This document shows positions 1-31,122 of a stretch of 31,122 nucleotides of DNA, piece by piece. A program made the translations under genes and the position numbers. Under the pieces are notes generated by a model. The model was given only the letters and a program-made list of their open reading frames with translations. It was not told the origin of the DNA and made no database searches. Each line of letters starts with the position of its first letter. Positions within the stretch are counted from its first letter, which is position 1. Source of the DNA: a virus; the IMG/VR virus record IMGVR_UViG_3300045988_093071, positions 1-31,122 of that record; one strand, written 5' to 3'.

Positions 1-55
1 CAACTCCTACTTTACAAGAGAAACATATAACAATAGATAAAAACCTATCAATGAC
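1..55. repeat. Terminal overlap: 1-55 is identical to 31068-31122 (circular closure of a 31,067-bp genome)
   Basis: Direct comparison of the first and last 55 nt gives an exact match. An ORF is continuous across the junction. Confidence 0.95.
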
Positions 56-878
56 TGAAGTTAAACCTGATGCTGGCTATCAAGGTTTATCAAGTATTGA
101 AGTAGATGTAGAGATTCCAGTTGAGGAGCATAGAGAAGTTACTATTACAGAGAATGGAACTACAATGATTCATCCTGCAGATGGATATGATTATATGGAG
201 TTTATTGATGTAACTGTTAATGTTACGAATCCAATGAATACCTATGATATTACACAAGCTGTAGTTAATTTATATAGGTTTACGGGAACATCTGTTCCTG
301 CAAATGTTGTAGGTTGAGAAAATTTAGTTGATGGAAGATATAAATGTCAAAGATCAAAAATTAAGGAGTTCACTATGCAATTGCCTAAATTAGAAGATGG
401 CAGATATATGTTTACAGAATGTGCTGATTTAACATCATTCACTATTCCAATGCCTGAATTAACAGATGGGTCTAATATGTTTAGCAGAGGTACCTTATCT
501 GGATATAATAGCCTGAAAACACTTAATTTAGACGCTCCTAAATTAGTAACTACTACTAATATGTTTGGAGATTGCATTAGATTAACAGATGTAACATTAA
601 ACATTCCATCATACACATCTCAAGAAAGTTCAATAAATCCTATATTTTCAAAATGTAGTGGAATTACTAATCTTACAGTAAACGGTGAGCTTAGAGCAGG
701 ATTATATCTATCAGCAAGTACCAATCTTACTACTGATTCTTTAATGTCTGTTATTAATGCATTAGTTGATTTAACAGGGGAGAATAGCAAAACTTTAACA
801 TTAGGAGCTACCAATCTGGCAAAATTATCAGATGAACAGAAAGCAATAGCTACTAATAAAAACTGGATATTAGCATAA
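1..878 (+). CDS. BspA-type leucine-rich-repeat (LRR) virion / receptor-binding protein, copy 1. This is the 3' part of a 395-aa gene that starts at 30758 and crosses the circular junction. In-frame TGA at 315-317 is read as Trp.
   Basis: Track ORFs 51..317 and 375..878 share a frame and are separated only by TGA. The frame is open from nt 1 and continuous with 30758..31122. The read-through peptide ENLVDGRYKCQRSKIKEFT mirrors the next LRR unit PKLEDGRYMFTECADLTSFT. The N-terminal half has four ~36-aa repeats (..P[DA]xGY[DQ]xM..V.V.V). The C-terminal LSDEQKAIATNKNW tail is shared with the paralogs at 3418 and 5230. Confidence 0.8.
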
Positions 879-1099
879 TGGAACATTTACATATTGAGAC
901 TAGCATATTTATAAAGTTATACTCTGATGAAGGATATTTTATCACCTCATATAAAGAAGGTGATGATATTAAAGAGTATAGTGCATCAACTATTTTATAT
1001 TGCCCTTTAACCTTTGATATATCTATTTATAGGGTTATTGATGCAGAAACAAATGAAAGATATTTAAAAGAACAAGAGGAATCTTATAAAAATAAATAA
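878..1099 (+). CDS. 73-aa protein, paralog of 4346..4567 (possible fibre assembly or adaptor factor)
   Basis: ATG overlaps the upstream stop (TAATG). It shares YK..DIK.Y......CPL..D.......I..E.....YKEQ with the 4346 ORF, has the same length, and holds the same position between an LRR gene and a fibre gene. Confidence 0.6.
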   Translation: MEHLHIETSIFIKLYSDEGYFITSYKEGDDIKEYSASTILYCPLTFDISIYRVIDAETNERYLKEQEESYKNK

Positions 1100-1100
1100 T

Positions 1101-3416
1101 ATGGCAAACGAAACTGAAAAGACAATTCTTCCCTATCTTAATGTCCTTGAAGTCGAAACAATAGATAAGTCAAATGTGACTAAAGTTATTGTTATTGACA
1201 AGGATGATGAAGTTAAGGTTATGGATGGTTCTCAGTTAGGAACAAACAGTTATTTTGATATTCAAAATAAGCCTGAAATTAATGGAGTTGAGTTAAATGG
1301 AAGTATGACTTCTGATGAACTTGGAATTCCGTCAGTTGAAGGTGTTGATAATCAGATTACTGAGAAACTAGCTGACTATCCAACTAAAGAAGAGGTAACT
1401 GCAGAGATTACTGAAGCCACTGCTGGAAAGCAAAATACACTTGTTCAAGGTGATGGTATAGTAATTGAAGAGAATACTGTTTCTGCAGATTATAATACTA
1501 TTCGTAACAAACCATCTTTAAATGGAACTGAATTATCTGGAGCAGCTTCAATAGTACCTGCCATTAATATTCAATCAGTCCCATCTAAAGTTACTTTAGC
1601 TCCTGTATTTGGTAATCAAACTGGAGAAGCAGTTGAACTTCCAATATATAATACAGAGACTAATCAAGCTGGTATGGTTAATGGTCCTCTATATGCACAA
1701 TTAACAGATAAATATACCAAAGCTGAAATTGATGCTTTAAATACAGCTATTAATAAAGAGATAGCTTCAAAACAGGAAACGCTTACAGCAGGAAAGAATA
1801 TATCTATTATAGATAATGTAATCTCTGCTTTTGAGAATCATTTCTTACTTAATTTAGATGAGAATGATCCTGTAAGACAGAAACATATCTATGACTTTAT
1901 TAGAACTAATCTGGACTTCTATTTATTCTGCCAGATTACATATAAAGGTGATATTATAGTTATTCCTGTTGCAACTATTGAACATCCTGAAACTATTGAT
2001 TTATATGGTTATTATTTCCAAGATAATGGTGTATTAGTAGTTATTAATGCAATCTTAGTAAATAATGGTAATATGACTGTTAAAGTTACTGAGGTTGATC
2101 TTACTAATAAAGGATATACTAAAGAAGAAGTAGATGCCAAACTTGAGGAAAAACAAGGAGTATTTACTCCACAAGCTCCATTAGCTTTTAATGAAGATAA
2201 ATCCCAATTATCTGTAGATTTATCTGGATACCAACCAGTTGGTGATTATGCTTTAAAGAGTGATATCCCAACTAAAGTTAGTGAGCTTACTAATGATTCT
2301 AACTTTGTAACTGAAGCAGAGGTTTCTGGAGATTTAGCAGGTAAAGCAGATAAGACTTATGTTGATGAGCAGCTTGCTACTAAACAGCCTGTAGGAGATT
2401 ATGCAACAAAAACAGAACTTGCTGGTAAAGCTGATTCTTCTGTGGTAGAATCTTTATCTACTCAAGTAGCAACTAATACTTCAGATATATCAATTATTAA
2501 AACAAAACAAGAAGAAGATGGAGATAAGATTGATTCTCTTGATAAAGAGATGGCTACTAAGCAAGATTTACTTGTAAGTGGAACTAATATCAAAACAATC
2601 AATAGTCAGTCTTTACTTGGAGAAGGTAATATAGAAATTGAAAGTGGCTCTAATATTCCATTTCTATTTATAAATTCCACTACTCATCTTTCTGGAGATT
2701 TCGCTGCTGTTAAGAATGCTATAGCTAATAAAACACCATTTGAGCTTTATTATGTAAATATTCTAGGTTATGGTGATATAGCAGCTCCAGAAGTATGTTT
2801 TGTTTCAGGAGAAAATATTCAAGCTACATTCCATTTTGAATCTGGCACAACTAATCATACTTTAGTTACTGCTCAGATTACTCCAACTGGAGTTTCTGTA
2901 GATAAGAGTTACCATAATTATCAAGAACAATTAGTCTCTGGGACTAATATAAAGACTATTAATGGTGAAAGTATTTTAGGAGAAGGTAATCTTGAAATAT
3001 CTGGTAGTGGAGGGACTACCGATTATACTCAGTTAACAAATAAACCTCAGATTAATTCTGTTGAACTTAGTGGTAATAAGAGTCTTGAGGATTTAGGTAT
3101 ACCAACTAAGACATCTGAGCTTACTAACGATAGCGGCTTTTTAACTTCTATTCCTGATGAATATGTTACAGAAACTGAATTAAATGCAGGATTAGGAAAT
3201 AAACAAGACACTTTAGTTAGCGGAACAAATATTAAGACAGTTAATGGAGAAAGCTTGTTAGGTAGTGGAAATATAGATATTGAGAGTGTTTCTAATCCAG
3301 TTACTTATGGAAGTGGAACTCAACCACAAGTTCATACTATTCTTGTGGTAACTCAGTCTGAATATGATGCTATTTCAAGTAAAGATCCAAATACTCAATA
3401 TTTAATTGTAGAGTAA
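1101..3416 (+). CDS. Long tail fibre (771 aa) with internal repeats
   Basis: Intact ORF. It has three copies of LVSGTNIKT[IV]N[GS][EQ]S[LI]LG[ES]GN[IL].I (about nt 2571-2640, 2931-3000, 3213-3284) and three NKP.[IL]N[GS].EL.G motifs. Fibre-type motifs LSVDLSGYQPVGDYA and SELTNDS[NG]F are present. The protein contains no Trp. Confidence 0.75.
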   Translation: MANETEKTILPYLNVLEVETIDKSNVTKVIVIDKDDEVKVMDGSQLGTNSYFDIQNKPEINGVELNGSMTSDELGIPSVEGVDNQITEKLADYPTKEEVTAEITEATAGKQNTLVQGDGIVIEENTVSADYNTIRNKPSLNGTELSGAASIVPAINIQSVPSKVTLAPVFGNQTGEAVELPIYNTETNQAGMVNGPLYAQLTDKYTKAEIDALNTAINKEIASKQETLTAGKNISIIDNVISAFENHFLLNLDENDPVRQKHIYDFIRTNLDFYLFCQITYKGDIIVIPVATIEHPETIDLYGYYFQDNGVLVVINAILVNNGNMTVKVTEVDLTNKGYTKEEVDAKLEEKQGVFTPQAPLAFNEDKSQLSVDLSGYQPVGDYALKSDIPTKVSELTNDSNFVTEAEVSGDLAGKADKTYVDEQLATKQPVGDYATKTELAGKADSSVVESLSTQVATNTSDISIIKTKQEEDGDKIDSLDKEMATKQDLLVSGTNIKTINSQSLLGEGNIEIESGSNIPFLFINSTTHLSGDFAAVKNAIANKTPFELYYVNILGYGDIAAPEVCFVSGENIQATFHFESGTTNHTLVTAQITPTGVSVDKSYHNYQEQLVSGTNIKTINGESILGEGNLEISGSGGTTDYTQLTNKPQINSVELSGNKSLEDLGIPTKTSELTNDSGFLTSIPDEYVTETELNAGLGNKQDTLVSGTNIKTVNGESLLGSGNIDIESVSNPVTYGSGTQPQVHTILVVTQSEYDAISSKDPNTQYLIVE

Positions 3417-3417
3417 T

Positions 3418-4344
3418 ATGAATATTCGAGATAATTTAAAAGCTTTTTATGTAGGTAACAGACAAGGTACTGCCATATATGTTGGCAGTACCAAAGTCTG
3501 GCCTATTGATCCTTGTAATCCTATAACCTTTATAGACCCAGAATTTGGAAGTCAAGTTAAAATGCATTTATTAGATGATAAACCTGTAACGGATTGTAAT
3601 ATAGACAGTGTAAAAAGCTGATATTATCCAAATTCTTTAAATGATTCTGCATTTACTGGTTCTGCTGTAGTTACTAACGAGGATTATAAAAAATTCAATG
3701 TTCCTGCATCTAATGATGATTATGTGGTATTTATGAGACTTTTTCAAAGTTGCGCCGATTTAACTACATTTGATACTGGAATGGTTGAAGGTGGAGAAGA
3801 TAAATTAGGATTGTTATACAATATGGGCGGTTTTTATTGTACATTACAAGGATGTACTTCATTAACTACTATTATAGGAGATTTTGATGGTTCTAAGATA
3901 TATAATTATAACTGGATGTTTGGAAATTGTAGATCTTTAATTACGGCTCCAAATATAACATTTCCTCATAGGGATTATTTAGTAACTCATACAGTTAATG
4001 TAAGCAGATTATTTGATGGTTGTACTTCATTAACCACCATACCTTTATATGATGCATATTCTTGGGAATATTTAAGTCTTACGTTTAATCGTTTATCTAA
4101 TTTAGAGAATGTTGGAGGGTTTAAAGATATAGGAAAATGCTTTACTACTAACTCCTTTGCTGGATTAAATTTTGAAGATAGCCCAAAGTTAACTAATCAA
4201 TCAGTACAGAATATAATTAATAATTTAGCTATTCCAAGAGAATCACTTGCTGGAGTTATAAAATTTGCAGAGAATGTTTACAATTCATTAACAGAGGAAC
4301 AAAAATCACAAATCACCAGTAAAGGCTGGTCAGTAACATACTAA
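3418..4344 (+). CDS. BspA-type LRR virion / receptor-binding protein, copy 2 (308 aa). In-frame TGA at 3619-3621.
   Basis: Track ORFs 3418..3621 and 3724..4344 share a frame with no TAA/TAG in the linker. LRR units F..C..LTT[IF] recur. The C-terminal YNSLTEEQKSQITSKGW tail matches copies 1 and 3. Confidence 0.8.
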
Positions 4345-4345
4345 T

Positions 4346-4567
4346 ATGAAAGTTGAAATTAAAGAAAAGTATCAAGTAGTTAAGCCTGAAGATAGTATGC
4401 TTCTGACTAACTATAAAGACGAAATGGACATTAAAGGGTATAACTCATTTAAAGAGTGTATTTGTCCATTAGATTGCGATTTAACTCATCTAAGAGAAAT
4501 ATCCCTGGAACAAGACAGGATTTATAAAGAACAAGCTGAGAAGGCTATTGAAGAATCTCTTAAATAA
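4346..4567 (+). CDS. 73-aa protein, paralog of 878..1099
   Basis: Same length, same conserved CPL/YKEQ pattern and same position as 878..1099. Confidence 0.6.
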   Translation: MKVEIKEKYQVVKPEDSMLLTNYKDEMDIKGYNSFKECICPLDCDLTHLREISLEQDRIYKEQAEKAIEESLK

Positions 4568-4574
4568 TAAAACT

Positions 4575-5228
4575 ATGATTATATTAAAGAATACTAAGAA
4601 TACTCAGACCTTCTATGTTAGTAAGAAATGTGGTATTGAGACAGCTCAGCTTCCAGTTGGTTCTTATACAAAGATTGAAGCAGATGCTAGATTTCAACCT
4701 AAAGGTAATTACATTTCTGAAGAGAAAGCAGAAGAGTTAATTGATACTAAAGTAACAGAAAGTATTGAAGATCAAGTTCCCCCTTTAGTAGATCAATCTA
4801 TAGATGCTAAGCTTGTTCCAATTAATACTGAGATTACTAATCTTAAAGGGGAAGTTGAGGAGTTAGAAACTTCTAAGATGGAAGTATTCCAAGCTAATCA
4901 ACCTCTATCTTTACATAGAAATGGAGAAGGTTTGCAACTATCTGTAGATTTAAGTAATTATGCAACTAAAGCAGAAATTCCTGATACTAGTGATTTTGCT
5001 ACTAAAGAAGAGCTTACAGCTGTAGAGAATAAGATTCCTGATGTATCTGGATTAGCTACGAAAGATGAAGTTGCACTTAAAGCAGATAAAAGTGAGTTAT
5101 CAAACTATGTAACTACAGATGCATATAATACAAAGATGACAGAGTTAGATGGAGAAATCTCAGCAATTCAAGCTCAGATTGGTAATATTTCAACTACTCT
5201 TGATACAATTAATGGTGAGGTAATCTAA
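4575..5228 (+). CDS. Short tail fibre (about 217 aa; alternative start at 4548)
   Basis: It shares PL...LSVDLS.Y.....IP and repeated ATK.E[LV] segments with the 771-aa fibre, and has a coiled-coil-like C-terminus. ATG 4575 follows the upstream stop by 7 nt, whereas ATG 4548 would overlap it by 20 nt. Confidence 0.65.
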   Translation: MIILKNTKNTQTFYVSKKCGIETAQLPVGSYTKIEADARFQPKGNYISEEKAEELIDTKVTESIEDQVPPLVDQSIDAKLVPINTEITNLKGEVEELETSKMEVFQANQPLSLHRNGEGLQLSVDLSNYATKAEIPDTSDFATKEELTAVENKIPDVSGLATKDEVALKADKSELSNYVTTDAYNTKMTELDGEISAIQAQIGNISTTLDTINGEVI

Positions 5229-5229
5229 T

Positions 5230-6201
5230 ATGGCAAATACAATTTCTGATAAATTAACGTATCTTGAAGGTACTAAGAGTGCCATTAAAGATGCTATTGT
5301 AGCTAAAGGTGTTGCTGTATCAGATTCCGATACCTTTAGAAGCTATGCAGATAAGATAGGACAGATTTCTGGAGGTGGTGGAGGAAAGGTTAATTTAAAT
5401 GATTATGGATTAACATTTGCATATTCTAGTATGACACAAGAGCAATATAATAATATAGAATATTCTCTTCCAGATAATATAAATCATTGATTTGATGGGA
5501 CTAATTTCATATCTACAATAGATATATCAAGTCATATTGATCTGTCTAAAGTATATGACGCATCATATGCCTTCCAAAACACATATAATATATATATTGA
5601 TAATATAAGAACTAATGTTGGGGATTCGTACACATTTTCTGGATTTCAAGGCATACTAAATAATTTAGAATTAATTAATACCTTATCCTCTAGTTGAAAT
5701 TATGCAACAAGAACATTCTTTAATGCTTCTAATTTACCAACTACTTTAAAAGTGATAAATGAAGTTGATACTGGTGTATCATCTTTACAATTTTTCTTTT
5801 ATGCTGTTAGCAGTAATGTTCCTGAAATTGAAGTTATTAATGGACAACTGTCTTTATATAATTACTTTAGTTCATATAATGAGGGTGTTACAACAGTAGG
5901 AAAAATTAAATTAAATAATTGCACATTAACAGAAGATCTAAATAAAACTTCAATATGTGTATCTGCTAATACTATTGTTACTTATTTTGGGGGTGTTGAA
6001 GGAGCTGATAAAAGTATGAATTTAGCAAATTTTAGAGCACTAAATAGTCAATCAGTAACTGATATTATTACAAATGTTAGTGATTTAACTGGAAAGGATA
6101 CCAAAACTTTAACTTTTTATACTAACGTTTATAATGCACTTACTGAGGAACAGAAATCATTAGCTGCATCTAAAAACTGAACTTTAGCAAGTTCAAACTA
6201 A
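5230..6201 (+). CDS. BspA-type LRR virion / receptor-binding protein, copy 3 (323 aa). In-frame TGAs at 5488, 5695 and 6178.
   Basis: Track ORFs 5230..5490 and 5752..6180 share a frame and the linker has no TAA/TAG. The true stop is TAA at 6199-6201. The N-terminus KLTYLEGTKSAIKDAIVAKGV..DTFRSYADKI is typical of gut-phage fibre-like proteins. The C-terminal YNALTEEQKSLAASKNW tail matches copies 1 and 2. Confidence 0.8.
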
Positions 6202-6202
6202 T

Positions 6203-6252
6203 TGTCAGTTTTTATTTTTTCTTAGTACTTTGAGTGAGTAAAAAACTTGACA
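6203..6252. repeat. 50-nt palindromic element, copy D (TGTCAGTTTTT ... AAAAACTTGACA)
   Basis: It starts 1 nt after the stop codon. It has the same 50-nt length and architecture as the copies at 14164, 19289 and 27872. Both arms carry the same changes relative to the other copies (TGTAAC becomes TGTCA(A)G). Confidence 0.8.
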
Positions 6253-6278
6253 TTAAAGGAGGCTTAGGTCTCCTTTAA
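6253..6278 (+). terminator. Intrinsic terminator hairpin
   Basis: TTAAAGGAG-gcttaggt-CTCCTTTAA is a 9-bp stem followed by a T-rich tract (ttattttaat). It ends the fibre/LRR operon. Confidence 0.7.
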
Positions 6279-6354
6279 TTATTTTAATACATTAGTAAAT
6301 TAGTTTATATTTTAAGAAAAAGATATGTAAAACTAATGTAAATTGCTGTAAAAT

Positions 6355-6747
6355 ATGAATTATACTCTATTAATGCAAAATACAACTACTAAAGAAGTTT
6401 ATACATTTGATCTTGAAAATCAGAATTATTCTGAGAATATCTACTATAAGTTTGATATTACACTTCAAGAAGGAATGAGAGACGGTGAATATCAATATAT
6501 TTTATTTACTAATCCAAATAAATTTCAAGTTATAGTTGATGTAAACAATCCATTTAGATCAGAGTTATATGGCAATCCAGTTATTCTGGTTACATATAAT
6601 AATACTCTTACTAATGGTACTCAGATATTAGTTGCTGGTAAACCAATACCTATATTGGGAACAGGATTAATAAGAATTGGAGATTATGAGAATAATAATT
6701 ATCAATACGACAAACCTAATACATACGTAAGTTATGAGCGAAAATAA
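6355..6747 (+). CDS. Hypothetical protein (130 aa)
   Basis: Intact ORF and first gene after the terminator. I recognised no motif. Confidence 0.5.
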   Translation: MNYTLLMQNTTTKEVYTFDLENQNYSENIYYKFDITLQEGMRDGEYQYILFTNPNKFQVIVDVNNPFRSELYGNPVILVTYNNTLTNGTQILVAGKPIPILGTGLIRIGDYENNNYQYDKPNTYVSYERK

Positions 6748-7825
6748 AACAAAAGTTCAGTTAAGTGCTATTGATCCATTTATTGCAAGTAATATCGTAT
6801 TACCTACAGAAACTAAAGTAAGAGGAAAAGATTATGTAATGTGAGGAGAAGATAATAAATATCCATTATATCTATGGGATCTATATTTAAATGTAGCTAC
6901 TCTTCAATCTATCATTAATGGTACTGCTGACTTTATTGTTGGTAACGATGTTAAATGTAATGCTCCAGGATTTGAAGTAGTTGTAAACAAGAAAGGTGAG
7001 ACTATTATGGATATTATGCGTAAAGTATCTAAAGATAAGATGATTTTTGGAGGATATGCTTTACAAATAATTAGAGATATGTTAGGTAGAGTTTCAGAGA
7101 TCTATCATCTTGACTTTATGAAGATTCGTTCTGATGAAAAGAATGAAGTATTCTATTATGCTGATGATTGGTCTGCTTGGTCTATTAAAGCTATCAAATA
7201 TCCAAAATTTAATTATTCAGATGATAATCCTACAAGTGTTGTTTATAATAAGGGTTATATAACAAGAAAAGTATATCCAGTCCCTGTTTATGGTGCAGCT
7301 ATCCTATCTTGCGAAACTGAGAAGAATATTAATGAGTTCCATCTAAATTCTCTTCATAATGGATTTATGGGCAATCTTATCATTAACTTTAATAATGGAC
7401 AGCCTACAGACGAAGTTAAAGAAGAGATTGAGATGAATATCAATGAGAAGTTCTCTGGTTATCAGAATGCTGGTAGAGTTCTTATTTCATATAATGATGA
7501 TGAAACAAATAAGACTACTATTGAGCGTTTAGATTCTGATGATTTTGATGAGAAATATAGTGCTTTATCTGATAGGACAAGAGAACAGATATTCTGCGCA
7601 TTTAGAGCTAATAGTGTACTTTTTGGCCTTAACTACTCAAGTGGATTCAACGAACAAGAATTTAATGAAGCTTTTAAACTTTATAATCGTACAGTAGTTA
7701 GACCAATTCAGGTCGAAATAGTAGATACATTTGATAAGATATTTGGAATGAAAGGTTCAATAACTATAACTCCTTTTAGCTTAACTCCAAATGGACAAGA
7801 AGATAGCAAACAAAATGTTGAATAA
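6734..7825 (+). CDS. Portal protein, PBSX/P2-like size class (363 aa). In-frame TGA at 6842-6844.
   Basis: ATG 6734 is in frame with track ORF 7007..7825. The N-terminal ..KYPLYLWDLYLNVATLQSIINGTADFIVGNDV.. resembles the conserved N-terminal block of PBSX-family portals. The family call is from memory. Confidence 0.6.
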
Positions 7826-8423
7826 TTATACTGTTTATTGCCATATAAATAAGTATAACAATAAGCTATATTTTGGCATTACTGGACAAAGTGTGCAAGC
7901 TAGGTGAAAAAATGGATATGGATACTCTACTCAAGCTTACTTTTATAAAGCGATACAAAAATATAGCTGAGATGGATTTGAACATATCATAATTAAAGAT
8001 AATTTACCAGAAGCTTGTGCTAAGACATTAGAAAGGATATTGATACATAAATATAAAACAAATACTCCTGAAAATGGTTACAATATAACATCAGGAGGAG
8101 AAGGTACATACGGGTATTCTTTTTCTAATGAGAGTAGAGCAAAAATGTCAAATTCTAAAAAAGGTAAAACACCCTGGAATAAAGGAAAGAAAGGAATCTA
8201 TACTTTGGAAACACTTATTAAAATTGGAAATGCTTCCAAAGGACGAATTACTAGAGTTAAGCCTATATTAAGATTTGATATGAATGGGAATTTTATTGCA
8301 AGATATAATTCAATGAAAGAAGCTGTTAAATCAGTTAATGGAGAACGTTCTGGATTATATTTAGCTTTAAAAGAAAATAGACCTTATAAAAACAATAAAT
8401 TTATTTATGATGGAACAACTTAA
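7815..8423 (+). CDS. Free-standing GIY-YIG homing endonuclease 1 (202 aa). In-frame TGAs at 7905 and 7968.
   Basis: It reads MLNNYTVYCHINKYNNKLYFGITGQSVQARWKNGYGY...KYSWDGFEH...NITSGGEG, followed by NUMOD3-like SxExRxKxS/GKxPWNKGKK repeats and a C-terminal DNA-binding-like tail. The start overlaps the portal stop by 11 nt. Confidence 0.85.
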
Positions 8424-9096
8424 CTATAGAAATGTACTGCTTATTTCAGAAGACTATATAAAGTCAAATTCTACATTAGATAACAATATATCGGGTAAAT
8501 ATTTACAAGCAGCCATCACAAGTGCTCAAGATGTAGAACTTCAGTCAACTATTGGTACTAAGCTATTGGAAGCATTACAAAAGAAATGTATTAATTGGAT
8601 TGATCCTCATACTCCAGTTCATCCAATAGAGCCTCCTGAGCCACTTCCAAGTGATTCTATTGATGATTCTGATAACTACAGATATAAAGAGCTATTAGAC
8701 TATTATGTTCAGCCTTATTTACTTTATCAAGTACTTAGTGAGATAGTAATTCCTATATCTTATAAGCTTGGTAATTTTGGAGTTATGAGAACTGATGATG
8801 AGAAGGATATTGCTGCTGAAGCAAGTCAAGTAAATCAAATTAAGAAGTATTATAGAGATAAGGCGGATTTCTTTAAGACTCGTTTACAGGACTTTATAAT
8901 TACATATTATAATGAATTCCCTGAGCTTTATACATATAAGCCATTAAAGGATATGTTTCCCAATCTTTATTCTAGCTCATCTTGCAATATCTGGCTTGGT
9001 GGTGCAAGAGGTAAAGGATGGAGCATTAAACCTGGAGAGGGACCTCTTCAAAGAGCTTATGATTTCCCTTCAAGTAATAATAAAAAGAGTAAGTAA
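8407..9096 (+). CDS. Hypothetical virion protein, possible head-tail connector or adaptor (229 aa)
   Basis: It lies next to the portal region. The N-terminal I..DYI...S.L..NI....L..AI..AQ...L...LG..L pattern resembles gp6-like connector proteins. This is weak evidence. Confidence 0.35.
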   Translation: MMEQLNYRNVLLISEDYIKSNSTLDNNISGKYLQAAITSAQDVELQSTIGTKLLEALQKKCINWIDPHTPVHPIEPPEPLPSDSIDDSDNYRYKELLDYYVQPYLLYQVLSEIVIPISYKLGNFGVMRTDDEKDIAAEASQVNQIKKYYRDKADFFKTRLQDFIITYYNEFPELYTYKPLKDMFPNLYSSSSCNIWLGGARGKGWSIKPGEGPLQRAYDFPSSNNKKSK

Positions 9097-9098
9097 TT

Positions 9099-9524
9099 AT
9101 GACCTACTATGAGATAATTAGCAATTTAAAAGCTTGTGCATTAGAAGAGCCAAACATCAATTTTGTAGGAAGTAAAGACATTTATGAGTTAAATAGCTTA
9201 CCAACTATTGAGTATAATGTGTTCTATATAACACCTAATACTTTTAGTGTAGATGAAGATACTATTACTTACTCTTTAAACCTATACTTCGTATCAAGAT
9301 GGGATGAGACTGATAACAACCAATTGGAGGAACAGTCAGCAGGTATGCTTGCACTGCAAAATATAATTAATCGTTTTAATAACCTATATCCAGAAGTTGA
9401 AATAGCTTATCCTTTAATTTATACTCCATTCTATCAAAAGTTCAAAGATATTACCTGTGGAGTGTTTGTTAGAGCTGATTTCCAAGTTGACAACACATTA
9501 GGCTTATGTCAAGACAGTATGTAG
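9099..9524 (+). CDS. Hypothetical virion protein (141 aa)
   Basis: Intact ORF ending in TAG, tightly coupled to the upstream gene. Confidence 0.45.
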   Translation: MTYYEIISNLKACALEEPNINFVGSKDIYELNSLPTIEYNVFYITPNTFSVDEDTITYSLNLYFVSRWDETDNNQLEEQSAGMLALQNIINRFNNLYPEVEIAYPLIYTPFYQKFKDITCGVFVRADFQVDNTLGLCQDSM

Positions 9525-10090
9525 TTTATATTCATACTTTTCCAAATGGGAAAAGATATGTTGGATTGACTACTCAATCAGTAAATAGTAGATGAAGAGG
9601 TGGAGAAGGATATAAAGATCAATTTGTTTATAAACCAATTAAAAAGTACGGTTGAAACAATATTAAACACACTATTTATTATGTAAATAGTGAATCAGAA
9701 ATGAAATATCTTGAAAAATACTTCTTTAGCTATTATAATACTACAGATTTAAGATTTGGTTATAATAGAACTGACACAAGTAATCATCCTATAGTTTCTA
9801 ATGAAACTAAAGTTATTATTTCTGAATTTGCTAAAACTAGAATAGGAAATAAAAATCCATTTTATGGTAAGCATCATTCGGAAGAAACTAAGGAATTAAT
9901 ACGCAAGAAAAATCAAAACTATGGAACTAAAGCTATTAGTCAATACACTTTAGATGGAAGATTTATAAAATCTTATAAAAGTATAAGATCAGCAGCAAGA
10001 GAGTTAAACATAACTTCTTCTTTAATATCTTCAGTTTTAAGTGGTAGGCAAAAACAAACTAAAGGATATACCTTTAAGTATAATATGTAA
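9506..10090 (+). CDS. Free-standing GIY-YIG homing endonuclease 2 (194 aa). In-frame TGAs at 9593 and 9653.
   Basis: It reads MSRQYVVYIHTFPNGKRYVGLTTQSVNSRWRGGEGY...KKYGWNNIKH, followed by NUMOD3-like repeats and a C-terminal AARELNITSSLISSVLSG helix-turn-helix. The start overlaps the upstream gene by 19 nt. Confidence 0.85.
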
Positions 10091-10746
10091 TGGAAAATAA
10101 ATTAAACTGGTTTGGAAAGGTATTAGAATGAGTAGATAAATATGGATTACTAAAGATATTTAAAGCAGGGATTGGATTAATATTTATATCCTATGTAATG
10201 GTTATTACACTTAATCCCTCTATTGTTTATAATAAGGTTGTAACCTATATTGAACAAACTCACAATTCTAAAACTATTGCAAGAAATGAAGCAACTTTGA
10301 AGATTAAATATAAGCTTAAAGAATTGCTTCAAAGTACCAATGCTGATAGAGCTTGGGTTATTGAATATCATAATGGAACTACTGGATTAGGAGGACTTCC
10401 ATTTACTTATGGAGTAATGAATGCAGAGGAAGTAAAACCAGGAATAAGATCTGTAAGTAGCCATTATAAAGACTTCCTGTTATCTGACTATACTTCAATT
10501 ATAGAGTTTTCTAAGAATGATGGATGGTTTGGTAATATAGATAGTTTAGAAGCAGATGATCCAAGATTATATTATGCATTTAAATCCAACAGAGTGAATG
10601 AAATAGCAGTATTTTATTTAAAGACTGAGGATAAAGATATTGGCATTTTAGGTTTATCATTCTGTGATACACCTATGCCTTATGATACTTGAGTACATCT
10701 AAGAAGAGCTGGAATACAGATAAGTATAATTTTAAATAAAATATAA
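10090..10746 (+). CDS. Membrane-anchored protein of unknown function at the head of the lysis cassette (218 aa). In-frame TGAs at 10129 and 10690.
   Basis: ATG 10090 (TAATG overlap) is in frame with track ORF 10198..10692. There is an N-terminal TM segment (GIGLIFISYVMVITL). The true stop is TAA at 10744-10746. Confidence 0.6.
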
Positions 10747-10747
10747 T

Positions 10748-10909
10748 ATGAAATATTGGTTAAAATATGTAATTGCAGTAGTTATTATTCTGCTGATATG
10801 TTTACTAATCAAAGTAATTCCTTTTTGGATTACTGTAGTATTACTTGTAATAGGTGTGGCTTCACATCTATTTTATAGATATGTTATGATTAAAGATATA
10901 CTTAAATAA
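10748..10909 (+). CDS. Holin candidate (53 aa, two TM helices)
   Basis: It reads MKYWLKYVIAVVIILLICLLIKVIPFWITVVLLVIGVASHLFYRYVMIKDILK. It lies immediately upstream of, and overlaps (TAATG), the endolysin gene. It is below the ORF-track size cutoff. Confidence 0.55.
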   Translation: MKYWLKYVIAVVIILLICLLIKVIPFWITVVLLVIGVASHLFYRYVMIKDILK

Positions 10910-11361
10910 TGAAGTATTTCACACTCGAAGAATTAACAAGATCTGATACTGCTTCAATTAAGCATATAGATAACACTCCAGATGAGAGTATAACAGAGCA
11001 CCTGATAGAGTTGGTCGAGAAGCTTTTAGACCCAATAAGAGAGAGATGGGCAAAGTATTGTGATGACAATCAGCTTGGCAATGCAGGCATCAGGATTTCC
11101 TCTGGTTTTAGGAATAAGGAGCTTAATAAAGCAGTGGGAGGATCTTCAACTTCTGCTCATTTAACAGGGTATGCAGCAGATATATCTCCAATTAATGGTA
11201 ATATGAAAGTATTCCAAAGTTGGATTGCTGAAGCTATCGAAGAATTTGATTTCGACCAGTTGATATATGAAAGGCCTAGGAATGGTATAGCTAGTTGAAT
11301 ACACTTGGGATTAAAGAATAAAGACGGGATGCAAAGACGACAGAAATTTACTATTATATAA
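10909..11361 (+). CDS. Endolysin, peptidase M15 (zinc D-Ala-D-Ala carboxypeptidase-like) family (150 aa). In-frame TGA at 11296.
   Basis: It reads ..SSGFRNKELNKAVGGSSTSAHLTGYAADI..FDQLIYE.. and then, past the TGA, ..SWIHLGL.. This supplies the C-terminal W-x-H strand typical of this family. Confidence 0.85.
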
Positions 11362-11363
11362 TT

Positions 11364-11933
11364 ATGTTTTACTATTGTTATAAAATTTATTTAACTGCTG
11401 GCTCATTGAGAGGAAAATATTACATTGGTAAGCGTATTTATAAAGGAAAAGACCCATATAAAGATCCATATAAAGGTTCTGGTAAAATTATTAAGAACTA
11501 CTATAAAAGATTTCCTAATGCATATAAAAAAGAAATAATTGCATTCTGTAATGATTCAGATGAATTATCTAAAAAGGAGTATGAATTAATAGGAGATAAA
11601 TGGGAAGTAGATCCAATGTGTTTAAACTTGAAGCCAGGAGGAGAAGGAGGCAATTACGGAGTCAAATTTAATTCTGAATGAAAGAAGAAACTGTCTAATT
11701 CTAATAAGGGAAAGAAACATAATTGCCCAGAATCTTGAAGAGTTAAAGTAGATGCTCATAACAAACAAAGATGTCGTAAAGTAGCTCAGTATGATTTAGA
11801 TGGTAATTTTATTCAAGAGTATGAAAGTTGCACAGAAGCAGCCAAATCTGTAGGAACTGATAGAGGAGCTATTAGTAGAGTATGTGGTGGATTAGCAAAT
11901 ACAGCTAAAGGATTCAAGTGAAGATATGTTTAA
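11364..11933 (+). CDS. Free-standing GIY-YIG homing endonuclease 3 (189 aa). In-frame TGAs at 11679, 11736 and 11919.
   Basis: It reads YCYKIYLTAGSLRGKYYIGKR...GSGK...E...NLKPGGEGG, then WKKKLSNSNKGKKH repeats and a C-terminal AAKSVGTDRGAISRVCGG helix-turn-helix. Confidence 0.8.
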
Positions 11934-11943
11934 TAAAAAAGAA

Positions 11944-11969
11944 AAGGAGGGCAAATAACCCTCCTTTTT
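11944..11969. terminator. Bidirectional intrinsic terminator between convergent operons
   Basis: AAGGAGGG-caaataa-CCCTCCTT is flanked by an A-run upstream and a T-run downstream. Confidence 0.8.
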
Positions 11970-11971
11970 GT

Positions 11972-12112
11972 TTATTCCATTATCTCAAATAATTTCTCAT
12001 CTTTAGGTATTAATTCTCCAGTTTGTAAATCTACTAAGAATTTACTATTTTCAGGAATTACATAAACGTAATTTATTCCATTTAAGCATAATTTATATGT
12101 AAAGTACTTCAT
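11972..12112 (-). CDS. Micro-ORF (46 aa), hypothetical
   Basis: It reads MKYFTYKLCLNGINYVYVIPENSKFLVDLQTGELIPKDEKLFEIME. It abuts the terminator and is the last gene of the leftward operon. Confidence 0.4.
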   Translation of the reverse strand: MKYFTYKLCLNGINYVYVIPENSKFLVDLQTGELIPKDEKLFEIME

Positions 12113-12113
12113 A

Positions 12114-12248
12114 TTAGTCAATATATGTTGCGTTAGGAATCTCTGGTTTTTCTTCTACTTCTTCCCAAACTAACCCTTTGTTTTGGTTTTCTAATTGAAC
12201 TATTCTATATTCTAGTTCTTTAAGCTTTTTAAATAAAAAATCATCCAT
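12114..12248 (-). CDS. Micro-ORF (44 aa), hypothetical coiled-coil peptide
   Basis: It reads MDDFLFKKLKELEYRIVQLENQNKGLVWEEVEEKPEIPNATYID. It is packed with 1-2 nt spacers to its neighbours. Confidence 0.4.
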   Translation of the reverse strand: MDDFLFKKLKELEYRIVQLENQNKGLVWEEVEEKPEIPNATYID

Positions 12249-12250
12249 AA

Positions 12251-12463
12251 TTAATCAAATTTTGAAATAAATGTAAAATCTCTTTGTGCTAATACTCTAT
12301 CTATAATATCTCCTAATTTCTTAGAATTCTCTTTAAATTCATTCATTCACTTATCAAACTCTTTAATAGTATCTTCTGACTTTTTAAGAGTTTCTTTAAT
12401 ATCCGCAATTCTATTTAAATATGAATCTTGGTCTAATAATAATGTATCCTTTGCTTCTAACAT
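12251..12463 (-). CDS. Small ORF (70 aa), hypothetical. In-frame TGA (plus-strand tca at 12347-12349).
   Basis: It reads MLEAKDTLLLDQDSYLNRIADIKETLKKSEDTIKEFDKWMNEFKENSKKLGDIIDRVLAQRDFTFISKFD. The start overlaps the helicase 3' end. Confidence 0.4.
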
Positions 12464-14129
12464 CCTTTTCAGTTTTAGTTGATTTTCTAACTTCAAAATA
12501 GTGTTCAATATCTGTTGCCTTTGCAGTTTTCTTTATACCTAAAGTCTTATATACATCAGCAATCCTATTCTTTAATAAAGCTAAATTGTAGAACATACCA
12601 TTCTGAATATCTCTTGTAAGTAATTTGGCAACCTTATTTGGCATATTTTTATCTGATATTTTAACAAGTTCCTCTTTAATATCTTTAATGCAATAACCCA
12701 AAGTTGCCATTCTTTCAAATCCCAGTTTATTAATTGCATCATTTAACCAAGGATATTTAATTAGAGCTTCATTTAATATAGGAGTTCCAACTTTAAATTT
12801 AGTTTCCCATTCAGCTCTTACATCTTTAATAAGCTCCTGAAATGACTTACTAGGAGCTTCAAGGTCTATCTTAATAGATTTATCTTCACATTCAGCAACC
12901 TTTATAAAGCCATTCTTTAGATATTCATTAGTAAGATTAACTCTTACAGAGTATAAACCTCTTGCAACCTTAAAATTGAATATATCTACTTTAGCCATAT
13001 TTGGGTCAAATTCAAAGGTATAATCCTCATTAATTTGAATATATGTGTCACTTGTAAAGTCTGTAATCTTCTTACGAGCTACTTCTGGAAGCTGATTGTA
13101 TGATTCAACTGCAATCTTTGTTTCTTCAATATTCTTTAATGTATTATTTTTAAATGTATCATAATCTATCTCTGCATATCTTGTGGCTGAATAAAGATGA
13201 GTAATCCAATTTAAATATTTACTATTTCTAATTCTACCAGCAATCTGTTGAATTGAAGTAGATATATCTAAAAGAGTCTGAGCTTTAGAGGAATCACTAA
13301 CTACAATAATTCTTCCATTTTCATCATAAATATCAGAACCTTCAAATACAGTAGAAGTCAATAAATTAATCTTCTTAGGTTCATCATTTACTGAAGAATT
13401 CTGAATTGGCAGTTTAGTTCTATTATTCTTAGAATATACTACTCTTGTGTTATCTGCTGTAAGTTTAGCCTTTAAAATAAGATTCTTTATAAAGTCAACA
13501 GAGTTAACAAATATATAAGCATTACCTTCAACATTTCCACTTAAAAATCCATTTATAAGCTTAATTGTGGAAGCTTCTACATTCTTGCATTTAACAGTCT
13601 GAACTTTAGTCTCAATAACATCATCCCATTCTTGTCTTACTAATGGCAATTTAGACAATTCATCTAAAACAAATTCATCTTCTAAGGGAGTAGCAGTCAT
13701 AAATGTATATTCTTTAAATAAGCTATATGTCTTTAATACATCTTTAATTGCGTCTCTTCTAAGACTATATTGATTAAATAGTATATGATATTCATCAATT
13801 AATAGGCTATAATCTTTAGGATTTACTGCTTCTATTACTTTATAAAGAGAATTATAAGTAACAATGATTTTAGGGCATTTAACTGAAGATATATAAGCTT
13901 CAATATCTGTCTTAGTAACACCTTGATAAACTCCAAAAATAGGCTCTTTACGTCTTTCATTAGGATATTGAGCAAGTTTATTCTCAACTAAACTTACAAA
14001 TGGAACACATATAACATAAGGCTTATCACACTCTAAAGCCATTGAAGTTCCACCACATCCTACTTTACCTTTGTCAAATAAGCAGTTAGTAGGTAATTCA
14101 TTGATTAAATTATTTAAATAAGTTTTCAT
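12411..14129 (-). CDS. SF2 (DEAD/DEAH-like) helicase with a C-terminal domain of unknown function (572 aa)
   Basis: Walker A is DKGKVGCGGTS, Walker B / motif II is LLIDEYH, motif III is MTATP, and motif VI is QQIAGRIRN. There is no in-frame TGA. Confidence 0.8.
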   Translation of the reverse strand: MKTYLNNLINELPTNCLFDKGKVGCGGTSMALECDKPYVICVPFVSLVENKLAQYPNERRKEPIFGVYQGVTKTDIEAYISSVKCPKIIVTYNSLYKVIEAVNPKDYSLLIDEYHILFNQYSLRRDAIKDVLKTYSLFKEYTFMTATPLEDEFVLDELSKLPLVRQEWDDVIETKVQTVKCKNVEASTIKLINGFLSGNVEGNAYIFVNSVDFIKNLILKAKLTADNTRVVYSKNNRTKLPIQNSSVNDEPKKINLLTSTVFEGSDIYDENGRIIVVSDSSKAQTLLDISTSIQQIAGRIRNSKYLNWITHLYSATRYAEIDYDTFKNNTLKNIEETKIAVESYNQLPEVARKKITDFTSDTYIQINEDYTFEFDPNMAKVDIFNFKVARGLYSVRVNLTNEYLKNGFIKVAECEDKSIKIDLEAPSKSFQELIKDVRAEWETKFKVGTPILNEALIKYPWLNDAINKLGFERMATLGYCIKDIKEELVKISDKNMPNKVAKLLTRDIQNGMFYNLALLKNRIADVYKTLGIKKTAKATDIEHYFEVRKSTKTEKDVRSKGYIIIRPRFIFK

Positions 14130-14163
14130 AATAGTAATTTTTAATAAGTTAATAAATTTTATA

Positions 14164-14213
14164 TGTAACTTTTTTTATTTATCTTACTACAAAATATTAG
14201 TAAAAAAGTTACA
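14164..14213. repeat. 50-nt palindromic element, copy A (TGTAACTTTTTT ... AAAAAAGTTACA, 12-bp perfect stem)
   Basis: It lies 35 nt upstream of the helicase ATG, inside the predicted helicase leader. The architecture matches the other three copies. Confidence 0.8.
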
Positions 14214-14231
14214 GTAAAGGTTAAAATTAAA

Positions 14232-14248
14232 CTGGGAATTAATCCCAG
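14232..14248. promoter_or_regulatory. GC-rich hairpin CTGGGA-attaa-TCCCAG with T/A-rich flanks (possible attenuator in the helicase leader)
   Basis: Perfect 6-bp stem. On the minus strand it is followed by TTTAATTTTAA. Confidence 0.45.
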
Positions 14249-14287
14249 CTCAATTTTCAATATGGAAGTAGTTTTAGTTTGATAGTA

Positions 14288-14319
14288 CAAAGATAATACA
14301 TAAAATTTCAATTTCCAAA
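14288..14319 (-). promoter_or_regulatory. Bacteroidota-type promoter P-left-1 (TTTG-N20-TATCTTTG on the minus strand)
   Basis: On the plus strand, CAAAGATA at 14288-14295 and CAAA at 14316-14319 are separated by exactly 20 nt. This matches the -33 TTTG / -7 TAnnTTTG consensus. Confidence 0.6.
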
Positions 14320-14376
14320 TATTTTTGCAATTATTTTTAATAAATTTTTTATTTATTATCTCTTACTTTCATAGTA

Positions 14377-14408
14377 CAAATATACAACATTATTTTTAAA
14401 TCTCCAAA
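14377..14408 (-). promoter_or_regulatory. Bacteroidota-type promoter P-left-2 (TTTG-N20-TATATTTG on the minus strand)
   Basis: On the plus strand, CAAATATA at 14377-14384 and CAAA at 14405-14408 have a 20-nt spacer. It lies 89 bp from P-left-1 within an imperfect direct repeat. Confidence 0.6.
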
Positions 14409-14456
14409 TATTTTTATGAAAAATTTTAAATTTTTTTTGAAAAAGTTGTTAAAAAA

Positions 14457-14488
14457 TTTGGAGATTGGATAAAAATGTATTATCTTTG
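14457..14488 (+). promoter_or_regulatory. Bacteroidota-type promoter P-right (TTTG-N20-TATCTTTG) for the rightward early operon
   Basis: TTTG at 14457-14460 and TATCTTTG at 14481-14488 have a 20-nt spacer, 46 nt upstream of ATG 14534. Its -33 context ATTTGGAGA is the inverted copy of the one in P-left-2. Confidence 0.65.
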
Positions 14489-14533
14489 TATTACAATAAA
14501 AGACATAATATTAACAATTAAACTTTATAAATT

Positions 14534-14773
14534 ATGAAAAATATATTTAAATATGCAATTATTGCAACGATTATTTTAATGGGAATAGCTGGTATTAGAG
14601 TATATAATGCTTATGGAGACTACCAAACTAAAACATTTGAGCTTAGATTAGAACAGGCAGAACTCCAGCATAAATTAGACTCTGTAATGTGGCATAATCC
14701 TGGAAGTTCAGAAGTATCTGAATTATATGAACAGTATTGTGATGTAACCTTAAAAATTCATAATGTAAGATAA
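14534..14773 (+). CDS. Small membrane protein (79 aa), hypothetical early gene
   Basis: Intact ORF with an N-terminal TM segment (YAIIATIILMGIAGI). Confidence 0.5.
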   Translation: MKNIFKYAIIATIILMGIAGIRVYNAYGDYQTKTFELRLEQAELQHKLDSVMWHNPGSSEVSELYEQYCDVTLKIHNVR

Positions 14774-15210
14774 TGAAAACAGATATAAGAAGCTTAGTCT
14801 TTATAAAGAATCTATTTAAAGATAAATATAATATAGAAATAGAATGATGTAAAGACGATTATTCCAGATATGATGGAACATTTACTTGGAATAATATAGA
14901 TTATATAATTGAAGTTAAAAGGAGAAGATTTAAATCCGATAAATATCCAACTACAATTATAAATAGGGATAAGTTTGATATACTTAGTAAATGTAACTCT
15001 ATATTAGTCATTATATTTGATGATGGAGTTTATATTTATAAAGATGTAAAAAGAGCTTTTATTAAAGATTCAATGAAATATGGAAGAAGTACAACTGATT
15101 TTGGAGGAGAATATAAATACTCTTTAAAAACAGAGTTATCTTTAAAGAAAGCAATTAAATTAGAAATAGACACAACTTTTAGTAATTATATAAGAAATGA
15201 CGACATATAA
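14773..15210 (+). CDS. PD-(D/E)XK-like nuclease-fold protein (145 aa). In-frame TGA at 14845.
   Basis: The ATG overlaps the upstream stop (TAATG). It reads ..IEWCKDDYSRYDGTFTWNNIDYIIEVKRRRF.., giving a D...E-V-K catalytic-type motif. It is missed by the ORF track because of the TGA. Confidence 0.4.
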
Positions 15211-15688
15211 GGCAATACCTGGATATGAAAACTATTTAATAGGAACTGACGGTTCGGTCTGGAGTACTAGAACCTCAGTTCCGAAAAATATCAAACCTCA
15301 ACTCCAAAATAGTGGATATTATTATGTTACTTTATATAATCAGTTTGGGCAAAAGAAATATCTAATACATAGACTAGTGGCAGAAGTTTTCATAGGTAAA
15401 AGTGACTTATGTATTAACCATAAGGATGAAAATAAGCTAAATAATAACTTAGATAATTTAGAGTACTGTACTTATGAATATAACAATAATTATGGCAGTC
15501 ATAATATTAAAGTAGGAATTTCTCATAAGAAAGCAATTAGACAGCTATCATTAGATGGAAGTTTGATTAAGAGATGAGATTCCGCAATAGATGCTGAACG
15601 GGGACTTAATATACAATCCAGAAACATTGTAAAAGTTCTTAAAGGTCAGCGAAAAACAGCTGGAGGGTTTATTTGGGAATATGAATAA
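15197..15688 (+). CDS. Free-standing HNH homing endonuclease (NUMOD4 + HNH_3-like, 163 aa). In-frame TGA at 15575.
   Basis: It has YKAIPGYENYLIGTDGSVWS (NUMOD4-like), HRLVAEVFIG...INHKDENKLNNNLDNLE (HNH), and a C-terminal AIDAERGLNIQSRNIVKVLKG helix-turn-helix after the TGA. Confidence 0.8.
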
Positions 15689-15989
15689 CAATGAAATAAT
15701 AGAGAAATACTATCCGTTTATTATGGAGTTAAAAGAAAAATTTGGTGCAGATGACGATTGCACACAAATGGTCTGCATTGCACTTCTAGAAACATCTAAT
15801 TCCAAGCTTCAGTCATTAGATAGTAAGAATGAGCTGAAGTATTGGATTACAAGAGTATTTAAGAATAATTGGTTTTCTAAGAATAGTAGATACTATTACC
15901 AATATAAAAAGTACTATGAAATATTTAAAGAGCCATTAGAACAACAAACGGATAATTTAGAGGATTGGTTAAATGAAGCAGAAGATTAA
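15681..15989 (+). CDS. Sigma-70 region-2-like protein (102 aa), N-terminal piece of a two-piece sigma-like factor
   Basis: The pattern IIEKYYPFIMELKEKFGADDDCTQMVCIALLE...LKYWITRVFKNNWFSKNSRYY matches the ECF-type region 2 layout (..y.p.i......g...d.d..Q.v...l......W..ri..N...d..R). Confidence 0.5.
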   Translation: MNNNEIIEKYYPFIMELKEKFGADDDCTQMVCIALLETSNSKLQSLDSKNELKYWITRVFKNNWFSKNSRYYYQYKKYYEIFKEPLEQQTDNLEDWLNEAED

Positions 15990-16218
15990 TATTGATGATT
16001 TATTAATTGAGTATAACTTTGAAATAGATACCTTTACAGAGATGGATGATAGATTACTTGCAATTTATCCGAAATGAGAGGCATTAAATAGAGCAGATAA
16101 GACTATAATTATCTTATATGCTGAATATCGAAGTTATAGAGAAGTTGGGAAGATTCTGGGAATTAGTCATACGACTATTCAGAGATTTATTAAACAAATA
16201 AGAGAGAGATTATGTTAA
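15973..16218 (+). CDS. Sigma-70 region-4-like HTH protein (81 aa), C-terminal piece. In-frame TGA at 16075.
   Basis: It reads ..YPKWEALNRADKTIIILYAEYRSYREVGKILGISHTTIQRFIKQIRERL, a region 4.2-type HTH. It is in the +1 frame relative to the upstream piece, overlaps it by 17 nt, and has a TAA directly upstream of its ATG in its own frame. Confidence 0.55.
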
Positions 16219-16538
16219 GCATACTTTTTATAGCTATTATTCTTGTCTTCTGCATTGATTTATCTGGAGCTATGGACAAGGCAAATAGATGGGTATGAAG
16301 TAAACTATATCCTGGAGTTAAATATACTGATTGGTCTATACCTTTATTTGGATGTTCTCTATGCTGCACTTGGTGGGCAAGTTTACTATATATCTTAGTA
16401 ACTGGACAATTAAGCTTCTTAATGATTGCATATATTGCTTTAATTGCATTTATGACTCCAGTTATAAAGGATTGTATGATTCTAATTAAAGATATGATTA
16501 CCAAACTAATAGATATAGTTTATAAATACTTGGATTAA
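16212..16538 (+). CDS. Membrane protein (108 aa, about 3 TM segments, CSLCC motif). In-frame TGA at 16296.
   Basis: It reads MLSILFIAIILVFCIDLSGAMDKANRWVWSKLYPGVKYTDWSIPLFGCSLCCTWWASLLYILVTGQLSFLMIAYIALIAFMTPVIKDCMILIKDMITKLIDIVYKYLD. It replaces the antisense track ORF 16190..16504. Confidence 0.6.
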
Positions 16539-16560
16539 AAATAATATATTTTAAATAAAA

Positions 16561-16893
16561 ATGAAAGAATTAACAAAAGAACAGTATGAATATTTAAGTA
16601 AATTCGATAATAGGTTTAAATGTGCTGTTAGAGCTAACTATTGTCGTAATATCCAAAAGGAAGATACTGAAAGAATGAGAGCTATTTATGAGGAACTAAT
16701 AGAGCAGCCATATAAAATGAATATAAACTGCGGAACTTGTGTTCTTAACCTTATAAAGAGACTTGGAGTTTACTACTTTGAATATGTTGAAAAACTAAAA
16801 ACTATTGAGGATGAAGGAGCAAATAAAGAAGAAAGTAGGGAGACCGAAAAAGGCAGAGGTAGAAAAGGAACAAATAGACGAAGTAAAGACTAA
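16561..16893 (+). CDS. Hypothetical protein with Cys pairs (110 aa)
   Basis: Intact ORF with CAVRANYC and CGTC motifs and a Lys/Arg-rich tail. The last 83 nt overlap the next gene in another frame. Confidence 0.45.
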   Translation: MKELTKEQYEYLSKFDNRFKCAVRANYCRNIQKEDTERMRAIYEELIEQPYKMNINCGTCVLNLIKRLGVYYFEYVEKLKTIEDEGANKEESRETEKGRGRKGTNRRSKD

Positions 16894-17254
16894 ATATCTT
16901 TATGCTGCAAGGTTATTTAATAAAGGATGGTCAAGAAATAAAGTAAGTGAGGAACTTCAAAGTAAATATAATGTAAGCCAATCAACAGCTGCAAGATATA
17001 TTGGAGAAGCTTATAAGATAATTGCTGAAAAGAACGATAACCTTATAAAAAACCTTAGACATATACAATTATCAAGATTGGAATCATTACTGGATACTGC
17101 TATTAGTAAGGGAGATATTAGAGCTGCAAATGAGATTATTAAGACTATAAATAGTATGTTTGGATTAAATCAACCTGAGACTATTGTAGCTATTCAGAAT
17201 AATGAAGTCCAGTTTAAATTTGGAGATCCAATTAACAATGACAAAAATATATAA
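16811..17254 (+). CDS. Terminase small subunit candidate (147 aa from ATG 16811; the track uses TTG 16805)
   Basis: It has an N-terminal KKKVGRPKK and the HTH-like KVSEELQSKYNVSQSTAARYIGEAYKII. It lies directly upstream of, and overlaps, TerL. Confidence 0.5.
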   Translation: MKEQIKKKVGRPKKAEVEKEQIDEVKTKYLYAARLFNKGWSRNKVSEELQSKYNVSQSTAARYIGEAYKIIAEKNDNLIKNLRHIQLSRLESLLDTAISKGDIRAANEIIKTINSMFGLNQPETIVAIQNNEVQFKFGDPINNDKNI

Positions 17255-18485
17255 AGGATATAGCCCATTTATCTATCAATTAAAGGTACATACTGCTATG
17301 AATGACTCATATAGGTCTGGTAAAATCTTTACAATTAAAGCAAAGAGACAGGTAGGTAAATCGTTCTTGGCAGAAAATGAATTATTGAGATTCGCTATAA
17401 ATTATCCTGGGAGTGTTAATTGTATAGTTGAACCAACTCTTGGACAATCTAGAAAGGTATTTAAAGAACTTGTACAAGCTGTTATAGACTCTGATATATT
17501 AAGGAGAAAGAATGAAACCTTATTAGAATTAGAGTTTAATAATGGCAGTTCTATACTATTTAGATCTGGGGAACAAATGGATTCATTACGAGGATTCTCC
17601 GTTAGTGGATTATTAGTACTTGATGAGGCAGCTTATCTTAAAGATGAAGTATTTGAAATTATTAAGCCTACCACTGATGTATGGAATGCTCCAATACTTA
17701 TAATTAGTACTCCAAGGTTTAGAGAAGGATTCTTTTATGAATGTTTTAAAAAAGGCTTTGATGGCAATTTTAGCAAATATTATCAATCCTTTGATTGAGC
17801 ATTAGAAGATACCTCTATGCTATTGAGTGAGGATAAACTTGAAATGTATCGCCTTACAACCTCCAAAAATAAATTTAGAACTGAATATCTTGGGGAGTTT
17901 GCAGATGATGATGGTTGTCTCTTTAATAATATATCTAACTGCATAATTGATAAAAAACCTGAATATCATAATCTTTATATTGGAGTTGACTGGGCTACTG
18001 GTTCTGGTAAAGACTATACTTGTATTACAGCTTTAAATGAAAATGGGCAGATGGTCTTTATAAAGTATTTTAACGACAAAACTCCAACAGAACAAGTTGA
18101 TTTACTGACAAATATATTTACTGAGTATCAGGGATTTATAAAGATAGTTCAAGTCGAACAAAACTCAATAGGTTCAGTGTTTTATGATATTCTTGTAAAA
18201 AGGAATTCTAAATTACGGATAGTTAAGTTTTTAACTACTAATAAGTCTAAAGCAGCTATTGTAAATAAGCTACAAGCTGCATTAGAAAACGAAAAGATTG
18301 GTATTTTAAAGGATGATAAACTATTAAATGAATTAAGACTATATGAAGCCAGTTATAATCCAAAGACTGGAAATGTATCATATAATGCTCCATCTGGATT
18401 TAATGATGATACTTGTATATCTTTAATGTTAGCTTATGATGCTTTAAATACAAATAAAGGAACTTATAATATTGCAATTAAATAA
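17238..18485 (+). CDS. terL: Terminase large subunit (415 aa; alternative start at 17202). In-frame TGA at 17796.
   Basis: Walker A is KAKRQVGKS and Walker B is GLLVLDEAAY. The RNaseH-like nuclease half (IGVDWATGSGKDYTCI...FNDDTCISL) lies beyond the TGA. Track ORFs 17202..17798 and 17817..18485 share a frame. Confidence 0.9.
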
Positions 18486-19287
18486 TGAATATAGCAACTA
18501 AATGGGAAGACGTAAGTCTTAAACAATATGAAGCTCTAATGGAGTTTATAAACAGTAATGCAAAGATGACTGATTTAGATAGAAGTATTGAGATATGTGC
18601 ATTACTTTCAGATGATCCAGATAAAACAAGAGATGCTCTTTTGAGTATGGGATTAGATGAATTAGCTACAGAACTTAGTAAAGTTCAATTTATAATCAAT
18701 AAATACAAAGCTAAGGCTCCAGAAACTGAATATACTATTGCTGGAGATAAATATACTGTACAATTAAATATTAGGCAGATGACTGCTGCTCAATATATAG
18801 ATTTTCAGAACTTTTATAAAGACTATCAAAAGAATTTTAAATATATCTTTTTATGCTTCTTAATTCCAAAAGGTAAGAAATATAATGAAGGCTATGATTT
18901 AATTGAACTGGCAGATAAGTTATATGATAAAATTCCAATTACTGTCATAAATGACATTATGGTTTTTTTTTGCAATCTATTAGCCGCATTAACGGTCAGT
19001 ACCCTAATCTCTTCAATAAGGGAGATGAAGAAGATGCTGAAGAAGGAGAAAGATCCAGTGAAGAAGTATCAATTAAGGAAGATGATCGTTCAGTCTCGGA
19101 AAACAGTGAGTTTGGTGCAAAATGGAACTGGGTTTGTTGAATAGACAGAGTTAGTGAAGTTACAAGATTAAATTGGCATCAAGTCTATGATATGTATATT
19201 CAAGAGTTTCTTAATATTATATGTTATCTAATAGATAAAGGAAATGAAGAAAAAAGACAAATAGAAGAGTGAAAGAGGAGACACTAA
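18485..19287 (+). CDS. Protein of unknown function with a -1 frame change at a T9 run (18963-18971). The zero-frame product is 219 aa (stop 19142-19144). The -1 product is 267 aa (stop 19285-19287) with two TGA=Trp codons (19138, 19270).
   Basis: The slippery heptamer T_TTT_TTT is in the zero frame. The -1 frame is open for 105 codons and reads ..DEEDAEEGERSSEEVSIKEDDRSVSENSEFGAKWNWVCWIDRVSEVTRLNWHQVYDMYIQEFLNIICYLIDKGNEEKRQIEEWKRRH. It ends 1 nt before element copy C, exactly as gene 5230..6201 ends 1 nt before copy D. Confidence 0.6.
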
Positions 19288-19288
19288 C

Positions 19289-19338
19289 TGTAACCTTTTT
19301 ACTCATATTTGGTACTAAGATAATATAAAAAAGTTACA
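19289..19338. repeat. 50-nt palindromic element, copy C
   Basis: TGTAACCTTTTTA ... TAAAAAAGTTACA starts 1 nt after the -1-frame stop codon. Confidence 0.8.
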
Positions 19339-19366
19339 AGGGAGTAAAAATCTCCCTTGCTTTTTG
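19337..19366 (+). terminator. Intrinsic terminator
   Basis: CAAGGGAG-taaaaat-CTCCCTTG is an 8-bp stem followed by CTTTTTG. Confidence 0.8.
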
Positions 19367-19405
19367 TATAGCTACTAATATTCAGAACAATATATTTTAT
19401 AAAAA

Positions 19406-19885
19406 ATGACAAGTCAAGATTTAAAATTCCCTAATCTTGAAGGAGTACTAAGACAATATGGAAGTCAATTGATTTCAATATATAGACAGAAGTTATTACA
19501 GAATAATGCTGATGATACAGGTACATTAGGTAATACTTTAAACTACATTGTTGAGGATCAAGATGGAATTTATGAAGTCAGCTTACAAATTCAAGATTAC
19601 TGAAAGTATTTGGAAGAAGGTAGATCTCCAGGTAAATTTCCACCTATTAGTGAAATAAAGAATTGGATAAGAACTAAACCTGTATTACCAAGACCTTATG
19701 GAGGTAAACTTCCATCTACAGATCAACTTGCATACTTAGTTGCAAGAAAGATTCATTTACAAGGAACACAAGGAAAGCGTATATTAGAAGAATCTTTAGA
19801 TGAGCTTTCGGCTGTTGCATTGTTAGATGATGCAATTACAAAAGATTTAGAAACGCAAGTTAATAATGTATTTAAAGACTTTTAA
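19406..19885 (+). CDS. Virion morphogenesis or neck protein candidate (159 aa). In-frame TGA at 19601.
   Basis: Track ORFs 19406..19603 and 19610..19885 share a frame. The junction reads ..LQIQDYWKYLEEGRSPGKFPP.. It is the first gene of the tail operon. The function is a guess. Confidence 0.55.
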
Positions 19886-19887
19886 AA

Positions 19888-22092
19888 ATGACATTTATAC
19901 CAAGTAAATTAGGAATACCAAGAAGTACAGGAACATATCCTGTTAAATGGGAAAATCCAGGATGGGGTCTTACAGGAGTATATGATTATTGGCTATGAGG
20001 AGATGACTATTCAGAAGAGGGTCCATTAGATGTTACTATTTCTAATGCAAGTACAAGCGGTTGTACTATTAACTTTAGAAACCCCTCAACTATTACAACG
20101 GACTCTTCTACAATATTTAGATTCTATCCAAGAGGACATACTACTGCTTTATTGGAAGATACTATGCCAGTTTATCTTCATAGTAAAGCCCCTGGATATT
20201 ATCCTGCAAATAGCAGTATAACAGTACCCAATACTGGAGGTACTTATACTGTTGAATATATATTAGGTAGAGCAGATATTATTAAATGAACTTGTGATGT
20301 AGTAAAGGCTATTGCTTTAGTAAGTGTTGAGGTATTAGAATGGGATTCCTGCTCTATTAAGTTTAAGATTACAGTAAATGCTAATACTCAATGGAATACT
20401 AATCTTACTGGAACTATTCAATTAGGAGCTTATTATGATACTAATAAGTTTATTTCTTATAGTTATGGCTTTACTATTGAAAAGAGTGGAGTTCCAGAAG
20501 ATTTGAAGTTAATAGTTAATCCATCATCTGGAACTTATGGAGCTGGCCCAGGTGTTACTGATAGATTTATGTGCACTCTAACAAGTACTGAGGAAGAGAT
20601 AACAGAATTATCTGTAACTTGTCCAGGATCTTCAAATATTATGGTTGATAAAGTTAATAAATACTTTGTTATTACTTTTCCTGATAATGCTACAACTAGT
20701 ATTAAAAACTATGCTGCATTAGTTACTGCAATAACCTCTGGTGGATATACATTAAATGCTACAGTTCCAATTACTAAGTTAGCTACTTCTTTATCTTTAA
20801 AGTCCAGTGTTAGTATTGGATATACAGCAGGAAGATATAAGATAGACGGTACAGGTTCTGATAATTTAGATGATGTAGTATTTGCAATTCCAGCAGATGC
20901 TCAGACTTGGTTAAGTAAAATGGAGTTAGTAATAGAAAGAGGAACTCCAGGAGGTATGAATATTGTAAGTATTAATTTTGATGCTACAGAAAATACAGGT
21001 AATGCTTCAAGAAAAGCAACAGTTGGAGTTACAGTAGTAAAAAATGGTTCTAGTGTTATAAATACTTCATTTAATATTGTACAAGAGGTTAAAGCAGATA
21101 TATCTCCAATATGGAAAGATTATATATGAGAAGAGGAAACTTTAAATGATTTTATAGAATATCATCTTGATTATGCAGGAGATACTATTTATGCTGGTAA
21201 AGCTTATAAATATCCTGATACTACAGGAGTACAATTTTTACTTAATGATGTATCTGAAGACTTTTTAGATAACGGCATTATATTTCCATCTTTTGGAAAG
21301 ACAGAAATTATACCTAACTATTTAAAAACCTTTACATTAATAACTTCAAGCGGTAGTGAAAAGCCTGTAACATTCTTTAATGATTGGTCTTATAAAGATA
21401 CAGATTTAACTAAGCCTTATTTCTTAAGTGATCCTATTGACACTTTAGTTGATTCAAGACAGTATGTATTATGTAGTTGGATATTCCCAACTGGTGAAGG
21501 TGTGCTTAATAGACGTTATACTACACCTGAAGGAGTAGCAACTACTGTAGATATTACATTACGACAAGGAATTAATGGTTATACTTATGCAGAACCTTTA
21601 GGCAATTTACTTTTAGAATGCAAGAGTAAATATGAAATAGGATTTGTTGAATCTGGCTCTTTTACTACAACTATTAATTATCAGATTGATACTACTAATA
21701 AGAATTATGTATTATATTATACTAATGCTTATGGAGGATGGGATAGTTTATTAGTACAAGGTAATGTTAAACAAACGGATCAAATTGAATCTCAGACTTA
21801 TGTAAGAAAGGTATTAAATACCGCTTCTCAGTTTAGTAAAAATAAGTATTTAAACACTATAGTTCCAGAATGGACTTTATATACTAATTATCTTACAGAT
21901 ACTCAAGCATCAAAGATGCACCATCTATTAGAATCTACTATGGTATATTTACATAATCTGGAGGATAATAAGATTATTCCTGTAATAATTACTAATAATA
22001 GTTGTGAGTATAAGACATATAGTAATCAGGGTAAAAATATGTTTTATTATACTATAGAAGTGCAAAGTTCTCAAGATAAATATAGAAAATAA
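19888..22092 (+). CDS. Large tail or baseplate protein (734 aa) with a BACON-like Ig domain. In-frame TGAs at 19996, 20287 and 21127.
   Basis: ATG 19888 is in frame with track ORFs 20503..21129 and 21502..22092, with no TAA/TAG between them. The segment ..AQTWLSKMELVIERGTPGGMNIVSINFDATENTGNASRKATVGVTV..NIVQ has the BACON-type pattern. The C-terminal half could be distal-tail-protein-like. Confidence 0.65.
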
Positions 22093-22093
22093 A

Positions 22094-25000
22094 ATGAGAA
22101 AGAATATTAAATTATTTATTGCAAATAAAGAGGTTGACTGTAGTGAGGGAATTAGTCTTCCTATAACTTATACAGTTGAGGATTTCCAAAACCCCACTAT
22201 AGTCAAGAACTCGTTTAGTAAGACGATTTCTATACCTGGTACCAAAAATAATAATAAGATATTTGGAGAAATCTATAAATTAGATAGATTACAACATATT
22301 GAAGACGGTCAGTTTAGCGGTATTAATTTCAATCCTTCAAAACGAGTTGATTTTGGAATCTATGATAATGGAGATTTAATAGAATCTGGTTATATGCAAT
22401 TAAATACCATACAAATTAAACAGAAGGTCATTACATATAACATTACTTTATATGGAGGCTTAGGAGATTTCTTCTATGGGCTTAAATATAAAGAAGATGG
22501 ATCATTAAGAACTCTTGCTGATTTACAATACTTTATTACAGATGAGGAAGGTAATGTTTTACCTGCTGATACTGAAATGGATTTTTATATTAATAAAGAT
22601 TTTGTAAATAAATCATTTAATAATTATTGGAATAGCGACTTTACTACATTAGATAGCTTTGTTGGATTTATTCCTGCATATAATGGTTTATATGAGAATT
22701 TTGACAATGAAACTTGTTTAATAAATACAGCAGGAGACACTCTATTTCCCAAATCTGCAAGCGATGGAGGAACAACATATACTCCATATAATGGTTATGC
22801 TTTAGCACAATTAAATAGAGCTTATACAGAATGGGAAATAAGAGACTTACGCAGTTATATGCAAAGACCAGTGTTAAAACTTTCTAAGCTTATAGAAACT
22901 ATTTGTAGAAAAGAGAATTCTGGATATGATGTAATATTTGATGATTACTTCTTTAATTATGCAAATCCTTATTGGAGTAAATCATTTGTAGCTCTTCCCT
23001 TGCTTGGAAGTAGTGAAGATGAAGAATCAGATTCTATTAAAGAGAACGCAAAGCTTATTAAATATGGAGCAGATAACTGGTGGGTAGGATTAAAACCTGG
23101 AGGAACAACAACTTCATATAATTGAGGATATACTTCTGTTGATGGCAGCGAGGTAATAGTTCCTGGAGAAGGAAATATTATTGATTTATCTGCAACACCT
23201 GCTAATACTTTAGTAAATATCTCAATGGATTTTCAGGTGTTCTTCAATGCTAATGCTAGTTCCTCTGCAAATAATCTTTATTTATCATATGTACGCAATG
23301 GAAAAATGGGAAATACTGAGTATCATAATGATCCGTATAGAACATCTTTAACTGTTCAGATACTTGTATATAATGCCGATGATGAATCTGTTCCATCTAA
23401 ACCTATAGCATATTCTCCATTGTATAATTTTACAAATAAGATTAATACTCAAGTTCAAGCTGGACCATCTACTTGGTTTAATTATTATCCTCTTACTGAT
23501 GCTCCTGTTGAGGCTATTTATGGCCATTTTGTTAAAGATAGTGGGCAGAGGTACTATTTTAAAAGTGATACGGGAAGCAATACCTTTAGATTTGTAGTTA
23601 AAGATATGCCAAAAGTAAATAAGATAAGGGTGTCAATTCAATTTGCCAGAAGAACAGAAAGTCTCTATAATCAAGATGCTTTATGGATTTCAGATAATAT
23701 GAACCCAAATAATGTTACTGCATCAAGAGTAGCAGGATGATCTGAATTTTTATATGATTCAGATCAATATACATTAATTGCAAGTTGGCCATCGGCTGTA
23801 ACATCTGATGCTCTTATTACTAAGCAGAAGCTTTTAAAGACAGAATCTACACCTGCGGATTATTTACTTAGCTATGCTAAAATGTTTGGATTATATTTTA
23901 TTAAAGATATAGATTCCAAAACTATTAGAATATTTACCAGAAACAACTTCTTTAAAAATAAGATAACAGATTGGTCTAAACGAATTGATTATTCAAAAGA
24001 TTTTTCAGTTAATCCATTATTATTTGATAAGAAGTGATATACTATGAAACAAGAAGCTCCTGAGACGTATTATGCAAAGAAATATAATAAACAGTATGAT
24101 ATAACTTATGGGCAACAGAGATTAGATACAGGATATAATTTTAATAGTGATAATACAGATTTATACTCAGATAACTTATATGAAAATGTAATATCTGCAA
24201 GAGATGTAGATAAGTATTATAGAAACTATTTTAATAGTTCAAGTTCACCTGTTCCTTGCTTCTTAAATGATAATATTACTTATCAATTATTCCATTCTAC
24301 ATCTACTGAAAGAAAAACAAACGATCAGGATCTTTATGGAGTAAATTTCATTGATTCATCTAAGACTACAGAGTGGTGGGATGTTCCTGGTAATGATATA
24401 TTTGCAAAGACTTGTTTCTATTCATTAGATAATGATGAGCAAAGTTTAGAAGAAATTAAATCGACATTACTGTTCTATAATGGCAATGTAGAGATGAAAG
24501 ATATTGATGGAAATCCTATTACATATTGGATTACTGATGATGTTACAGAAATGTCTGTATTAAATGATTCTGAACCTTGCTATTTATATACTACTAGAGA
24601 AACTAATGAAGCTGGTGCTAAGATTGCAATTAAAAGAACCTCTTTACCACAATTCATAAGATATAATATATCAAGTAATTATGTAATATCTAGTTGGGAT
24701 TTTGGATTACCAAGAGAAATTTATATAGATAAAATTGCATATCCAGAACAAAGTGTTATTTATTCTCAATTCTGGAAAGAGTTCTATACTGATCAATTTG
24801 ATGTTAATACTAAGAAAGTTACTTGTTTTGTAAAATTAAATGATTTACAAGTAAACTTTGATATGTTAAGACAATTTTATTATTTTGAAGATAGTTATTG
24901 GGTATTAAATAAAATAGATGCTTATGATGTTAATTCTGATGCAACTACCAGATGTGAATTTATAAGAGTTCAAGACATCAATAATTATATAGGAGGAGTA

Positions 25001-25543
25001 TCTACTTTAGGTAAATACATAGAAGTAAGTGACCCAGAAGTTACTGTAGGGTATGAAGCTGGAAGTAAAGTTGTAACTATAGAATCTAATGTTCCTTGGA
25101 AAGTTAGTTGGTATAATAATTTGAAGATTACAAATATTTCACCAATGGAAGGATTACCTGGAATTAGTACTATGACTATTGAATATAATGAAAATCCTAA
25201 ATATATTGAAGATAACTTCTATTTAAGTTTAGTAGCTCAATCTGATATTTATGAAAGATTAGGACAAGTATATTTTTATCAAACTCCTGATCCATCTAAA
25301 TCAGTAAAGCTTTCTGGAAAAGTAACAGATGCAGATGGTAAAGTATTAGATGTACAACCTTATATCTATGTAGATAATGACAACTTTGTAGATAGTACAT
25401 ATTGTGATGCAACAACTGGAGAGTACTATTTATATGTTCAAAAAGGAGTTCCATTCCATTTTGAAGTACAATTATCAAGTGTTGTTAAATATGAGGAAGA
25501 ACTTACTTTAAATGCAGATACTATTAAAAATATTACTATTTAA
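22094..25543 (+). CDS. Very large tail tip or baseplate protein (1149 aa) ending in BACON-like and CarboxypepD_reg-like domains. In-frame TGAs at 23123, 23738 and 24035.
   Basis: Track ORFs 22094..23125, 23225..23740 and 24044..25543 share one frame with clean linkers. The C-terminus reads ..VTVGYEAGSKVVTIESNVPWKVSWYNNLKITNISPMEGLPGISTMTIEYNENP.. and then ..LSGKVTDADGKVLDVQPYIYVD..DATTGEYYLYVQKGVPFHFEV.. Confidence 0.7.
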
Positions 25544-25545
25544 AT

Positions 25546-27861
25546 ATGGCTGAAGAAATTAAAAAGGTAATAGATATAGATACTACTAAAAGTACAAAGT
25601 CAATCAAGCAGCTACGAGAACAAGTAGCTGGCTTGACTGACGAACTTGAATCATTGGAAATTGGTAGTTCTGACTATTCCAAAAAACTTGAAGAGCTTGT
25701 AAGTGCACAAAACAAGCTTAATGTAGCTACTGAATCTATGCAAGGTAAGACTGTAAATGCAGTTAAAGCTTTTGATAGTATTAACCAAGTAGCTGGCGGT
25801 CTTGCAGGTGGAGTTTCGGCTGTAAGTGCTGCATTTACTTTATTTGGAAGAGATACAGAGAATCTCCAGAAAACTATGGTTAAGCTTCAAGCAGCTATTG
25901 CTATAGTTCAAGGAATTGGAGGATTAAAGGGTTTAGGTGAAGGTGTTCTTAATGGAGTAAAATCATTTAAGGCTTTATCTGTTGCGATGGCTGGTGCTAC
26001 GACTGCTACTGGAGGTTTATCTGTTGCGATGGGAGTGCTACGAACTGCTATTATATCAACAGGTATTGGAGCATTAGTAGTAGCATTAGGAATGTTAGTA
26101 GACTTTGCAATCAAAGCAGCATCTGGAGTTGATGATTTAAAAATTAGTATTTCAGGGTTAAAAGACATAACAGACCAATGAGGAACTAGCTATGCACAAG
26201 CTAATACAGAAATTGCAGGATTAGAAAGACAGAGAGAAAGAGATTTAGCTGAAGGTAAAAAGAATGAAATACAAATCTGAAAGGATTATGCTCAAGCATT
26301 AGGTGAATTAGATGCTAAATTATTCCAGCAATTTGGAAGTGTAACTAAAGCATATAATGATTCATTTACAGATATACTTAAGAGTAATAAATACTTCAGA
26401 AAAGAGTTTAAGAAATCTGGATATGACACTTGGGAGGAGTATTCACAAGCTATACAATGAGGATTAAAAACTAGTTCTAATGAAGTTGATTTCTTTTTAA
26501 GTAAGTTAAATGATGATCAAAGAGCTGCTTACGACGAAGCTTCTGGTATCTACAATGCATATATAGAGAAGAGAAATAGTTTAATGCAGAAAACTTCAGA
26601 AACTTATGAAAAGATTAAACTGATGGAAATCTCTGCAGAGCGTAAAGCCAGAGAAGAGGCTAAGGCTAACTATCTAAAGAATATTGAAGATGCAAAGAAA
26701 CGTAACGCTGATTTACTGAAGGTTATCAATGATTTCTATGAAGAGAATAGAAAACTGCTATTAGATGATGAAGCTAGAGAGTTAGATGAATTAAATACCA
26801 AATATCAAAATCAATTAGATGCTCTTAAAACAGCTAAAGATAAAGAGCTTATAACAGTTGAGGAATATAGAAAGAGATTAAAGCAAATAAATGATGCTTA
26901 TGATAAAGAGTATCTAGACAATCAGAACGAGCGGTATCGTAAAGAAATTAATAATAGAATTAATTCTTTAGAACAACTTAGAGAACGAGAGAATAGATTT
27001 TTTGATCAAAGGCAATCTGAGTTAGATACTAAATATAATAAGACATATACACATAATGCAGGTCTTGGAAACGAATACAAGACTGCGGGAGATATAAAGA
27101 GTGAAAAGAACGATAGAATAACACAATCTAATGAGCTACTTGAAATACAGTTAGGATTCTACGAAAGAGATAATAAAAGAATTGGAGAATTACAAACCAC
27201 TTTAAAAGAATCGTTTGATAATGGCTTAATAACTCAAGAAGAGTATAATAATGAGTATGCAAGATTAAATGCAGAAAGAGAAGCAAATGATACTGCTGCT
27301 GCAAATGCTATTGTAGCTAATGGAGAAAAAATAAAGGCTGCTAAAAAAGATGAAATTAAAGACATTGTAGCTGCTGTTCAAGGAAGTTTTGCTGCATTAG
27401 GAAGTTTAGGTGATGCTGTAGCTCAAAACTATAAATTTGAGGCAAATAATTCCAAGAAGTCATTAAAGGAGAGAGAAAAAGCTATGGAAAATTATAAGTC
27501 TATAGCTAAAATATCTACCGTATTTAATACCGCTTCTGCAGCAATGAATGCTTATAACTCTATGGCAGGAATTCCAGTAGTAGGTCCTGTATTAGGTGGT
27601 ATTGCTGCTGCTGCAGCTATTGCTATGGGATTACTTCAAATTAAAAATATTGAAAATGAAGAAATATCTGGTAGTGATGTATCATCTTCAGTATCCGCTC
27701 CATCTGCACTTACACAAGCTCCTGTTGAGTATACTCGAAATTTACTTGGAAATAAAGAGACTGATGAACTTAATAATCCAGTTAAGTGTTATGTTGTTGA
27801 ATCTGATATTACTTCAGCTCAAACTAAGGTAGCAGTTACTGAATCTAATGCTTCATTCTAG
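25546..27861 (+). CDS. Tape-measure-like protein (771 aa; coiled coils plus Gly/Ala-rich hydrophobic segments). In-frame TGAs at 26179, 26278 and 26458.
   Basis: Track ORFs 25546..26181 and 26584..27861 share a frame with no TAA/TAG in the 400-nt linker. Features are long heptad-like segments, GGLAGGVSAVSAAFTLFG and IPVVGPVLGGIAAAAAIAMGLL hydrophobic blocks, and a TAG stop. Confidence 0.5.
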
Positions 27862-27871
27862 AAATGTTTAA

Positions 27872-27921
27872 TGTAACTTTTTTATTCTTATTAACTACAA
27901 AATATGAGTAAAAAGGTTACA
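27872..27921. repeat. 50-nt palindromic element, copy B
   Basis: TGTAACTTTTTTA ... TAAAAAGGTTACA lies 10 nt after the TAG stop. Its loop is nearly identical to that of copy A (CTACAAAATAT[TG]AG). Confidence 0.8.
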
Positions 27922-27973
27922 TTAGATATTCTAAAAATATTACAAATTTATAAAGTGCTATATATTAATAAAA

Positions 27974-28567
27974 ATGGAAATTACTTATAATGATCTTCCA
28001 TTATTTCAGGCAGTGATTACTGATGATTGTGATGGAATAGAATATGTTGCTTTAACAAGCAAACCAGCTACACAAGTTAACTGGGTTGCTTTTAGTAATT
28101 CTCAGAAGTTCTCGATGGATGAAGATAAGCATTTAGTAACATCTTGCTTAATGTTAAGTGATACTCCAATTTTCAGACGAGATGAGAAACTCGGAGAATA
28201 CTACATACAGTATGATAAGGAAACTCTTCGTAAAATGGCAGAGAAGATGCTGTATGATAAGAGAACTACAGATGTAAATATTGAACATTTAGAAGATTCT
28301 GATTTAAATGGAATTACTCTACAAGAAATCTATGTAAAGGATATTAATAGAGGAATATCTCCAGTTGAATTCCAGGATGTTCCTGATGGTTCTTTATTTG
28401 CCACTTATAAAGTAGATAATCAAGTTATTTGAGATGCAATTAAAGCTGGTAAGTTTAAAGGGTTCTCAATTGAAGGTTTATTTACTTTAGAGAGAAAGTC
28501 TGATGAATATGACGAAATAAAAGAGATCCTTAATATGATTAAGAAGATAAAAAGAGTTAAACATTAA
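27974..28567 (+). CDS. XkdF-like prohead protease candidate (197 aa). In-frame TGA at 28430.
   Basis: The N-terminus reads ..GIEYVALTSKPATQVNWVAF.. After the TGA it reads ..VIWDAIKAGKFKGFSIEGLF.., the W..[IV]K.G...G.S[IV].G block typical of the PBSX XkdF family. It lies upstream of the scaffold and capsid genes. Confidence 0.6.
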
Positions 28568-28580
28568 AATTATTAATTAA

Positions 28581-29183
28581 ATGAGCAAATTCACAAGAAT
28601 CAAGCTTGAATTGGCTAAAATGCTTGCAAAGTTCAGTGATATTAAAACTGATAAGGCAGTACTTACTTGGGATTCAGATGAAGACTTACGCGCTGGTATG
28701 GATGTATATGTTCAGGATGAGAACGGAGAATACAAACCTGCTGAGGATGGTGAGTATGTAACTGAGGATGGAAAGACGATTGTTGTTAAAGACGGTAAAG
28801 TAGAGTCTGTAACTGATCCTAAAGCTGAGGTTGATCCAGAAGAAGCAGCTAAATCAGAAGTTGATGCTGCTTGTGGGAAACGCAAGGTAGAAACTGCTGA
28901 AGAGCCAGTTGATCCTGAAGTAGCTACTGATGGTGACAAAGAAACTGTAACTGATGCAATTGATGCAATTCATCGCGAAATTAATGAGCTTTATGACATT
29001 GTTGATAAGCTTGTTAAGAAAGTAGCTGAATTAGAGGGTAAATCTGAAGCTACAGAAAAGACGGTTGAAAAGATGAGCAAAATGAGTGCTGCATTTTCAG
29101 CTGAGGAACAGATAGAAGGTAAAGCTTCAATAATGACTGGCAATCCTGTTATTGATAAAAAGCTTAAAAACTTTATTGGTTAA
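28581..29183 (+). CDS. Scaffolding protein candidate (200 aa, acidic, coiled-coil)
   Basis: It is Asp/Glu-rich with a helical C-terminus (EINELYDIVDKLVKKVAELEGK), contains no Trp, and lies directly upstream of the capsid gene. Confidence 0.55.
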   Translation: MSKFTRIKLELAKMLAKFSDIKTDKAVLTWDSDEDLRAGMDVYVQDENGEYKPAEDGEYVTEDGKTIVVKDGKVESVTDPKAEVDPEEAAKSEVDAACGKRKVETAEEPVDPEVATDGDKETVTDAIDAIHREINELYDIVDKLVKKVAELEGKSEATEKTVEKMSKMSAAFSAEEQIEGKASIMTGNPVIDKKLKNFIG

Positions 29184-29205
29184 TTATTAAATTATTTATA
29201 AAATT

Positions 29206-30111
29206 ATGGCAAATAGTCCTGTAATGACTAGTCTTACTGCTTATGTAGAGCAGAGACGTCTTCCTCTTATTAAAGAGGCTGTATTAAAGGCTAAGAGTGC
29301 TTCGTTGTTCAATCTTCAAACTGACATCAAAACTAGTGCTGCTCTTAACCTGTTATCAACTGCTATTCAGTTTGGCGATGGCCTAGCTTGTGGTTGGGAT
29401 GAAGCTGGAACTCAGACTCTTTCTCAGAGAATTCTAGCTACTGGTAATATTAAGATCAATATGGCATATTGTGATAAAGAGATGCTTAAATACTGGACTC
29501 AGTATCAAGTACGAGTAGCTGCTGGTCAGAAGACGCTTCCTTTTGAAGAGGATTTCGTAAATGCAGTAGTTGAGAATGTTAAGGCTGCTATTGAGACTGC
29601 TATTTGGCAGGGTGATACTGCTTCTGAAACAAATAACCTGAAGTATTTTGATGGTCTGTTAAAGATCCTTGGTGCTGCTGATGGGGTTGTTGATGTAGTA
29701 ATTACTGGAGCATCTGCTTATGATGACATTATGGCTGTTTATAACGCTATTCCTGAGAAGGTTCTGGATGGTGCTTCTATCTTAGTTGGCAGTGATACTT
29801 TCCGTAAATTTATCCAGGAGTTAGTTGCTAAGAACTACTACCACTATAGTGGTGAGAATCTTAATGGTGAGATTATGCTTCCTGGTTCGCAGGTTAAAGT
29901 AATCGCTGTTAATGGTCTTAATGGAACTGATAAGATTGTTGCTGGTCAGTTAGATAAGAACTTCTTCTATGGTTGCGATATGATGAACGATGAAGAGAAG
30001 TTTGAATTGTGGTATTCACAAGATTTCCGCGAATTTAGATTAGCTATTGAATTTAACGCTGGTGTACAGGTTGCATTCCCTGATGAGGTAGTTCTTGGTG
30101 CCAAAGCCTAA
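29206..30111 (+). CDS. Major capsid protein candidate (301 aa)
   Basis: The call rests on its position after the protease and scaffold genes, its more GC-rich and biased codon usage, and its size and pattern (..LPFEEDFVNAVVENVKAAIETAIWQGD..), all typical of HK97-fold capsid proteins of gut phages. There is no in-frame TGA. Confidence 0.65.
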   Translation: MANSPVMTSLTAYVEQRRLPLIKEAVLKAKSASLFNLQTDIKTSAALNLLSTAIQFGDGLACGWDEAGTQTLSQRILATGNIKINMAYCDKEMLKYWTQYQVRVAAGQKTLPFEEDFVNAVVENVKAAIETAIWQGDTASETNNLKYFDGLLKILGAADGVVDVVITGASAYDDIMAVYNAIPEKVLDGASILVGSDTFRKFIQELVAKNYYHYSGENLNGEIMLPGSQVKVIAVNGLNGTDKIVAGQLDKNFFYGCDMMNDEEKFELWYSQDFREFRLAIEFNAGVQVAFPDEVVLGAKA

Positions 30112-30149
30112 TTTCAATAGAGTTTAACTTTAAATAAGATTGAAATTAT

Positions 30150-30674
30150 ATGGCTTGTTTAATAACTATCGCTGGTATTACCCTGGATTGCGAATCTTCG
30201 CTTGGTGGTATCAAACAGGTATGGATTACTCAGTACGATAATGTTAAGAGTGTAACTGTAGATGATGAGACTAATCAAATCTCAGCTATTACTCTTGAAT
30301 CAGATGCTAAATGGTATAATTACCAATTCCGCAAAGGTACTGGTTCTCTAACCTCAACATTGAACGTTGACGAAACTGCAGGAACCAACTATGTAAGTAA
30401 TGAGCTTGCTCTTGTATTTACAAAGATGGAGACTAAGAAAAGAATCGAGATTGCTGCTCTTTCTATTGGACAACTTGTAGTTGTTGTAGAAGATTCTAAT
30501 GGCAAATACTGGTTCTTAGGAAAAGATGACTATGTAAGCGCTTCCGCTGGTACGGGTGTTACTGGTACTGCAAAAGGTGATCAGAACGCTTATACGCTGA
30601 CTTTAGCTACTGACTCTGAATCATATCCTTATGAGTTGAGTGCTGAAGCTATTCAAAGTGTTGTAGGTGCTTAA
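30150..30674 (+). CDS. Tail tube-like or head-proximal structural protein (174 aa)
   Basis: It is co-expressed with the capsid gene and followed by a strong terminator. The pattern C..SLGGI..V.....F.F.KGTGS......G.....L.L.F......I..L..G.L.V.V.D.NGKYW.LG resembles siphovirus tube proteins. This is uncertain. Confidence 0.4.
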   Translation: MACLITIAGITLDCESSLGGIKQVWITQYDNVKSVTVDDETNQISAITLESDAKWYNYQFRKGTGSLTSTLNVDETAGTNYVSNELALVFTKMETKKRIEIAALSIGQLVVVVEDSNGKYWFLGKDDYVSASAGTGVTGTAKGDQNAYTLTLATDSESYPYELSAEAIQSVVGA

Positions 30675-30683
30675 CAACAGAAG

Positions 30684-30718
30684 AGGGGCGAGTATTAATT
30701 TACTTGCCCCTTATTTTG
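30684..30718 (+). terminator. Intrinsic terminator after the capsid/tube operon
   Basis: GGGGCGAGTA-ttaatt-TACTTGCCCC is a 10-bp stem with one G-T pair, followed by TTATTTTGTTT. Confidence 0.8.
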
Positions 30719-30757
30719 TTTATGGACAGATAATTAACTATTTATATTTTATAGAAA

Positions 30758-31122
30758 ATGGCTATTAAATATACAACACCAGAAGTGGCAAAGAATACAA
30801 CTTCAAGAGATATTGAAGCTTTAGCTGCTCAAGAATGTAAATTACAGGAGAAGTCTGTAGAATATACTCAGAATGCTGAGTTCGTTGTAACTCCAGATGA
30901 GGGTTATGATGGTATGTCGAAAGTAAATGTATCTGTTGATGTTGTTGTTCCTACAGTACAAGCTACTAAAGAGATTACAATTACATCTAACGGATTAATA
31001 GATATTTTACCTGATCCAGATTATGATGTTATGGAGAAGGTTTCTGCACAAATAAATGTTCCAGTACCAACTCCTACTTTACAAGAGAAACATATAACAA
31101 TAGATAAAAACCTATCAATGAC
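30758..31122 (+). CDS. 5' part of LRR protein copy 1 (continues at nt 56 -> 878 through the circular junction)
   Basis: ATG 30758 follows the 18-nt conserved start context. The frame is open to the window end and in phase with nt 3 onward at the start of the window. Confidence 0.8.
   Translation, partial: MAIKYTTPEVAKNTTSRDIEALAAQECKLQEKSVEYTQNAEFVVTPDEGYDGMSKVNVSVDVVVPTVQATKEITITSNGLIDILPDPDYDVMEKVSAQINVPVPTPTLQEKHITIDKNLSM
31068..31122. repeat. Terminal overlap, second copy (identical to 1-55)
   Basis: Exact identity to the first 55 nt of the window. Confidence 0.95.

Follow-up and report, generated by a model that had tools for sequence, protein, structure and literature searches.

The closest described systems are the code-4 phages of Borges et al. 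(10.1101/2021.08.26.457843), low-GC phages of gut and rumen that, like the phage analyzed here, translate TGA as tryptophan. Recoded gut phage clades with genomes of 22 to 34 kb are already published (10.1101/2021.08.26.457843; PMC11210395), so that a small recoded genome is not as unusual as a preliminary description of this DNA had supposed, and 65 to 85% of predicted code-4 phages have no detectable suppressor tRNA (10.1101/2021.08.26.457843; PMC11210395). With TGA-recoded phages known before, the puzzle here seems to be the lack of a suppressor tRNA combined with an apparent standard-code Bacteroidota host. The large terminase (TerL) of the present genome is at most 28% identical to that of any GenBank phage, and a public protein collection already includes it, called at full length through the TGA.

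The window (the whole stretch of 31,122 nucleotides) comes from an uncultured tailed phage of gut and rumen metagenomes and carries one sequence at both of its ends:

1 to 55, identical to 31068 to 31122: exact 55-bp repeat, due to terminal redundancy or to overlap in the assembly

The unique phage genome is 31,067 bp long and closed, and closure is also backed by the reading frame of g01, which runs across the window ends from a true start at 30758 and encodes 396 amino acids. Read with code 4, the genome contains 40 tightly packed genes (10,031 codons; 95.4% of the window is coding). The noncoding DNA amounts to only about 1.4 kb and is taken up by promoter-like sites, terminator hairpins, and palindromes. 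The palindromic elements, conserved and 50 nucleotides long, occupy three or four intergenic gaps.

The 40 genes contain 35 in-frame TGA codons and 83 TGG codons used in parallel with them, TGA thus supplying 30% of the Trp codons and occurring in 21 genes (52%). In-frame TAA or TAG is absent from all 10,031 codons, which cannot be chance: in their two other frames these genes contain 72 and 100 TAA plus TAG per 1,000 codons. The stop of each of the 40 genes is TAA or TAG, and none needs TGA in that role. Code 11 would shorten 21 genes to 5 to 86% of their length, and the coverage of stop-to-stop open reading frames rises from 80% with code 11 to 94% with code 4. The plus-strand genes with sense TGAs, the TGA-free head genes, and a terminator-like hairpin are given below, with codon counts at the aligned TGA column in related phages in parentheses.

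51 to 878, plus strand: g01, BspA-type LRR tail or receptor-binding protein; sense TGA 315 (TGG 7, TGA 5)
3418 to 4344, plus strand: g04, LRR paralogue of g01 and g07; sense TGA 3619 (TGA 8, TGG 5)
5230 to 6201, plus strand: g07, LRR paralogue; sense TGAs 5488, 5695, and 6178 (column 317, TGA 26, TGG 5)
6734 to 7825, plus strand: g09, portal protein (Pfam Phage_portal); sense TGA 6842 (clade, TGG 32, TGA 10, Tyr 6)
7791 to 8423, plus strand: g10, GIY-YIG/NUMOD homing endonuclease; sense TGAs 7905 and 7968
9506 to 10090, plus strand: g13, GIY-YIG/NUMOD homing endonuclease; sense TGAs 9593 and 9653
10090 to 10746, plus strand: g14, N-terminal membrane segment, no function assigned; sense TGAs 10129 and 10690 (clade, TGA 25, TGG 6, and TGA 25)
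10909 to 11361, plus strand: g16, Peptidase_M15_3 endolysin; sense TGA 11296, on the conserved Trp of W-x-H
11364 to 11933, plus strand: g17, GIY-YIG-like/NUMOD homing endonuclease; sense TGAs 11679, 11736, and 11919
11940 to 11975: terminator-like hairpin after g17
14773 to 15210, plus strand: g20, second gene of the plus-strand unit, no function assigned; sense TGA 14845 (TGA 22, TGG 2)
15197 to 15688, plus strand: g21, HNH/NUMOD homing endonuclease; sense TGA 15575
15973 to 16218, plus strand: g23, HTH/sigma-70 region-4-like protein; sense TGA 16075
16212 to 16538, plus strand: g24, membrane protein; sense TGA 16296
17202 to 18485, plus strand: g27, large terminase; sense TGA 17796 links the ATPase half to the nuclease half (clade, TGA 34, TGG 5)
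18970 to 19287, plus strand: g29 frame, probably entered from g28 via a -1 shift at the T9 run 18963 to 18971; sense TGAs 19138 and 19270
19406 to 19885, plus strand: g30, structural-module gene, no function assigned; sense TGA 19601 (Trp in 6 of 6 TGA-free relatives)
19888 to 22092, plus strand: g31, tail or baseplate protein with a weak BACON match; sense TGAs 19996, 20287, and 21127
22094 to 25543, plus strand: g32, large tail protein; sense TGAs 23123, 23738, and 24035
25546 to 27861, plus strand: g33, tape-measure-like protein; sense TGAs 26179, 26278, and 26458
27974 to 28567, plus strand: g34, XkdF-type prohead protease; sense TGA 28430 (Trp in 13 of 13 TGA-free relatives; clade, TGG 39, TGA 3)
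28581 to 30674, plus strand: g35 (scaffold-like), g36 (major capsid protein), and g37; no TGA in any

These results bear out most of what the preliminary description had reported, including about 35 in-frame TGAs stitching fragments together, about 20 genes shattered under the standard code, and TAA or TAG at the end of every re-called gene. TGA is the sole break between the fragments 51 to 317 and 375 to 878, 3418 to 3621 and 3724 to 4344, and 5230 to 5490 and 5752 to 6180 (TGAs 315, 3619, and 5488), as it is between 17202 to 17798 and 17817 to 18485 and between 19406 to 19603 and 19610 to 19885 (17796 and 19601). The same applies to 20503 to 21129 and 21502 to 22092; 22094 to 23125, 23225 to 23740, and 24044 to 25543; and 25546 to 26181 and 26584 to 27861 (21127, 23123, 23738, and 26179). 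The TGAs that had been quoted at 7905, 7968, 9593, 9653, 11296, 28430, and 17796 are all present at those positions. TGAs located three to six codons from a gene end (g07 codon 317, g17 codon 186, and g29 codon 101) stand opposite TGG codons of relatives and are therefore sense codons too; TGA 6178 of g07 aligns with the C-terminal KNW or KGW of paralogues g01 and g04, where the Trp is encoded by TGG.

Codon tables compiled at the 35 TGA columns from more than 100 related loci contained TGA 498 times, TGG 262, Phe 26, Tyr 20, and Gly 15, and TGA and TGG swap among relatives at 32 of the 35 columns. Conversely, the TGAs of relatives face a Trp of the window in 588 of 788 cases, Trp making up 1.1% of residues. 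Relatives without any in-frame TGA offer a noncircular check on the meaning of the codon; at 68 aligned positions they carry W 41 times, Y 12 times, F twice, and G never. The protein families that the preliminary description had named, on the grounds that TGA falls on their conserved Trp, all agree, and W fits the TGA positions in profile searches of the read-through proteins. Among 141 M15 peptidase homologues from an unbiased library search, the TGA column holds Trp in 117 of 129, with the His of the W-x-H motif two residues further on in 122. The XkdF Pfam score increases from 30.5 bits with X at the TGA to 36.4 bits with W (+5.9 bits), the Pfam GIY-YIG domain of g10 is detectable only with W at the TGAs, and TerL homologues carry W (53) or F (65) at a column lying within the Terminase_6N match of g27 (residues 49 to 243, spanning TGA codon 199). 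In dozens of independent assemblies, the same reading frames are preserved through the TGAs. On this comparative evidence, the closed 31,067-bp genome almost certainly reads TGA as Trp, with 35 sense TGAs spread over 21 of the 40 genes and termination left to TAA and TAG; the code-4 assignment, as opposed to code 25 or a stop, held in every test run.

Use of TGA differs strongly among genes. The minus-strand unit contains a helicase-like gene followed by small genes:

12411 to 14129, minus strand: g18, SF2 (DExH) helicase-like protein; 4 TGG, no TGA
12251 to 12463, minus strand: sA, small and conserved, lying downstream of g18; one sense TGA, complementary to 12347 to 12349 (TGA 16, TGG 2)
12114 to 12248, then 11972 to 12121: sB and sC, small genes after sA

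The identity of g18 is based on invariant motifs and on a Helicase_C_2 match in 8 of 28 family members; its AF2 model (pLDDT 80) matched SF2 helicase folds, and a homologue in a Hymenobacter chromosome adjoins a Bacteroidota-type integrase. The codon after the TGA of sA is not ATG in relatives, which argues that sA is a single open reading frame; this TGA, one of the 35, lies in a gene missing from the earlier list.

Clade-wide, TGA accounts for 7% of Trp codons in head genes, 1% in the helicase, 41% in tail genes, 44% in packaging and lysis genes (endolysin, 43%; terminase, 45%), and 69% in endonucleases. The g18 family has 1 TGA to 92 TGG, g35 to g37 are nearly TGA free throughout the clade (major capsid protein, 1 TGA to 184 TGG), and single genes of relatives contain up to 10 TGAs. 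The genome had been called recoded throughout, which is correct insofar as both transcription units contain sense TGAs, including the second gene after the plus-strand promoter and the gene behind the helicase, but not for the capsid genes and helicase, which avoid TGA clade-wide, or for the 19 genes without one. Recoding is partial and graded, with TGA common in tail, fiber, lysis, terminase, homing-endonuclease, and small regulatory genes and with selection probably acting against it in the high-copy head genes and the SF2 helicase. To judge from how the most highly expressed genes avoid TGA, UGA decoding may be slower or leakier than the reading of TGG. T at +4 is mildly less frequent after sense TGA (16%) than after TGG (24%), and +4 C is also depleted; a +4 U is described as making termination stronger (PMC5289835).

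Signals relating to the host were found in the only divergent intergenic region, which was searched, along with the rest of the genome, for TTTG-N17-23-TAnnTTTG (Bacteroidota consensus from PMC7366714):

14288 to 14319, minus strand: Bacteroidota-type promoter-like site TTTG-N20-TATCTTTG, pointing to g18
14377 to 14408, minus strand: second Bacteroidota-type promoter-like site, pointing to g18
14457 to 14488, plus strand: Bacteroidota-type promoter-like site, pointing to g19 and the plus-strand genes

All three matches in the window lie in this region in the correct orientation. Because the pattern alone is not overrepresented genome-wide (3 found versus 1.9 expected), the argument rests on the location and conservation of the sites: the divergent region of 18 distinct relatives has 3.9 matches per kb, versus 0.05 elsewhere. 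Upstream of the genes, an SD-like core occurs in 3 of 37 cases (8%); the count is 4 of 44 for Bacteroides phage B40-8, and Mycoplasma phages range from 36 to 69%. A occupies position -3 in 69%. The presence of an M15 endolysin implies that the host has peptidoglycan. From the conserved promoters and the missing SD sites, both of them indirect indicators, and from the endolysin, we infer that the host is a Bacteroidota bacterium using the standard code and not a Mollicute; a search for direct links found no prophage copies, CRISPR matches, or host-flanked contigs.

ARAGORN found no tRNA in the genome, nor did an Rfam scan at E ≤ 1, and 115 related loci contained no suppressor tRNA. No release factor or TrpRS was recognized, every unassigned protein being too small for either. 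The genome is that of a TGA-decoding phage without a recognizable suppressor tRNA, release factor, or TrpRS, so UGA translation must use an agent invisible in the sequence. Candidates are a suppressor of host or coresident origin, host tRNA-Trp(CCA) reading UGA with the aid of an unrecognized phage factor, and a noncanonical RNA. Taken as a whole, a partly recoded phage of a standard-code Bacteroidota host, with no visible decoder, is the explanation we moderately favor. Counting against it, there is no clean standard-code "early" module: with TGAs in both transcription units, no such module could install a code switch.

That difficulty would vanish if the host natively used code 4 and the phage simply followed it, with no switch required. 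Such a host would account for the lack of a suppressor tRNA in the complete genome and the 115 loci and of a release factor or TrpRS, for TGA never being a stop, and for sense TGAs in both units from the second plus-strand gene on; up to 10 TGAs per gene in relatives demand efficient decoding, simplest with such a host. Code-4 bacteria of 31 to 40% GC have recently been reported from mammalian stool (10.64898/2025.12.01.691617), and Cook et al. noted that phages following the code of their host may account for many of the code-4 predictions (PMC11210395). We nevertheless consider it unlikely. A peptidoglycan peptidase makes the wall-less Mycoplasmatales improbable hosts, promoters and translation starts are Bacteroidota-like, and a 2026 survey of code-4 bacteria names only four phyla, none of them Bacteroidota, in which no code-4 member is known. 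TGA use also falls short of that in Mycoplasma phages and is avoided in a strongly gene-specific manner. In a tree of major capsid proteins, the recoded clade has TGA-free sister clades and one nested, standard-code relative using TGA stops. The family members without in-frame TGA that were examined have few or no TGA stops apart from this nested one, and the favored reading has the phage arising in a family otherwise free of in-frame TGA.

It is more doubtful that the code is unchanged, host tRNA-Trp(CCA) occasionally misreading UGA and TGA serving as an attenuator of tail, lysis, and endonuclease proteins relative to bulk head proteins. The near absence of TGA from high-copy head genes, its enrichment in low-copy or potentially toxic ones (endonucleases, endolysin, and terminase), the mild shift away from +4 T, and the lack of an encoded decoder would all fit, but essential structural proteins have three TGAs here and 5 to 10 in relatives, at which read-through of a few percent per site would give negligible yield, and +4 C, the leakiest context, is depleted as well. 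Lower still we place a phage-encoded suppressor in the form of a noncanonical RNA, or of a split or CDS-embedded tRNA missed by ARAGORN and Rfam, as Borges et al. proposed for the 60 to 65% of recoded phages without a detected suppressor (10.1101/2021.08.26.457843). The conserved palindromes could be enlisted for it; the little noncoding DNA is otherwise filled, the Rfam tRNA model is blank, and relaxed ARAGORN matches with a TCA anticodon fall only inside coding sequence, at places that differ by subclade. For Gly at TGA (code 25) a single column speaks, g32 codon 549, where TGG 15 alternates with GGA 13 in relatives. That reading, like assignment to any other residue or genuine stops in a misassembled or decaying genome, is effectively refuted by the column residues (Gly in 15 of 396 non-TGA codons, 13 of them at this one column), the TGG swaps, the conserved frames, and the absence of in-frame TAA and TAG.

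The favored reading, a partly recoded phage of a standard-code Bacteroidota bacterium, can be set against four known systems. The code-25 phages of Absconditabacteria and Gracilibacteria share in-frame TGA, the lack of TGA stops, and the lack of their own suppressor, but their TGA means Gly and occurs in about 90% of genes, whereas the columns here hold Trp, Phe, or Tyr. Mycoplasma and Spiroplasma phages resemble the present genome in TGA for Trp, TAA and TAG as the only stops, no suppressor tRNA, low GC, and small size. In MAV1, P1, and phiMFV1, however, TGA makes up 77 to 95% of Trp codons and occurs in 81 to 93% of genes, with SD-like sites at 36 to 69% (here 30%, 52%, and 8%), and the present genome has a peptidoglycan endolysin and Bacteroidota-type promoters. 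The crAss-like phages (Crassvirales; PMC11210395, 10.1101/2022.06.29.495998), with opal (TGA) or amber reassignment, share Bacteroidota-type host signals, low GC, a weak BACON-like domain, and stop reassignment in late genes; they are about 100 kb long, typically carry suppressor tRNAs, use codes blockwise, and have hallmark genes unrelated to those of this tRNA-less 31-kb genome.

The clades of Borges et al. (Garnet, Amethyst, and Topaz) were compared by their published description. Garnet and Amethyst, at 34 kb, are near in size; 26 to 71% of genes are recoded (52% here), lysis and tail genes among them; and 65% of code-4 genomes likewise lack a detectable suppressor tRNA. Close standard-code relatives, some almost without TGA stops, and a likely standard-code Bacteroidota host are also shared. 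In contrast, their structural genes are generally recoded, whereas the major capsid, scaffold, protease, and portal genes here avoid TGA, and the present genome lacks both an integrase and a clear standard-code early module, having TGAs in both units. If its host is indeed a standard-code Bacteroidota bacterium, the phage would be of the "alternatively coded" type of Borges et al. and not a copier of a code-4 host.

The first 55 bases of the window are identical to its last 55, which indicates that the genome is closed and measures 31,067 bp; the window itself holds 31,122 bases with a GC content of 30.6%. When TAA and TAG are taken as the only stops, 40 abutting genes occupy 95.4% of the window, 36 of them on the plus strand and the other four (g18, sA, sB, and sC) forming a unit on the minus strand. 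Their 10,031 codons include 35 in-frame TGA and 83 TGG codons and no TAA or TAG; in the remaining two frames of these genes, TAA and TAG together number 72 and 100 per 1,000 codons. TAA ends 33 and TAG four of the 37 genes tallied, sA, sB, and sC likewise end in TAA or TAG, and the TGAs lying near gene ends pair with TGG in relatives, so that TGA is never a terminator in the window. The frame of g01 spans the end junction (30758..31122, then 56..878); its start lies 310 nt ahead of the end of the unique sequence, giving a product of 396 rather than 275 amino acids with an N terminus of four repeats of about 30 amino acids each.

Genes of the window
g01 to g07, plus strand: three BspA-type LRR proteins and two fiber proteins
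g09, plus strand: portal
g10, 7791..8423, plus strand: free-standing GIY-YIG/NUMOD homing endonuclease
g13, 9506..10090, plus strand: free-standing GIY-YIG/NUMOD homing endonuclease
g14 to g16, plus strand: membrane proteins and M15 endolysin
g17, 11364..11933, plus strand: free-standing GIY-YIG/NUMOD homing endonuclease
g18, minus strand: SF2 DExH helicase-like protein, the sole large nonstructural protein
sA (about 70 aa), sB (44 aa), and sC (about 47 aa), 11972..12508, minus strand: small conserved genes downstream of the helicase gene
g21, 15197..15688, plus strand: free-standing HNH/NUMOD homing endonuclease
g22 and g23, 15681..16218, plus strand: small HTH/sigma-like proteins
g26 and g27, plus strand: small and large terminase
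g28 and g29, plus strand: probable -1 frameshift pair
g31 to g33, plus strand: large tail proteins and a tape-measure-like protein
g34, g35, and g36, plus strand: XkdF protease, scaffold, and major capsid protein

Under the standard bacterial code (code 11), 21 of the 40 genes would be cut to 5 to 86% of their length, including those for the terminase, portal, endolysin, protease, and all of the large tail proteins, so that any work with the genome sequence depends on the correct code. This shattering had been foreseen in the preliminary description, whose fragment boundaries and TGA positions all proved accurate on rechecking. The 40 genes include no integrase or polymerase. The family of the helicase-like protein g18 has invariant GxGGT, DExH, TAT, and QxxGRxR motifs, and 8 of its 28 members match Helicase_C_2. 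The AF2 model of g18 (pLDDT, 80) matches the folds of Mfd, DEAD-box proteins, and UvsW, and a nonhelicase identity was rejected, as the model and Foldseek returned SF2 helicase/translocase folds only.

Several smaller features accompany these genes. The sA, sB, and sC genes escaped detection with a 50-aa cutoff for open reading frames, and sA contains a sense TGA. The g22 and g23 frames overlap by 17 nt, and models of HTH domains and of sigma-70 region 4 match g23; the two products may together form a small sigma-like protein or transcription factor of the phage that serves late genes. The g29 frame is shifted by -1 relative to g28 (region 18485..19287) and overlaps it at nine consecutive T residues (18963..18971). 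It opens only 32 nt upstream of this run, which is kept in nine distinct relatives that are as little as 75% identical in nucleotide sequence; the arrangement looks like a g28-g29 fusion produced by programmed -1 frameshifting or transcriptional slippage. A 50-nt palindrome (TGTAAC-T6...A6-GTTACA) occurs in intergenic positions at 14164..14213, 19289..19338, and 27872..27921, with a degenerate copy near 6202..6252. Its inner 26 nt are inverted in one copy, and the inner part resembles the region around the -7 box of the promoters; the element may serve as a late promoter, as an operator, or as a hairpin.

The amino acid encoded by TGA was read from homologs by translating TGA as X and recording the residues that stand in the X columns. 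Relatives were gathered by three IMG/VR scans, with the major capsid protein (MCP), terminase, and portal as queries, which yielded more than 100 loci on more than 40 related contigs. At the TGA columns of the window, distinct orthologs carry TGA 498 times, TGG 262 times, Phe 26 times, Tyr 20 times, and Gly 15 times, 13 of the 15 Gly residues falling in one variable column; at the column of the 35th TGA, in sA, relatives have TGA (16) or TGG (2). Conversely, the TGG columns of the window contain 1,687 TGG and 524 TGA codons in relatives, and the two codons swap as synonyms among close relatives. Of 788 TGA codons in relatives, 588 face a Trp of the window, a residue that makes up 1.1% of those aligned, and in-frame TAA or TAG appears in relatives only twice in 240,000 aligned codons.

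A noncircular test was provided by 14 more distant relatives with no or one in-frame TGA each among aligned codons. At the TGA columns of the window these genomes have Trp in 41 of 68 cases, Tyr in 12, Phe in 2, and Gly in none, and their residue profile at TGA columns is the same as at TGG columns. The absence of Gly disposes of code 25, in which TGA encodes glycine. A further comparison came from the M15 endolysin (g16, with X at its TGA), which was searched without an index against 1.8 billion representative proteins and returned 141 alignable homologs: 117 of 129 have Trp at the TGA column, followed by V, I, or L and then by His in 122, so that TGA occupies the conserved Trp of a W-x-H motif. 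Replacement of X by W raised the Pfam score of the XkdF protease from 30.5 to 36.4 bits (+5.9), and the GIY-YIG domain of g10 was detected only with W at its TGAs. In the large terminase (TerL, g27), the model of the N-terminal domain runs continuously across the TGA that joins the two halves, where homologs have W (53) or F (65), and the C termini of the paralogs g01, g04, and g07 read KNW, KGW, and KN[TGA]. Sequence searches of the PDB with the M15, GIY-YIG, and helicase proteins gave no matches or alignments that stopped short of the TGA columns. The column, homolog, and family-model evidence together indicate that TGA in the genes of the window, as judged from sequence comparison, is tryptophan and neither glycine nor stop, upholding the preliminary assignment both in general and at the endolysin, protease, endonuclease, and terminase sites that it had singled out.

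The same description held the genome to be recoded throughout. This is true insofar as sense TGAs occur in both transcription units, but TGA accounts for only 35 of the 118 Trp codons (30%) and is found in 21 of the 40 genes (52%). Its use is graded by gene class.

Share of Trp codons written as TGA, by gene class, in distinct sequences of the recoded clade (counts are pseudoreplicated by relatedness and hence descriptive)
Helicase g18: 1%
Head genes (portal, g11, g12, protease, scaffold, MCP, and g37): 7%
Tail and fiber genes: 41%
Packaging and lysis genes: 44%
Small plus-strand genes: 53%
Homing endonucleases: 69%

The homing endonucleases, with the highest share in the clade, are represented by four genes in this 31-kb genome. 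In the window, TGA is present in the lysis, tail, and terminase genes and in the small genes beside both promoters; the helicase gene is free of it and the capsid genes are poor in it. The second plus-strand gene, g20, has TGA in 22 of 24 relatives. The MCP family contains a single TGA against 184 TGG codons, and its Trp columns never exchange the two, whereas those of TerL flip freely between them, a large contrast which indicates that TGA is not neutral in high-copy-number genes. Among clade orthologs, the base following the Trp codon is more often a purine after TGA than after TGG (80% versus 67%) and less often T (16% versus 24%) or C (4% versus 9%), counts that are pseudoreplicated and ambiguous; the shift could reflect release-factor competition or plain amino acid context.

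The host was sought among relatives, integrated copies, and expression signals. Neither megablast with 16.6 kb of the window nor tblastn with the MCP found a match among GenBank phages, and TerL is at most 28% identical to any of them, so that the host is not inferable from the nearest cultured phages. A prophage and host search of 185,579 species genomes returned only two MCP matches, on contigs binned as Azospirillum sp. CAG:239 and as a Bacteroidaceae bacterium; these were set aside as a host link, being distant (48% identity) and located on short contigs from metagenome-assembled genomes. The indirect signals agree with one another. Bacteroidota promoters recognized by sigma-ABfr have the pattern TTTG at -33 and TAnnTTTG at -7 (PMC7366714), and all three matches to it in the window (within 14288..14488) fall in the only divergent intergenic region, 404 bp long, where one faces the plus-strand genes and two face g18. 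Across 18 distinct relatives, this region contains 52 matches (3.9 per kb) versus 16 elsewhere (0.05 per kb), and the boxes of these promoter-like sites are kept while the spacer sequences vary. A Shine-Dalgarno (SD)-like core precedes 3 of 37 genes of the window, compared with 4 of 44 in Bacteroides phage B40-8 and 36 to 69% in Mycoplasma phages by the same test. The upstream regions are G poor, and 69% of genes have A at -3; absence of SD sites and enrichment in A in this region have been reported for Bacteroidetes mRNAs.

Homologs of the helicase-like protein g18 occur in a Hymenobacter chromosome, adjoining a Phage_int_SAM_5 integrase, and in a TAG-recoded prophage within a standard-code scaffold. 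On the latter scaffold (ENA LEMO22-1_SAMN17215489_METAG-scaffold_71; 132 kb), the prophage carries the g18-like helicase and a Phage_int_SAM_5 integrase and is inserted beside intact standard-code host genes; its terminase, portal, and capsid genes are full length only with TAG as sense (code 15). The tail protein g31 has a weak BACON match. The serious but weaker rival is a host that itself uses code 4, as in the Mollicutes. In such a host TGA would be expected to be the majority Trp codon and to occur in nearly all genes, and in the Mycoplasma phages MAV1, P1, and phiMFV1 it makes up 77 to 95% of Trp codons and is found in 81 to 93% of genes, in contrast to 30% and 52% here. Mollicutes are also wall-less, so that a murein hydrolase is not expected, yet g16 is a Peptidase_M15_3 endolysin with its W-x-H motif intact, which implies that the host has a wall of peptidoglycan and argues against the Mycoplasmatales. 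Taken together, the promoters, translation starts, endolysin, g18 homologs, BACON match, and difference from Mycoplasma phages favor a standard-code member of the Bacteroidota, which on these genomic signatures is the most likely host.

As many as 10 TGAs occur in one tail fiber gene of the relatives, and decoding must therefore be efficient, whereas head genes avoid TGA, which implies that decoding carries some cost. No tRNA was found in the window by ARAGORN or by an Rfam scan (E ≤ 1), and among 115 related loci ARAGORN detected no tRNA whose anticodon is TCA. A hidden suppressor tRNA was also rejected, as relaxed searches (ARAGORN thresholds of 80 to 90%, introns, and mitochondrial models) returned noise only; the TCA-anticodon hits fell within coding regions and occupied a different site in each of three subclades. 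The unassigned proteins of the window are all too small for a release factor or a Trp-tRNA synthetase. Comparison of gene presence with the early region of a standard-code relative (locus L140) gave no candidate for a code-switch gene. This relative has a different early region without homologs of g18, g19, or g20, but no g18 homolog was seen in the recoded L036/L091 lineage either, and g20 itself contains TGA. TGA might be decoded by a host or coresident suppressor, by the host tRNA-Trp together with an unrecognized phage factor, or by a noncanonical RNA. We consider it improbable, though worth stating, that a 31-kb phage of about 40 genes makes standard-code Bacteroidota read UGA as Trp efficiently without a tRNA, release factor, or synthetase of its own. 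If it did, the decoding mechanism would be one not yet described for phages, with a small phage protein disabling RF2, a protein that edits or modifies the anticodon of the host tRNA-Trp or alters this tRNA in some other way, or reliance on a suppressor supplied by the host or by a prophage as candidates, and the few unassigned genes would make the family a minimal system for finding the decoder.

Members of the family are frequent in a single very large IMG/VR data set and also occur in several gut and rumen-type metagenomes. In a neighbor-joining MCP tree, the recoded genomes (the clade of the window and the loci L036, L037, and L040) form one group, the sister clades of which have no in-frame TGA. 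Nested inside this group is a 30.1-kb genome (IMGVR_UViG_3300029905_000019; loci L038 and L140) that also has no in-frame TGA. In the stretches of related loci examined, TGA stops were absent from L038, L041, and L044 and numbered two in L045; in the early region of the nested genome (L140), two plus-strand open reading frames end in TGA, indicating that this phage reads TGA as stop. Either it has reverted to the standard code or recoding was gained independently around it. TGA depletion in low-GC relatives has been reported to precede reassignment, and codes to change over short evolutionary distances (Borges et al., 10.1101/2021.08.26.457843); the present family, with TGA-depleted relatives and close standard-code relatives, fits both patterns. 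A 148.6-kb contig (IMGVR_UViG_3300045988_175865) ends in a collinear copy of the phage, preceded by more than 9 kb of extra tail fiber genes with collagen-like repeats and a TGA-to-TGG ratio of 31:13. In the 39 kb of it that were walked (109860..148631), the flank consists of TGA-rich tail fiber genes; the contig was therefore rejected as a prophage in host DNA and is probably a chimeric or concatemeric assembly.

TGA-recoded gut phages are rare: 21 such contigs were found among 58,776 in Dutch cohort data (Gulyaeva et al., PMC9610469), and UHGV holds 46 code-4 vOTUs (Cook et al., PMC11210395). The suggestion that a small recoded genome is unusual goes too far, since recoded clades of 22 to 34 kb have been published, with 26 to 71% of genes recoded; when the host shares the code, about 90% of genes carry the recoded stop (Borges et al., 10.1101/2021.08.26.457843). 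At 52% of genes, the phage of the window falls within the former range and is a functionally code-4, alternatively coded gut phage. A suppressor tRNA, which it lacks, is typical and not obligatory, such tRNAs being present in only 35% of code-4 genomes in one survey (Borges et al., 10.1101/2021.08.26.457843) and Sup-TCA tRNAs in 15% of code-4 phages in another (Cook et al., PMC11210395). A public protein collection already contains its TerL at full length (427 aa) with W at the TGA, so that code-aware gene callers have handled it. The phage extends the known alternatively coded gut phages and is not new in kind. It differs from published recoded phages in that its capsid module avoids TGA and in that it has no clean standard-code early block. 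What it adds to a rare group is a well-sampled family, with more than 40 related contigs, that combines recoded members, a nested relative reading TGA as stop, and sister clades without in-frame TGA, and in which TGA, avoided in head genes, is used in endonuclease, lysis, and tail genes. Should the host prove to be a member of the Bacteroidota with the standard code, this small tRNA-less genome would sharpen the question of how most recoded phages translate reassigned stops; its main remaining value is as a compact and well-sampled family in which to study the reading of a reassigned stop codon.

Follow-up and report, generated by a model that had tools for sequence, protein, structure and literature searches.

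Phages that read a stop codon as sense do not always encode the means of doing so. Among the code-4 gut phages surveyed by Borges et al. (2022; bioRxiv 10.1101/2021.08.26.457843), only 35% carry TGA-suppressor tRNAs; their hosts were predicted to be standard-code Firmicutes or Bacteroidetes, and the authors already raised non-canonical RNAs and modification of the host machinery. Among TAG-recoded phages, a matching tRNA was reported in only 13% (Gulyaeva et al., PMC9610469). The phages of Mollicutes and of Absconditabacteria and Gracilibacteria share the native code 4 or 25 of their hosts and need no suppressor of their own; about 90% of their genes contain TGA (Borges et al.), with the meaning of glycine in code 25. 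Finally, UGA-proficient variants of tRNA-Trp(CCA) (Zinderia; Fakih et al. 2026) read UGA as tryptophan without any UCA-anticodon tRNA; such a variant is present in some standard-code Bacteroidales, where it is a property of a cellular tRNA gene and not of the phage described here. The first-pass annotation of this phage presented the lack of a visible decoder as a puzzle. The gap is real, yet it is already documented for most phages of its kind, and the puzzle is not new.

The window, that is, the whole stretch of 31,122 nt that was analysed, is the entire genome of a tailed phage. Its ends form an exact direct repeat left by circular assembly, so that no tRNA can hide beyond the window; the unique circular genome, with the 55-nt terminal overlap removed, measures 31,067 bp at a G+C content of 30.6%. 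Joining the ends restores the frame of the gene running from 30758 to 878 (product of 395 aa), and the contigs of relatives cluster at 29-33 kb. Capsid, packaging, tail, lysis and helicase functions are all encoded by the phage itself, and no integrase was detected in the genome. In human faeces its clade occurs very frequently: 136 blocks of the assembly collection index the identical capsid protein, and near-identical variants number in the hundreds. The phage collection gave no capsid match, and no cultured phage has a terminase more than 28% identical. The main features are the following.

1-55 = 31068-31122, no strand: terminal direct repeat, 100% identity, overlap from circular assembly
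6734-7825, plus strand: portal protein (Pfam Phage_portal)
10748-10909, plus strand: holin-like ORF of 53 aa, TGA-free, directly before the endolysin
10909-11361, plus strand: endolysin (Pfam Peptidase_M15_3)
about 11936-11976, after the micro-ORFs: bidirectional terminator hairpin (sraA-like hairpin match)
11972-12463, minus strand: three micro-ORFs of 70, 44 and 46 aa, downstream of the helicase
12411-14129, minus strand: SF2 helicase, early gene, 572 aa, the only large minus-strand gene
14164-14213, 19289-19338 (loop inverted) and 27872-27921, intergenic: three copies of a 50-nt palindrome, TGTAAC-N38-GTTACA
14288-14488, both strands: divergent promoter region with three perfect TTTG-N20-TAnnTTTG sites (Bacteroidota-type sigma-A, -33/-7; motif scan)
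14408-14377 and 14319-14288, minus strand: promoter sites pointing to the helicase operon
14457-14488, plus strand: promoter site pointing to gene 14534
14534-14773, plus strand: membrane-anchored protein of 79 aa, first plus-strand gene past the promoter
14773-17254, plus strand: small genes past the promoter, several with an obligatory TGA
17202-18485, plus strand: terminase large subunit (Pfam Terminase_6N/6C)
19888-27861, plus strand: three large tail genes (734 aa, 1149 aa and a tape-measure-like protein of 771 aa)
27974-30674, plus strand: head module (S78_2 protease, scaffold-like protein, major capsid protein, g30150)
29206-30111, plus strand: major capsid protein (nr name 'Major capsid protein')

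Several known systems resemble this genome in part. With the code-4 phages of Borges et al., some of which belong to the Jade and Sapphire groups, it shares TGA codons aligned with Trp, a gut source, a predicted standard-code host phylum, recoded lysis and tail genes, at least one replication gene kept in the standard code and, as in 65% of those genomes, no detectable suppressor tRNA. Jade and Sapphire phages, however, have genomes of 150-200 kb, in some cases with a code-change module (suppressor tRNA, TrpRS, RF1), whereas the present 31-kb genome has none; its capsid and scaffold genes also avoid TGA, whereas structural genes in general were recoded in the earlier survey. The recoded Crassvirales of Bacteroidales likewise combine a Bacteroidota host, a G+C content of about 30% (below that of the host), stop reassignment in late genes and high gut prevalence, but they are an unrelated lineage with genomes three times as large, and the present phage has neither their RNA polymerase nor their tRNA array. 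Closest in descent is a TAG-recoded cousin, L019, also A+T-rich, with homologous capsid (51% identical), helicase (50%), portal and endolysin. In L019, TAG is reassigned and an ordinary suppressor tRNA(CUA) lies directly upstream of the helicase gene; no tRNA is present at that position in the TGA clade, where promoters and a hairpin element are found instead.

Thirty-two in-frame TGA codons are read as Trp in 19 of the 34 genes (56%). Opposite these codons, close relatives have TGA in 77% of cases, TGG in 20% and GGN never, and standard-code relatives have W 95, Y 20, F 11 and G 2 times (n=154). By this comparison of sequences, the meaning of UGA here is established as tryptophan. The pattern holds in single genes: terminase TGA 17796 (codon 199) faces W in four of five aligned standard-code relatives, endolysin TGA 11296 (codon 130, in S-W-IHLG) in four of four, and portal TGA 6842 (codon 37) aligns in relatives with W 18, Y 16 and F 3. 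Obligatory TGA codons also occur at 14845 in g14773, at 15575 in an HNH endonuclease, at 16075 in an 81-aa HTH/Sigma70_r4 protein and at 16296 in a membrane protein. Each of the three large tail genes contains three in-frame TGAs, and code 11 would break the set into at least eight fragments. The 34 genes end in TAA (30) or TAG (4) and never in TGA; this lack of TGA stops says little, because A+T-rich standard-code relatives likewise have few or none.

TGA usage is far from uniform. Only 29% of Trp codons are TGA, whereas the other NNA/NNG pairs are 62-97% A-ending. At least one TGA is present in every clade allele of the terminase (26/26), the endolysin (34/34) and the three large tail genes; the clade-wide TGA share of Trp codons is 42% in the terminase, 44% in the endolysin and 32-97% in tail genes (32-65% in the three large ones, 24-50 alleles). 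Some tail-gene alleles contain 11 TGA codons and so require a decoding efficiency of no less than about 80% per codon. Within the clade, TGA and TGG are swapped at 44 of 137 Trp sites; decoding must therefore be efficient enough for the exchange to be nearly neutral in many genes. The base following a sense TGA is T in 15% of cases versus 23% after TGG, and C in 4% versus 8%, with no significant bias against strong RF2 contexts. Early and head genes, by contrast, nearly lack TGA across the clade. The helicase gene in the window has four TGG and no TGA and is hence translatable in the standard code; its 35 distinct alleles, down to 47% identity, hold 1 TGA versus 153 TGG. Its AlphaFold2 model (pLDDT 82) matches RecQ, DEAD-box and Mfd two-RecA helicases in Foldseek (E~1e-8). 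Clade-wide TGA/TGG counts are 3/175 for the major capsid protein, 2/107 for g30150, 0/37 for the scaffold and 0/33 for the holin-like ORF; the S78_2 protease gene has one TGA, at 28430. The 79-aa membrane protein gene has no TGA in 15 of 15 alleles. The three micro-ORFs, presumably co-transcribed with the helicase, are kept in all 39 clade loci that cover the region, and a single TGA (12349-12347) lies in the 70-aa one, which would be 38 aa long if TGA were a stop.

Expression signals point to the host phylum. The pattern TTTG-N18-22-TAnnTTTG has exactly three matches, each N20 and all within 14288-14488, in agreement with the three promoters reported by the first-pass annotation. Their genome-wide count alone is not significant (3 vs 1.43 in shuffles); the significant signals are clustering, orientation and conservation: the sites occupy the genome's one divergent intergenic region, and 33 of 36 relatives keep such sites upstream of the helicase, where the background rate is 0.022 per 600 nt. 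An SD-like 4-mer was found in 3 of 32 leaders, as expected from the earlier remark that Shine-Dalgarno sequences are essentially absent, and A is enriched at -3 (23/32), a pattern that fits translation initiation in Bacteroidetes (PMC6847099). Promoters and leaders thus agree on the Bacteroidota-type signals proposed earlier. The virion domains invoked in the same context fared less well: BACON (E=0.0018) and LRR_5 (E=8e-5) matched, both under Pfam's cut-offs, and CarboxypepD_reg was undetected in the ORF products at E<=0.01. Nine of the ten capsid-gene matches in contigs >50 kb are titled Bacteroidota, including Bacteroides sp. UMGS1534 (647 kb), two 3.8-Mb Bacteroidia chromosomes, Flavobacterium and Dysgonomonas, the exception being labelled Agrobacterium; a helicase homologue is located in a Hymenobacter chromosome. 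CRISPR spacers and prophages, suggested at first as a route to the host, yielded neither a spacer nor a prophage junction for the TGA clade itself, and the host is placed to phylum only. TGA is sense in 18 of 4930 human-microbiome species genomes, all of them known small code-4/25 lineages and none a human-associated member of Bacteroidota (PMC8153819), and autoregulated prfB is retained in Bacteroidia (PMC10798248). The phage most likely infects a standard-code member of Bacteroidota, probably a gut Bacteroidales.

The inspection by eye that had revealed no tRNA, release factor or Trp-tRNA synthetase was borne out by dedicated searches. ARAGORN found no tRNA or tmRNA in the window at default or intron settings; its low-score modes gave chance-level hits within coding sequence (16 with -ps80 vs 11.1 +/- 3.1 in dinucleotide shuffles; 1 with -ps vs 0.25). 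With Rfam, the full window gave nothing tRNA-like at E<=1, and the main non-coding stretches gave nothing even at E<=10 under lax filters. A Pfam scan of every ORF translated with TGA=W detected no release factor, aminoacyl-tRNA synthetase or deaminase, and none of the gene products could be recognised as linked to RF2, tRNA or the ribosome. In 91 clade loci from TGA-recoded relatives (1.57 Mb), which jointly span both genome halves, there is no tRNA or tmRNA, nor any release factor or aminoacyl-tRNA synthetase. Canonical and armless forms of a UCA-anticodon tRNA were searched for without success: the only candidate, an 'mt-tRNA(tca)' at 10461-10524 (+) in ARAGORN's mitochondrial mode, is armless, lacks a T-arm, lies inside gene 10090-10746, and loses its anticodon loop and stems in diverged TGA-recoded relatives. 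The phage genome is without a decoder. Together with the phage's identity, its TGA code and its host phylum, this absence is well supported.

The three explanations first listed, a native code-4 host, a suppressor supplied in trans and a hidden decoder, form a sensible set but are not equally likely. That the host natively uses code 4 (UGA = Trp, no RF2) and the phage shares its code would agree with the missing decoder in about 90 related loci, with the zero genes ending in TGA and with the free TGA/TGG swapping at a third of Trp sites, and UGA-to-Trp lineages are still turning up, e.g. Patescibacteriota JAKLIH01 (PMC13092985). A native code, however, would not impose the near-exclusion of TGA from helicase and head genes, nor does it fit a TGA share of 29% at 30.6% G+C or TGA in 56% of genes, as against about 90% in native-code phages. 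An M15 peptidase that acts on peptidoglycan excludes wall-less Mollicutes as hosts, and the lack of TGA alignment with Gly codons in close relatives (G 2/154 in standard-code relatives) excludes code-25 CPR hosts. With promoters, leaders and chromosome-borne relatives all of Bacteroidota type, and no sense TGA in the human-associated Bacteroidota species genomes surveyed (PMC8153819), we consider a native code-4 host unlikely. Still less probable is a phage-encoded RNA that tRNA finders miss because it is split, permuted, armless, ribozyme-processed or within coding sequence. Borges et al. suggested such decoders for phages without a detected suppressor, theta ribozymes tied to phage tRNAs reveal unusual tRNA biology in recoded gut phages (PMC10879173), and the genome has unexplained non-coding features in the form of a helicase leader about 150 nt long and the three conserved hairpin elements of 50 nt. 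Intergenic space is small, however, the largest gaps being just 405, 262 and 154 nt; YU-UCA-RN stem-loops number only two genome-wide, both within coding sequence; relaxed ARAGORN matches equal the shuffle level, Rfam is silent at E<=10 and the sole UCA candidate is not conserved. None of the three palindromes has a UCA anticodon-like loop, and they are probably regulatory or terminator sites.

A suppressor tRNA(UCA) provided in trans by a prophage, a plasmid or a second, recoded phage in the same cell, for instance a crAss-like phage of the same host with TGA recoded, is somewhat less improbable than these two, but still rather unlikely. It would account for the decoder's absence from the genome and its relatives, recoded phages that bring a suppressor tRNA are frequent in the gut and infect members of Bacteroidetes, and the tRNA-Sup(CUA) of L019 shows that tRNA-based switching exists in the family. 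Against it, having to rely on a second element would severely restrict so prevalent a clade, which brings capsid, packaging, tail, lysis and helicase functions of its own, a constitutive resident suppressor would hurt a standard-code host, and no linkage to another element was seen. A 148-kb contig considered as a linked element proved to be a chain of related 30-kb genomes. The ordinary suppressor tRNA of L019 is also a counterpoint to the reading we favour.

The best explanation as a whole, to which we give about an even chance, is that the infected standard-code cell supplies UGA decoding, most probably through host tRNA-Trp. Near-cognate reading of UGA by a CCA anticodon is known; an ordinary tRNA-Trp(CCA) facing active RF2 is not known to reach about 80% per codon in this way. 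[quoted passage not shown] Constitutive decoding by a host tRNA is hard to square with the exclusion of TGA from the helicase, which points to a timed switch. Expression may then proceed in two phases. Host sigma-A-type promoters would first drive a TGA-free set translatable in the standard code, comprising the SF2 helicase, the three conserved micro-proteins and the 79-aa membrane protein; host tRNA-Trp, possibly after a phage-induced switch, would then read UGA in the terminase, endolysin, tail proteins and homing endonucleases, all of which require it. Because all its genes terminate in TAA or TAG, the phage never needs RF2, and a loss of RF2 competition, perhaps induced by one of the few TGA-free early products, would be tolerable.

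The genome is complete. Its ends are identical over 55 nt (1-55 and 31068-31122), which marks a circular assembly, and when they are joined at 31,067 bp the ORF starting at 30758 continues in frame into the ORF ending at 878, yielding a 395-aa LRR-type fibre protein. The same sequence is present in a public assembly from human faeces (VOGT16-1_SAMEA3879528, scaffold_1340; 31,122 nt), and an identical capsid protein turns up in 136 blocks of the collection of public assemblies, on contigs that are nearly all 29-33 kb long. A decoder gene lying outside the window is thereby ruled out. The genome holds about 38 genes in 31 kb; Pfam searches of all ORFs identified a portal, a large terminase, an S78 protease, an M15 endolysin, a tail-tip domain, GIY-YIG and HNH homing endonucleases and an HTH/sigma-r4 protein. 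Because standard gene callers break up at least 19 of the genes, the phage is hard to annotate in gut viromes. The elements referred to below are as follows.

880-1101 and 4346-4567: paralogous 73-aa ORFs, each just upstream of a fibre gene and called as genes in relatives; they may be fibre-assembly chaperones
1101-3416: tail-fibre protein, 771 aa, with a Phage_tail_C tip domain
7791-8423, 9506-10090, 11364-11933 and 15197-15688: four free-standing homing-endonuclease genes, three GIY-YIG-type and/or NUMOD, one HNH/NUMOD
10909-11361: Peptidase_M15_3 endolysin (Pfam E=2.9e-14), whose gene itself contains TGA
11972-12463: three micro-ORFs downstream of the helicase gene
12411-14129, minus strand: SF2 helicase, 572 aa
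14164-14213, 19289-19338 and 27872-27921: three copies of a 50-nt palindromic element
14288-14488: divergent intergenic region between the helicase and the plus-strand genes
g14534, first plus-strand gene after the promoter: 79-aa membrane-anchored protein
15681-15989 and 15973-16218: ORFs of 102 aa and 81 aa (HTH/Sigma70_r4), overlapping by 17 nt in different frames
29206-30108: capsid protein

Reading TGA as a sense codon raises plus-strand coverage by ORFs of at least 100 aa from 76% (code 11) to 90%, and the resulting ORFs abut, as is typical of phages. In a curated set of 34 genes, 19 contain in-frame TGA, with 32 such codons against 79 TGG (TGA thus being 29% of Trp codons). The stops of these genes are TAA (30) and TAG (4), never TGA; we discounted this as evidence because A+T-rich standard-code relatives also have few TGA stops or none. 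Across 11 close genomes, TGA sites pair with TGA (77%), TGG (20%) or else Tyr and Phe codons, and no Gly (GGN) partner was found. Aligned with standard-code relatives, TGA sites of the window face W 95 times, Y 20, F 11 and G 2 (n=154), the same residue profile as at TGG sites. Individual positions serve as examples: W is found at protease codon 153 in 37 of 39 standard-code relatives, at endolysin codon 130 in 4 of 4 and at terminase codon 199 in 4 of 5. Such alignments show that the code is 4, in which TGA stands for Trp, and not 25, in which it would be Gly; this lack of alignment with Gly codons also excludes a code-25 host among the CPR bacteria (Absconditabacteria/Gracilibacteria).

The first-pass annotation had noted that neither a suppressor tRNA nor a release-factor or Trp-tRNA synthetase ORF was visible, and every search agreed. 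ARAGORN, in default and intron modes, found no tRNA in the window; with lowered thresholds, a low-score check which that annotation had suggested, it returned 16 matches, all in coding sequence, against 11.1 +/- 3.1 in dinucleotide shuffles, and no bona fide UCA tRNA. Rfam detected nothing tRNA-like in the whole window at E<=1 or, once filters were relaxed, in the larger stretches of non-coding sequence at E<=10. The sole candidate with a UCA anticodon, an armless tRNA(tca) within a gene at 10461-10524 proposed by the mitochondrial mode of ARAGORN, was rejected since neither its anticodon loop nor its stems persist in diverged TGA-recoded relatives; a low-score (tca) match recurs near 8550 in relatives, but ARAGORN does not call it in the window. 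Stem-loops of the form YU-UCA-RN number just two genome-wide, both within coding sequence. Pfam matched none of the ORFs to a release factor, an aminoacyl-tRNA synthetase or a deaminase, hence none to RF1 or TrpRS. The absence extends to the clade of TGA-recoded relatives: 91 of its loci (1.57 Mb), jointly spanning both genome halves, contain no tRNA. All 165 loci fetched have only two, a host tRNA-Leu and a suppressor tRNA(CUA) in the TAG-recoded cousin L019.

The same annotation rated each possible explanation of the missing decoder noteworthy, but earlier work had already described the puzzle. In the survey of code-4 gut phages by Borges et al. (bioRxiv 10.1101/2021.08.26.457843; Nat Microbiol 2022), suppressor tRNAs were detected in only 35% of genomes, hosts were predicted to be standard-code Firmicutes or Bacteroidetes, missing decoders were explicitly left open, and RF1/TrpRS code-change proteins were known from just two genomes of the Jade clade; a matching tRNA is likewise present in only 13% of TAG-recoded genomes (Gulyaeva et al., PMC9610469). 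The window phage lacks a suppressor tRNA(UCA), but at 35% this feature is not strictly family-defining. With TGA read as Trp, partial recoding and standard-code early genes, the phage falls within the core definition of a code-4 phage, differing in that it is without the optional tRNA/RF1/TrpRS module. How recoded phages are decoded with no suppressor tRNA in a standard-code host is an acknowledged puzzle that concerns about two thirds of known code-4 phages; the present clade, compact and very common, is an instance of it. What we add is the clade-wide absence of tRNAs, a gene-by-gene partition of TGA, a list of candidate switches and a literature-based lead on host tRNA-Trp.

The capsid family comprises standard-code members, TAG-recoded members and the TGA-recoded clade, which accounts for 65 of 97 long IMG/VR loci at 67-100% capsid identity. 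The TAG-recoded cousins L019 and L025 have capsids 48-51% identical, and L019 encodes its suppressor tRNA(CUA) (8781-8868, labelled Pyl by ARAGORN) directly upstream of the helicase gene. A sister of the clade, L091 (IMGVR_UViG_3300029905_000019; 67% capsid identity, 28% G+C), has 20 ORFs without any TGA, be it a stop or a sense codon, and looks like a 'TGA-unassigned' intermediate, as expected on a codon-capture path to recoding.

Sigma-A promoters of Bacteroidota have the consensus TTTG at -33 and TAnnTTTG at -7, 19-21 nt apart. The pattern TTTG-N18-22-TAnnTTTG occurs at exactly three sites in the genome, those reported by the first-pass annotation; all are N20 and all lie within the single divergent intergenic region at 14288-14488, two facing the minus-strand helicase and one the plus-strand genes. 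The genome-wide excess is not significant (3 against 1.43 in shuffles); the significance of the sites lies in their placement and conservation, not in their count, since at least one motif lies upstream of the helicase in 33 of 36 relatives and two in 29, where 0.022 per 600 nt would be the background. An SD-like 4-mer was found in 3 of 32 leaders, in line with the near-absence of Shine-Dalgarno sequences claimed earlier, and A stands at -3 in 23 of 32; both traits have been described for Bacteroidetes (PMC6847099). The domain claims fared less well: similarity to BACON and LRR_5 was seen below Pfam thresholds, and CarboxypepD_reg was not detected.

Capsid relatives point the same way. As the first alignment (42 sequences) was too diverse for a genome scan, a closer set of 12 was used, and screening one genome for each prokaryotic species gave 31 loci. 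Ten of these lie in contigs longer than 50 kb, well beyond the size of a phage genome, of which nine are titled Bacteroidota (L014, L030-L032, L035-L037, L042 and L043) and one is labelled Agrobacterium (L034). They include Bacteroides sp. UMGS1534 (647 kb), two complete 3.8-Mb Bacteroidia chromosomes, Flavobacterium, Dysgonomonas and others; all use the standard code, with only 26-52% capsid identity. Phage-sized contigs with capsid matches are spread over unrelated taxon bins, as mis-binning would lead one to expect. A helicase homologue is also found in a Hymenobacter chromosome. The terminase, at most 28% identical to those of Thermus and Halorubrum phages, says nothing about the host; the phage is unrelated to every cultured phage of the collection searched for relatives with known hosts, which gave neither a nucleotide nor a capsid match. 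We also rejected a 148-kb IMG/VR contig (IMGVR_UViG_3300045988_175865, 148,631 nt; loci L072, L135 and L161) as host junction, helper or jumbo phage: it consists of about five related 29.8-kb clade genomes chained together in assembly, in which a 2,256-nt stretch repeats exactly, 29,846 nt apart, after which the sequences diverge. Promoters and leaders bear out expression signals of Bacteroidota type; with the large-contig relatives added, the host can be assigned to this phylum with good confidence; placement within Bacteroidales is only suggested, by habitat.

The use of TGA differs sharply from gene to gene.

TGA and TGG codons per gene, counted over all distinct alleles in the clade
Gene: TGA; TGG; TGA share of Trp codons
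Helicase (35 alleles, down to 47% identity): 1; 153; 1%
Capsid: 3; 175; 2%
g30150 (head module): 2; 107; 2%
Scaffold: 0; 37; 0%
Holin-like ORF: 0; 33; 0%
g14534: 0; 15; 0%
Portal, DUF6712 protein, protease: share 9-13%
Terminase: 33; 45; 42%
Endolysin: 47; 60; 44%
Tail genes: share 32-97%
Homing endonucleases: share 61-76%

Recoding is thus partial: early genes fit the standard code, and late and lysis genes need the new one, every allele of the terminase, the endolysin and three large tail genes having at least one TGA. Head genes, which are TGA-poor too, are an exception to the early/late pattern. Members of the close clade differ between TGA and TGG at 44 of 137 Trp sites; codon turnover is so rapid that selection must maintain the exclusion of TGA from helicase and head genes. 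The base following sense TGA, examined as a sign of RF2 competition, does not differ significantly from that following TGG. The fibre protein encoded at 1101-3416 has no Trp in the window; in its other alleles, 32 of 33 Trp codons are TGA. Homing-endonuclease genes come and go among near-identical relatives, and their top TGA share argues that they are adapted to circulation among TGA-recoded phages.

The palindromic element, TGTAAC(T/C)TTTTT...AAAAA(A/G)GTTACA with loop ATATTT(T/G)G, is intergenic in its three copies, upstream of the helicase, the tail module and the head module respectively; the loop is inverted in the copy at 19289-19338, and all three are kept in close relatives. Possible roles for them are those of a late promoter, an operator or a terminator. 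The overlapping 102-aa and 81-aa ORFs might together encode a phage sigma-like factor that has been split or frameshifted; with TGA in 18 of 21 alleles, the HTH/Sigma70_r4 ORF could be made only after a code switch.

The first-pass annotation named three sources for the decoding of UGA, which are the right ones to consider; its observation is confirmed and its interpretation borne out in part. A host that natively reads UGA as Trp is the weakest of them and is disfavoured on several grounds. The phage encodes a peptidoglycan peptidase (M15), which excludes wall-less Mollicutes, and TGA is not the preferred Trp codon as it would be there. In this genome of 30.6% G+C, the other NNA/NNG pairs are 62-97% A-ending, yet TGA remains at 29% of Trp codons; nor would a native code-4 cell impose a selection-kept exclusion of TGA that brings it near zero in helicase and head genes. 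Species reading TGA as sense make up only 18 of 4930 human-microbiome genomes, all under 1 Mb and in known code-4/25 lineages (PMC8153819), and Bacteroidia typically keep an autoregulated prfB (PMC10798248). We infer from TGA avoidance and the human-microbiome survey that the host, placed to phylum level, probably uses the standard code. A helper element supplying tRNA-Sup(UCA) is possible, though awkward for a phage so prevalent, which brings its own genes for virion, packaging, lysis and helicase functions. A non-canonical RNA decoder hidden in the genome remains a candidate: the search in the window found none, but a truly novel RNA could escape it.

With no decoder in the genome, decoding must come from the infected cell, and host tRNA-Trp would be its most economical source. 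The leakiness of UGA is classically due to its reading by the CCA anticodon of tRNA-Trp. [quoted passage not shown] As all phage genes stop with TAA or TAG, the phage could tolerate, or cause, a loss of RF2 activity. Some alleles carry 11 TGA codons in one tail gene, which calls for an efficiency above that known for ordinary near-cognate reading. TGA is strictly kept out of the helicase, which speaks for a timed switch over constitutive decoding.

On a standard-code ribosome, full-length products can be made from the helicase, the three micro-ORFs, g14534 and the TGA-poor head genes alone. The early set would correspond to the standard-code phase of Borges et al., and virion assembly and lysis commitment would depend on UGA being read as Trp. 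The helicase operon has two host-type promoters, and the micro-ORFs (44-70 aa) are kept in 39 of 39 covered relatives. One of them has TGA in the window: at 12349-12347 (minus strand) a 38-aa ORF ends in TGA, and the next codon, in frame, is the ATG of a 31-aa ORF; with TGA read as Trp, the two form one 70-aa protein, as in code-4 gene calls in relatives, and the product would differ before and after a code switch. The AlphaFold2 model of the helicase (pLDDT 82) resembles RecQ, DEAD-box and Mfd folds; as the predicted structure is that of a generic SF2 helicase without specific link to translation, we rejected it as a translation-related factor. PHROGs offered no useful annotation for the uncharacterised early proteins.

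A switch encoded by the phage would have to lie among the few TGA-free early products or in the helicase leader of about 150 nt: the candidate agents are the SF2 helicase, the three micro-proteins, the 79-aa membrane protein and the leader itself. By one possible route, inactivation of RF2 would let host tRNA-Trp read UGA efficiently. That the clade switches an infected Bacteroidales cell to UGA=Trp without a tRNA gene, through an early protein or small RNA, is a speculative proposal that we consider rather improbable. Given the compact genome, the missing tRNAs and the sharp split between TGA-free and TGA-requiring genes, the search for such a switch on the phage side narrows to five small early products plus a single leader RNA, with a host tRNA-Trp variant proficient at UGA as a testable alternative. 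If true, the proposal would mean that genetic-code switching can be independent of tRNA.

What the first reader, a model, noticed from the sequence alone, without database searches (positions are those of the whole stretch)
1..6201. Triplicated receptor-binding arsenal: LRR protein, 73-aa protein and fibre, then the same trio again, then a third LRR protein
The cassettes are as follows.
- Cassette 1: 30758..878 (LRR), 878..1099 (73 aa), 1101..3416 (fibre).
- Cassette 2: 3418..4344 (LRR), 4346..4567 (73 aa), 4575..5228 (fibre).
- A third LRR gene at 5230..6201.
The three LRR proteins share BspA-type units (F..C..LT[ST][FI]) and a near-identical C-terminal tail (L[ST][DE]EQK.....K.W). Their N-terminal attachment domains are completely different: four P-x-G-Y-D repeats, a KAFYVGNRQGTAIYVGSTKVW module, and a KLTYLEGTKSAIKDAIVAKGV module with a GGGGG linker.
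The two 73-aa proteins align along their length (YK..DIK.Y......CPL..D...YKEQ). The two fibres share the PL...LSVDLS.Y core.
About 20% of a 31-kb genome is spent on paralogous adhesin-like modules. This suggests multivalent or alternative host recognition. LRR domains rather than classic beta-helical or knob receptor-binding proteins appear to act as the distal binders, with a dedicated small partner protein. I cannot assign this arrangement to a described system.
Basis: partly seen in the sequence, partly recalled or inferred. Interest (0 to 1): 0.7.

Follow-up and report, generated by a model that had tools for sequence, protein, structure and literature searches.

The report
Swappable LRR adhesins on phage fibres
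A 31-kb human-gut phage that reads TGA as tryptophan devotes a fifth of its genome to three leucine-rich-repeat-type adhesin genes, two fibre genes and two copies of an orphan 73-aa gene. Related phages swap the adhesin bodies like cassettes, which suggests an uncharacterised way for phages to recognise what they bind.

Summary
The genes are real, at the stated coordinates, but only if TGA is read as Trp (code 4). Under the standard code, LRR1, LRR2 and LRR3 are each broken by in-frame TGA codons. Paralogy is significant: the LRR C-tails at E~1e-8, S1/S2 at E~1e-8, the F1/F2 cores at E~1e-5.

LRR1 is a confident BspA/DUF285-type LRR by model and fold search. LRR2 is homologous to it. For LRR3 only the last ~110 residues are demonstrably of this family.

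About 40 related contigs show three things.
- The block is an insertion between p174 and the portal. It is absent in distant relatives.
- LRR1+S1 is an optional unit, missing in 9 of 23 genomes.
- Each LRR slot keeps a conserved N-terminal handle and C-terminal cap, while the body between them is replaced outright. DNA breakpoints are sharp, and capsid genes stay 90-100% identical.

S always follows an LRR gene. It has a confident fold with no known relative. The shared tail is the cap of a large LRR subfamily (5,643 clusters). Some members carry collagen shaft and LRR on one chain.

The better grouping is [LRR1-S1], [F1-LRR2-S2], [F2-LRR3]. These are most likely virion-displayed, exchangeable adsorption adhesins. 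Virion incorporation, attachment site, host and ligand remain untested.

The parts
30683..30712 (+). Terminator-like hairpin (12-bp stem, 6 GC pairs, T-rich tail) between p174 and LRR1. It marks the upstream boundary of the block.
   Evidence: In relatives that lack LRR1-S1, DNA similarity runs exactly up to 30758.
30758..31122 (+). LRR1, 5' part (the gene wraps the circular contig; 31068-31122 duplicates 1-55). It holds a conserved N-terminal handle and the first P-x-G-Y-D beta-hairpin repeats.
1..878 (+). LRR1, 3' part (395 aa in all, one in-frame TGA=Trp at 315). It holds the remaining P-x-G-Y-D repeats, a DUF285/BspA-type LRR body (about residues 205-345) and a helical C-cap (residues 346-395).
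878..1099 (+). S1, an orphan 73-aa protein. Its start overlaps the LRR1 stop by 1 nt. Predicted fold: five beta strands plus a C-terminal helix.
1101..3416 (+). F1, a 771-aa fibre-like protein with repeated NKP.INGVEL.G and LVSGTNIKTING units, a coiled segment, and a C-terminal Pfam 'Phage tail tip domain' (PF24243, residues 746-770).
3418..4344 (+). LRR2, 308 aa (TGA=Trp at 3619). It has a conserved N-terminal handle of about 30 residues (KAFYVGNRQGTAIYVGSTKVW), an exchangeable body (about 3505-4270) and a shared C-cap.
4346..4567 (+). S2, the 73-aa paralogue of S1.
4575..5228 (+). F2, a 217-aa coiled-coil fibre-like protein. It shares the ..PL..LSVDLS.Y.. core with F1 and ends in ..IGNISTTLDTINGEVI.
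5230..6201 (+). LRR3, 323 aa (TGA=Trp at 5488, 5695 and 6178). It has a conserved N-terminal module (KLTYLEGTKSAIKDAIVAKGV...GGGGG), an exchangeable body of unproven fold (about 5434-6080) and a shared C-cap.
6252..6279 (+). Terminator-like hairpin (12-bp stem) after LRR3. It marks the downstream boundary of the block. DNA similarity to relatives resumes at 6279.
30150..30674 (+). p174, a conserved 174-aa protein after the major capsid gene and the upstream neighbour of the block in every clade. Its function is unassigned. It is context, not part of the arsenal.
6355..6747 (+). A conserved 130-aa protein that overlaps the portal start and is the downstream neighbour of the block. It is context.

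Best explanation
The seven genes form one late operon. It sits between two terminator-like hairpins, and intergenic spacing is -1 to 7 nt. It encodes virion-displayed adhesins built on a modular plan.

Each LRR protein has three parts:
- a slot-specific N-terminal handle that fixes where it is mounted;
- a solenoid body that binds the target;
- a common helical C-cap.

LRR1 carries its own stalk of P-x-G-Y-D beta-hairpin repeats, and relatives vary in repeat number. LRR2 and LRR3 are most likely mounted on the distal ends of the conserved fibres encoded just upstream of each (F1 then LRR2, F2 then LRR3). A particle would therefore display up to three different binding heads.

Across the phage population the bodies are replaced wholesale, by homologous recombination within the conserved handle and cap sequences. 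This changes binding specificity without touching the rest of the virion.

The 73-aa S protein, always translated right after an LRR gene, most likely acts as an assembly factor or adaptor for that LRR protein.

The block is optional in part and absent in distant relatives that keep the 734-aa and 1149-aa tail proteins. So I read it as accessory adsorption fibres (reversible first contact and host-range tuning), not as the essential infection device.

Shown: gene structure, paralogy, the LRR fold of LRR1, the cassette-like replacement pattern, S-LRR synteny, and single-chain collagen-LRR relatives.
Inferred: virion incorporation, the F-to-LRR docking, the role of S, and the ligand.
For: - Code-4 gene models and tight spacing. 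Bracketing hairpins at 30683-30712 and 6252-6279, with none inside on the + strand.
- The block lies in the structural region: scaffold, MCP, p174, then the block, then the portal.
- LRR1 model: pLDDT 82.9 overall and above 90 for residues 190-395. PDB neighbours are all LRR proteins, including the gut-bacterial BspA-type 4h09, 4gt6 and 4fs7. BFVD neighbours are 'BspA family leucine-rich repeat surface protein' and 'Tail protein' entries of uncultured gut phages, at E 2e-8 to 1e-4.
- Across 23-27 related genomes, MCP, p174 and protease stay 90-100% identical. LRR1, LRR2 and LRR3 range over 48-100%, 31-96% and 37-98%, each independently of the others.
- Per-column identity is 0.77-0.96 in the N-handles and 0.6-0.95 in the caps, but 0.26-0.46 in the bodies. 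F1 is 0.84, F2 0.80 and MCP 0.93.
- DNA breakpoints fall at about 3505/4270 (LRR2), 5433/6081 (LRR3) and 346/735 (LRR1). The LRR1-S1 indel spans exactly 30758..1081.
- There is no cross-slot exchange.
- LRR3-slot alleles include true LRR_5 bodies (E 2.7e-7).
- The tail profile finds 5,643 cluster representatives. Of 88 sampled, 36 hit LRR_5, 27 DUF285, 2 Collagen and 2 Phage_fiber_rpt, with no other kind of globular domain. P0351 and P0275 have collagen triple helix, LRR and the same tail on one chain.
- L032 has a collagen-like fibre ending ..IGNINNVLSEING, followed by an LRR with the LRR3-type N-module. This parallels F2 followed by LRR3.
- L016 has an in-frame F2(1-44)-LRR3 fusion.
- S follows an LRR gene in the window (twice) and in L031, L032, L036-L043, L038 and L045.
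- None of the N-termini shows a signal-peptide-like hydrophobic stretch (read directly).
Against: - There is no direct evidence that any of these proteins is in the virion.
- The block lies among head genes, not next to the large tail proteins (19888-25543).
- p174 could not be assigned, so attachment to the tail is not established.
- F1 and F2 have no detectable relatives among GenBank phages or solved structures beyond weak coiled-coil hits. The Pfam support for F1 is one 25-residue motif.
- Foldseek E-values against PDB are weak (0.04 or worse) because the model has several domains.
- The window's own LRR3 body shows no LRR signal.
- The only cultured-phage hit to the LRR body is a 184-aa hypothetical protein among small genes of Vibrio phage HNL01, not in a tail module.
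- Co-variation of S2 with LRR2 (0.57-0.63) is no stronger than with F2 (0.61), so it does not tell which neighbour S serves.
- The F2-LRR3 fusion is seen on one contig only.
Confidence: 0.55

Rival explanations
1. These are head or neck fibres used for adhesion to the environment. The fibres and LRR proteins decorate the capsid or collar (in the way of phi29 gp8.5 head fibres, T4 Hoc or T4 fibritin). They bind mucus or other gut-surface glycans or proteins, or give non-specific first contact, rather than determining the bacterial host.
For: - The block is inserted between MCP-p174 and the portal, among head genes.
- It is absent in distant relatives that keep the 1149-aa protein and the head genes.
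- LRR1-S1 is dispensable in 9 of 23 genomes.
- The 734-aa tail-region protein has a weak BACON-like hit, and a sister clade's 1302-aa protein likewise, so glycan binding for infection may reside there.
- From general knowledge, not tested here: cellular BspA-family proteins are adhesins for host matrix.
Against: - Wholesale, slot-specific replacement of the bodies among near-identical genomes fits a variable bacterial target better than a conserved host mucin.
- F1 ends in a Pfam 'Phage tail tip domain'.
- Relatives carry 'Phage tail fiber repeats', and BFVD neighbours are named tail proteins. These are annotation-level hints only.
Confidence: 0.2
2. The LRR proteins are non-structural accessory (moron-like) proteins made late in infection and released at lysis or kept in the cell. 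They might modulate the bacterial surface, block superinfection, or interact with the animal host. S would be their cofactor, and only F1 and F2 would be virion fibres.
For: - BspA/DUF285 proteins are typically cellular surface proteins, and the tail family is very large and not phage-specific.
- The one cultured-phage homologue lies among small non-structural-looking genes.
- LRR1-S1 is optional.
Against: - There are no signal peptides or membrane anchors.
- Each LRR gene is translationally coupled to the fibre genes inside one terminator-bounded operon.
- The slot-specific conserved N-terminal handles have no obvious role in a free protein.
- Relatives fuse a collagen or fibre shaft to the LRR on one chain, and L016 fuses the F2 N-terminus to LRR3.
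Confidence: 0.1
3. S is the small adaptor through which the next gene's product is mounted (S1 for F1, S2 for F2).
For: - In the window each S immediately precedes a fibre gene.
- S2 identity correlates with the F2 N-terminus (0.61) as well as it does with LRR2.
Against: - In 9 of 23 genomes F1 is present without S1.
- In L031 and L045, S follows the LRR gene and is followed by an endolysin or an unrelated 243-aa gene, with no fibre.
- In L032, S is followed by a 79-aa gene and then another LRR.
Confidence: 0.1

Closest known systems
Multi-RBP ('branched') receptor-binding systems of tailed phages, such as the four tailspikes of CBA120-like phages, G7C gp63.1/gp66 and the K1-5/SP6 adaptor systems (from general knowledge)
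   Same: - Several different binding proteins are encoded side by side.
- Each has a conserved N-terminal attachment module and a variable binding part.
- The binding parts are exchanged horizontally among otherwise near-identical genomes.
   Different: - The binding parts here are BspA/DUF285-type LRR solenoids (or, for LRR3, an unknown fold) closed by a conserved C-cap. They are not beta-helical depolymerases or knobs.
- Variation is bounded on both sides (N-handle and C-cap).
- There is an orphan 73-aa partner gene.
- No sequence or fold relationship to those systems was found.
T-even long tail fibre with a separately encoded distal adhesin or chaperone (gp37 with gp38), and lambda/Mu/P2 fibre plus Tfa-type assembly proteins (from general knowledge)
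   Same: - A fibre gene is followed by a separate gene for a distal or assembly protein.
- A small gene is translationally coupled directly downstream of the binding-protein gene.
- The variable region is flanked by conserved segments that allow recombination.
   Different: - S has no sequence or fold similarity to any known family (no Pfam hit above noise; Foldseek best E 0.38).
- S is missing after the last LRR gene.
- The adhesin fold is different.
BspA-family / DUF285 leucine-rich-repeat surface proteins of bacteria (Pfam PF13306, PF03382), and the database entries 'BspA family leucine-rich repeat surface protein' in uncultured gut phages
   Same: - They share the repeat type and fold.
- They share the same C-terminal helical cap.
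   Different: - The window proteins fall below Pfam's gathering scores.
- They lack secretion signals and cell-wall or membrane anchors.
- Instead they have phage-type N-terminal modules and lie in a late structural operon.
- I found no functional study of the phage-encoded members.
Variable lymphocyte receptors of jawless vertebrates (an analogy only, from general knowledge)
   Same: Binding diversity is generated by replacing LRR modules between an invariant N-terminal part and an invariant C-terminal cap.
   Different: - Here the replacement happens by recombination between phage genomes in a population, not by somatic assembly.
- No homology is implied.

Membership tests
BspA-type LRR (Pfam LRR_5 PF13306 / DUF285 PF03382, LRR clan) | Profile match at or above Pfam's gathering score | tested here: not met
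   LRR1: LRR_5 at 21.1 bits against a cutoff of 27.7. LRR2: DUF285 at 15.1 bits against 25. LRR3: nothing. Close homologues and other alleles do pass or score strongly: LRR_5/DUF285 on P0015, P0027, P0029 and others, LRR3-slot alleles at E 2.7e-7, and tail-bearing relatives down to E 1e-44.
BspA-type LRR (Pfam LRR_5 PF13306 / DUF285 PF03382, LRR clan) | Tandem repeats of about 22-26 residues with the (M)F..C..L.. consensus | tested here: inconclusive
   With a repeat-unit HMM built from L032: LRR1 has 4 units, 39 bits against a shuffle maximum of 2.1, and lag-23 periodicity at p 0.016. LRR2 scores 4.0 bits, which is not significant. LRR3 scores 0 bits, with periodicity p 0.26 and no self-repeat.
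BspA-type LRR (Pfam LRR_5 PF13306 / DUF285 PF03382, LRR clan) | Solenoid LRR fold | tested here: met
   This was tested for LRR1 only, through P0001 (99% identical). The AF2 model has pLDDT above 90 for residues 190-395. The best PDB neighbours are LRR proteins, though at E 0.04-0.3. The BFVD neighbours are BspA-family LRR proteins at E 2e-8 to 1e-4.
Phage tail fibre / receptor-binding protein | Component of the virion, located on the tail | not testable with these tools
   Only indirect evidence exists: the late structural operon, F1 carrying PF24243 'Phage tail tip domain' at 38.7 bits against a cutoff of 23.7, and relatives carrying Collagen and sub-threshold Phage_fiber_rpt.
Phage tail fibre / receptor-binding protein | Conserved attachment module plus a variable, horizontally exchanged binding module | tested here: met
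Phage tail fibre / receptor-binding protein | Binds a host surface receptor and determines host range | not testable with these tools
   The host is unknown. The MAG labels (Bacteroidaceae; 'Azospirillum sp. CAG:239') belong to contigs with only 48% MCP identity. The BACON hits are weak.
Tail fibre assembly / chaperone proteins (Tfa, gp38-like), considered for S | Gene immediately downstream of the binding-protein gene | tested here: met
   Found in every context examined.
Tail fibre assembly / chaperone proteins (Tfa, gp38-like), considered for S | Sequence or fold similarity to a known chaperone family | tested here: not met
   There is no Pfam or PHROG family above noise. The model has pLDDT 94.1, yet the best PDB Foldseek match is E 0.38 with TM 0.33. 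The family has only 64 members, all in this phage group.
TGA-to-Trp recoded (code 4) phages | In-frame TGA at conserved Trp positions, with TGA never used as a stop | tested here: met
   TGA/TGG interchange is seen in 62 cases. In the 34 + strand genes Trp is encoded 32 times by TGA and 74 times by TGG. Stop codons are TAA 31, TAG 3 and TGA 0.
TGA-to-Trp recoded (code 4) phages | Phage-encoded suppressor tRNA or another recoding device | tested here: not met
   ARAGORN finds no tRNA and Rfam finds nothing. Borges et al. report that only about 35% of code-4 phage genomes have a detectable suppressor (10.1101/2021.08.26.457843).

The most novel reading that the evidence does not exclude
A widespread group of human-gut phages uses leucine-rich-repeat solenoids as its receptor-binding heads. 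This fold has no experimentally characterised phage receptor-binding protein that I know of or could find. The heads are mounted at up to three distinct positions, one on its own stalk and two on fibres. They are diversified by population-level cassette replacement between an invariant N-handle and an invariant C-cap, with help from a structurally novel 73-aa assembly factor. Because the same capped LRR module occurs in thousands of protein clusters, many of them annotated in uncultured phages, this could be a major unrecognised class of phage host-recognition proteins.
Probability: 0.4. Interest if true: 0.75.

Novelty: new variant of a known kind. Interest (0 to 1): 0.55.

Why it matters
Host range is the main unknown for most gut phages, and prediction tools look for known receptor-binding folds.

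If capped BspA/DUF285-type LRR modules are phage adhesins, thousands of 'BspA family surface protein' or 'hypothetical' genes in viromes become candidate host-range determinants. The sharply bounded cassettes would also be natural units for engineering specificity.

The clade shows a practical problem too. Because it reads TGA as Trp, public gene calls truncate these very genes; LRR3 appears as an 86-aa fragment in dozens of records. Such systems are therefore systematically missed.

The S protein is a confident new small fold with a clear genomic partner, which makes it a tractable target for co-folding or pull-down experiments.

Tried and rejected
- GenBank phage searches. blastn with the whole block found nothing. 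tblastn with F1 and with the LRR2 and LRR3 N-terminal modules found nothing. TerL's best hit was 28% identical. LRR1 hit only a 184-aa hypothetical protein of Vibrio phage HNL01, in an uninformative context.
- Host identification. The genome-contig scan with MCP gave two binned phage contigs at 48% identity, with conflicting MAG labels. A ribosomal L2 gene next to phage genes on L042 looked like a prophage junction but is an assembly chimera: GC is 58% against 38.5%, and the junction lies inside both genes.
- The last large-database search, with the LRR3 N-terminal module, returned only truncated 86-aa gene calls from the same clade.
- Co-variation, tried as a way to decide whether S goes with the LRR or with the fibre, showed only distance-dependent linkage.
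- Cross-slot exchange of LRR bodies was not seen; the best cross-slot identity is about 31%.
- Several approaches tried to show that the LRR3 body is LRR: a repeat-unit HMM, hydrophobic autocorrelation, self-HHalign, and HHalign against the true-LRR_5 allele group. All were negative.
- p174 could not be assigned from Pfam, PHROGs (a family of unknown function only), or PDB by sequence and by profile. NCBIfam gave nothing useful for the LRR and fibre proteins.
- I first took the shared tail for a phage-specific docking motif. I rejected that after the exhaustive search showed it is a general C-cap.
- Three literature searches found no paper on LRR/BspA phage adhesins.


Full report
**What is in the sequence.**
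- The window is a complete circular contig. Its last 55 nt repeat its first 55 nt, so the unique length is 31,067 nt.
- Read with TGA as Trp they become intact genes, and the whole + strand becomes a dense gene array.
- The reassignment is well supported. Among orthologous genes of related contigs, TGA is replaced by TGG 43 times and TGG by TGA 19 times, never by a glycine codon.
- The 34 + strand genes use TGA for 32 of 106 Trp codons and never as a stop.
- The TGA at 6178 sits on the conserved Trp of the tail shared by the three paralogues.
- The phage encodes no tRNA and no Rfam family.
- The code-4 gene models are:

| Gene | Coordinates | Length |
|---|---|---|
| LRR1 | 30758..878 | 395 aa |
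| S1 | 878..1099 | 73 aa |
| F1 | 1101..3416 | 771 aa |
| LRR2 | 3418..4344 | 308 aa |
| S2 | 4346..4567 | 73 aa |
| F2 | 4575..5228 | 217 aa |
| LRR3 | 5230..6201 | 323 aa |

- Gene junctions run from a 1-nt overlap to a 7-nt gap.
- The block covers 6,511 nt, 21% of the genome.
- Two strong terminator-like hairpins bracket it, at 30683-30712 and 6252-6279. There is none inside on the + strand.

**Is the paralogy real?** Yes. In a database of eight sequences the pairwise results are as follows.
- The LRR tails match at E 3e-8 and 2.5e-8.
- LRR1 and LRR2 align over 197 residues at E 9e-7.
- S1 and S2 are 36% identical (phmmer E 8e-9).
- The F1 and F2 cores are 33% identical (E 3e-5).

**Is it LRR?**
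- LRR1: yes. Pfam LRR_5 is below threshold (E 3e-4). However, 628 homologues exist and several carry LRR_5/DUF285 hits. A repeat-unit HMM finds four units, 39 bits against a shuffle maximum of 2.1.
  - The AlphaFold2 model of P0001 (99% identical) has pLDDT above 90 for residues 190-395.
  - Its PDB neighbours are all LRR proteins, including the gut-bacterial BspA-type 4h09, 4gt6 and 4fs7. E-values are weak, 0.04 or worse, for a multidomain query.
  - Its neighbours among predicted viral structures are 'BspA family leucine-rich repeat surface protein' and 'Tail protein' entries of uncultured gut phages, at E 2e-8 to 1e-4.
- LRR2: LRR by homology to LRR1, plus weak DUF285 and PHROG hits.
- LRR3: the label holds only for the last ~110 residues (HHalign 99.3% against the LRR1 family). 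Its body has no Pfam hit, no repeat-unit hit, no significant periodicity and no internal repeat.
  - Other alleles in the same slot are true LRR_5 (E 2.7e-7). They are not detectably related to the window-type body (HHalign 0.4%).

**What kind of phage is it?**
- It has TerL, portal, an S78-type protease, scaffold, a major capsid protein, a tape-measure-like protein, an M15 endolysin, three GIY-YIG homing endonucleases and one HNH endonuclease.
- It has no close relative among GenBank phages.
- Related contigs come from human-gut metagenomes.
- The endolysin implies a host with a cell wall. The host was not identified.

**Comparative anatomy.** I compared 30 loci from the same clade and three sister clades.
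1. The order p174, [LRR1-S1], F1, LRR2, S2, F2, LRR3, 130-aa gene, portal is conserved.
2. Of 23 genomes spanning the region, 11 have the full set and 9 lack exactly LRR1+S1. The DNA breakpoints of that indel are the LRR1 start codon (30758) and position 1081, 18 nt before the S1 stop.
3. Distant relatives (MCP 48% identical) have MCP, a p174-like gene, a small gene and the portal, with nothing in between. The block is therefore an insertion into a conserved backbone.
4. Capsid, protease and p174 stay 90-100% identical. The LRR proteins range from about 31% to 100%, each slot independently of the others.
5. Within each LRR protein the N-terminal handle and the C-terminal cap are conserved (0.77-0.96 and 0.6-0.95). 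The body is essentially unrelated between alleles (0.26-0.46). The fibres are conserved at 0.80-0.84.
6. DNA similarity stops and resumes sharply inside the handles: about 3505/4270 for LRR2, 5433/6081 for LRR3, and 346/735 for LRR1.
7. Bodies are not exchanged between slots.

This is cassette replacement by recombination in conserved flanks, the pattern typical of receptor-binding proteins.

**How the parts go together.**
- LRR1+S1 behaves as one unit while F1 stays.
- A 25-kb sister clade and a 28-kb one have p174, one LRR1-type protein with more P-x-G-Y-D repeats, then S, with no fibre.
- A 39.5-kb clade has p174, then a collagen-like fibre ending ..IGNINNVLSEING. Next comes an LRR with the LRR3-type N-module, then S, a 79-aa gene and a P-x-G-Y-D-type LRR. 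That fibre end and N-module parallel F2 (..IGNISTTLDTINGEVI) followed by LRR3 in the window.
- One contig (L016) has an in-frame fusion of F2 residues 1-44 to LRR3 from residue 27, with the shaft deleted.
- An exhaustive profile search with the shared tail found 5,643 cluster representatives. Of 88 sampled, 36 hit LRR_5, 27 DUF285, 2 Collagen and 2 Phage_fiber_rpt, and none had another kind of globular domain.
- Two of these have a collagen triple helix, an LRR and the same tail on one chain.
- So the tail is the C-cap of a large LRR subfamily, and 'fibre shaft with a distal capped LRR head' exists as a single polypeptide elsewhere.
- I therefore group the genes as [LRR1-S1], [F1-LRR2-S2], [F2-LRR3].

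**The S protein.**
- The family has 64 members, all 68-92 aa apart from a few 41-58-aa fragments and one 120-aa sequence. Wherever the context was examined they lie in this group of phages, and none has a Pfam domain.
- The model is very confident (pLDDT 94.1): five strands plus a C-terminal helix. It has no meaningful PDB neighbour (best E 0.38, TM 0.33).
- S lies directly downstream of an LRR/DUF285 gene in every context examined. It is absent after the last LRR gene of a genome.
- It is far rarer than the capped LRR family. It is therefore not a general requirement for folding such proteins.
- An assembly-factor or adaptor role for the preceding LRR protein is the best guess, with low confidence.

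**Mechanism proposed, and its rivals.**
- Best reading (confidence 0.55): virion-displayed, exchangeable adhesins. One sits on its own beta-hairpin stalk and two sit on fibres. They give up to three binding specificities and are retuned by cassette replacement. They most likely serve as accessory adsorption fibres.
- Rival 1 (0.2): head or neck fibres for adhesion to the environment. The position among head genes and the dispensability of the block favour this.
- Rival 2 (0.1): non-structural LRR proteins. The absence of signal peptides, the coupling to fibre genes, the conserved handles and the fused relatives argue against this.
- Rival 3 (0.1): S serves the downstream fibre. Genomes with F1 but no S1, and genomes with S but no fibre, argue against this.
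- Virion incorporation, attachment site, host and ligand could not be tested here.

**Novelty.**
- Multi-RBP systems with modular exchange are well known.
- Database entries already call similar phage proteins 'BspA family LRR surface protein'.
- I found no paper treating LRR proteins as phage receptor-binding or fibre-tip proteins, no solved relative of F1, F2 or S, and no description of this arrangement.
- I rate it a new variant of a known kind. Interest is moderate to high, limited by the lack of any direct evidence for virion location or binding.

Noticed in passing
whole window; TGA at 315, 3619, 5488, 5695, 6178 and in most + strand genes: The phage reads TGA as Trp (code 4). TGA and TGG interchange among relatives. 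In the 34 + strand genes Trp is encoded 32 times by TGA and 74 times by TGG, and no gene ends in TGA. The phage has no suppressor tRNA of its own. The minus-strand genes have no in-frame TGA, including a 572-aa P-loop/DEYH helicase-like gene at 12411..14129. This fits the published pattern in which early and replication genes of recoded phages stay in standard code.
   Followed up: partly
window 31068-31122 and 1-55: A 55-nt terminal direct overlap shows a circular (or circularly permuted) complete genome of 31,067 nt. Gene LRR1 spans the junction.
   Followed up: yes
window 7791..8423, 9506..10090, 11364..11933 (GIY-YIG) and 15197..15688 (HNH); L001/L002 between F2 and LRR3; L016 between LRR3 and the 130-aa gene; L045 between MCP and p174: There are many homing endonuclease genes for a 31-kb genome. 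In relatives, extra HNH or GIY-YIG genes sit immediately beside LRR3 or p174. Homing-associated gene conversion could help drive the cassette exchange.
   Followed up: no
one search hits (P0185-P0237); window 5230..5487: Public gene calls for LRR3 in dozens of contigs are 86-aa fragments ending at the TGA at 5488. They include GenBank TPA entries such as 'Siphoviridae sp. ctuCR5'. The clade is systematically mis-annotated because the wrong code was used.
   Followed up: partly
L016 7888..8910 (IMGVR_UViG_3300045988_065179): A natural in-frame fusion joins F2 residues 1-44 to LRR3 from residue 27 (junction ..RFQPKG|VAVSDSD..), with the F2 shaft deleted. It is seen on one contig only.
   Followed up: yes
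L032 about 7760..8610: A 39.5-kb sister clade has a collagen-like (G-P-x repeat) fibre gene directly after p174. It is partly masked by N in the record. An LRR with the LRR3-type N-terminal module follows it.
   Followed up: partly
L039 19019..20149 and L041 9029..10159 (minus strand): A sister clade that carries the same LRR-S module encodes a tyrosine integrase, so it is probably temperate. The window genome shows no integrase.
   Followed up: no
L042 1..1400: A ribosomal protein L4/L2 fragment (58% GC; its best PDB matches are Bacillus-type uL2) is joined to phage DNA (38.5% GC), with the junction inside both genes. This is a chimeric metagenome assembly, not a prophage junction.
   Followed up: yes
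window 19888..22092 (734 aa), 22094..25543 (1149 aa), 25546..27861 (771 aa): Three large proteins lie upstream of the protease. The 771-aa one resembles tape-measure proteins. The 734-aa one has a weak BACON-like hit (E 1.8e-3), and a sister clade's 1302-aa protein likewise. By eye, the 1149-aa protein ends in what looks like a carboxypeptidase-regulatory-like domain. The gene order is unusual for a siphovirus, with the tape-measure-like gene directly before protease, scaffold and MCP. The morphotype is unresolved.
   Followed up: partly
proteins P0238, P0239, P0242, P0245 and others: The ~40-residue helical core of the LRR cap (..LT.EQK....K.W) recurs 8-18 times in tandem in giant (900-2,600 aa) surface proteins. 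Those proteins also carry FctA isopeptide, choline-binding, MBG and fn3 domains. This could be a separate repeat family or a compositional resemblance.
   Followed up: partly
window 1101..3416 (F1 residues about 660-720): F1 is highly conserved among relatives except for one stretch of about 60 residues, where pairwise identity is 0.13-0.32. Allele lengths range from 711 to 870 aa. This probably reflects copy-number changes in the LVSGTNIKTING / NKP.INGVEL repeat units.
   Followed up: no

Follow-up and report, generated by a model that had tools for sequence, protein, structure and literature searches.

The REP/BIME repeats of enterobacteria and pseudomonads are short imperfect palindromes of transcribed but non-coding DNA. 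They mark the ends of operons or separate cistrons, commonly no more than ~15 nt from a stop codon, and may point either way; their RNA forms hairpins with G·U pairs, and their copies are homogenised in sequence. In T4-type phages, the gap from stop codon to ATG is filled by promoter-early stem-loops (PeSLs), repeated conserved cassettes (~50 copies) which comprise an AT-rich stretch, a stem-loop terminator or attenuator (G·T pairs being noted) and a promoter, and for which recombinational shuffling has been proposed (PMC2839356, PMC4122927). The RNase III hairpins of T7 and of the early mRNA of the Bacillus subtilis phage SP82 form similar intercistronic families of ~50 nt, positioned just past stop codons in polycistronic phage messages. 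Lambda nutR and HK022 put are RNA hairpin signals that directly follow a stop codon and closely precede a terminator; they are alike within a phage and different between relatives. At the DNA level, the p4 sites of phi29 are inverted A-tract repeats (CTTTTT-N15-AAAATG) in a divergent early/late control region, upstream of late promoters.

The 31-kb gut phage genome analysed here (31,122 nt, hereafter the window) harbors a 50-nt imperfect palindrome in four copies, designated A to D, which are non-random and all lie in non-coding gaps. This element shares with REP/BIME the placement, variable orientation, predicted G·U-containing hairpins and homogenised copies outlined above. Unlike REP (~35 nt), it is found in a phage in only four or five copies, at fixed syntenic junctions, lacks the conserved 5' GTAG-type tetranucleotide and possesses a very A/U-rich stem with a long loop; neither a RAYT transposase nor, in a limited scan, copies in bacterial genomes were found. 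The cassettes in which it resides have the gap-filling, AT-rich, stem-loop and promoter makeup of PeSLs and might be shuffled by recombination as well, but the element stands apart as a 50-nt unit ahead of the GC terminator and lacks a complete promoter of its own. Like the RNase III hairpins, it forms an intercistronic family of similar ~50-nt units just past stop codons, and certain variants (e.g., B and the L016-type C) are predicted to reach ~19-22 bp. In many others only 11-15 pairs are contiguous and the loop measures ~20 nt, with one copy in inverted orientation and another lying where a sense transcript is unexpected. It resembles nutR and put in position and in its pattern of similarity, but has neither boxA/boxB nor the two-stem put architecture and includes an inverted copy, and no N-like protein was found in the window; because each operon apparently has its own promoter, read-through of this type would not be required. 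With p4 sites it shares inverted T-tract/A-tract half-sites, AACTTTTT being common to the TGTAAC-type arms and, presumably, to p4 half-sites, as well as a location in the divergent early region for copy A and a position ahead of putative late promoters. It departs from them in half-site spacing (~24-26 nt versus 15 nt), in its variable arms, in the terminator between element and promoter and in that no p4-like protein was recognised in the window.

Position and context of the four copies

The genes of the window make sense only if TGA encodes Trp (table 4), and it is under this code alone that the stop-codon distances given by the first-pass annotation are correct. A covariance model built from the relatives' copies, applied with filters off, returned exactly four strong matches in the window (58.8-71.1 bits; next best, 20.3), of which D was the highest, namely the four 50-nt units, each running from TGT to ACA, recognised at first pass, whose coordinates are confirmed:

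Copy D: 6203..6252, canonical ('GAGT') strand +, arms TGTCAG/CTTGACA, 71.1 bits on + and 25.8 on -
Copy A: 14164..14213, canonical strand +, arms TGTAAC/GTTACA, 58.8 bits on +
Copy C: 19289..19338, canonical strand -, 64.9 bits on - and 29.0 on +
Copy B: 27872..27921, canonical strand +, 60.6 bits

The pattern TGTAAC-N36-40-GTTACA gave three exact matches in the window (A, C and B, all N38), against 0.00 expected from 100 shuffles. No Rfam family matched the element, in line with the earlier remark that no described element was known to correspond to it.

Copies D and C start 1 nt past the stop codons of g7 (6199-6201) and g29 (19285-19287), respectively, while B lies 10 nt past that of g33 (27859-27861) and has no GC hairpin behind it. 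Copy A bounds the divergent early region on its left and precedes the ATG (14129) of g18, a leftward gene, by 34 nt. The GC hairpins previously described behind D, A and C were recovered by a terminator scan, and a promoter-like motif, AC-N15-TATATWTTA, was detected downstream of D, C and B:

6252..6279, + strand: GC-containing intrinsic terminator hairpin abutting D (terminator scan; -15.1 kcal/mol)
14232..14248, no strand assigned: GC hairpin to the right of A at a distance of 18 nt; the scan rates the window version as a terminator of the + strand (-8.9 kcal/mol)
19337..19359, no single strand: GC terminator scored on both strands, hence bidirectional, which shares the final 2 nt of C
6288..6314, + strand: promoter-like TAC-N15-TATATTTTA, downstream of D and its terminator and upstream of g8
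19373..19399, + strand: promoter-like TAC-N15-TATATTTTA, beyond copy C and the terminator behind it, separated from the g30 ATG by 6 nt
27941..27967, + strand: promoter-like TAC-N15-TATATATTA, 19 nt past copy B and separated from the g34 ATG by 6 nt

At D and C, the stop codon is followed in turn by element, GC terminator, promoter-like motif and ATG, which places the element on the upstream-message side of the terminator. At C, the minus-strand T-tract of the terminator is supplied by the A-run of the element itself. The direction of the hairpin right of A was read from minus-strand views of nine relatives: a clean minus-strand T-run in L003, L014, L015, L023, L026, L027 and L033 makes it face leftward, and only TTTAATTTT stands in place of the T-run in the window and L013. 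In most clades, the leftward-facing hairpin thus leaves the element as the sole upstream sequence for a g18 promoter. The five matches to AC-N15-TATATWTTA in the window (0.41 expected) all belong to the + strand, and 6-9 nt separate their ends from a start codon (40 nt in the case of g8), three of the five lying downstream of an element copy at a distance of 19 to 47 nt. Among relatives, the g30 motif retains TAC and the 15-nt spacing in three of four flank variants, the L013/L026 variant reading TCC. Situated downstream of the terminators, this motif is likely to be a real promoter, separate from the element.

The earlier placement of the element at operon boundaries holds for four junctions, which are conserved, but not throughout: neither the convergent terminator at 11941-11969 nor the terminator-plus-promoter gap at 30675-30756 carries a copy, and the division of the genome into four transcription blocks was, therefore, too tidy. 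The terminators accompanied by an element are weaker (-15.1, -12.9 and -8.9 kcal/mol) than the two without one (-16.0 and -21.3 kcal/mol), an anecdotal difference at n = 5.

Conservation, polarity and pairing of the element

Searching related contigs, as the first-pass annotation had suggested, located the element (49-51 nt among subfamily members) at the same four junctions, g7|g8, g18|g19, g29|g30 and g33|g34, in ~60 related loci. Copy D is almost invariant across relatives, and in every clade 26-35 nt separate copy A from the g18 ATG. The element is specific to this phage subfamily: no copy was found in IMG/VR outside this phage family, among the first 120 pattern matches in bacterial genomes or in relatives at 36-47% TerL identity, the chance core matches in other phages and bacteria being ordinary AAAAA-TTGACA promoter pieces. 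In two of the element-less relatives, junction D was read and the terminator was present, in L034 together with the promoter-like motif of g7|g8, which indicates that the element is dispensable for operon layout.

Copies A, B and the reverse complement of C are 88-90% alike within the window (C being 90% identical to both A and B once inverted), while orthologous copies of other clades fall to 66-74%. The C junction carries the flipped copy in the window's clade (the window and 14 listed loci), where it was then kept unchanged, and a direct (+) copy in other clades, L014-L032 among them. Copy C of the window is identical at 50/50 positions to that of L004, L005, L009, L011 and L012 and at 49/50 to that of L003, L006, L008 and L010, although g29 is only ~56-60% identical around these copies and the flanks diverge from the first outside base. 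One clade possesses a fifth copy, on the minus strand between g18 and g17, 2 nt past the stop codon of the minus-strand g18 and 20 nt before the g17 ATG; it is 86% like A of the same genome, with which it brackets g18 in inverted orientation. Its position inside an operon argues that the element is neither a strong terminator nor a promoter requirement. Blocks of high identity to relatives show no preference for ending at the elements, which are thus not the main recombination joints, and a PeSL-like linker role in recombination is accordingly unsupported.

The inner 10-mer TGAGTAAAAA is nearly invariant and defines one strand, hence the polarity of the palindrome; together with a central TAC, it is retained across all arm types in the alignment of relatives. 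Invariant positions are arranged symmetrically (TGT...TTT // AAA...ACA), with T- and A-tracts flanking the centre. As noted earlier, each of the four copies does have the [CG]TAC of its loop 16-17 nt after the left hexamer, but the implied common polarity does not hold, since C is inverted; [CG]TAC recurs at 17 nt in every copy because the centre of the element is itself near-palindromic. For D, B, C of the L014-L032 clade and the fifth copy, TGAGTAAAAA lies in the same sense as the preceding gene, amounting to four of five informative settings, a count which is not significant.

Compensatory changes relate the arm hexamers of relatives (TGTAAC/GTTACA, TGTCAA/TTGACA and TGTCTA/TAGACA), although the hexamers are imperfectly complementary in about half of the 32 element variants, and three arm types (TGTAAC, TGTCAA and TTTAAAG) coexist in L013. 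Arm pairing reached 91% of cells compared with 85.5% in shuffles (0/500) and 45-65% in slid controls, and the covariation score was 0.122 compared with 0.033 (0/500). Four pairs changed on both sides, the outer-pair switches being A-T to or from C-G, A-T to or from T-A, and among C-G, A-T and G·T. The parallel arm change first remarked upon in D is, accordingly, real for the arms in general, but D is not one of the clean cases, as the pairing of TGTCAG with CTTGACA needs a G·T pair or a bulged T.

When both strands were folded, the RNA of the TGAGTAAAAA strand came out as the more stable one for 29 of the 32 variants (mean, -11.1 versus -6.3 kcal/mol), a test that is partly circular because orientation is defined by the G-containing TGAGTAAAAA. 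The inner helix holds 82 G·U cells against 20 A·C cells, and both outer-arm wobbles (TGTCAG·T in D and T·G in B) are likewise on the TGAGTAAAAA strand. The predicted hairpin is A·U/G·U-rich and spans ~15-23 bp; B is the most stable of the four (-21.0 kcal/mol; z = -8.75), and D folds at -11.5 kcal/mol as + RNA and at -6.9 as - RNA. In context, D and A each yield two adjacent hairpins, element and terminator. Hairpin stability is not upheld throughout: some variants reach only -4.6 to -5.9 kcal/mol, the outer pairs are broken in the TGTCTA/TTGACA and TTTAAAG/CTTGACA variants, and C, flipped and kept, has C·A mismatches in its + RNA and forms no element hairpin in context, its A-run pairing instead with the terminator U-tail.

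A proposed REP-like 3'-end hairpin and the competing readings

Judged from the sequence, the element looks most like a small REP-like hairpin repeat adjoining terminators, which stands as a candidate role only; among the roles raised previously, i.e., a terminator helper, an RNA stability or processing element and a dimeric binding site, the RNA option is ranked first. We tentatively propose that it is a REP-like hairpin at message 3' ends, a partner of the intrinsic terminator that is homogenised by gene conversion. Lying in the untranslated gap just past the last stop codon of a transcription unit, it would be transcribed as the message tail and would form in vivo an RNA hairpin directly 5' of the GC-rich intrinsic terminator (D, C and A) or, at B and the fifth copy, in place of one. 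Such a hairpin would likely shield or define the 3' end of the upstream message, whether as an exonuclease barrier or as an RNase III-type processing site, and would likely help to insulate operons from each other at sites with a modest GC terminator. Gene conversion via the palindromic arms may keep the copies similar, and the same process could flip a copy (C) or seed a new one (the fifth site). Against the REP-like hairpin, A has no co-oriented gene upstream, so that a sense transcript would arise only via antisense read-through across g17-g18, and hairpin stability is unevenly kept among the variants, with C flipped.

A DNA-level site of two-fold symmetry for a DNA-bending phage or host regulator, comparable to phi29 p4 sites or mycobacteriophage stoperators, is considered doubtful as an alternative; at A, such a protein would regulate the leftward promoter of g18, and at the ends of the late operons it would serve as a roadblock or work from an upstream site. 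The symmetric invariant positions agree with such a site, as do the location of A within the divergent early region, immediately ahead of where g18 begins, the copies upstream of three of the five promoter-like motifs, and orientation-independent function, which would explain the stably flipped C. We also count here the presumed match of AACTTTTT to the p4 half-site. In addition, A in place of each G in TGAGTAAAAA would pair better, and the near-invariance of this 10-mer consequently points to sequence-specific recognition of some kind. A protein reading the arms would, however, have to tolerate up to three arm types in one genome (L013), the consistent left/right asymmetry (ATTTA versus TGAGT) is unexpected for a symmetric dimer, a terminator hairpin separates the element from the promoter served at D, C and A (19-47 nt away), and g17 would be blocked by the fifth copy. 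The window yielded no candidate protein: its proteins of at least 300 amino acids comprise only virion, packaging and g18 proteins, rendering an integrase unlikely on size alone, and no repressor was recognised among its scanned proteins. Rather unlikely is a selfish or neutral quasi-palindrome without dedicated function, the phage counterpart of REP/MITE repeats or PeSL-type linkers, maintained and spread both by recombination when relatives co-infect a cell and by gene conversion or template switching at the hairpin. The discrete unit with 50/50 identical copies between diverged flanks, the inversion of a whole copy at one junction, the fifth copy gained in one clade, the TGT...ACA termini and the element's absence at 36-47% TerL identity, with a terminator kept in the two such relatives read at junction D, all fit this account, and the arm covariation could stem from quasi-palindrome correction without selection. 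A transposing repeat would not be expected to persist in only four or five copies at the same four junctions in ~60 loci of diverged genomes, and neither IMG/VR nor the first 120 pattern matches in bacterial genomes gave a copy beyond this phage family. Moreover, shared high-identity blocks do not end preferentially at elements, TGAGTAAAAA and the central TAC are kept in all arm types, no target-site duplications flank the four window copies or the fifth, and no transposase was found in the window.

The 50-nt element is not a promoter. That each arm might instead be a portable promoter half, presenting an outward -35-like hexamer (TTGACA, GTTACA or TAGACA) and an A-tract UP element and completed to a host-type promoter by any -10 box situated 16-18 nt beyond the element, is quite improbable. 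The right arm of B forms TTGACA-N17-TATAAT (12/12) in L013 and L027 and TTGACA-N18-TATAAA in L014 and L031, the left arm of A forms GTTACA-N17-TATTAA, TTGACA-N17-AATTAT and the like toward g18 in every clade, and the chance core matches elsewhere are themselves ordinary promoter pieces. At D and C, however, the right arm runs into the terminator without a -10 box and the left arm points back into coding sequence, and the arm stands at a variable distance, 15 to 22 nt, from the conserved TATTA(A/C) box ahead of g18. Four-of-six matches to a -10 box are, furthermore, common in DNA of 30% GC, a sigma-70 scan found fewer sites than in shuffles, and the conserved loop and arm pairing would be left unexplained. 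The reading spelled out at first pass, an ECF-type promoter (TGTAAC-N17-[CG]TAC) for a phage sigma-like factor, is disfavoured and highly improbable. TGTAAC-N17-CGAC is the B. subtilis SigX-type consensus, [CG]TAC lies 16-17 nt from the hexamer in four of four copies, and an ECF-like sigma is encoded, split over g22 and g23. The hexamer is, nevertheless, variable (TGTAAC, TGTCAG, TGTCAA, TGTCTA or TTTAAA), most variants losing the '-35' AAC, and it covaries with the far arm, which no promoter requires; transcripts at D and C would meet a terminator within ~30 nt, C is flipped in the window's clade, and L034 keeps g22 and g23 yet has no element. This layout is further undercut by AC-N15-TATATWTTA, which lies downstream of the terminators, is kept in L034 and, with its five matches, would be a far better candidate for the phage sigma.

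Two regions had been put forward as encoding possible regulators of the element. The first, 15681-16218, divides into two separate ORFs that resemble the region-2 and region-4 halves of a sigma factor, g22 matching positions 4-105 of TIGR02937 and g23 positions 113-161. The second, given as 16811-17254, is an ORF at 16805-17254 directly upstream of TerL whose sole database match is a weak one to the PHROG 'Rnase E'; by position, its product looks more like a small terminase than a regulator.

Copies, polarity and pairing of the palindromic element

The 50-nt imperfect palindrome reported by the first-pass annotation was recovered at each of its four positions and at the same length, all copies being situated within non-coding gaps. 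Independent statistical support for the repeat comes from the pattern TGTAAC-N36-40-GTTACA, which occurs three times in the window against an expectation of 0.00. A covariance model trained on 32 distinct variants from relatives, with which the window was searched with filters off, returned exactly four strong matches (D, 71.1 bits; C, 64.9 bits; B, 60.6 bits; A, 58.8 bits), scores which reflect internal consistency rather than independent discovery since the window copies, or identical ones, were present in the training set. The next-best match (20.3 bits, E 0.07, positions 25531-25572) is located at the g32|g33 junction, overlaps coding sequence and is probably noise. Alignment of all variants exposed an asymmetry, in that the inner segment of the right side, TGAGTAAAAA, hardly varies and has TTTTTATTT(A/T) as its mirror partner on the left; the strand bearing TGAGTAAAAA is here termed canonical:

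6203-6252, canonical strand plus, copy D
14164-14213, canonical strand plus, copy A
19289-19338, canonical strand minus, copy C
27872-27921, canonical strand plus, copy B

Copy C is, therefore, inverted, scoring 64.9 bits on the minus strand versus 29.0 on the plus strand, and its reverse complement, rc(C), is 90% identical to A and 90% identical to B. Both the arms and the centre ([CG]TAC) are alike in either direction, and the inversion thus escaped the first-pass annotation.

The outer hexamers form the pairs TGTAAC/GTTACA, TGTCAA/TTGACA, TGTCTA/TAGACA and TGTCAG/TTGACA (the last with a G·T pair or a bulge), and the broken combinations TGTCTA/TTGACA and TTTAAAG/CTTGACA are also present. RNAalifold returned no structure from the MAFFT alignment, in which arm indels were misaligned, and a 15-pair stem written by hand was scored on the alignment. 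Standard pairs occupied 91.0% of its cells compared to 85.5% in shuffled alignments (0/500 as high), with a covariation score of 0.122 compared to 0.033 (0/500) and two-sided changes at four stem pairs, a pattern which quasi-palindrome correction can also generate without selection. Sliding the partner by one to three columns reduced pairing to 45-65%. Variation is almost absent from the four inner pairs (A-U, U·G, U-A, U·G), which are thus uninformative either way on pairing, and the inner helix holds 82 G·U cells versus 20 A·C cells. In 29 of the 32 variants, RNA of the canonical strand folded more stably than that of the opposite strand (mean -11.1 versus -6.3 kcal/mol), an asymmetry that is partly built in by the definition of the strand; the outer-arm wobbles (G·T in D-type copies, T·G in B-type copies) also fall on the canonical strand and are independent of that definition. 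Approximately half of the variants pair imperfectly, and folding is poor in some.

The recoded genome and its putative transcription units

An exact direct repeat of 55 nt at the termini (1-55 and 31068-31122) indicates that the genome is circular or terminally redundant, with a length of 31,067 bp; the junction is crossed by a fibre gene which begins at 30757 and continues into the ORF at 51-878. The G+C content is 30.6%. Reading TGA as a sense codon yields a tightly packed ORF map in place of a fragmented one (11,004 amino acids versus 8,148 under table 11, counting ORFs of at least 80 amino acids). Where orthologue codons were aligned to TGA in the window, 140 were TGG and 11 were GGA; with TGA of the relatives as the reference, 438 were aligned with TGG, and aromatic codons came next. 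As TGG is by far the commonest partner, TGA specifies tryptophan, and it does so throughout the window, including the early genes g20, g21, g23 and g24. Neither tRNA genes, suppressor tRNA included, nor Shine-Dalgarno sequences ahead of the genes were found in the window. All genes are carried on the plus strand with the exception of g17 and g18 (12251-14129). Small recoded gut phage clades, of ~34 kb, have been described (bioRxiv 10.1101/2021.08.26.457843).

Gene products assigned a function comprise the portal (g9), TerL (g27), the prohead protease (g34), an M15 peptidase acting on peptidoglycan (g15) and the major capsid protein (MCP; g36). The first-pass annotation regarded the product of g18 (12411-14129, 572 amino acids) as a helicase; inspection by eye shows only Walker A/B-like motifs (GCGGTS, DEYH), and searches of Pfam, PHROG, NCBIfam and PDB sequences gave no match. 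Four free-standing homing-endonuclease-like genes were observed in this single 31-kb genome:

7791-8423, plus strand, g10, GIY-YIG and NUMOD3 domains
9506-10090, plus strand, g13, NUMOD domain
11364-11933, plus strand, g16, NUMOD domain
15197-15688, plus strand, g21, HNH homing endonuclease with NUMOD4 domain

Further such genes occur elsewhere in relatives, for example at 5563-5860 (minus strand) of locus L003 and after g31 in L026, and many of the breakpoints in similarity to relatives adjoin homing-endonuclease-like genes.

Public assemblies contain 4,306 homologues of the MCP, one of which is named "Major capsid protein [Caudoviricetes sp.]", and several related contigs are labelled human gut metagenome. 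At the DNA level the window showed no likeness to deposited phage genomes, and the identity of its TerL to named phages is at most 28%. The host probably possesses a cell wall, as the phage encodes the M15 peptidoglycan peptidase; no host name was obtained from a TerL scan of genome contigs or from the MCP homologues. The same phage type was also observed within two very long contigs from different assemblies, namely, IMGVR_UViG_3300045988_175865 (148,631 bp; loci L013, L076 and L078) and ORSJ01000015.1 (175,808 bp; L273). In the parts of these contigs that were read, phage genes reach the contig end and wrap from g37 to a fibre gene, and in the 148-kb contig phage sequence lies on both sides. 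The phage in these contigs could be a prophage in its host, a chimera or something else.

The order of features at D and C is a stop codon, the element, a GC-rich intrinsic terminator, a promoter-like motif and an ATG, and at B a stop codon, the element, the promoter-like motif and an ATG. The motif, (T/G)AC-N15-TATAT(T/A)TTA, has five matches against 0.41 expected:

6288-6314, plus strand, ending 40 nt before the start of g8
16527-16553, plus strand, ending 6-9 nt before the start of g25
19373-19399, plus strand, ending 6-9 nt before the start of g30
27941-27967, plus strand, ending 6-9 nt before the start of g34
30725-30751, plus strand, ending 6-9 nt before the fibre gene start at 30757

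Such spacing, if the motif does act as a promoter, implies near-leaderless messages. Matches to TIGR02937, a model of ECF sigma factors, suggest that two ORFs encode a split ECF-type sigma factor, both scores being below the curated cut-offs:

15681-15989, plus strand, g22, TIGR02937 positions 4-105 (E 3.4e-5)
15973-16218, plus strand, g23, TIGR02937 positions 113-161 (E 3.7e-6), with Sigma70_r4-like Pfam matches

These two genes are separate ORFs in all relatives, overlapping in the window and lying 10 nt apart in the distant relative L034. Because of these sigma-model matches, AC-N15-TATATWTTA, and not the palindrome, would be the natural candidate promoter for the phage sigma factor.

The GC hairpin to the right of A carries a clean T-run on the minus strand in most clades (the window and L013 have only TTTAATTTT), and it is, therefore, considered to face leftward, such that the promoter of g18 must lie within or just left of element A. 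Outward -10 boxes are present 16-18 nt from the left arm at A and, in some clades, from the right arm at B (TTGACA-N17-TATAAT), and none accompanies the arms at D or C. Unit boundaries that have no element, at 11941-11969 and 30684-30715, carry strong terminators (-16.0 and -21.3 kcal/mol), while the terminators that accompany an element are weaker, at -15.1, -12.9 and -8.9 kcal/mol. The early non-coding region at 14270-14400 has repeats of its own, comprising TTTGATAGTACAAAGATAATAC, TTTCATAGTACAAATATACAAC and two occurrences of TCCAAATATTTTT, with CATACT[AG]CAAA[TG]ATAATAC as their counterpart in relatives; these are probably host-type early promoters. TTTGATAGTACAAAGATAATAC and GTACTAAGATAATAT, the plus-strand loop of copy C, agree at 13 of 15 positions.

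Distribution and copying among relatives

Queries with TerL, portal and g37 recovered well over 100 loci of the window phage family from IMG/VR and ENA. In the 61 loci obtained with TerL and portal, the element occupies four constant junctions, g7|g8 (D), g18|g19 (A), g29|g30 (C) and g33|g34 (B), and one clade (L014, L015, L016, L027, L045, L049, L051, L055 and L061) harbors a fifth copy:

3936-3985 of L014, minus strand (canonical strand minus), between the g18 stop and the g17 start

The fifth copy starts 2 nt past the stop codon of g18 and ends 20 nt before the ATG of g17, so that g18 is bracketed by copy A and an inverted copy 86% identical to it (in L014), whereas in the window g17 directly follows g18 with no element between. 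Junction C holds a direct copy in the L014-L032 clade and the flipped copy in the clade of the window.

The relatives in IMG/VR and the metagenome collection have TerL identities of at least 82% or at most 47%, with the addition of one short fragment at 61%, and no copy was detected in those with 36-47% identity. Junction D of the element-less L034 consists of a GC terminator followed by TAC-N15-TATATTTTA, thereby retaining the promoter-like motif, and that of the element-less L060 also has a terminator; a tblastn search for g18 in these two loci gave no match. The core 18-mer is confined within IMG/VR to the window phage family, bar three chance promoter-like matches. A degenerate pattern applied to 185,579 bacterial and archaeal species genomes produced no true copy among the 120 matches listed; these were scattered and chance-like, none having a true left arm or phage genes, and a host REP was rejected on these grounds.

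Copy C of the window is identical at 50/50 positions to that of L004, L005, L009, L011 and L012, and at 49/50 to that of L003, L006, L008 and L010, even though g29 is only ~56-60% identical in these loci and divergence sets in with the very first flanking base. The window copies A, B and rc(C) share 88-90% of their positions, compared to 66-74% for orthologous copies across clades. Both A and C show one inner polymorphism (AAAAGTGAGT versus AAATTTGAGT), tending to carry the same state at the two sites of a given genome; three arm types are found in one genome (L013). Only a handful of the 284 informative ends of high-identity (at least 93%) blocks shared with relatives lie near elements (none near C and at most one near A), most being within fibre genes and beside homing-endonuclease genes. 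Taken together, the identical C copies between diverged flanks, the likeness within the window, the matching polymorphism and the lack of block-end clustering indicate, at the level of sequence comparison, that the element is copied as a discrete unit, by gene conversion in either orientation, and is not the main recombination joint.

Identity and possible roles of the element

A permissive Rfam scan (E up to 1) of the whole window, CRISPR direct-repeat families included, gave no match to the element, the sole match being a sub-threshold sraA at 11878-11976. The closest described kinds are REP/BIME sequences, the PeSL cassettes of T4-type phages (PMC2839356, PMC4122927) and the RNase III hairpin families of T7 and SP82. 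Like REP/BIME, the element is a short imperfect palindrome which occurs in either orientation in extragenic, probably transcribed DNA; it is present in 4-5 copies per phage genome, whereas REP/BIME reach tens to hundreds per bacterial chromosome and are associated with a RAYT (TnpA-REP) gene, and the window showed no transposase. PeSL cassettes combine a sigma-70-like promoter and a stem-loop in one unit between a stop codon and the following ATG. At D and C the entire gap comprises palindrome, GC terminator and promoter-like motif, and the 50-nt element by itself lacks a complete promoter; no joint between unrelated flanks was seen, the ends of blocks of at least 93% identity rarely lying near elements. 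With respect to RNase III sites, which span about two turns (at least 20 bp), B forms 16 + 4 pairs and the L016-L022 copies of C form ~20-22, while A, rc(C) and the TGTCTA/TTGACA types form far fewer. As it appears to lack at least one defining feature of each of these three, the element is best described as a short intergenic palindromic repeat tied to transcription-unit ends, which belongs to no named family and is not a categorically new system.

Several other identities were rejected. An intrinsic terminator is contradicted by stems rich in A·U and G·U pairs, by loops of ~8-30 nt and by the lack of a T-run past D, A and C (a moderately T-rich tail follows B only), the terminator scan having picked the neighbouring GC hairpins instead. 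The termini TGT...ACA are inverted as in a MITE, but the flanks show no target-site duplication and no transposase accompanies them. Mycobacteriophage stoperators are many short asymmetric repressor sites, unlike the 4-5 copies of a 50-nt palindrome described here; no repressor was recognised among the window proteins scanned and, judging by sizes only, an integrase-sized leftover ORF appears to be absent. Promoters within the loop (TTTACT-N17-TAATAT on the ACTCA strand; TG-extended/TAAAAA on the GAGT strand) have -10 positions that are not conserved, and their transcripts would meet the terminator or run antisense into the upstream gene. A small ORF through the element is possible in B (ATG...GAGTAA, 15 codons), while D and others have no start codon. 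A CRISPR-repeat mimic (Racr-like) was discounted given the absence of an Rfam CRISPR direct-repeat match, and a Cas12a-type handle is not possible with only one CTAC per strand. Resemblance to a pMV158-type nick site (TACTACG) or a Tus/RTP-like replication terminator extends over short stretches only; no HUH Rep is present for rolling-circle nicking, and the orientation of the copies misfits a replication map with its origin at A.

Ranked first, if tentatively, is a REP-like transcribed hairpin partnering the terminator. The hairpin would sit on the upstream-message side of the terminator, and this placement favours the proposal, as do the strand-specific wobble pairs and a polarity matching that of the upstream gene at D, at B, at C in the other clade and at the minus-strand fifth copy. 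Two facts speak against it, namely, the inversion of C and where A lies; both would be explained, together with the invariant 10-mer, by a symmetric DNA site for a regulator. That reading is possible but less probable, and it sits poorly with arms that vary inside a single genome and with a terminator in between. A palindrome that copies itself and has no function would account for the unit-like behaviour and for dispensability in distant relatives, but leaves the strict synteny and the conserved loop unexplained, and we consider it rather unlikely.

The remaining readings assign the arms or the centre to transcription initiation. A portable UP/-35 half-promoter, a doubtful reading, fits A and some B copies only. 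Each arm presents an outward -35-like hexamer, T[TA][GT]ACA, backed by an A-tract and sharing a (T/G)AC(A/T) core with the -35 part of AC-N15-TATATWTTA; the element might conceivably, although with very little likelihood, be the DNA target of g23, the free region-4-like half of the split ECF-type sigma factor. With two g23 molecules on the inverted hexamers, the sigma-4 half would be parked, or a roadblock would form where operons end and at the promoter of g18; we know of no sigma-fragment-based insulator or decoy. Least credible of all is the ECF-type promoter TGTAAC-N17-[CG]TAC that the first-pass annotation put forward among its options: TGTAAC occurs in only 6 of the 32 variants (the others having TGTCAG, TGTCAA, TGTCTA or TTTAAA), [ACG][CG]TAC stands at the centre and contains no CGT, terminators directly follow D and C, and C is inverted.

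If the RNA-hairpin reading is true, a dedicated, self-homogenising palindromic repeat would shape message ends and insulate operons in a small, abundant, uncultured family of human-gut phages, REP-like elements having been described mainly in bacterial chromosomes so far, and would offer a compact, testable model of the inversion and spread of palindromic repeats through gene conversion. Should the element prove to be no more than a selfish palindrome, the interest would be modest. Together with AC-N15-TATATWTTA, the element provides a first transcription map of this unannotated family, with five putative sigma-dependent units, and members of the subfamily can be recognised specifically with the covariance model.

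Two further observations concern distant relatives. In the non-coding early region of L034 (7455-7500, minus strand), GGTTCGAGTCCCTTCCGCACCGC looks like the 3' half of a tRNA gene; ARAGORN predicted no tRNA, and the sequence may be an attachment-site remnant. L280 (TerL identity 40%, 45% GC), which apparently also reads TGA as sense, carries a different 45-nt repeat, TATATT..TAATATA.AAAA.....GACAA.TC.AAAT, at 5329-5373, 11231-11275 and 15847-15891; it fills three gene gaps, with one copy directly past the TerL stop codon, and may represent an analogous regulatory cassette.

Follow-up and report, generated by a model that had tools for sequence, protein, structure and literature searches.

The 404-bp intergenic gap at positions 14130-14533, which lies between an SF2 helicase-like gene and the rightward genes, is probably the entry point of the host RNA polymerase, marked by three promoters and a leader terminator, in a complete, circularly assembled tailed phage of ~31 kb that is uncultured and most likely has a Bacteroidota host. 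With a GC content of 16.6%, in a genome of 30% GC, it is the lowest-GC stretch of the window, i.e. of the whole 31,122 nucleotides analysed here. Host-type transcription appears to enter the genome at this single 400-bp hub. The region is a conserved control region of an ordinary, already known kind, and none of the findings below overturns current understanding, but it does point to the host phylum, providing a sequence-based clue for a family of uncultured, TGA-recoded phages of ~31 kb without a cultured relative. A nucleotide search of a phage collection with the window returned no match, and no phage in the collection has a large terminase subunit more than 27% identical to the one encoded here.

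Exact matches to TTTG-N20-TAnnTTTG are found at 14288-14319 (minus strand), 14377-14408 (minus strand) and 14457-14488 (plus strand), and these are the sole three in the 31,122 bases. They had been listed in a preliminary description of this DNA, every coordinate and string of which could be verified in the sequence. The putative rightward promoter, P_R (14457-14488), consists of a -33 TTTG at 14457-14460, a 20-nt spacer and the -7 box TATCTTTG at 14481-14488. The distal leftward promoter, P_L2 (14377-14408), has its TTTG at 14405-14408, followed after N20 by the -7 box TATATTTG (CAAATATA at 14377-14384), and the proximal one, P_L1 (14288-14319), has its TTTG at 14316-14319, followed after N20 by TATCTTTG (CAAAGATA at 14288-14295). 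Each of the three is aimed at a flanking gene. Applying the rule that sigma-ABfr start sites lie 4-5 nt 3' of the -7 element (PMC6847099), transcription is predicted to start at ~14493 for P_R, ~14372 for P_L2 and ~14283 for P_L1, leaving leaders of ~41 nt (to a 79-aa gene), ~243 nt and ~154 nt, respectively. The spacing of 20 nt in all three agrees with the sigma-ABfr expectation of about 19-21 nt, and the variable -7 positions (TC, TA and TC, never G) fit the refined consensus TAHHTTTG, in which the two variable positions are not G (PMC6847099).

The motif is rare. Only 0.23 exact matches are expected in the window, and three were reached in none of 100 dinucleotide shuffles of it; shuffling the 404-nt gap alone gave a mean of 0.008 matches, with none of 20,000 shuffles reaching two, let alone three, although the three matches are to be read as copies of one another and not as three independent events. 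The comparison with shuffled sequences proposed in the preliminary description is thus in favour of the motifs. Widening the spacer to 17-23 nt yielded no further match in the window. With one mismatch allowed, 32 matches were obtained against 23 +/- 5 in Markov simulations, with nothing convincing outside the region, and TAnnTTTG taken alone is not enriched (44 against 45.6 expected). Between the leader hairpin described below and the helicase ATG, there is no exact promoter match.

The promoters are built from repeated modules, as had been proposed. The two leftward ones are embedded in an imperfect direct repeat (14274-14349 and 14363-14438, together spanning 14274-14438) of 76 nt at 74% identity and 89 bp apart, and the P_R module is an inverted copy of the P_L2 module (14451-14493 versus 14372-14414; 43 nt, 79% complementary), in which the rightward -33 context mirrors that of the second leftward promoter. 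A 16-nt inverted repeat (14271-14286/14619-14634) was considered as the signal of an invertible promoter and rejected, since its right copy falls within the 79-aa gene as coding sequence, which explains its conservation.

We then turn to relatives, in which conservation of the modules had been suggested as a check. The layout of two helicase-directed promoters and one divergent promoter is kept in about 30 related contigs of ~31 kb, in which the spacers have turned over. Relatives with a helicase 70-73% identical to that of the window have the tandem leftward pair and the single divergent rightward promoter at the same positions; in 13 aligned relatives the -33 and -7 columns of P_L1 are invariant and its spacer is variable, and in many relatives P_L2 has been swapped for a different cassette with a 19-nt spacer that retains both boxes. 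The P_L2-P_R interval is not conserved except in its AT-richness. In family DNA totalling about 200 kb, exact motifs are confined to this region, apart from those at the helicase 3' end of some relatives. In a more distant clade, at 42% helicase identity, the helicase operon is likewise preceded by one such promoter. Relatives at or below 50% helicase identity lack the leader layout. Promoter cassettes recombine independently of the leader and the helicase. Because of this comparative evidence, the reading of the three motifs as consensus Bacteroidota-type promoters is strongly supported. They resemble known sigma-ABfr promoters, including the phage-derived P_BfP1E6, at 12 of 12 positions in each of the three, in their 19-20-nt spacers, in the exclusion of G from the variable -7 positions and in their AT-rich surroundings. 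They differ in forming a family of shuffled cassettes and in being the sole consensus promoters of a whole genome. A strong constitutive Bacteroides-phage promoter is already a standard tool, and these natural shuffled cassettes could likewise be tried for expression in Bacteroidota.

The leftward leader contains a hairpin followed by a T-run (14221-14257, minus strand). Its core stem-loop at 14232-14248 reads CTGGGA-ATTAA-TCCCAG in plus-strand letters and is followed on the minus strand by TTTAATTTTAA. The corresponding RNA is CUGGGA-UUAAU-UCCCAG with the tail UUUAAUUUUAA (14231-14221), that is, a GC-rich stem-loop and a U-tract, as in an intrinsic terminator. In the lowest-energy fold, the upstream A-tract pairs with the U-tract, extending the stem to 14257. 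The hairpin lies about 35 nt downstream of the predicted P_L1 start, and the leader RNA as a whole folds with z = -5.2 relative to shuffles. The structured helicase leader and terminator-like hairpin that had been described are thus present, and they are conserved in the family: a GC hairpin with a T-run occupies the same slot, on the helicase-sense strand, in all 15 distinct family leaders examined. Two hairpin types are seen, CTGGGA/TCCCAG and GGCAGG/CCTGCC (the latter as GGCAGG-N7-CCUGCC followed by ACUUUUU), so that three of the six stem pairs differ on both sides, with one additional G-U wobble variant, a covariation that amounts essentially to one swap between the two types. In five relatives (L013, L020, L022, L023 and L027), small ORFs are inserted between promoter and hairpin, and the hairpin follows directly after them. 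Because the hairpin is kept in position with compensating stems, and because small ORFs precede it in some relatives, it is read here as probably working like an intrinsic terminator, past which transcription must continue for the helicase to be expressed.

On this basis, we propose the following scheme. The host RNA polymerase, with a primary sigma factor of the Bacteroidota sigma-ABfr type, would start at the three -33/-7 promoters, P_R driving the long rightward gene array and the tandem P_L2 and P_L1 driving the leftward unit. Leftward transcripts would meet the hairpin and U-tract at 14248-14221 as an intrinsic terminator ~35 nt past the P_L1 start, and most of them would stop at this point, at a length of roughly 55-60 nt if begun at P_L1 and roughly 150 nt if begun at P_L2. 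Only read-through RNA would extend into the SF2 ATPase gene and the small ORFs that follow it, the hairpin setting helicase expression well below promoter strength. The level of read-through may be fixed or set by a trans-acting factor, and is not expected to depend on an RNA switch. Extra small genes inserted between promoter and hairpin in relatives would be closed by this hairpin as well. Strong tandem promoters followed by an immediate terminator would be an odd design unless the short RNA has a role of its own, and a conserved terminator placed between such promoters and the only replication-type gene makes for a small, testable puzzle of read-through.

The preliminary description had gone further, suggesting attenuation or antitermination control of the helicase. 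This suggestion is only partly supported: no competing fold was found, and the palindromic element of the leader that had been invoked (copy A, see below) is not helicase-specific. Three leader types were folded under the constraint of a blocked 3' arm; their strongest competing structures had -0.4 to -3.0 kcal/mol, compared with -11.3 to -19.4 kcal/mol for the terminator. With no alternative antiterminator fold, riboswitch-style attenuation is therefore not supported. Rfam returned nothing for the whole window at the gathering score and, for the region at E values up to 5, only a chance-level microRNA match (E = 1.1). As for a leader peptide, the leader offers a single ORF, a mechanical frame opened by TTG, whose first codon lies upstream of the P_L1 start. 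The closest textbook parallel is the early region of lambda, in which pL and pR diverge and the terminators tL1 and tR1 stand ahead of the delayed-early and replication genes. As in lambda, divergent early promoters are gathered in one short region, and a terminator between promoter and replication-type gene would let read-through decide expression. Unlike in lambda, no repressor, operators, N-like protein or nut-like site was identified here, no lysogeny genes are seen, and the leftward promoter is duplicated in tandem.

Could the promoters be real and the hairpin serve another purpose, as a signal for RNA stability or processing, a protein-binding site or a cruciform DNA site, with the helicase made from full-length transcripts? 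The hairpin is short, with only six pairs and a U-tract that is interrupted in the window, and it may cause weak termination or none. Its flanking A-tract and T-tract also form a symmetric structure that could arise on either strand, and GC hairpins adjoin palindromes at other sites of the genome too, which points to a composite module serving something other than attenuation. Those other hairpins, however, are good terminators themselves; in relatives the T-run follows the stem on the helicase-sense strand only, and the hairpin sits right behind the small inserted ORFs, just where one would look for a terminator. We therefore regard a non-terminating hairpin as a possible but fairly unlikely reading.

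In this phage, TGA is a Trp codon (code 4) and never a stop, its genes ending in TAA or TAG without exception. Where TGA stands in frame, aligned relatives have TGG or TGA, and such codons are present already in the second rightward gene. The tRNA search of the window found none, and so no suppressor tRNA. These features match those of code-4 gut phages, including small clades of ~34 kb, in the alignment of in-frame TGA with TGG/TGA, the low GC content, the TAA/TAG stops and the lack of a suppressor tRNA, as in about 65% of those reported (bioRxiv 10.1101/2021.08.26.457843). A difference is that the leftward unit has no in-frame TGA, which, with only 5 Trp codons, is not significant.

Use of TGA for Trp without a suppressor tRNA could mean that the host itself uses code 4 and is not a member of the Bacteroidota. 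The host would then be a low-GC bacterium of the kind of Mollicutes-like Bacilli, the modules would be sigma-70/sigma-A promoters of the form TTGGAA-N17-TAT(C/A)TT, and the Bacteroidota match would be coincidental. The recoding throughout the genome and the missing tRNA are in keeping with such a host, as are the 30% GC and the scarcity of Shine-Dalgarno-like sequences, even a loose 4-mer being found at only 8 of 40 starts. The closest genomic homologue of the helicase (50% identity) comes from a 22-kb contig assigned to a 'Bacillales' bin, and inspection of the letters shows TTGGAA-N17-TATCTT to be passable as a sigma-70 promoter, with 8 of 12 positions matched. Yet the three promoters, together with dozens of diverged copies in relatives, fit 12 of 12 specified Bacteroidota positions, among them the T that opens TTTG and the TTG that closes the -7 box, both dispensable to a sigma-70 promoter, and the would-be -35 hexamer never fits the ACA half of TTGACA. 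A scan of the window for sigma-70-type sites showed no excess (25 against 32.8 expected), and the genomes in which helicase homologues occur belong mostly to Bacteroidota and Chlorobiota. The few Shine-Dalgarno-like sequences also fit Bacteroidota, in which such sequences are reported to be lacking (PMC6847099). Recoded gut phages have, moreover, been reported to infect Bacteroidetes and Firmicutes that use the standard code, and a suppressor tRNA could be detected in just 35% of those with code 4 (bioRxiv 10.1101/2021.08.26.457843). The recoding thus slightly complicates the assignment of the host, yet it fits known recoded gut phages, and we judge a natively code-4 host to be improbable.

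A 50-nt palindrome (copy A, 14164-14213, minus strand) lies in the leader and ends 34 nt upstream of the helicase ATG. It has the form TGTAAC-T6, 26 nt, A6-GTTACA and scores 61 bits (E = 7e-13) against the covariance model. The element named in the preliminary description thus exists and is palindromic, and it is not specific to the helicase, being one of exactly four strong copies dispersed in the window. Copy B (19289-19338, plus strand) directly abuts an intrinsic terminator at 19337-19359, copy C (27872-27921, minus strand) lies in the gap between a gene ending at 27861 and a gene starting at 27974, and copy D (6203-6252, minus strand), with TGTCAAG...CTGACA arms, directly abuts a terminator at 6252-6279. 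Stem pairs covary across 16 variants (CG/AU, AU/UA and CG/AU/GC). Outside the family, one marginal match was found in 588 kb. The palindromes are a family-specific element, usually beside terminators, and we read them as generic punctuation. Extragenic palindromes of the REP/BIME type and phage RNA-processing hairpins, such as the RNase III sites of T7, are comparable in having several intergenic copies in both orientations, often by terminators, with compensated stems. The unit described here differs in its 50-nt length with a conserved 26-nt AT-rich loop, in its restriction to this phage family and in that no associated transposase is seen. Concerted evolution of the copies, as under one sequence-specific binder, was considered and rejected, since the arms in contig 134784 are TGTCAA at copy A and TGTAAC at copy B.

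The palindrome bears on the proposal that the gap is the replication origin. The leftward unit begins with the 572-aa SF2 ATPase gene (12411-14129, minus strand), whose translation contains the motifs GKVGCGGTS, DEYH and TAT (Walker A, DExH and motif III). The window protein has no sequence match in Pfam, PHROG, NCBIfam or PDB, and weak Helicase_C_2 matches were found in 6 of 17 homologues. Its AlphaFold model (pLDDT 82) matches DEAD-box, Snf2, Mfd and PriA proteins with a Foldseek probability of 1.0, and matches in a viral library include SF2 helicases of large DNA viruses annotated as 'replication origin-binding protein'. By predicted fold only, this 'helicase' is an orphan SF2 two-RecA ATPase. 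A role in replication would be consistent with the fact that no other replication gene was recognised in the window.

The region could then be mainly an origin activated or primed by transcription, in which short transcripts end at the hairpin beside an AT-rich palindrome that is bound or unwound by the SF2 protein. Such designs are known: in the primary origin of T7, tandem promoters (phi1.1A and phi1.1B) precede an AT-rich stretch, and herpesvirus origins (oriS/oriL) are palindromes between divergent promoters, recognised by the SF2 origin-binding helicase UL9. Tandem promoters beside an AT-rich palindrome and an SF2 neighbour with 'origin-binding' structural kin recall both, and the gap has the lowest GC of the window (16.6%), adjoins the only candidate replication gene and contains a palindrome whose stem is under selection. 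The palindrome is, however, present in four dispersed copies around the genome, not one, with arms that differ among copies within one genome without co-variation between them. The C-terminal domain of the SF2 protein, modelled separately (pLDDT 81), has no significant match to a DNA-binding fold or to anything else in the PDB (best E = 0.28), with only weak winged-helix-like hints, and an NCBIfam/Pfam search with it returned nothing. GC skew changes sign only where gene orientation changes and is therefore uninformative as to an origin, and the direct repeats that had been taken as an origin feature are explained as the promoter copies themselves. An origin as the main function of the gap is accordingly doubtful in our view. 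A bolder version would combine the tandem promoters, terminator and 50-nt palindrome into a transcription-primed origin, make the orphan SF2 protein a UL9-like helicase that recognises the palindrome, and turn the other three copies into further origins or helicase entry sites, all in a TGA-recoded phage without its own polymerase or primase; this we consider very unlikely.

Finally, that the three modules are iterons or operators for a phage protein, resembling promoters by chance, is most improbable: they are indeed direct and inverted repeats conserved beyond both boxes (ATTTGGA..., ...TGTnnTATnTTTGTAnTAT), but their invariant columns coincide exactly with the consensus positions of the promoter, correctly spaced, and these are all that non-identical cassettes keep, each module is aimed at a gene, and the interval between P_L2 and P_R is unconserved apart from AT-richness.

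A 102-aa ORF at 15681-15989 was considered as a small sigma-like factor and rejected (PDB profile match to ECF sigma at E = 1.3; hhalign probability 0.2%). Behind the SF2 ATPase gene, the remainder of the leftward unit (11941-12346, minus strand) comprises three small ORFs (12346-12251, 12248-12114 and 12121-11972) and a two-way terminator at 11941-11969. The first rightward gene (14534-14773, plus strand) encodes the 79-aa protein, which has a hydrophobic N-terminus and is conserved as a 79-aa gene in relatives.

Judged by motif, the 404-bp intergenic region at 14130-14533 is a conserved early-promoter hub of a known Bacteroidota type, with three candidate promoters, and the leader of the leftward helicase-like gene carries a conserved, putatively terminator-like hairpin. 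Strong Bacteroides phage promoters are already known and in use. The entire 31,122-base window was searched for TTTG-N20-TAnnTTTG, and exactly three matches were found: 14288-14319(-) (P_L1, proximal leftward), 14377-14408(-) (P_L2, distal leftward) and 14457-14488(+) (P_R, rightward). The number expected is 0.23, three were never reached in whole-window shuffles, and broadening the spacer range to 17-23 nt gave no further matches in the window. Because the region is very AT-rich (16.6% GC), its 404 nt were also shuffled separately; among 20,000 shuffles the mean was 0.008 matches and none held two or more, although the three sites, as copies of each other, are not independent events. The leftward promoters lie within the two copies of a direct repeat (76 nt each, 89 bp apart, 74% identical), and the inverted copy of the module spans 43 nt (79% complementary). 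Every coordinate and string quoted in the preliminary description was verified in the sequence, and its claim of Bacteroidota-type promoters built from repeated modules is borne out by the exact matches, by their rarity in shuffles, which that description had named as a way to refute it, and by their retention in relatives. The two variable -7 positions are never G; the refined consensus excludes G there and places starts 4-5 nt past the box (PMC6847099), so that starts are predicted at ~14283 (P_L1, 154-nt leader), ~14372 (P_L2, 243-nt leader) and ~14493 (P_R, 41-nt leader). A 16-nt inverted repeat (14271-14286 / 14619-14634, 15/16 matching) brackets the promoters; a role in inversion is improbable, as its right copy lies within the coding sequence of the 79-aa first rightward gene, which accounts for its conservation.

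We then compared about 30 related loci, retrieved via homologues of the 572-aa protein encoded by the helicase-like gene. Where the helicase is 70-73% identical, relatives carry the exact motif twice facing the helicase and once in the divergent direction, a layout that persists even though roughly half the positions of the 20-nt spacers differ. An alignment chosen without regard to the motif shows unchanging TTTG and TAnnTTTG columns and variable spacers. Many relatives have another cassette, with a 19-nt spacer (TTTGCAGAATAAAAATTTATTATTATATTTG), as their distal promoter, and the divergent promoter, seemingly missing in some, was found ~550 nt farther off, past an inserted gene. In a clade at 42% helicase identity, a single promoter of this kind lies 480-580 nt ahead of the helicase gene. 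Apart from the promoter region, the ~200 kb of family DNA contain exact motifs at one place only, the helicase 3' end of one subgroup, where small downstream ORFs follow. Promoter cassettes (14288-14533) and the leader-plus-helicase block (14130-14287) recombine independently among relatives: locus L003 (helicase 99% identical) has an identical leader and a P_L1 box matching at only 22/32, L016 and L032 (helicase 70-73% identity) match at 30/32 in all three boxes with a diverged leader, and the breakpoint falls at the P_L1 -7 box. Two further variations were seen in relatives. Firstly, in L009-L017 an extra consensus promoter at position ~4705 overlaps the helicase stop codon and is aimed at small downstream ORFs. 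Secondly, L031 carries a 98-aa helicase-sense ORF (2279-2575, weak MUG113 match) upstream of the leftward promoters; several other relatives have coding-like sequence there, which suggests that it is shared.

On checking a "split" terminase, we noticed that TGA encodes an amino acid: the terminase occupies a single frame of 427 aa that contains TGA (17796-17798), and further examples lie at 14845, 19996 and 23123. With TGA read through, the rightward ORFs are contiguous and TAA or TAG closes every gene. Opposite an in-frame TGA, relatives have TGA (282), TGG (67), aromatic codons (18) and, rarely, GGN (3), so that TGA is read as Trp (genetic code 4) throughout the window; a standard-code ORF list thus splits many genes. 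No suppressor tRNA was found in the window, which raises the alternative of a natively code-4 host in which the modules are sigma-70 promoters. They can be read as TTGGAA-N17-TATCTT, with 8/12 sigma-70 positions, but the Bacteroidota consensus is matched at 12/12 positions everywhere, and ACA is never found in the would-be -35. Among genomic homologues of the helicase, moreover, most are from Bacteroidota and Chlorobiota. For recoded gut phages, hosts among standard-code Bacteroidetes and Firmicutes have been reported, a suppressor tRNA being detectable in only 35% of code-4 phages (bioRxiv 10.1101/2021.08.26.457843). We therefore give this alternative a low probability and keep the Bacteroidota reading as the likelier. 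Shine-Dalgarno-like sequences are found at few starts, which fits Bacteroidota, whose mRNAs are reported to be without them (PMC6847099).

The leader RNA running from the P_L1 start as far as the ATG has two hairpins in its fold (-30.9 kcal/mol, z = -5.2), the first at 14232-14248 and followed by UUUAAUUUUAA on the helicase-sense strand. Relatives have another stem at the same site, GGCAGG-N7-CCTGCC then ACTTTTT; in the consensus fold 6/6 pairs are kept, three altered on both sides, and one variant retains pairing via G-U. In five relatives (L013, L020, L022, L023, L027), the stretch from the proximal promoter to the hairpin has gained small ORFs, and the hairpin directly follows their stop codons, as would be expected of a terminator. 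Between hairpin and ATG there is no exact promoter motif and, by eye, no good partial match; helicase expression thus appears to depend on read-through. The proposal of attenuation or antitermination is supported as regards a structured, terminator-like leader, and unsupported as regards a classical RNA-switch attenuator, since no competing antiterminator fold, Rfam match or credible leader peptide was found in the leader. What remains is a putative terminator whose read-through is either fixed or factor-controlled.

Element A, the second hairpin of this leader, is palindromic over 50 nt (TGTAAC-T6, 26 nt, A6-GTTACA). Searching the window with a covariance model of 16 variants from the family gave four strong hits and no more, at 14164-14213(-), 19289-19338(+), 27872-27921(-) and 6203-6252(-); outside the phage family, 588 kb gave one marginal hit. 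Arm positions co-vary (CG/AU, AU/UA, CG/AU/GC), so that the stem is under selection. The copies are dispersed, occur in both orientations and differ in their arms within one genome, and two immediately adjoin strong terminators (19337-19359 and 6252-6279). Rather than a helicase-specific regulator, the palindromes are thus putative generic punctuation.

The sole long leftward gene (12411-14129) encodes the 572-aa protein, which has hundreds of homologues, many from ~31 kb contigs, and no sequence match in Pfam, PHROG, NCBIfam or PDB. Walker A, DEYH and TAT motifs are present, and a confident model (pLDDT 82) resembles SF2 two-RecA ATPases, the viral structure neighbours including some named origin-binding helicases; the C-terminal 228 residues gave no significant match. 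"Helicase" is therefore supported at fold level, "replication gene" being an inference. As to the proposed origin, GC skew in the window switches sign only where gene orientation does, the direct repeats of the region are the promoters themselves and the palindrome occurs elsewhere too; beyond AT-richness and proximity to the SF2 gene, nothing favours the possible origin.

The window ends (1-55 and 31068-31122) are an exact 55-bp overlap, indicating a circular assembly of ~31,067 bp. The phage is tailed, encoding a tail protein, M15 peptidase, portal, terminase, capsid-like proteins and homing endonucleases; the window yielded neither polymerase nor primase, integrase or tRNA. A nucleotide search of the phage collection gave no match, and the terminase shares no more than 27% identity with any phage listed there. 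Two HNH/NUMOD-type homing endonuclease genes (9506-10090 and 15197-15688) lie within the rightward array, and these sets differ between relatives. A 102-aa early rightward ORF (15681-15989), with homologues confined to this phage family, looked by eye like sigma-factor region 2; its best PDB profile match is an ECF sigma (E = 1.3), and comparison by hhalign with an approximate E. coli RpoE sequence gave a probability of 0.2%, leaving the idea unsupported. The rightward array is punctuated by four strong intrinsic terminators (6252-6279, 11941-11969, 19337-19359 and 30683-30712) versus only one consensus promoter; that at 11941-11969 is two-directional and also ends the leftward unit. The motif TATATTTTAWARAAAA (at most 2 mismatches) was found 8 times versus 2.5 expected, with plus-strand copies at 6306, 16545, 19391, 23892, 27959 and 30743, mostly directly ahead of start codons, and may represent either another class of promoter or a signal for translation. 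Three copies come after terminators, and the one past the 19337 terminator is retained in relatives with a different terminator sequence.

Follow-up and report, generated by a model that had tools for sequence, protein, structure and literature searches.

The window analyzed here, the whole 31,122-nt stretch of viral DNA (IMG/VR record IMGVR_UViG_3300045988_093071), is a phage-like genome, complete and circular: bases 1-55 recur at 31068-31122, and the unit length is 31,067 bp with a GC content of ~30%. Reading with code 4 (TGA as sense) produces a tight tiling of + strand genes across the window. When orthologous genes from the window and its relatives are compared, TGA and TGG are swapped 63 times, whereas TGA and a Gly codon are swapped only once; TGA is therefore read as Trp throughout this genome, and the initial annotation's reading of the TGA at 16075 as Trp is borne out. 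No tRNA genes were found in the window. The genes of the head protease, major head protein, portal, terminase and endolysin share one long + strand unit that starts ~1 kb upstream of the gene pair under study, here called ORF1 and ORF2, while a 572-aa helicase-like protein is encoded on a short divergent unit. The features of the locus are as follows:

14773-15210, + strand: gene of 145 aa with a D..EVK motif resembling that of PD-(D/E)xK nucleases; syntenic upstream neighbour of the sigma genes

15197-15688, + strand: HNH homing endonuclease gene (NUMOD4 / HNH_3 / I-HmuI NUMOD-like), directly upstream of ORF1

15681-15989, + strand: ORF1, 102 aa (ATG at 15681, TAA at 15987-15989), a stand-alone sigma-2-like domain (putative regions 2.1-2.4, residues ~1-79)

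15973-15989, + strand: 17-nt overlap between the ORF1 stop and the ORF2 start, sequence ATGAAGCAGAAGATTAA, with ORF2 in the +1 frame

15973-16218, + strand: ORF2, 81 aa (TAA at 16216-16218), a sigma-4-like helix-turn-helix (HTH, residues ~36-81) behind an acidic 35-residue N-terminal segment

16075-16077, + strand: in-frame TGA read as Trp, the invariant W35 of the ORF2 family

16212-16538, + strand: gene of a 108-aa membrane protein with three transmembrane segments and a conserved CxxC..W motif, directly downstream of the sigma gene(s)

The start codons of the two ORFs are 292 nt apart (15973-15681), which places ORF2 in the +1 frame, and a TAA at 15970-15972 in the frame of ORF2 directly precedes its ATG. 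These coordinates, the frame, the overlap, the TAA and the quoted motifs had all been given in the initial annotation and were recovered from the sequence without change. Under code 11, ORF2 would stop after 34 aa, and it reaches 81 aa only with the TGA as sense. Downstream, the order is ORF1-ORF2, the membrane protein, genes of 110 aa and 149 aa, and TerL. The HNH gene upstream of ORF1 is context and not part of the sigma factor. Syntenic homologs of the 108-aa membrane protein were found at six loci in other assemblies (L007, L012, L013, L015, L016 and L017; E 1e-54 to 6e-11), and it matches phrog_19792 ("membrane protein") at E 3.7e-4. Speculatively, it might be a functional partner of the sigma pair, of an anti-sigma-like kind. 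The 145-aa gene has no Pfam or PHROG match.

The identity of each half was sought in profile searches, of which the most informative was against NCBIfam TIGR02937, the sigma70-ECF superfamily model (165 positions, curated cutoff 42.9). Residues 4-95 of ORF1 match profile positions 4-105 (E 3.4e-5), and the score of 23.6 bits for ORF1 alone lies below this cutoff, which is set for whole proteins. Ten of 24 ORF1-family members match TIGR02937, and none matches a non-sigma NCBIfam model. When the family was aligned to E. coli RpoE with hhalign, its DL.Q..L.LLE motif paired with RpoE DVVQEAFIKAYR (regions 2.1/2.2) and its EL..FI.RI..N motif with FYTWLYRIAVN (regions 2.3/2.4); the register is correct and the statistics against this single sequence are weak (E 0.034 with the stand-alone family and 0.0082 with the fused one described below). 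The region 2.2 and 2.3/2.4 motifs are nearly invariant across the ORF1 family, as are D26 and Q29 in the region 2.2-like helix. ORF1 has been under purifying selection (pN 0.14-0.33 vs pS 0.69-0.94). Its pI is 4.7 overall, with a mildly basic core (residues 1-79, 8.5) and an acidic tail (residues 80-102, 4.05), and the AF2 model is a four-helix bundle over residues 1-65 (pLDDT 88-97).

Other searches with ORF1 returned little. Against Pfam there was no match even at E 10, Sigma70_r2 included; against PHROGs there was only phrog_28330 at E 0.6 and no annotated sigma family. Searching PDB sequences with a close (A1) and a broad (A3) ORF1 profile gave no significant sigma factor (best sigma 5uxx, E 1.1), and the top PDB match of the family profile, Cdc13, was rejected as spurious. 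Foldseek found nothing significant for the ORF1 model in the PDB, and its matches in BFVD were all uncharacterised phage proteins (160-232 aa), probably fused relatives. The assignment of ORF1 to sigma region 2 is thus supported by TIGR02937 and by the fused relatives, the structure searches being non-discriminating.

For the sigma-4-like half, residues 33-80 of ORF2 match positions 113-161 of TIGR02937 (E 3.7e-6, 26.7 bits). The best Pfam match is the generic HTH_50, above its cutoff at 34.3 bits, followed by Sigma70_r4_2 (E 1.3e-5) and Sigma70_r4 (E 1.4e-4). The two Pfam matches proposed by the initial annotation as a check were therefore obtained in part: Sigma70_r4_2 scored 25.2 bits on ORF2, 0.5 bit under the cutoff of 25.7, and Sigma70_r2 failed on ORF1. 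PHROG matches of ORF2 are to sigma-4 and HTH families, not to gp33. The AF2 model contains an HTH at residues 31-80 (pLDDT 81-90), and in a Foldseek search of the PDB sigma-4 domains (CnrH, SigW, SigD, sigma-E region 4) were inseparable from other HTHs, all at E > 0.3. The pI of ORF2 is 6.6 overall, composed of an acidic N-terminal part (residues 1-35, 4.2), in which many positions are invariant or nearly so across the family, and a basic HTH region (9.7). The dN/dS of ORF2 is 0.13-0.24.

Importantly, the TIGR02937 matches of ORF1 (4-105) and ORF2 (113-161) are collinear. When the two proteins were artificially concatenated, residues 4-177 matched positions 4-161 at E 8.8e-13 and 48.2 bits, above the cutoff that ORF1 alone does not reach. 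Furthermore, single-chain homologs exist in nature. A profile search with the ORF1 family (E <= 1e-3) yielded 493 representative clusters, mostly of ~100 aa; among the best 151 with a usable domain, 131 are of no more than 135 aa and 18 are long (156-245 aa), carrying an ORF1-like domain, then a linker, then an ORF2-like HTH. In alignment A2, 16 of the 20 long hits match TIGR02937, the best at E 1.6e-11. One fused protein of 156 aa, P0154, shares 40% identity with ORF1 in its N-terminal part and 44% with ORF2 in its C-terminal part, and its linker is likewise acidic. Its gene (locus L013) is flanked by orthologs of the window's 145-aa gene (36% identity, E 7e-30; the counterpart in L007 is 75% identical) and of the membrane-protein gene (E 9e-11), and P0154 is thus a single-chain version at the window's syntenic slot. 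The question raised by the initial annotation, whether relatives encode a fused version, is thus answered positively. In a nearest-neighbour analysis the fused and short forms are apparently intermixed, a pattern confounded by fragmentary gene calls. Because of the collinear matches and the fused relatives, we assign the pair to the sigma-70 family, and the claim of the initial annotation that a sigma-70-family factor is here split over two genes is supported. ORF1 and ORF2 are, with high confidence, separately translated sigma-2 and sigma-4 homologs that arose by gene fission, and the break lies in the former sigma-2/sigma-4 linker.

The split arrangement recurs in six diverged lineages (the window's own clade, L007, L012, L015, L016 and L017), whose members are 35-51% identical to ORF1. 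Stand-alone homologs of ORF1 in other assemblies are 97-104 aa long, except for one 157-aa call with an N-terminal HNH remnant, and full-length ORF2 homologs are 79-88 aa; a further five entries of 47-58 aa cover the query in part. The contig collection indexes one ORF2 variant in 874 of its blocks. Wherever the context of a stand-alone ORF1 homolog was examined, a separate ORF2 homolog overlaps its end and the membrane-protein gene comes next. Four of the six split lineages (L012, L015-L017) have no in-frame TGA and end genes at TGA, as in the standard code; the split is therefore independent of code-4 recoding.

HNH genes have repeatedly entered the locus. The one upstream of ORF1 is present in the window and in L010 and absent from L001-L003, L009 and L011, and others follow ORF2 in L001, L003, L004 and L006. 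The most decisive case is L004-L006, which come from several independent assemblies with contigs of 19-33 kb and in which a 171-aa HNH gene lies between ORF1 and ORF2. This cassette replaces ORF1 from codon ~80 onwards and rejoins exactly at the ORF2 ATG, and the ORF1 tail that it supplies differs in sequence, is again acidic and retains a D-LE-[DE]-[WY] pattern. A translational fusion of the two ORFs is therefore not possible in these phages. Since HNH genes are found in some relative at every junction around the pair, these junctions stand out as true gene boundaries. Two other explanations of the arrangement were considered and rejected. A group I intron carrying the HNH gene does not fit, as the insertion in L005 is essentially the HNH ORF alone, with no room for a ribozyme. 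A split intein or trans-splicing does not fit either, as the ORF1 tail is only ~23 aa and has no intein boundary residues. Given its recurrence across six lineages and hundreds of independent assemblies, the purifying selection on both ORFs and the interposed HNH gene, the split is real and not an assembly artefact.

We propose that an ECF-type (group 4-like) sigma gene was split by fission in the sigma-2/sigma-4 linker, giving ORF1 and ORF2, which are translated as two polypeptides. Their translation is presumed to be coupled through the 17-nt overlap, which would probably keep their levels similar. ORF1 would use its region 2.2-like helix to bind the host RNA polymerase at the beta-prime clamp helices and would handle recognition and melting of the -10 element, and ORF2 would dock on the beta-flap, its HTH reading a -35-like element. 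The former linker would survive as two stumps, the acidic ORF1 tail and the acidic segment at the N-terminus of ORF2, which may still occupy the active-site cleft and the RNA exit channel. Together the pair would switch the host enzyme to phage late promoters. The data show the homology of the two halves, their separateness, conservation, selection and genomic position; RNA polymerase binding, subunit assembly and promoter specificity are inferred, and we think it probable, with less confidence than for the fission itself, that ORF1 and ORF2 act together as a bipartite sigma on the host RNA polymerase. As to its role, a two-subunit sigma for late genes seems most likely, because the pair precedes TerL by three genes, near the start of the long rightward unit and just ahead of its terminase, head, tail and lysis genes, in the place that late activators occupy in Gram-positive phages (PMC3753634).

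The position of ORF2, where Ltr activators sit, also fits a rival explanation, in which the two proteins have a sigma factor as their ancestor and no longer act as one. ORF2 would then be a DNA-binding late activator of the RinA/ArpU/LtrA class and ORF1 would have a separate role, e.g., as a sigma-2-like decoy on the beta-prime clamp helices that displaces or inhibits the host sigma. The generic HTH_50 as the best Pfam match of ORF2, the weak similarity of ORF1 to sigma-2, and the HNH insertion, from which contiguity of the two genes is evidently not needed, are all in keeping with this explanation, as is the fact that LtrA, an Ltr family, also has only sigma region 4 similarity (PMC3753634). 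If the two proteins had parted ways functionally, however, one would hardly expect ORF1 and ORF2 to be strictly co-conserved and neighbouring at every locus examined, the split pair to alternate with single-chain forms at one locus, or ORF1 to retain its nearly invariant region 2.2 and 2.3/2.4 motifs. In addition, neither ORF has a Pfam match to ArpU, RinA or DUF1492. We therefore consider separate functions unlikely, while taking them as the most serious competitor of the bipartite sigma.

A second alternative is that a programmed +1 ribosomal frameshift within 15973-15989 (e.g., at GAT TAA T) yields a single-chain sigma. Shifting by +1 at the stop of ORF1 would indeed join both frames, and all six split lineages have ORF2 in this frame. 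Overlaps in the +1 frame are nonetheless the norm at other gene junctions of the window genome, and an overlap of 17 nt is ordinary there, since 14-35 nt are shared at 7 of the 34 junctions. At the homologous ORF1-ORF2 junctions the overlaps are 8, 14, 17, 20, 26 and 50 nt, all in the +1 frame and with differing sequences, and no conserved slippery or shift-prone sequence was found among them. ORF2 always has its own ATG in the split lineages, and the HNH gene between the ORFs in L004-L006 is again at odds with a joined product. Frameshifting is thus highly improbable. The last alternative, that a frameshift mutation has inactivated a sigma gene or that an indel arose in assembly or sequencing, could draw on the single-chain homolog at the equivalent locus in L013, and is effectively refuted by conservation across independent assemblies and diverged lineages and by the purifying selection on both ORFs; moreover, as the initial annotation had argued, a single upstream indel cannot fuse the ORFs, given the TAA right before the ORF2 ATG.

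A 50-nt element in the window had been put forward in the initial annotation as a candidate target of the factor. It occurs at 14164-14213, 19289-19338 and 27872-27921, with a variant at 6203-6252, and on the + strand it reads TGTAAC-N17-(C/G)TAC, resembling ECF promoters. The element is, however, a palindrome, and the TGTAAC-N17-STAC pattern is enriched only through the palindromic copies. The arms co-vary, TGTAAC/GTTACA vs TGTCAG/CTTGACA, among copies inside the window as well as when the window is compared with L009-L011, and the recognition helix of ORF2 is unchanged across these arm variants. Three of the four copies have a GC-rich hairpin with a T tract behind. With arms that change while the palindrome is kept and an ORF2 helix that stays constant, we rejected the element as an ECF-type promoter target, and the proposal now appears weak. 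The element looks more like a hairpin or an operator/dimer-binding site, which fits better than an asymmetric -35/-10 promoter. The analysis identified no target promoters of ORF1-ORF2.

In tblastn searches of 50,697 GenBank phage records, ORF1 and the fused protein P0196 had no match, and ORF2 had one marginal match (E 4e-3) on an unannotated faecal contig; blastn searches gave matches to HNH genes only. The cultured phage records searched contain no clear homolog of the pair. No prophage copies were found in GTDB reference genomes, and a literature search did not find a split phage sigma of this type. The lineage is that of a small, very common uncultured phage, in which the split is broadly conserved and a few relatives keep the single-gene form. 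Whether a large phage lineage not described before (hundreds of clusters at 50% identity, very abundant in metagenome assemblies) uses a naturally fissioned ECF-type sigma, with fission and fusion toggled repeatedly and the CxxC protein perhaps as a dedicated regulator, is a broader proposition for which we see the chances as evenly balanced.

In holoenzyme structures, the acidic sigma-2/sigma-4 linker of ECF sigma factors passes through the active-site cleft of RNA polymerase and its RNA exit channel, and this linker is thought to be important for initiation and promoter escape. A widespread family in which the linker is cut, with single-chain relatives at one and the same locus, offers a comparative system for what the covalent tether contributes. 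If the bipartite reading is true, the covalent sigma-2/sigma-4 tether would be dispensable in nature, and the family would be a ready-made source of orthogonal split sigma parts; natural split pairs of this kind could be used in synthetic AND-gate circuits. The idea of a two-subunit sigma would be extended from one Bacillus stress regulator to phages, and the pair suggests how small phages without a polymerase of their own may reprogram the host enzyme. ORF1-like proteins belong to no Pfam or PHROG family and are unannotated, so such phage sigmas go unnoticed in virome annotation.

The initial annotation regarded a two-subunit sigma as unusual and gave T4 gp55/gp33 as a loose precedent; B. subtilis SigO-RsoA (YvrI-YvrHa) is closer and is the closest precedent that we can name, since there too sigma-2-like and sigma-4-like functions reside on two proteins. 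The two domains of SigO-RsoA are carried by small co-transcribed proteins that jointly direct transcription (PMC8103513, PMC7826278). The conserved membrane-protein gene behind ORF1-ORF2 counts among the resemblances. The differences are nevertheless several: SigO-RsoA is a cellular stress regulator whereas ORF1-ORF2 is phage-borne, and ORF2, at 81 aa, is minimal beside SigO, a protein of ~22.5 kDa that has further sigma-like regions. In SigO-RsoA the gene of the sigma-4 protein comes first and RsoA second; ORF1-ORF2, by contrast, has the sigma-2 half first, as expected of a simple fission. Alternation of split and single-chain forms within one lineage further sets the phage pair apart. NCBIfam scans at E up to 10 gave no SigO- or RsoA-named model among the matches.

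In T4, the sigma-2-like gp55 and the separate small gp33, which sits on the beta-flap, replace the host sigma for late genes. However, gp33 is not known to have a sigma-4 HTH or to recognize a -35 element, and the late promoters of T4 depend on the sliding clamp (gp45). The T4 system is thus only analogous, in that the phage supplies a sigma-2-like protein and a small separate protein; ORF2, unlike gp33, is a true sigma-4-type HTH, and no homology of ORF1-ORF2 to gp55 or gp33 was found in the PHROG scan.

Single-chain phage and prophage ECF-like sigmas such as PBSX Xpf combine sigma-2 and sigma-4 and are group 4-like (PMC10141391). Weak matches to PRK06930, "positive control sigma-like factor", appeared in our NCBIfam scans. 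The PBSX Xpf type and the fused family members have the same domain content as ORF1-ORF2 and the same location ahead of the late genes, but each is one polypeptide with an intact linker, whereas in ORF1-ORF2 the linker is cut, an acidic stump is left on each half, and the two domains that an ECF sigma carries on one polypeptide are on two. The Ltr superfamily (RinA, ArpU, LtrA, LtrB/DUF1492, LtrC) comprises late activators of Gram-positive phages encoded upstream of terS and the late operon, of which LtrA has Sigma70_r4 similarity (PMC3753634), and ORF1-ORF2 occupies the corresponding place, ahead of the membrane-protein gene, the 110-aa and 149-aa genes and TerL. Each Ltr activator is one basic protein (~130 aa, pI > 8) that carries a family-specific domain (ArpU, RinA, DUF1492) and binds to repeats lying upstream of the late promoter; ORF1-ORF2, in contrast, is two proteins with pI values of 4.7 and 6.6. 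What ORF1-ORF2 has in common with the Ltr activators and PBSX Xpf is thus their genomic position, but not their architecture.

The first and last 55 nt of the window (1-55 and 31068-31122) are identical, which marks it as a complete genome, circular or terminally redundant, with a unit length of 31,067 bp; the related contigs cluster at 29-33 kb in size. Across this entire genome TGA encodes Trp: the long plus-strand ORFs hold 33 TGA versus 75 TGG, and 63 TGA/TGG exchanges were observed between the window and its relatives. No tRNA gene was found in the window, so TGA is probably a Trp codon for the host itself as well. The standard code is used by more distant relatives (contigs L012 and L015-L017), in which the split sigma, i.e., two overlapping genes (sigma-2-like ORF1, 15681-15989; sigma-4-like ORF2, 15973-16218), is also present. 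The following features were located in the genome:

384-566, 1373-5220, 25057-25190: several families of short in-frame repeats, inside large structural genes
12411-14129, minus strand: gene of a 572-aa protein, in a short divergent unit
14164-14213, 19289-19338, 27872-27921, and a variant at 6203-6252: 50-nt palindromic element, TGTAACYTTTTT-N26-AAAAARGTTACA, at module boundaries
14274-14349 and 14363-14438: two tandem repeats of ~76 nt, in the divergent intergenic region
14773-15210: 145-aa gene, located upstream of ORF1 and ORF2
15197-15688: HNH homing endonuclease gene, before ORF1
16212-16538: gene of a 108-aa membrane protein with three TM segments and a conserved CxxC..W motif

Most plus-strand genes have an A/T-rich sequence before the start codon (e.g., 16534-16563 and 19380-19408) and no Shine-Dalgarno motif there. 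The motif AATATATTTTA-N5/6-ATG recurs ahead of two genes, at 16561 and 19406, and may be either a -10-like element, yielding near-leaderless mRNAs, or a translation-initiation context. The ~76-nt repeats, the first of which carries a sigma-70-like match (TTGATA-16-TAAAAT), are candidate early promoters of the rightward unit, to which the sigma genes belong. The 50-nt element is followed by a GC-rich hairpin and a T tract in three of its four copies, and a second flavour of it, TGTCAG...CTTGACA, is carried by the variant at 6203 and, in L009-L011, by the homologous site. The two arms change together from one flavour to the other, a co-variation suggestive of a hairpin or of a site bound by a dimer.

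The 572-aa protein contains Walker-A-like (GKVGCGGTS) and DEYH motifs without any PHROG match, and probably serves as the phage's replication helicase or primase. The 145-aa gene keeps its synteny in all relatives; its product matches neither Pfam nor PHROG and has a D...EVK motif resembling that of PD-(D/E)xK nucleases. The large structural genes likely encode tail or fibre proteins, and the repeat families inside them suggest a repetitive domain architecture.

The sigma-gene region is a hotspot of mobile endonucleases. Besides that of the window, HNH homing endonuclease genes lie near the sigma genes in L001, L003, L004-L006 and L010, at a junction that varies by relative (before ORF1, between ORF1 and ORF2, or after ORF2), and GIY-YIG/T5orf172 genes are found nearby on the other strand. 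One ORF1 homolog (P0013) is fused to a degenerate N-terminal remnant of an HNH protein. Whether split or fused into a single chain, the sigma gene or genes are always followed directly by the gene of the 108-aa CxxC membrane protein. Such a gene order is reminiscent of a sigma/anti-sigma operon, and the membrane protein would be comparable to the membrane regulator of SigO-RsoA, the two-subunit sigma of B. subtilis.

Follow-up and report, generated by a model that had tools for sequence, protein, structure and literature searches.

A conserved T9 run in the gene next to the large terminase gene of a phage predicts a short and a long protein from one gene

The gene directly downstream of the large terminase gene in the phage genome analysed here, referred to as gene X, contains a run of nine T's (T9), past which both the zero frame and the -1 frame are open. 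A preliminary description of the locus offered three readings of this run, i.e. a site of programmed ribosomal frameshifting, a site of transcriptional slippage, or a miscalled homopolymer. Here, we ask which of these readings best explains the locus and what the products of gene X might do.

The window, i.e. the whole stretch of 31,122 nucleotides that was analysed, represents a complete phage genome (31,067 bp) plus a terminal overlap of 55 nt. Genetic code 4, in which TGA encodes Trp, is in use: translation with table 4 fuses ORFs, 32 in-frame TGA codons are present, and no gene ends with TGA. Neither tRNA genes nor Rfam families were found in the window. The stop codon of the large terminase gene (terL) and the start codon of gene X overlap at position 18485 (TAATG). 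A separate gene 5' of terL, whose only PHROG match is phrog_645, is by our own reading TerS-like. The 159-aa product of the gene 3' of X matched in BLASTP a 212-aa protein of the relative L021 (E=8e-35) as well as P12024S_42 of the cultured Nonlabens phage P12024S (E=5e-9), each of which matches phrog_5 'tail completion or Neck1'. Gene X and this gene are separated by an inverted-repeat element, with related copies at 14164-14213, 27872-27921 and 6203-6252, and by a terminator-like hairpin, whose position places the end of the transcription unit 3' of the -1 ORF and not of the zero-frame stop (Table 1).

Table 1. Gene X, its reading frames and the neighbouring features in the window
Feature	Positions	Strand	Details
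TerL, large terminase	17202..18485	+	427 aa, code 4; phrog_2 E=2e-38, Pfam Terminase_6N/6C
Gene X, zero frame (short isoform)	18485..19144	+	219 aa; stop TAG 19142-19144
-1 frame stop codon 5' of the run	18928..18930	+	33 nt before the run; -1 frame open from 18931
T9 run, slip element	18963..18971	+	zero frame ATG GTT TTT TTT TGC; T_TTT_TTT in register at 18964-18970
-1 frame extension	18970..19287	+	105 codons plus TAA (19285-19287); two TGA=Trp codons
Dual-coding overlap	18972..19141	+	frame 0, basic helix; frame -1, acidic linker
First +1-frame stop (TAG)	18981..18983	+	three codons past the run
Inverted-repeat intergenic element	19289..19338	+	50 nt (TGTAAC..GTTACA); begins 1 nt past the -1 frame stop
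Terminator-like hairpin, then T tract	19337..19367	+	hairpin 19337-19359; stem 8 bp, 5 GC pairs, then CTTTTTG
Next gene 3' of X	19406..19885	+	159 aa; probably tail completion/Neck1-like
Tape measure protein gene	25546..27861	+	771 aa; phrog_2854 E=2e-12 and four more tape-measure PHROGs

According to the preliminary description, an in-register T_TTT_TTT heptamer lies within the run, the -1 frame stays open up to 1 nt before the intergenic element, and the zero frame stops well before; coordinates and reading frames were confirmed in each case (Table 1). The short isoform, read entirely in the zero frame, consists of an N-domain (approximately residues 1-160) followed by a basic tail in the form of a helical hairpin (residues 163-219), and its AF2 model has a pLDDT of 94.9 with helices at residues 152-187 and 191-213. 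The long isoform consists of residues 1-162 followed by the -1 extension, i.e. 267 aa. The -1 tail begins with a short helix carrying the motif ..NGQYPNLF (..NxGYPNLF in relatives), continues with an acidic, disordered linker and ends with a three-helix C-domain; modelled alone, it has pLDDT values of 81-90 in the C-domain and below 50 in the linker. While the T9 at 18963-18971 is the sole run of at least nine in the genome, a single T9/A9 run in the window compares with 3.3 +/- 2.7 in shuffled sequences; in this AT-rich genome, its occurrence can thus be accounted for by chance, and its significance rests on its conservation in relatives.

If the run were a miscall or an assembly error, the true sequence would be T10 and gene X a single continuous ORF of 267 aa. 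Rare assemblies indeed vary in run length (T10 in L058, T7 in L106 and T8 in L107, each in a single assembly, or about three in 110 loci), and the distant relative P0028, encoded at L022, is a naturally continuous 250-aa long form lacking a T run. However, T9 together with the frame break recurs in about 100 loci that stem from dozens of metagenomes, as well as in a cultured phage genome. Specifically, in all 20 IMG/VR relatives with 37-95% identity the run sits at this position, is exactly T9 and is followed by open zero and -1 frames, and a second scan yielded 65 more distant loci with 24-35% protein identity from numerous metagenomes. Overall, a T run, mostly T9, is present at the homologous position in approximately 100 related loci. 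In searches of 104 loci with HMMs for the N-domain and for the C-domain of the -1 frame, the N-domain was in frame 0 and the C-domain in the -1 frame in all informative loci except L022 and L058; two more loci had no C-domain match. The layout in L021 and L023, which use the standard code, is identical to that in the window. In Nonlabens phage P12024S, terL is followed by a 175-aa ORF with T9 at 23578-23586, and the -1 frame runs on into P12024S_39, which is a separate ORF in GenBank. The GenBank Nonlabens phages were only reached with their own protein as the query; tblastn searches of GenBank phages with X and with P0161 gave no match.

The comparison of orthologs that the preliminary description had called for thus documents conservation of the slip site and of both frames down to 24-35% identity. 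Moreover, the zero-frame tail of 56 aa, which would never be translated under T10, is confidently folded in the model and is kept in sequence and length in relatives with as little as 30% identity. Because the run and both frames are kept over this range in independent assemblies and in one cultured phage, we exclude a homopolymer miscall as the explanation of the locus, leaving it only an extremely small probability.

Next to the conservation of the run itself, the pattern of variation bears on whether both frames encode protein. Past the zero-frame stop, variation at codon positions 1/2/3 of the -1 frame is 0.12/0.07/0.35 and, therefore, coding-like; in the overlap it is flattened to 0.29/0.24/0.35, as expected of dual coding, and this dual-coding constraint also argues against a miscall. 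The translations of the overlap in frame 0 and in frame -1 are both conserved. Together with the disordered linker in the model, these observations bear out the earlier suggestion that the -1 frame is protein-like with an acidic linker, and the coding-type conservation of both tails lends support to two products of 219 and 267 aa. In total, we conclude from coding selection on the -1 region and from the conserved zero-frame tail that the two predicted isoforms are probably real.

Two open tails could also arise if the -1 ORF were a separate gene with its own start codon (TTG at 18970, or an internal ATG in P12024S_39) and were never fused to the N-domain. Gene callers do list it separately, e.g. 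as P12024S_39, as the 105-aa P0298 and in others, and a profile search with the -1 tails retrieved 21 separately called ORFs only, with no additional continuous long forms. By contrast, no start codon of the -1 ORF is conserved; the TTG belongs to the run itself and is missing when the run is in another register. Moreover, protein conservation in the -1 frame sets in at the codon that directly follows the run (..INxGYPNLF), and the -1 frame is closed by a stop codon just 5-16 nt 5' of the run in other lineages, giving an overall range of 5-33 nt. This close upstream stop, together with conservation that starts right after the run, confines the frame shift to the run. Finally, natural fusions exist, i.e. 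P0028, the variants with T10 and with T7, and a protein of 243 aa, A0A6J7WJY4, which matches the short-form model as well as the -1-tail model. We consider two separate genes to be very improbable.

Similarly, the run length might vary at the DNA level in a manner resembling phase variation, in which case genomes would be mixed and each would produce one form. The T7, T8 and T10 variants in single assemblies and the instability of long homopolymers during replication are compatible with such variation; however, the variants are rare, purifying selection acts on both tails in the same genomes, which implies that both are expressed from T9 genomes, and one infecting genome has to provide both products. 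This explanation, too, has very little probability. Altogether, judged from sequence conservation, the T9 site is a conserved programmed recoding site predicted to give a short and a long isoform, and it is ancient and unannotated. The gene family is large, comprising more than 3,000 clusters at 50% identity; a profile search returned 3,165 cluster representatives, most of them 200-220 aa in length and corresponding to the short form.

How the frame is changed was approached through the anatomy of the slip site in 52 lineages, defined by -1 tails sharing less than 80% identity. Of these lineages, 40 have T9, one has T8, eight have T7 and three have T6, and no run exceeds T9. Among the T9 lineages, 14 have the run in codon register 1, four in register 2 and 22 in register 3; the T8 run is in register 2, and register 3 is used by all T7 and T6 runs. 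All 52 lineages contain a T_TTT_TTY heptamer in register. Relative to this heptamer, the two extra T's of T9 lie both downstream in 22 lineages, both upstream in 14 and one per side in four, and there are never more than two; because the lineages share ancestry, the Fisher test on this placement (p=9e-5), like the enrichment figures given here, overstates independence. In members with a GC content above 0.45, the remainder of the gene encodes Phe with 24 TTT and 110 TTC codons, and T9 is nonetheless present in 19 of 26. A +1-frame stop codon lies at most one codon from the run in 25/52 lineages, including 21/40 T9 lineages, as compared to an expectation of 0.14, again with the reservation of shared ancestry; these early stops are formed by differing sequences (CTAA, GTAA, GTGA, CTGA, TGA and TAG).

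No conserved RNA structure was found in the 45-60 nt past the run in T9 lineages (mean z ~ -0.1). In the window, the sequence downstream of the run has a z of -1.2 to -1.7 and forms a weak 4+4-bp hairpin, in agreement with the preliminary description, in which no convincing stimulatory structure had been seen. In two relatives with short runs, L090 and L099, a strong hairpin is present at the classical distance from the run (z between -5 and -6 over 60 nt). The contrast of hairpins with short runs and none with T9 is not significant overall (Mann-Whitney p=0.34 over all lineages); we therefore treat L090 and L099 as anecdotal and do not use this contrast as evidence.

According to a review (PMC5009743), bacterial RNA polymerase slips efficiently in vivo at runs of nine A or T, the RNA:DNA hybrid is 9-10 bp in length, and ribosomes of Escherichia coli shift poorly by -1 on U_UUU_UUU. 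Our best explanation, to which we give an even chance, is that slippage of RNA polymerase on T9 is the main route to the long form and that ribosomal -1 slippage on the embedded heptamer contributes. The slip element would be the homopolymer itself. Nine rU:dA pairs would fill the RNA:DNA hybrid, allowing the transcript to realign; a fraction of the mRNA would then carry U10 and encode the long form in frame, while some mRNA would carry U8 and direct ribosomes into the +1 frame, where translation would be terminated almost immediately. In the window, the TAG at 18981..18983 would terminate the products of U8 or U11 transcripts as well as those of a +1/-2 slip. Unshifted reading would give the short form with the basic helical hairpin at its end, and a -1 frame change at T9 would give the long form, ending in the short helix, the acidic disordered linker and the small three-helix domain. 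Two tRNA-Phe slipping by -1 on U_UUU_UUU would add a ribosomal share, and in the relatives with T6 or T7 ribosomal slippage would be the sole route.

We favour the polymerase because nine T's occur in any register, the run length is capped at nine, T9 persists in GC-rich genomes, no conserved stimulatory structure was found in T9 lineages, and +1-frame stops come early, although the enriched +1-frame stops are only an indirect hint of U8/U10 heterogeneity in the mRNA. Of the three initial readings, the miscall has thus fallen, and ribosomal and polymerase slippage both stand, with the T9 pattern tilting the balance to the polymerase.

Ribosomal slippage needs no more than seven bases in one register, and the long form can be explained by this process alone, given that the in-register heptamer is universal and that the T6 and T7 runs are all in register 3. 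Purely ribosomal -1 frameshifting, in which two tRNA-Phe slip on U_UUU_UUU and the share of the polymerase is negligible, is accordingly a serious rival to which we assign somewhat less than an even chance. In support of it, the heptamer is in register everywhere, with 11/11 T6/T7 runs in register 3 and the lone T8 in a permitted register, the chaperone gene of phage P2 has GGT TTT TTG at its annotated -1 site, and some relatives with short runs (L090, L099, L091 and L077) have a strong hairpin 4-9 nt downstream of the run. The extra T's would, under this rival, create a second overlapping slip site or would serve as Phe/Leu codons of the protein; since T9 amounts to two overlapping ribosomal slip sites, long runs could be favoured without the polymerase. 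On the other hand, it leaves unexplained why exactly nine T's are found in three registers with the extras on either side, why T9 is kept in GC-rich members that prefer TTC, why +1-frame stops are enriched, and why T9 lineages have no conserved stimulatory structure. Moreover, -1 frameshifting at U_UUU_UUU is reported to be weak in E. coli, and bacterial RNA polymerase is reported to slip at nine T's in any case (PMC5009743). Polymerase slippage as the main route and ribosomal slippage yield identical protein sequences.

Extended to the whole TerL-adjacent family of more than 3,000 clusters, the explanation would be that programmed polymerase slippage occurs on a nine-T run, that U8 transcripts provide a third, truncated product of about 165 aa, and that the T6 and T7 members have switched to ribosomal slippage; we put this forward tentatively, as a reading that falls somewhat short of an even chance. 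If it is true, two recoding mechanisms have been exchanged repeatedly by nature within one gene family, and gene X would be the first case of programmed transcriptional slippage in a morphogenesis gene of tailed phages. In the literature that we covered, which is incomplete, no programmed transcriptional slippage in a phage morphogenesis gene was found, and the X family and T9 slippage in phage tail genes were found undescribed.

The arrangement of two products from one gene had been likened to the G/GT tail assembly chaperones. Such chaperones bind the tape measure protein, their long form binds the tail tube protein, they are absent from virions, and the short form is in large excess. We infer the slipping machine, the product ratio and the function of gene X from the sequence, and we lean slightly towards a G/GT-type tail assembly chaperone as its role; membership in a chaperone family is not established. 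In this role, the short form would cover the tape measure protein, the likely client being that encoded at 25546..27861, and the C-domain of the long form would serve to recruit a partner. The G/GT features that are present at the sequence level are the shared N-terminal part and the conserved -1 frame change, with both frames kept as protein in about 100 loci. The block terL, X, the tail completion/Neck1-like gene, genes for two large proteins and the tape measure gene is found in the window, L021 and P12024S, and no other candidate for a chaperone gene adjoining the tape measure gene was found in the window.

As pointed out in the preliminary description, the position of gene X, beside the terminase gene and about 6 kb from the tape measure gene, is odd for a tail assembly chaperone gene. 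Gene X does not occupy the canonical place between the genes for the major tail (tube) protein and the tape measure protein; it is tied to terL, which lies directly 5' of X in 38/49 testable lineages, and not to the tape measure gene, and the terminator-like hairpin separates it from the next gene. The overlap from the shift to the zero-frame stop is long (56 codons), which we also count against a chaperone role.

The X protein of the window had no match in Pfam, PHROGs or NCBIfam. Among its relatives, Phage_TAC_7 (PF10109) was the sole recurrent Pfam match (5/60 and 8/33 members, i.e. 13/93 scans); all of these matches are sub-threshold (best relative 18.3 bits, E=0.0023, as compared to a gathering score of 25 bits) and span only residues 18-64 of X. 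Alignment of the X family with the P2 gpE alignment in hhalign gave 3-9% probability. In BFVD, the first named match was a tape-measure chaperone frameshift protein (E=0.23), which ranked behind 33 uncharacterised phage proteins; otherwise, the BFVD searches with both models returned only uncharacterised family members. A PDB sequence-profile search and a Foldseek search of the PDB gave nothing significant. A resemblance to the HK97 small terminase was dismissed as helical-hairpin noise, the chains matching at E=2-5 only, and an internal duplication of the N-domain (11% probability) was kept as a lead only. Altogether, the G/GT analogy remains reasonable in that the two-isoform design is conserved, and family membership is left unproven by the sub-threshold matches.

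These observations have consequences for annotation. Thousands of phage genomes, including those of the cultured Nonlabens phages P12024S and P12024L, list X as one or two hypothetical ORFs; X is better annotated as a single recoded gene with two products. Gene X may be the missing tail assembly chaperone gene of a widespread phage group with a non-canonical order of tail genes, and frameshift predictors and gene callers that seek a chaperone gene beside the tape measure gene will overlook it. Judging from the one cultured host, many phages of this group likely infect Bacteroidota. The register-independent and length-exact T9, maintained over proteins that are 25-35% identical, represents a natural experiment on the determinants of slippage, and a culturable pair of host and phage (Persicivirga sp. 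IMCC12024 and P12024S) is available for gene X. Should the polymerase be responsible, phage morphogenesis would be added to the users of transcriptional slippage, next to dnaX, IS elements and type III secretion genes.

Several known systems resemble gene X in part. Tail assembly chaperone genes have a conserved -1 frameshift (Xu, Hendrix and Duda 2004, as summarized in PMC5009743). As in gpG/gpGT of phage lambda, two products with a common N-terminal part, one of them extended in the -1 frame, derive from a single gene, this gene belongs to a tail morphogenesis block that includes the tape measure gene, and the arrangement outlasts sequence similarity. Unlike in lambda, gene X follows terL, and three genes and about 6 kb separate it from the tape measure gene; 56 codons remain between the shift and the zero-frame stop, so that each form has a tail of considerable size and the dual-coding stretch spans about 170 nt; and the slip site is a T9 homopolymer instead of G_GGA_AAG. 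X has no significant sequence or fold match to chaperone families. The E/E+E' pair of phage P2 (PF10109) shares with X a T-rich slip site with tRNA-Phe codons right after a ...(V/I)xxFF/GFL motif; by contrast, P2 has T6 with the slip site T_TTT_TTG, an E protein of 91 aa, and the gene directly before the tape measure gene.

With regard to the mechanism, the closest parallels are dnaX of Thermus thermophilus (a run of nine) and mxiE of Shigella (T9), which are described as cases of programmed transcriptional slippage, while dnaX of E. coli reaches the same end by ribosomal -1 frameshifting (Larsen et al. 2000, as relayed in PMC5009743 and PMC3711429). As in Thermus dnaX and Shigella mxiE, nine A or T residues in gene X match the length of the RNA:DNA hybrid and would give access to a second frame; and as in dnaX, homologues elsewhere use a shorter, classical heptamer. 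The features of transcriptional slippage found in the X family are an A/T run of about nine, its occurrence in all three registers and its never exceeding nine in the 52 lineages. Gene X differs from dnaX and mxiE in that it is a phage morphogenesis gene and in that slippage on its run is a prediction from DNA sequence. In total, the recoding of gene X is a variant of the known frameshift theme of tail assembly chaperones, for which the homopolymer signature makes transcriptional slippage a serious possibility.

Gene X, the gene following the large terminase gene (TerL, 17202-18485), has a short form read in frame 0 and a long form read in frame -1, and between its T9 run and the frame 0 stop both frames are coding. 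In this overlap (18972-19141), as well as in the homologous regions of relatives, the same purine-rich repeats are read as AAG AAG in frame 0 and as GAA GAA in frame -1. The overlap encodes a K/R-rich helix in frame 0 and an E/D-rich linker in frame -1; thus, the shared repeats make the tail basic in the short form and acidic in the long form. Three relatives carry runs of other lengths, each in a single assembly and each with close relatives that have T9 (Table). With T7 or T10, the long form is in frame, while T8 leads to truncation three codons on. Such runs reflect either genuine slippage at the DNA level or errors in sequencing.

In the 35 genes of the whole window, Trp is encoded by 32 in-frame TGA codons vs 77 TGG codons, and every gene ends with TAA or TAG. 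We conclude that TGA is read as Trp across the whole window. TGA is absent from the 572-aa minus-strand gene 12411-14129, and the code in distant relatives of gene X is the standard one. The window encodes no tRNA gene and, therefore, no suppressor tRNA.

Comparison of the two window ends identified an exact 55-nt direct repeat (1-55 and 31068-31122). Because both ends carry this repeat, which is an assembly overlap, the window is a complete genome of 31,067 bp that is circular or terminally redundant.

A TerS-like gene lies upstream of the region 17202-30674, which encodes, in order, TerL, X, a tail completion-like protein, proteins of 734 aa and 1149 aa, the tape measure protein, a protease, a scaffold-like protein, the major capsid protein and a 174-aa protein. 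The portal gene (6734-7825) lies far from TerL, about 10 kb upstream on the map. This gene order is unusual. Moreover, three GIY-YIG-type homing endonuclease genes, two of them putative, sit within the structural region. The paralogous proteins encoded by 51-878, 3418-4344 and 5230-6201, which look like leucine-rich-repeat receptor-binding proteins, have C-terminal segments in common (for example, 83% identity between 767-802 and 6081-6116); two of the three are followed by 73-aa paralogues (878-1099 and 4346-4567).

Finally, the window contains four copies of an inverted-repeat element of roughly 50 nt (TGTAAC-N38-GTTACA). All except the 14164 copy begin 1-10 nt past the stop of a block-final plus-strand gene, and terminator-like hairpins follow two of the four. 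Related sequences also follow gene X in its relatives. The element may serve the phage as a regulatory site or as a promoter/operator.

Table. Run-length variants of gene X, homing endonuclease genes and inverted-repeat copies
Feature	Position	Remarks
T7 variant	L106 1979-1985	SRR29408824
T8 variant	L107 about 1979-1986	ERR4563371
T10 variant	L058 2956-2965	
GIY-YIG-type gene	7791-8423	confirmed by phrog_314
GIY-YIG-type gene, putative	9506-10090	N-terminal motifs, judged by eye
GIY-YIG-type gene, putative	11364-11933	N-terminal motifs, judged by eye
Inverted-repeat copy	6203-6252	variant TGTCAG..CTTGACA
Inverted-repeat copy	14164-14213	intergenic, after minus-strand gene 12411-14129
Inverted-repeat copy	19289-19338	
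Inverted-repeat copy	27872-27921	

The cultured Nonlabens phage P12024S (GenBank JQ823122) has the unusual gene order described above. In its record, P12024S_38 (175 aa) and P12024S_39 (55 aa) are annotated as ORFs; they represent the two frames of a single recoded gene (23136-23830), which are joined at a T9 run (23578-23586). The GenBank annotation marks no frameshift there.
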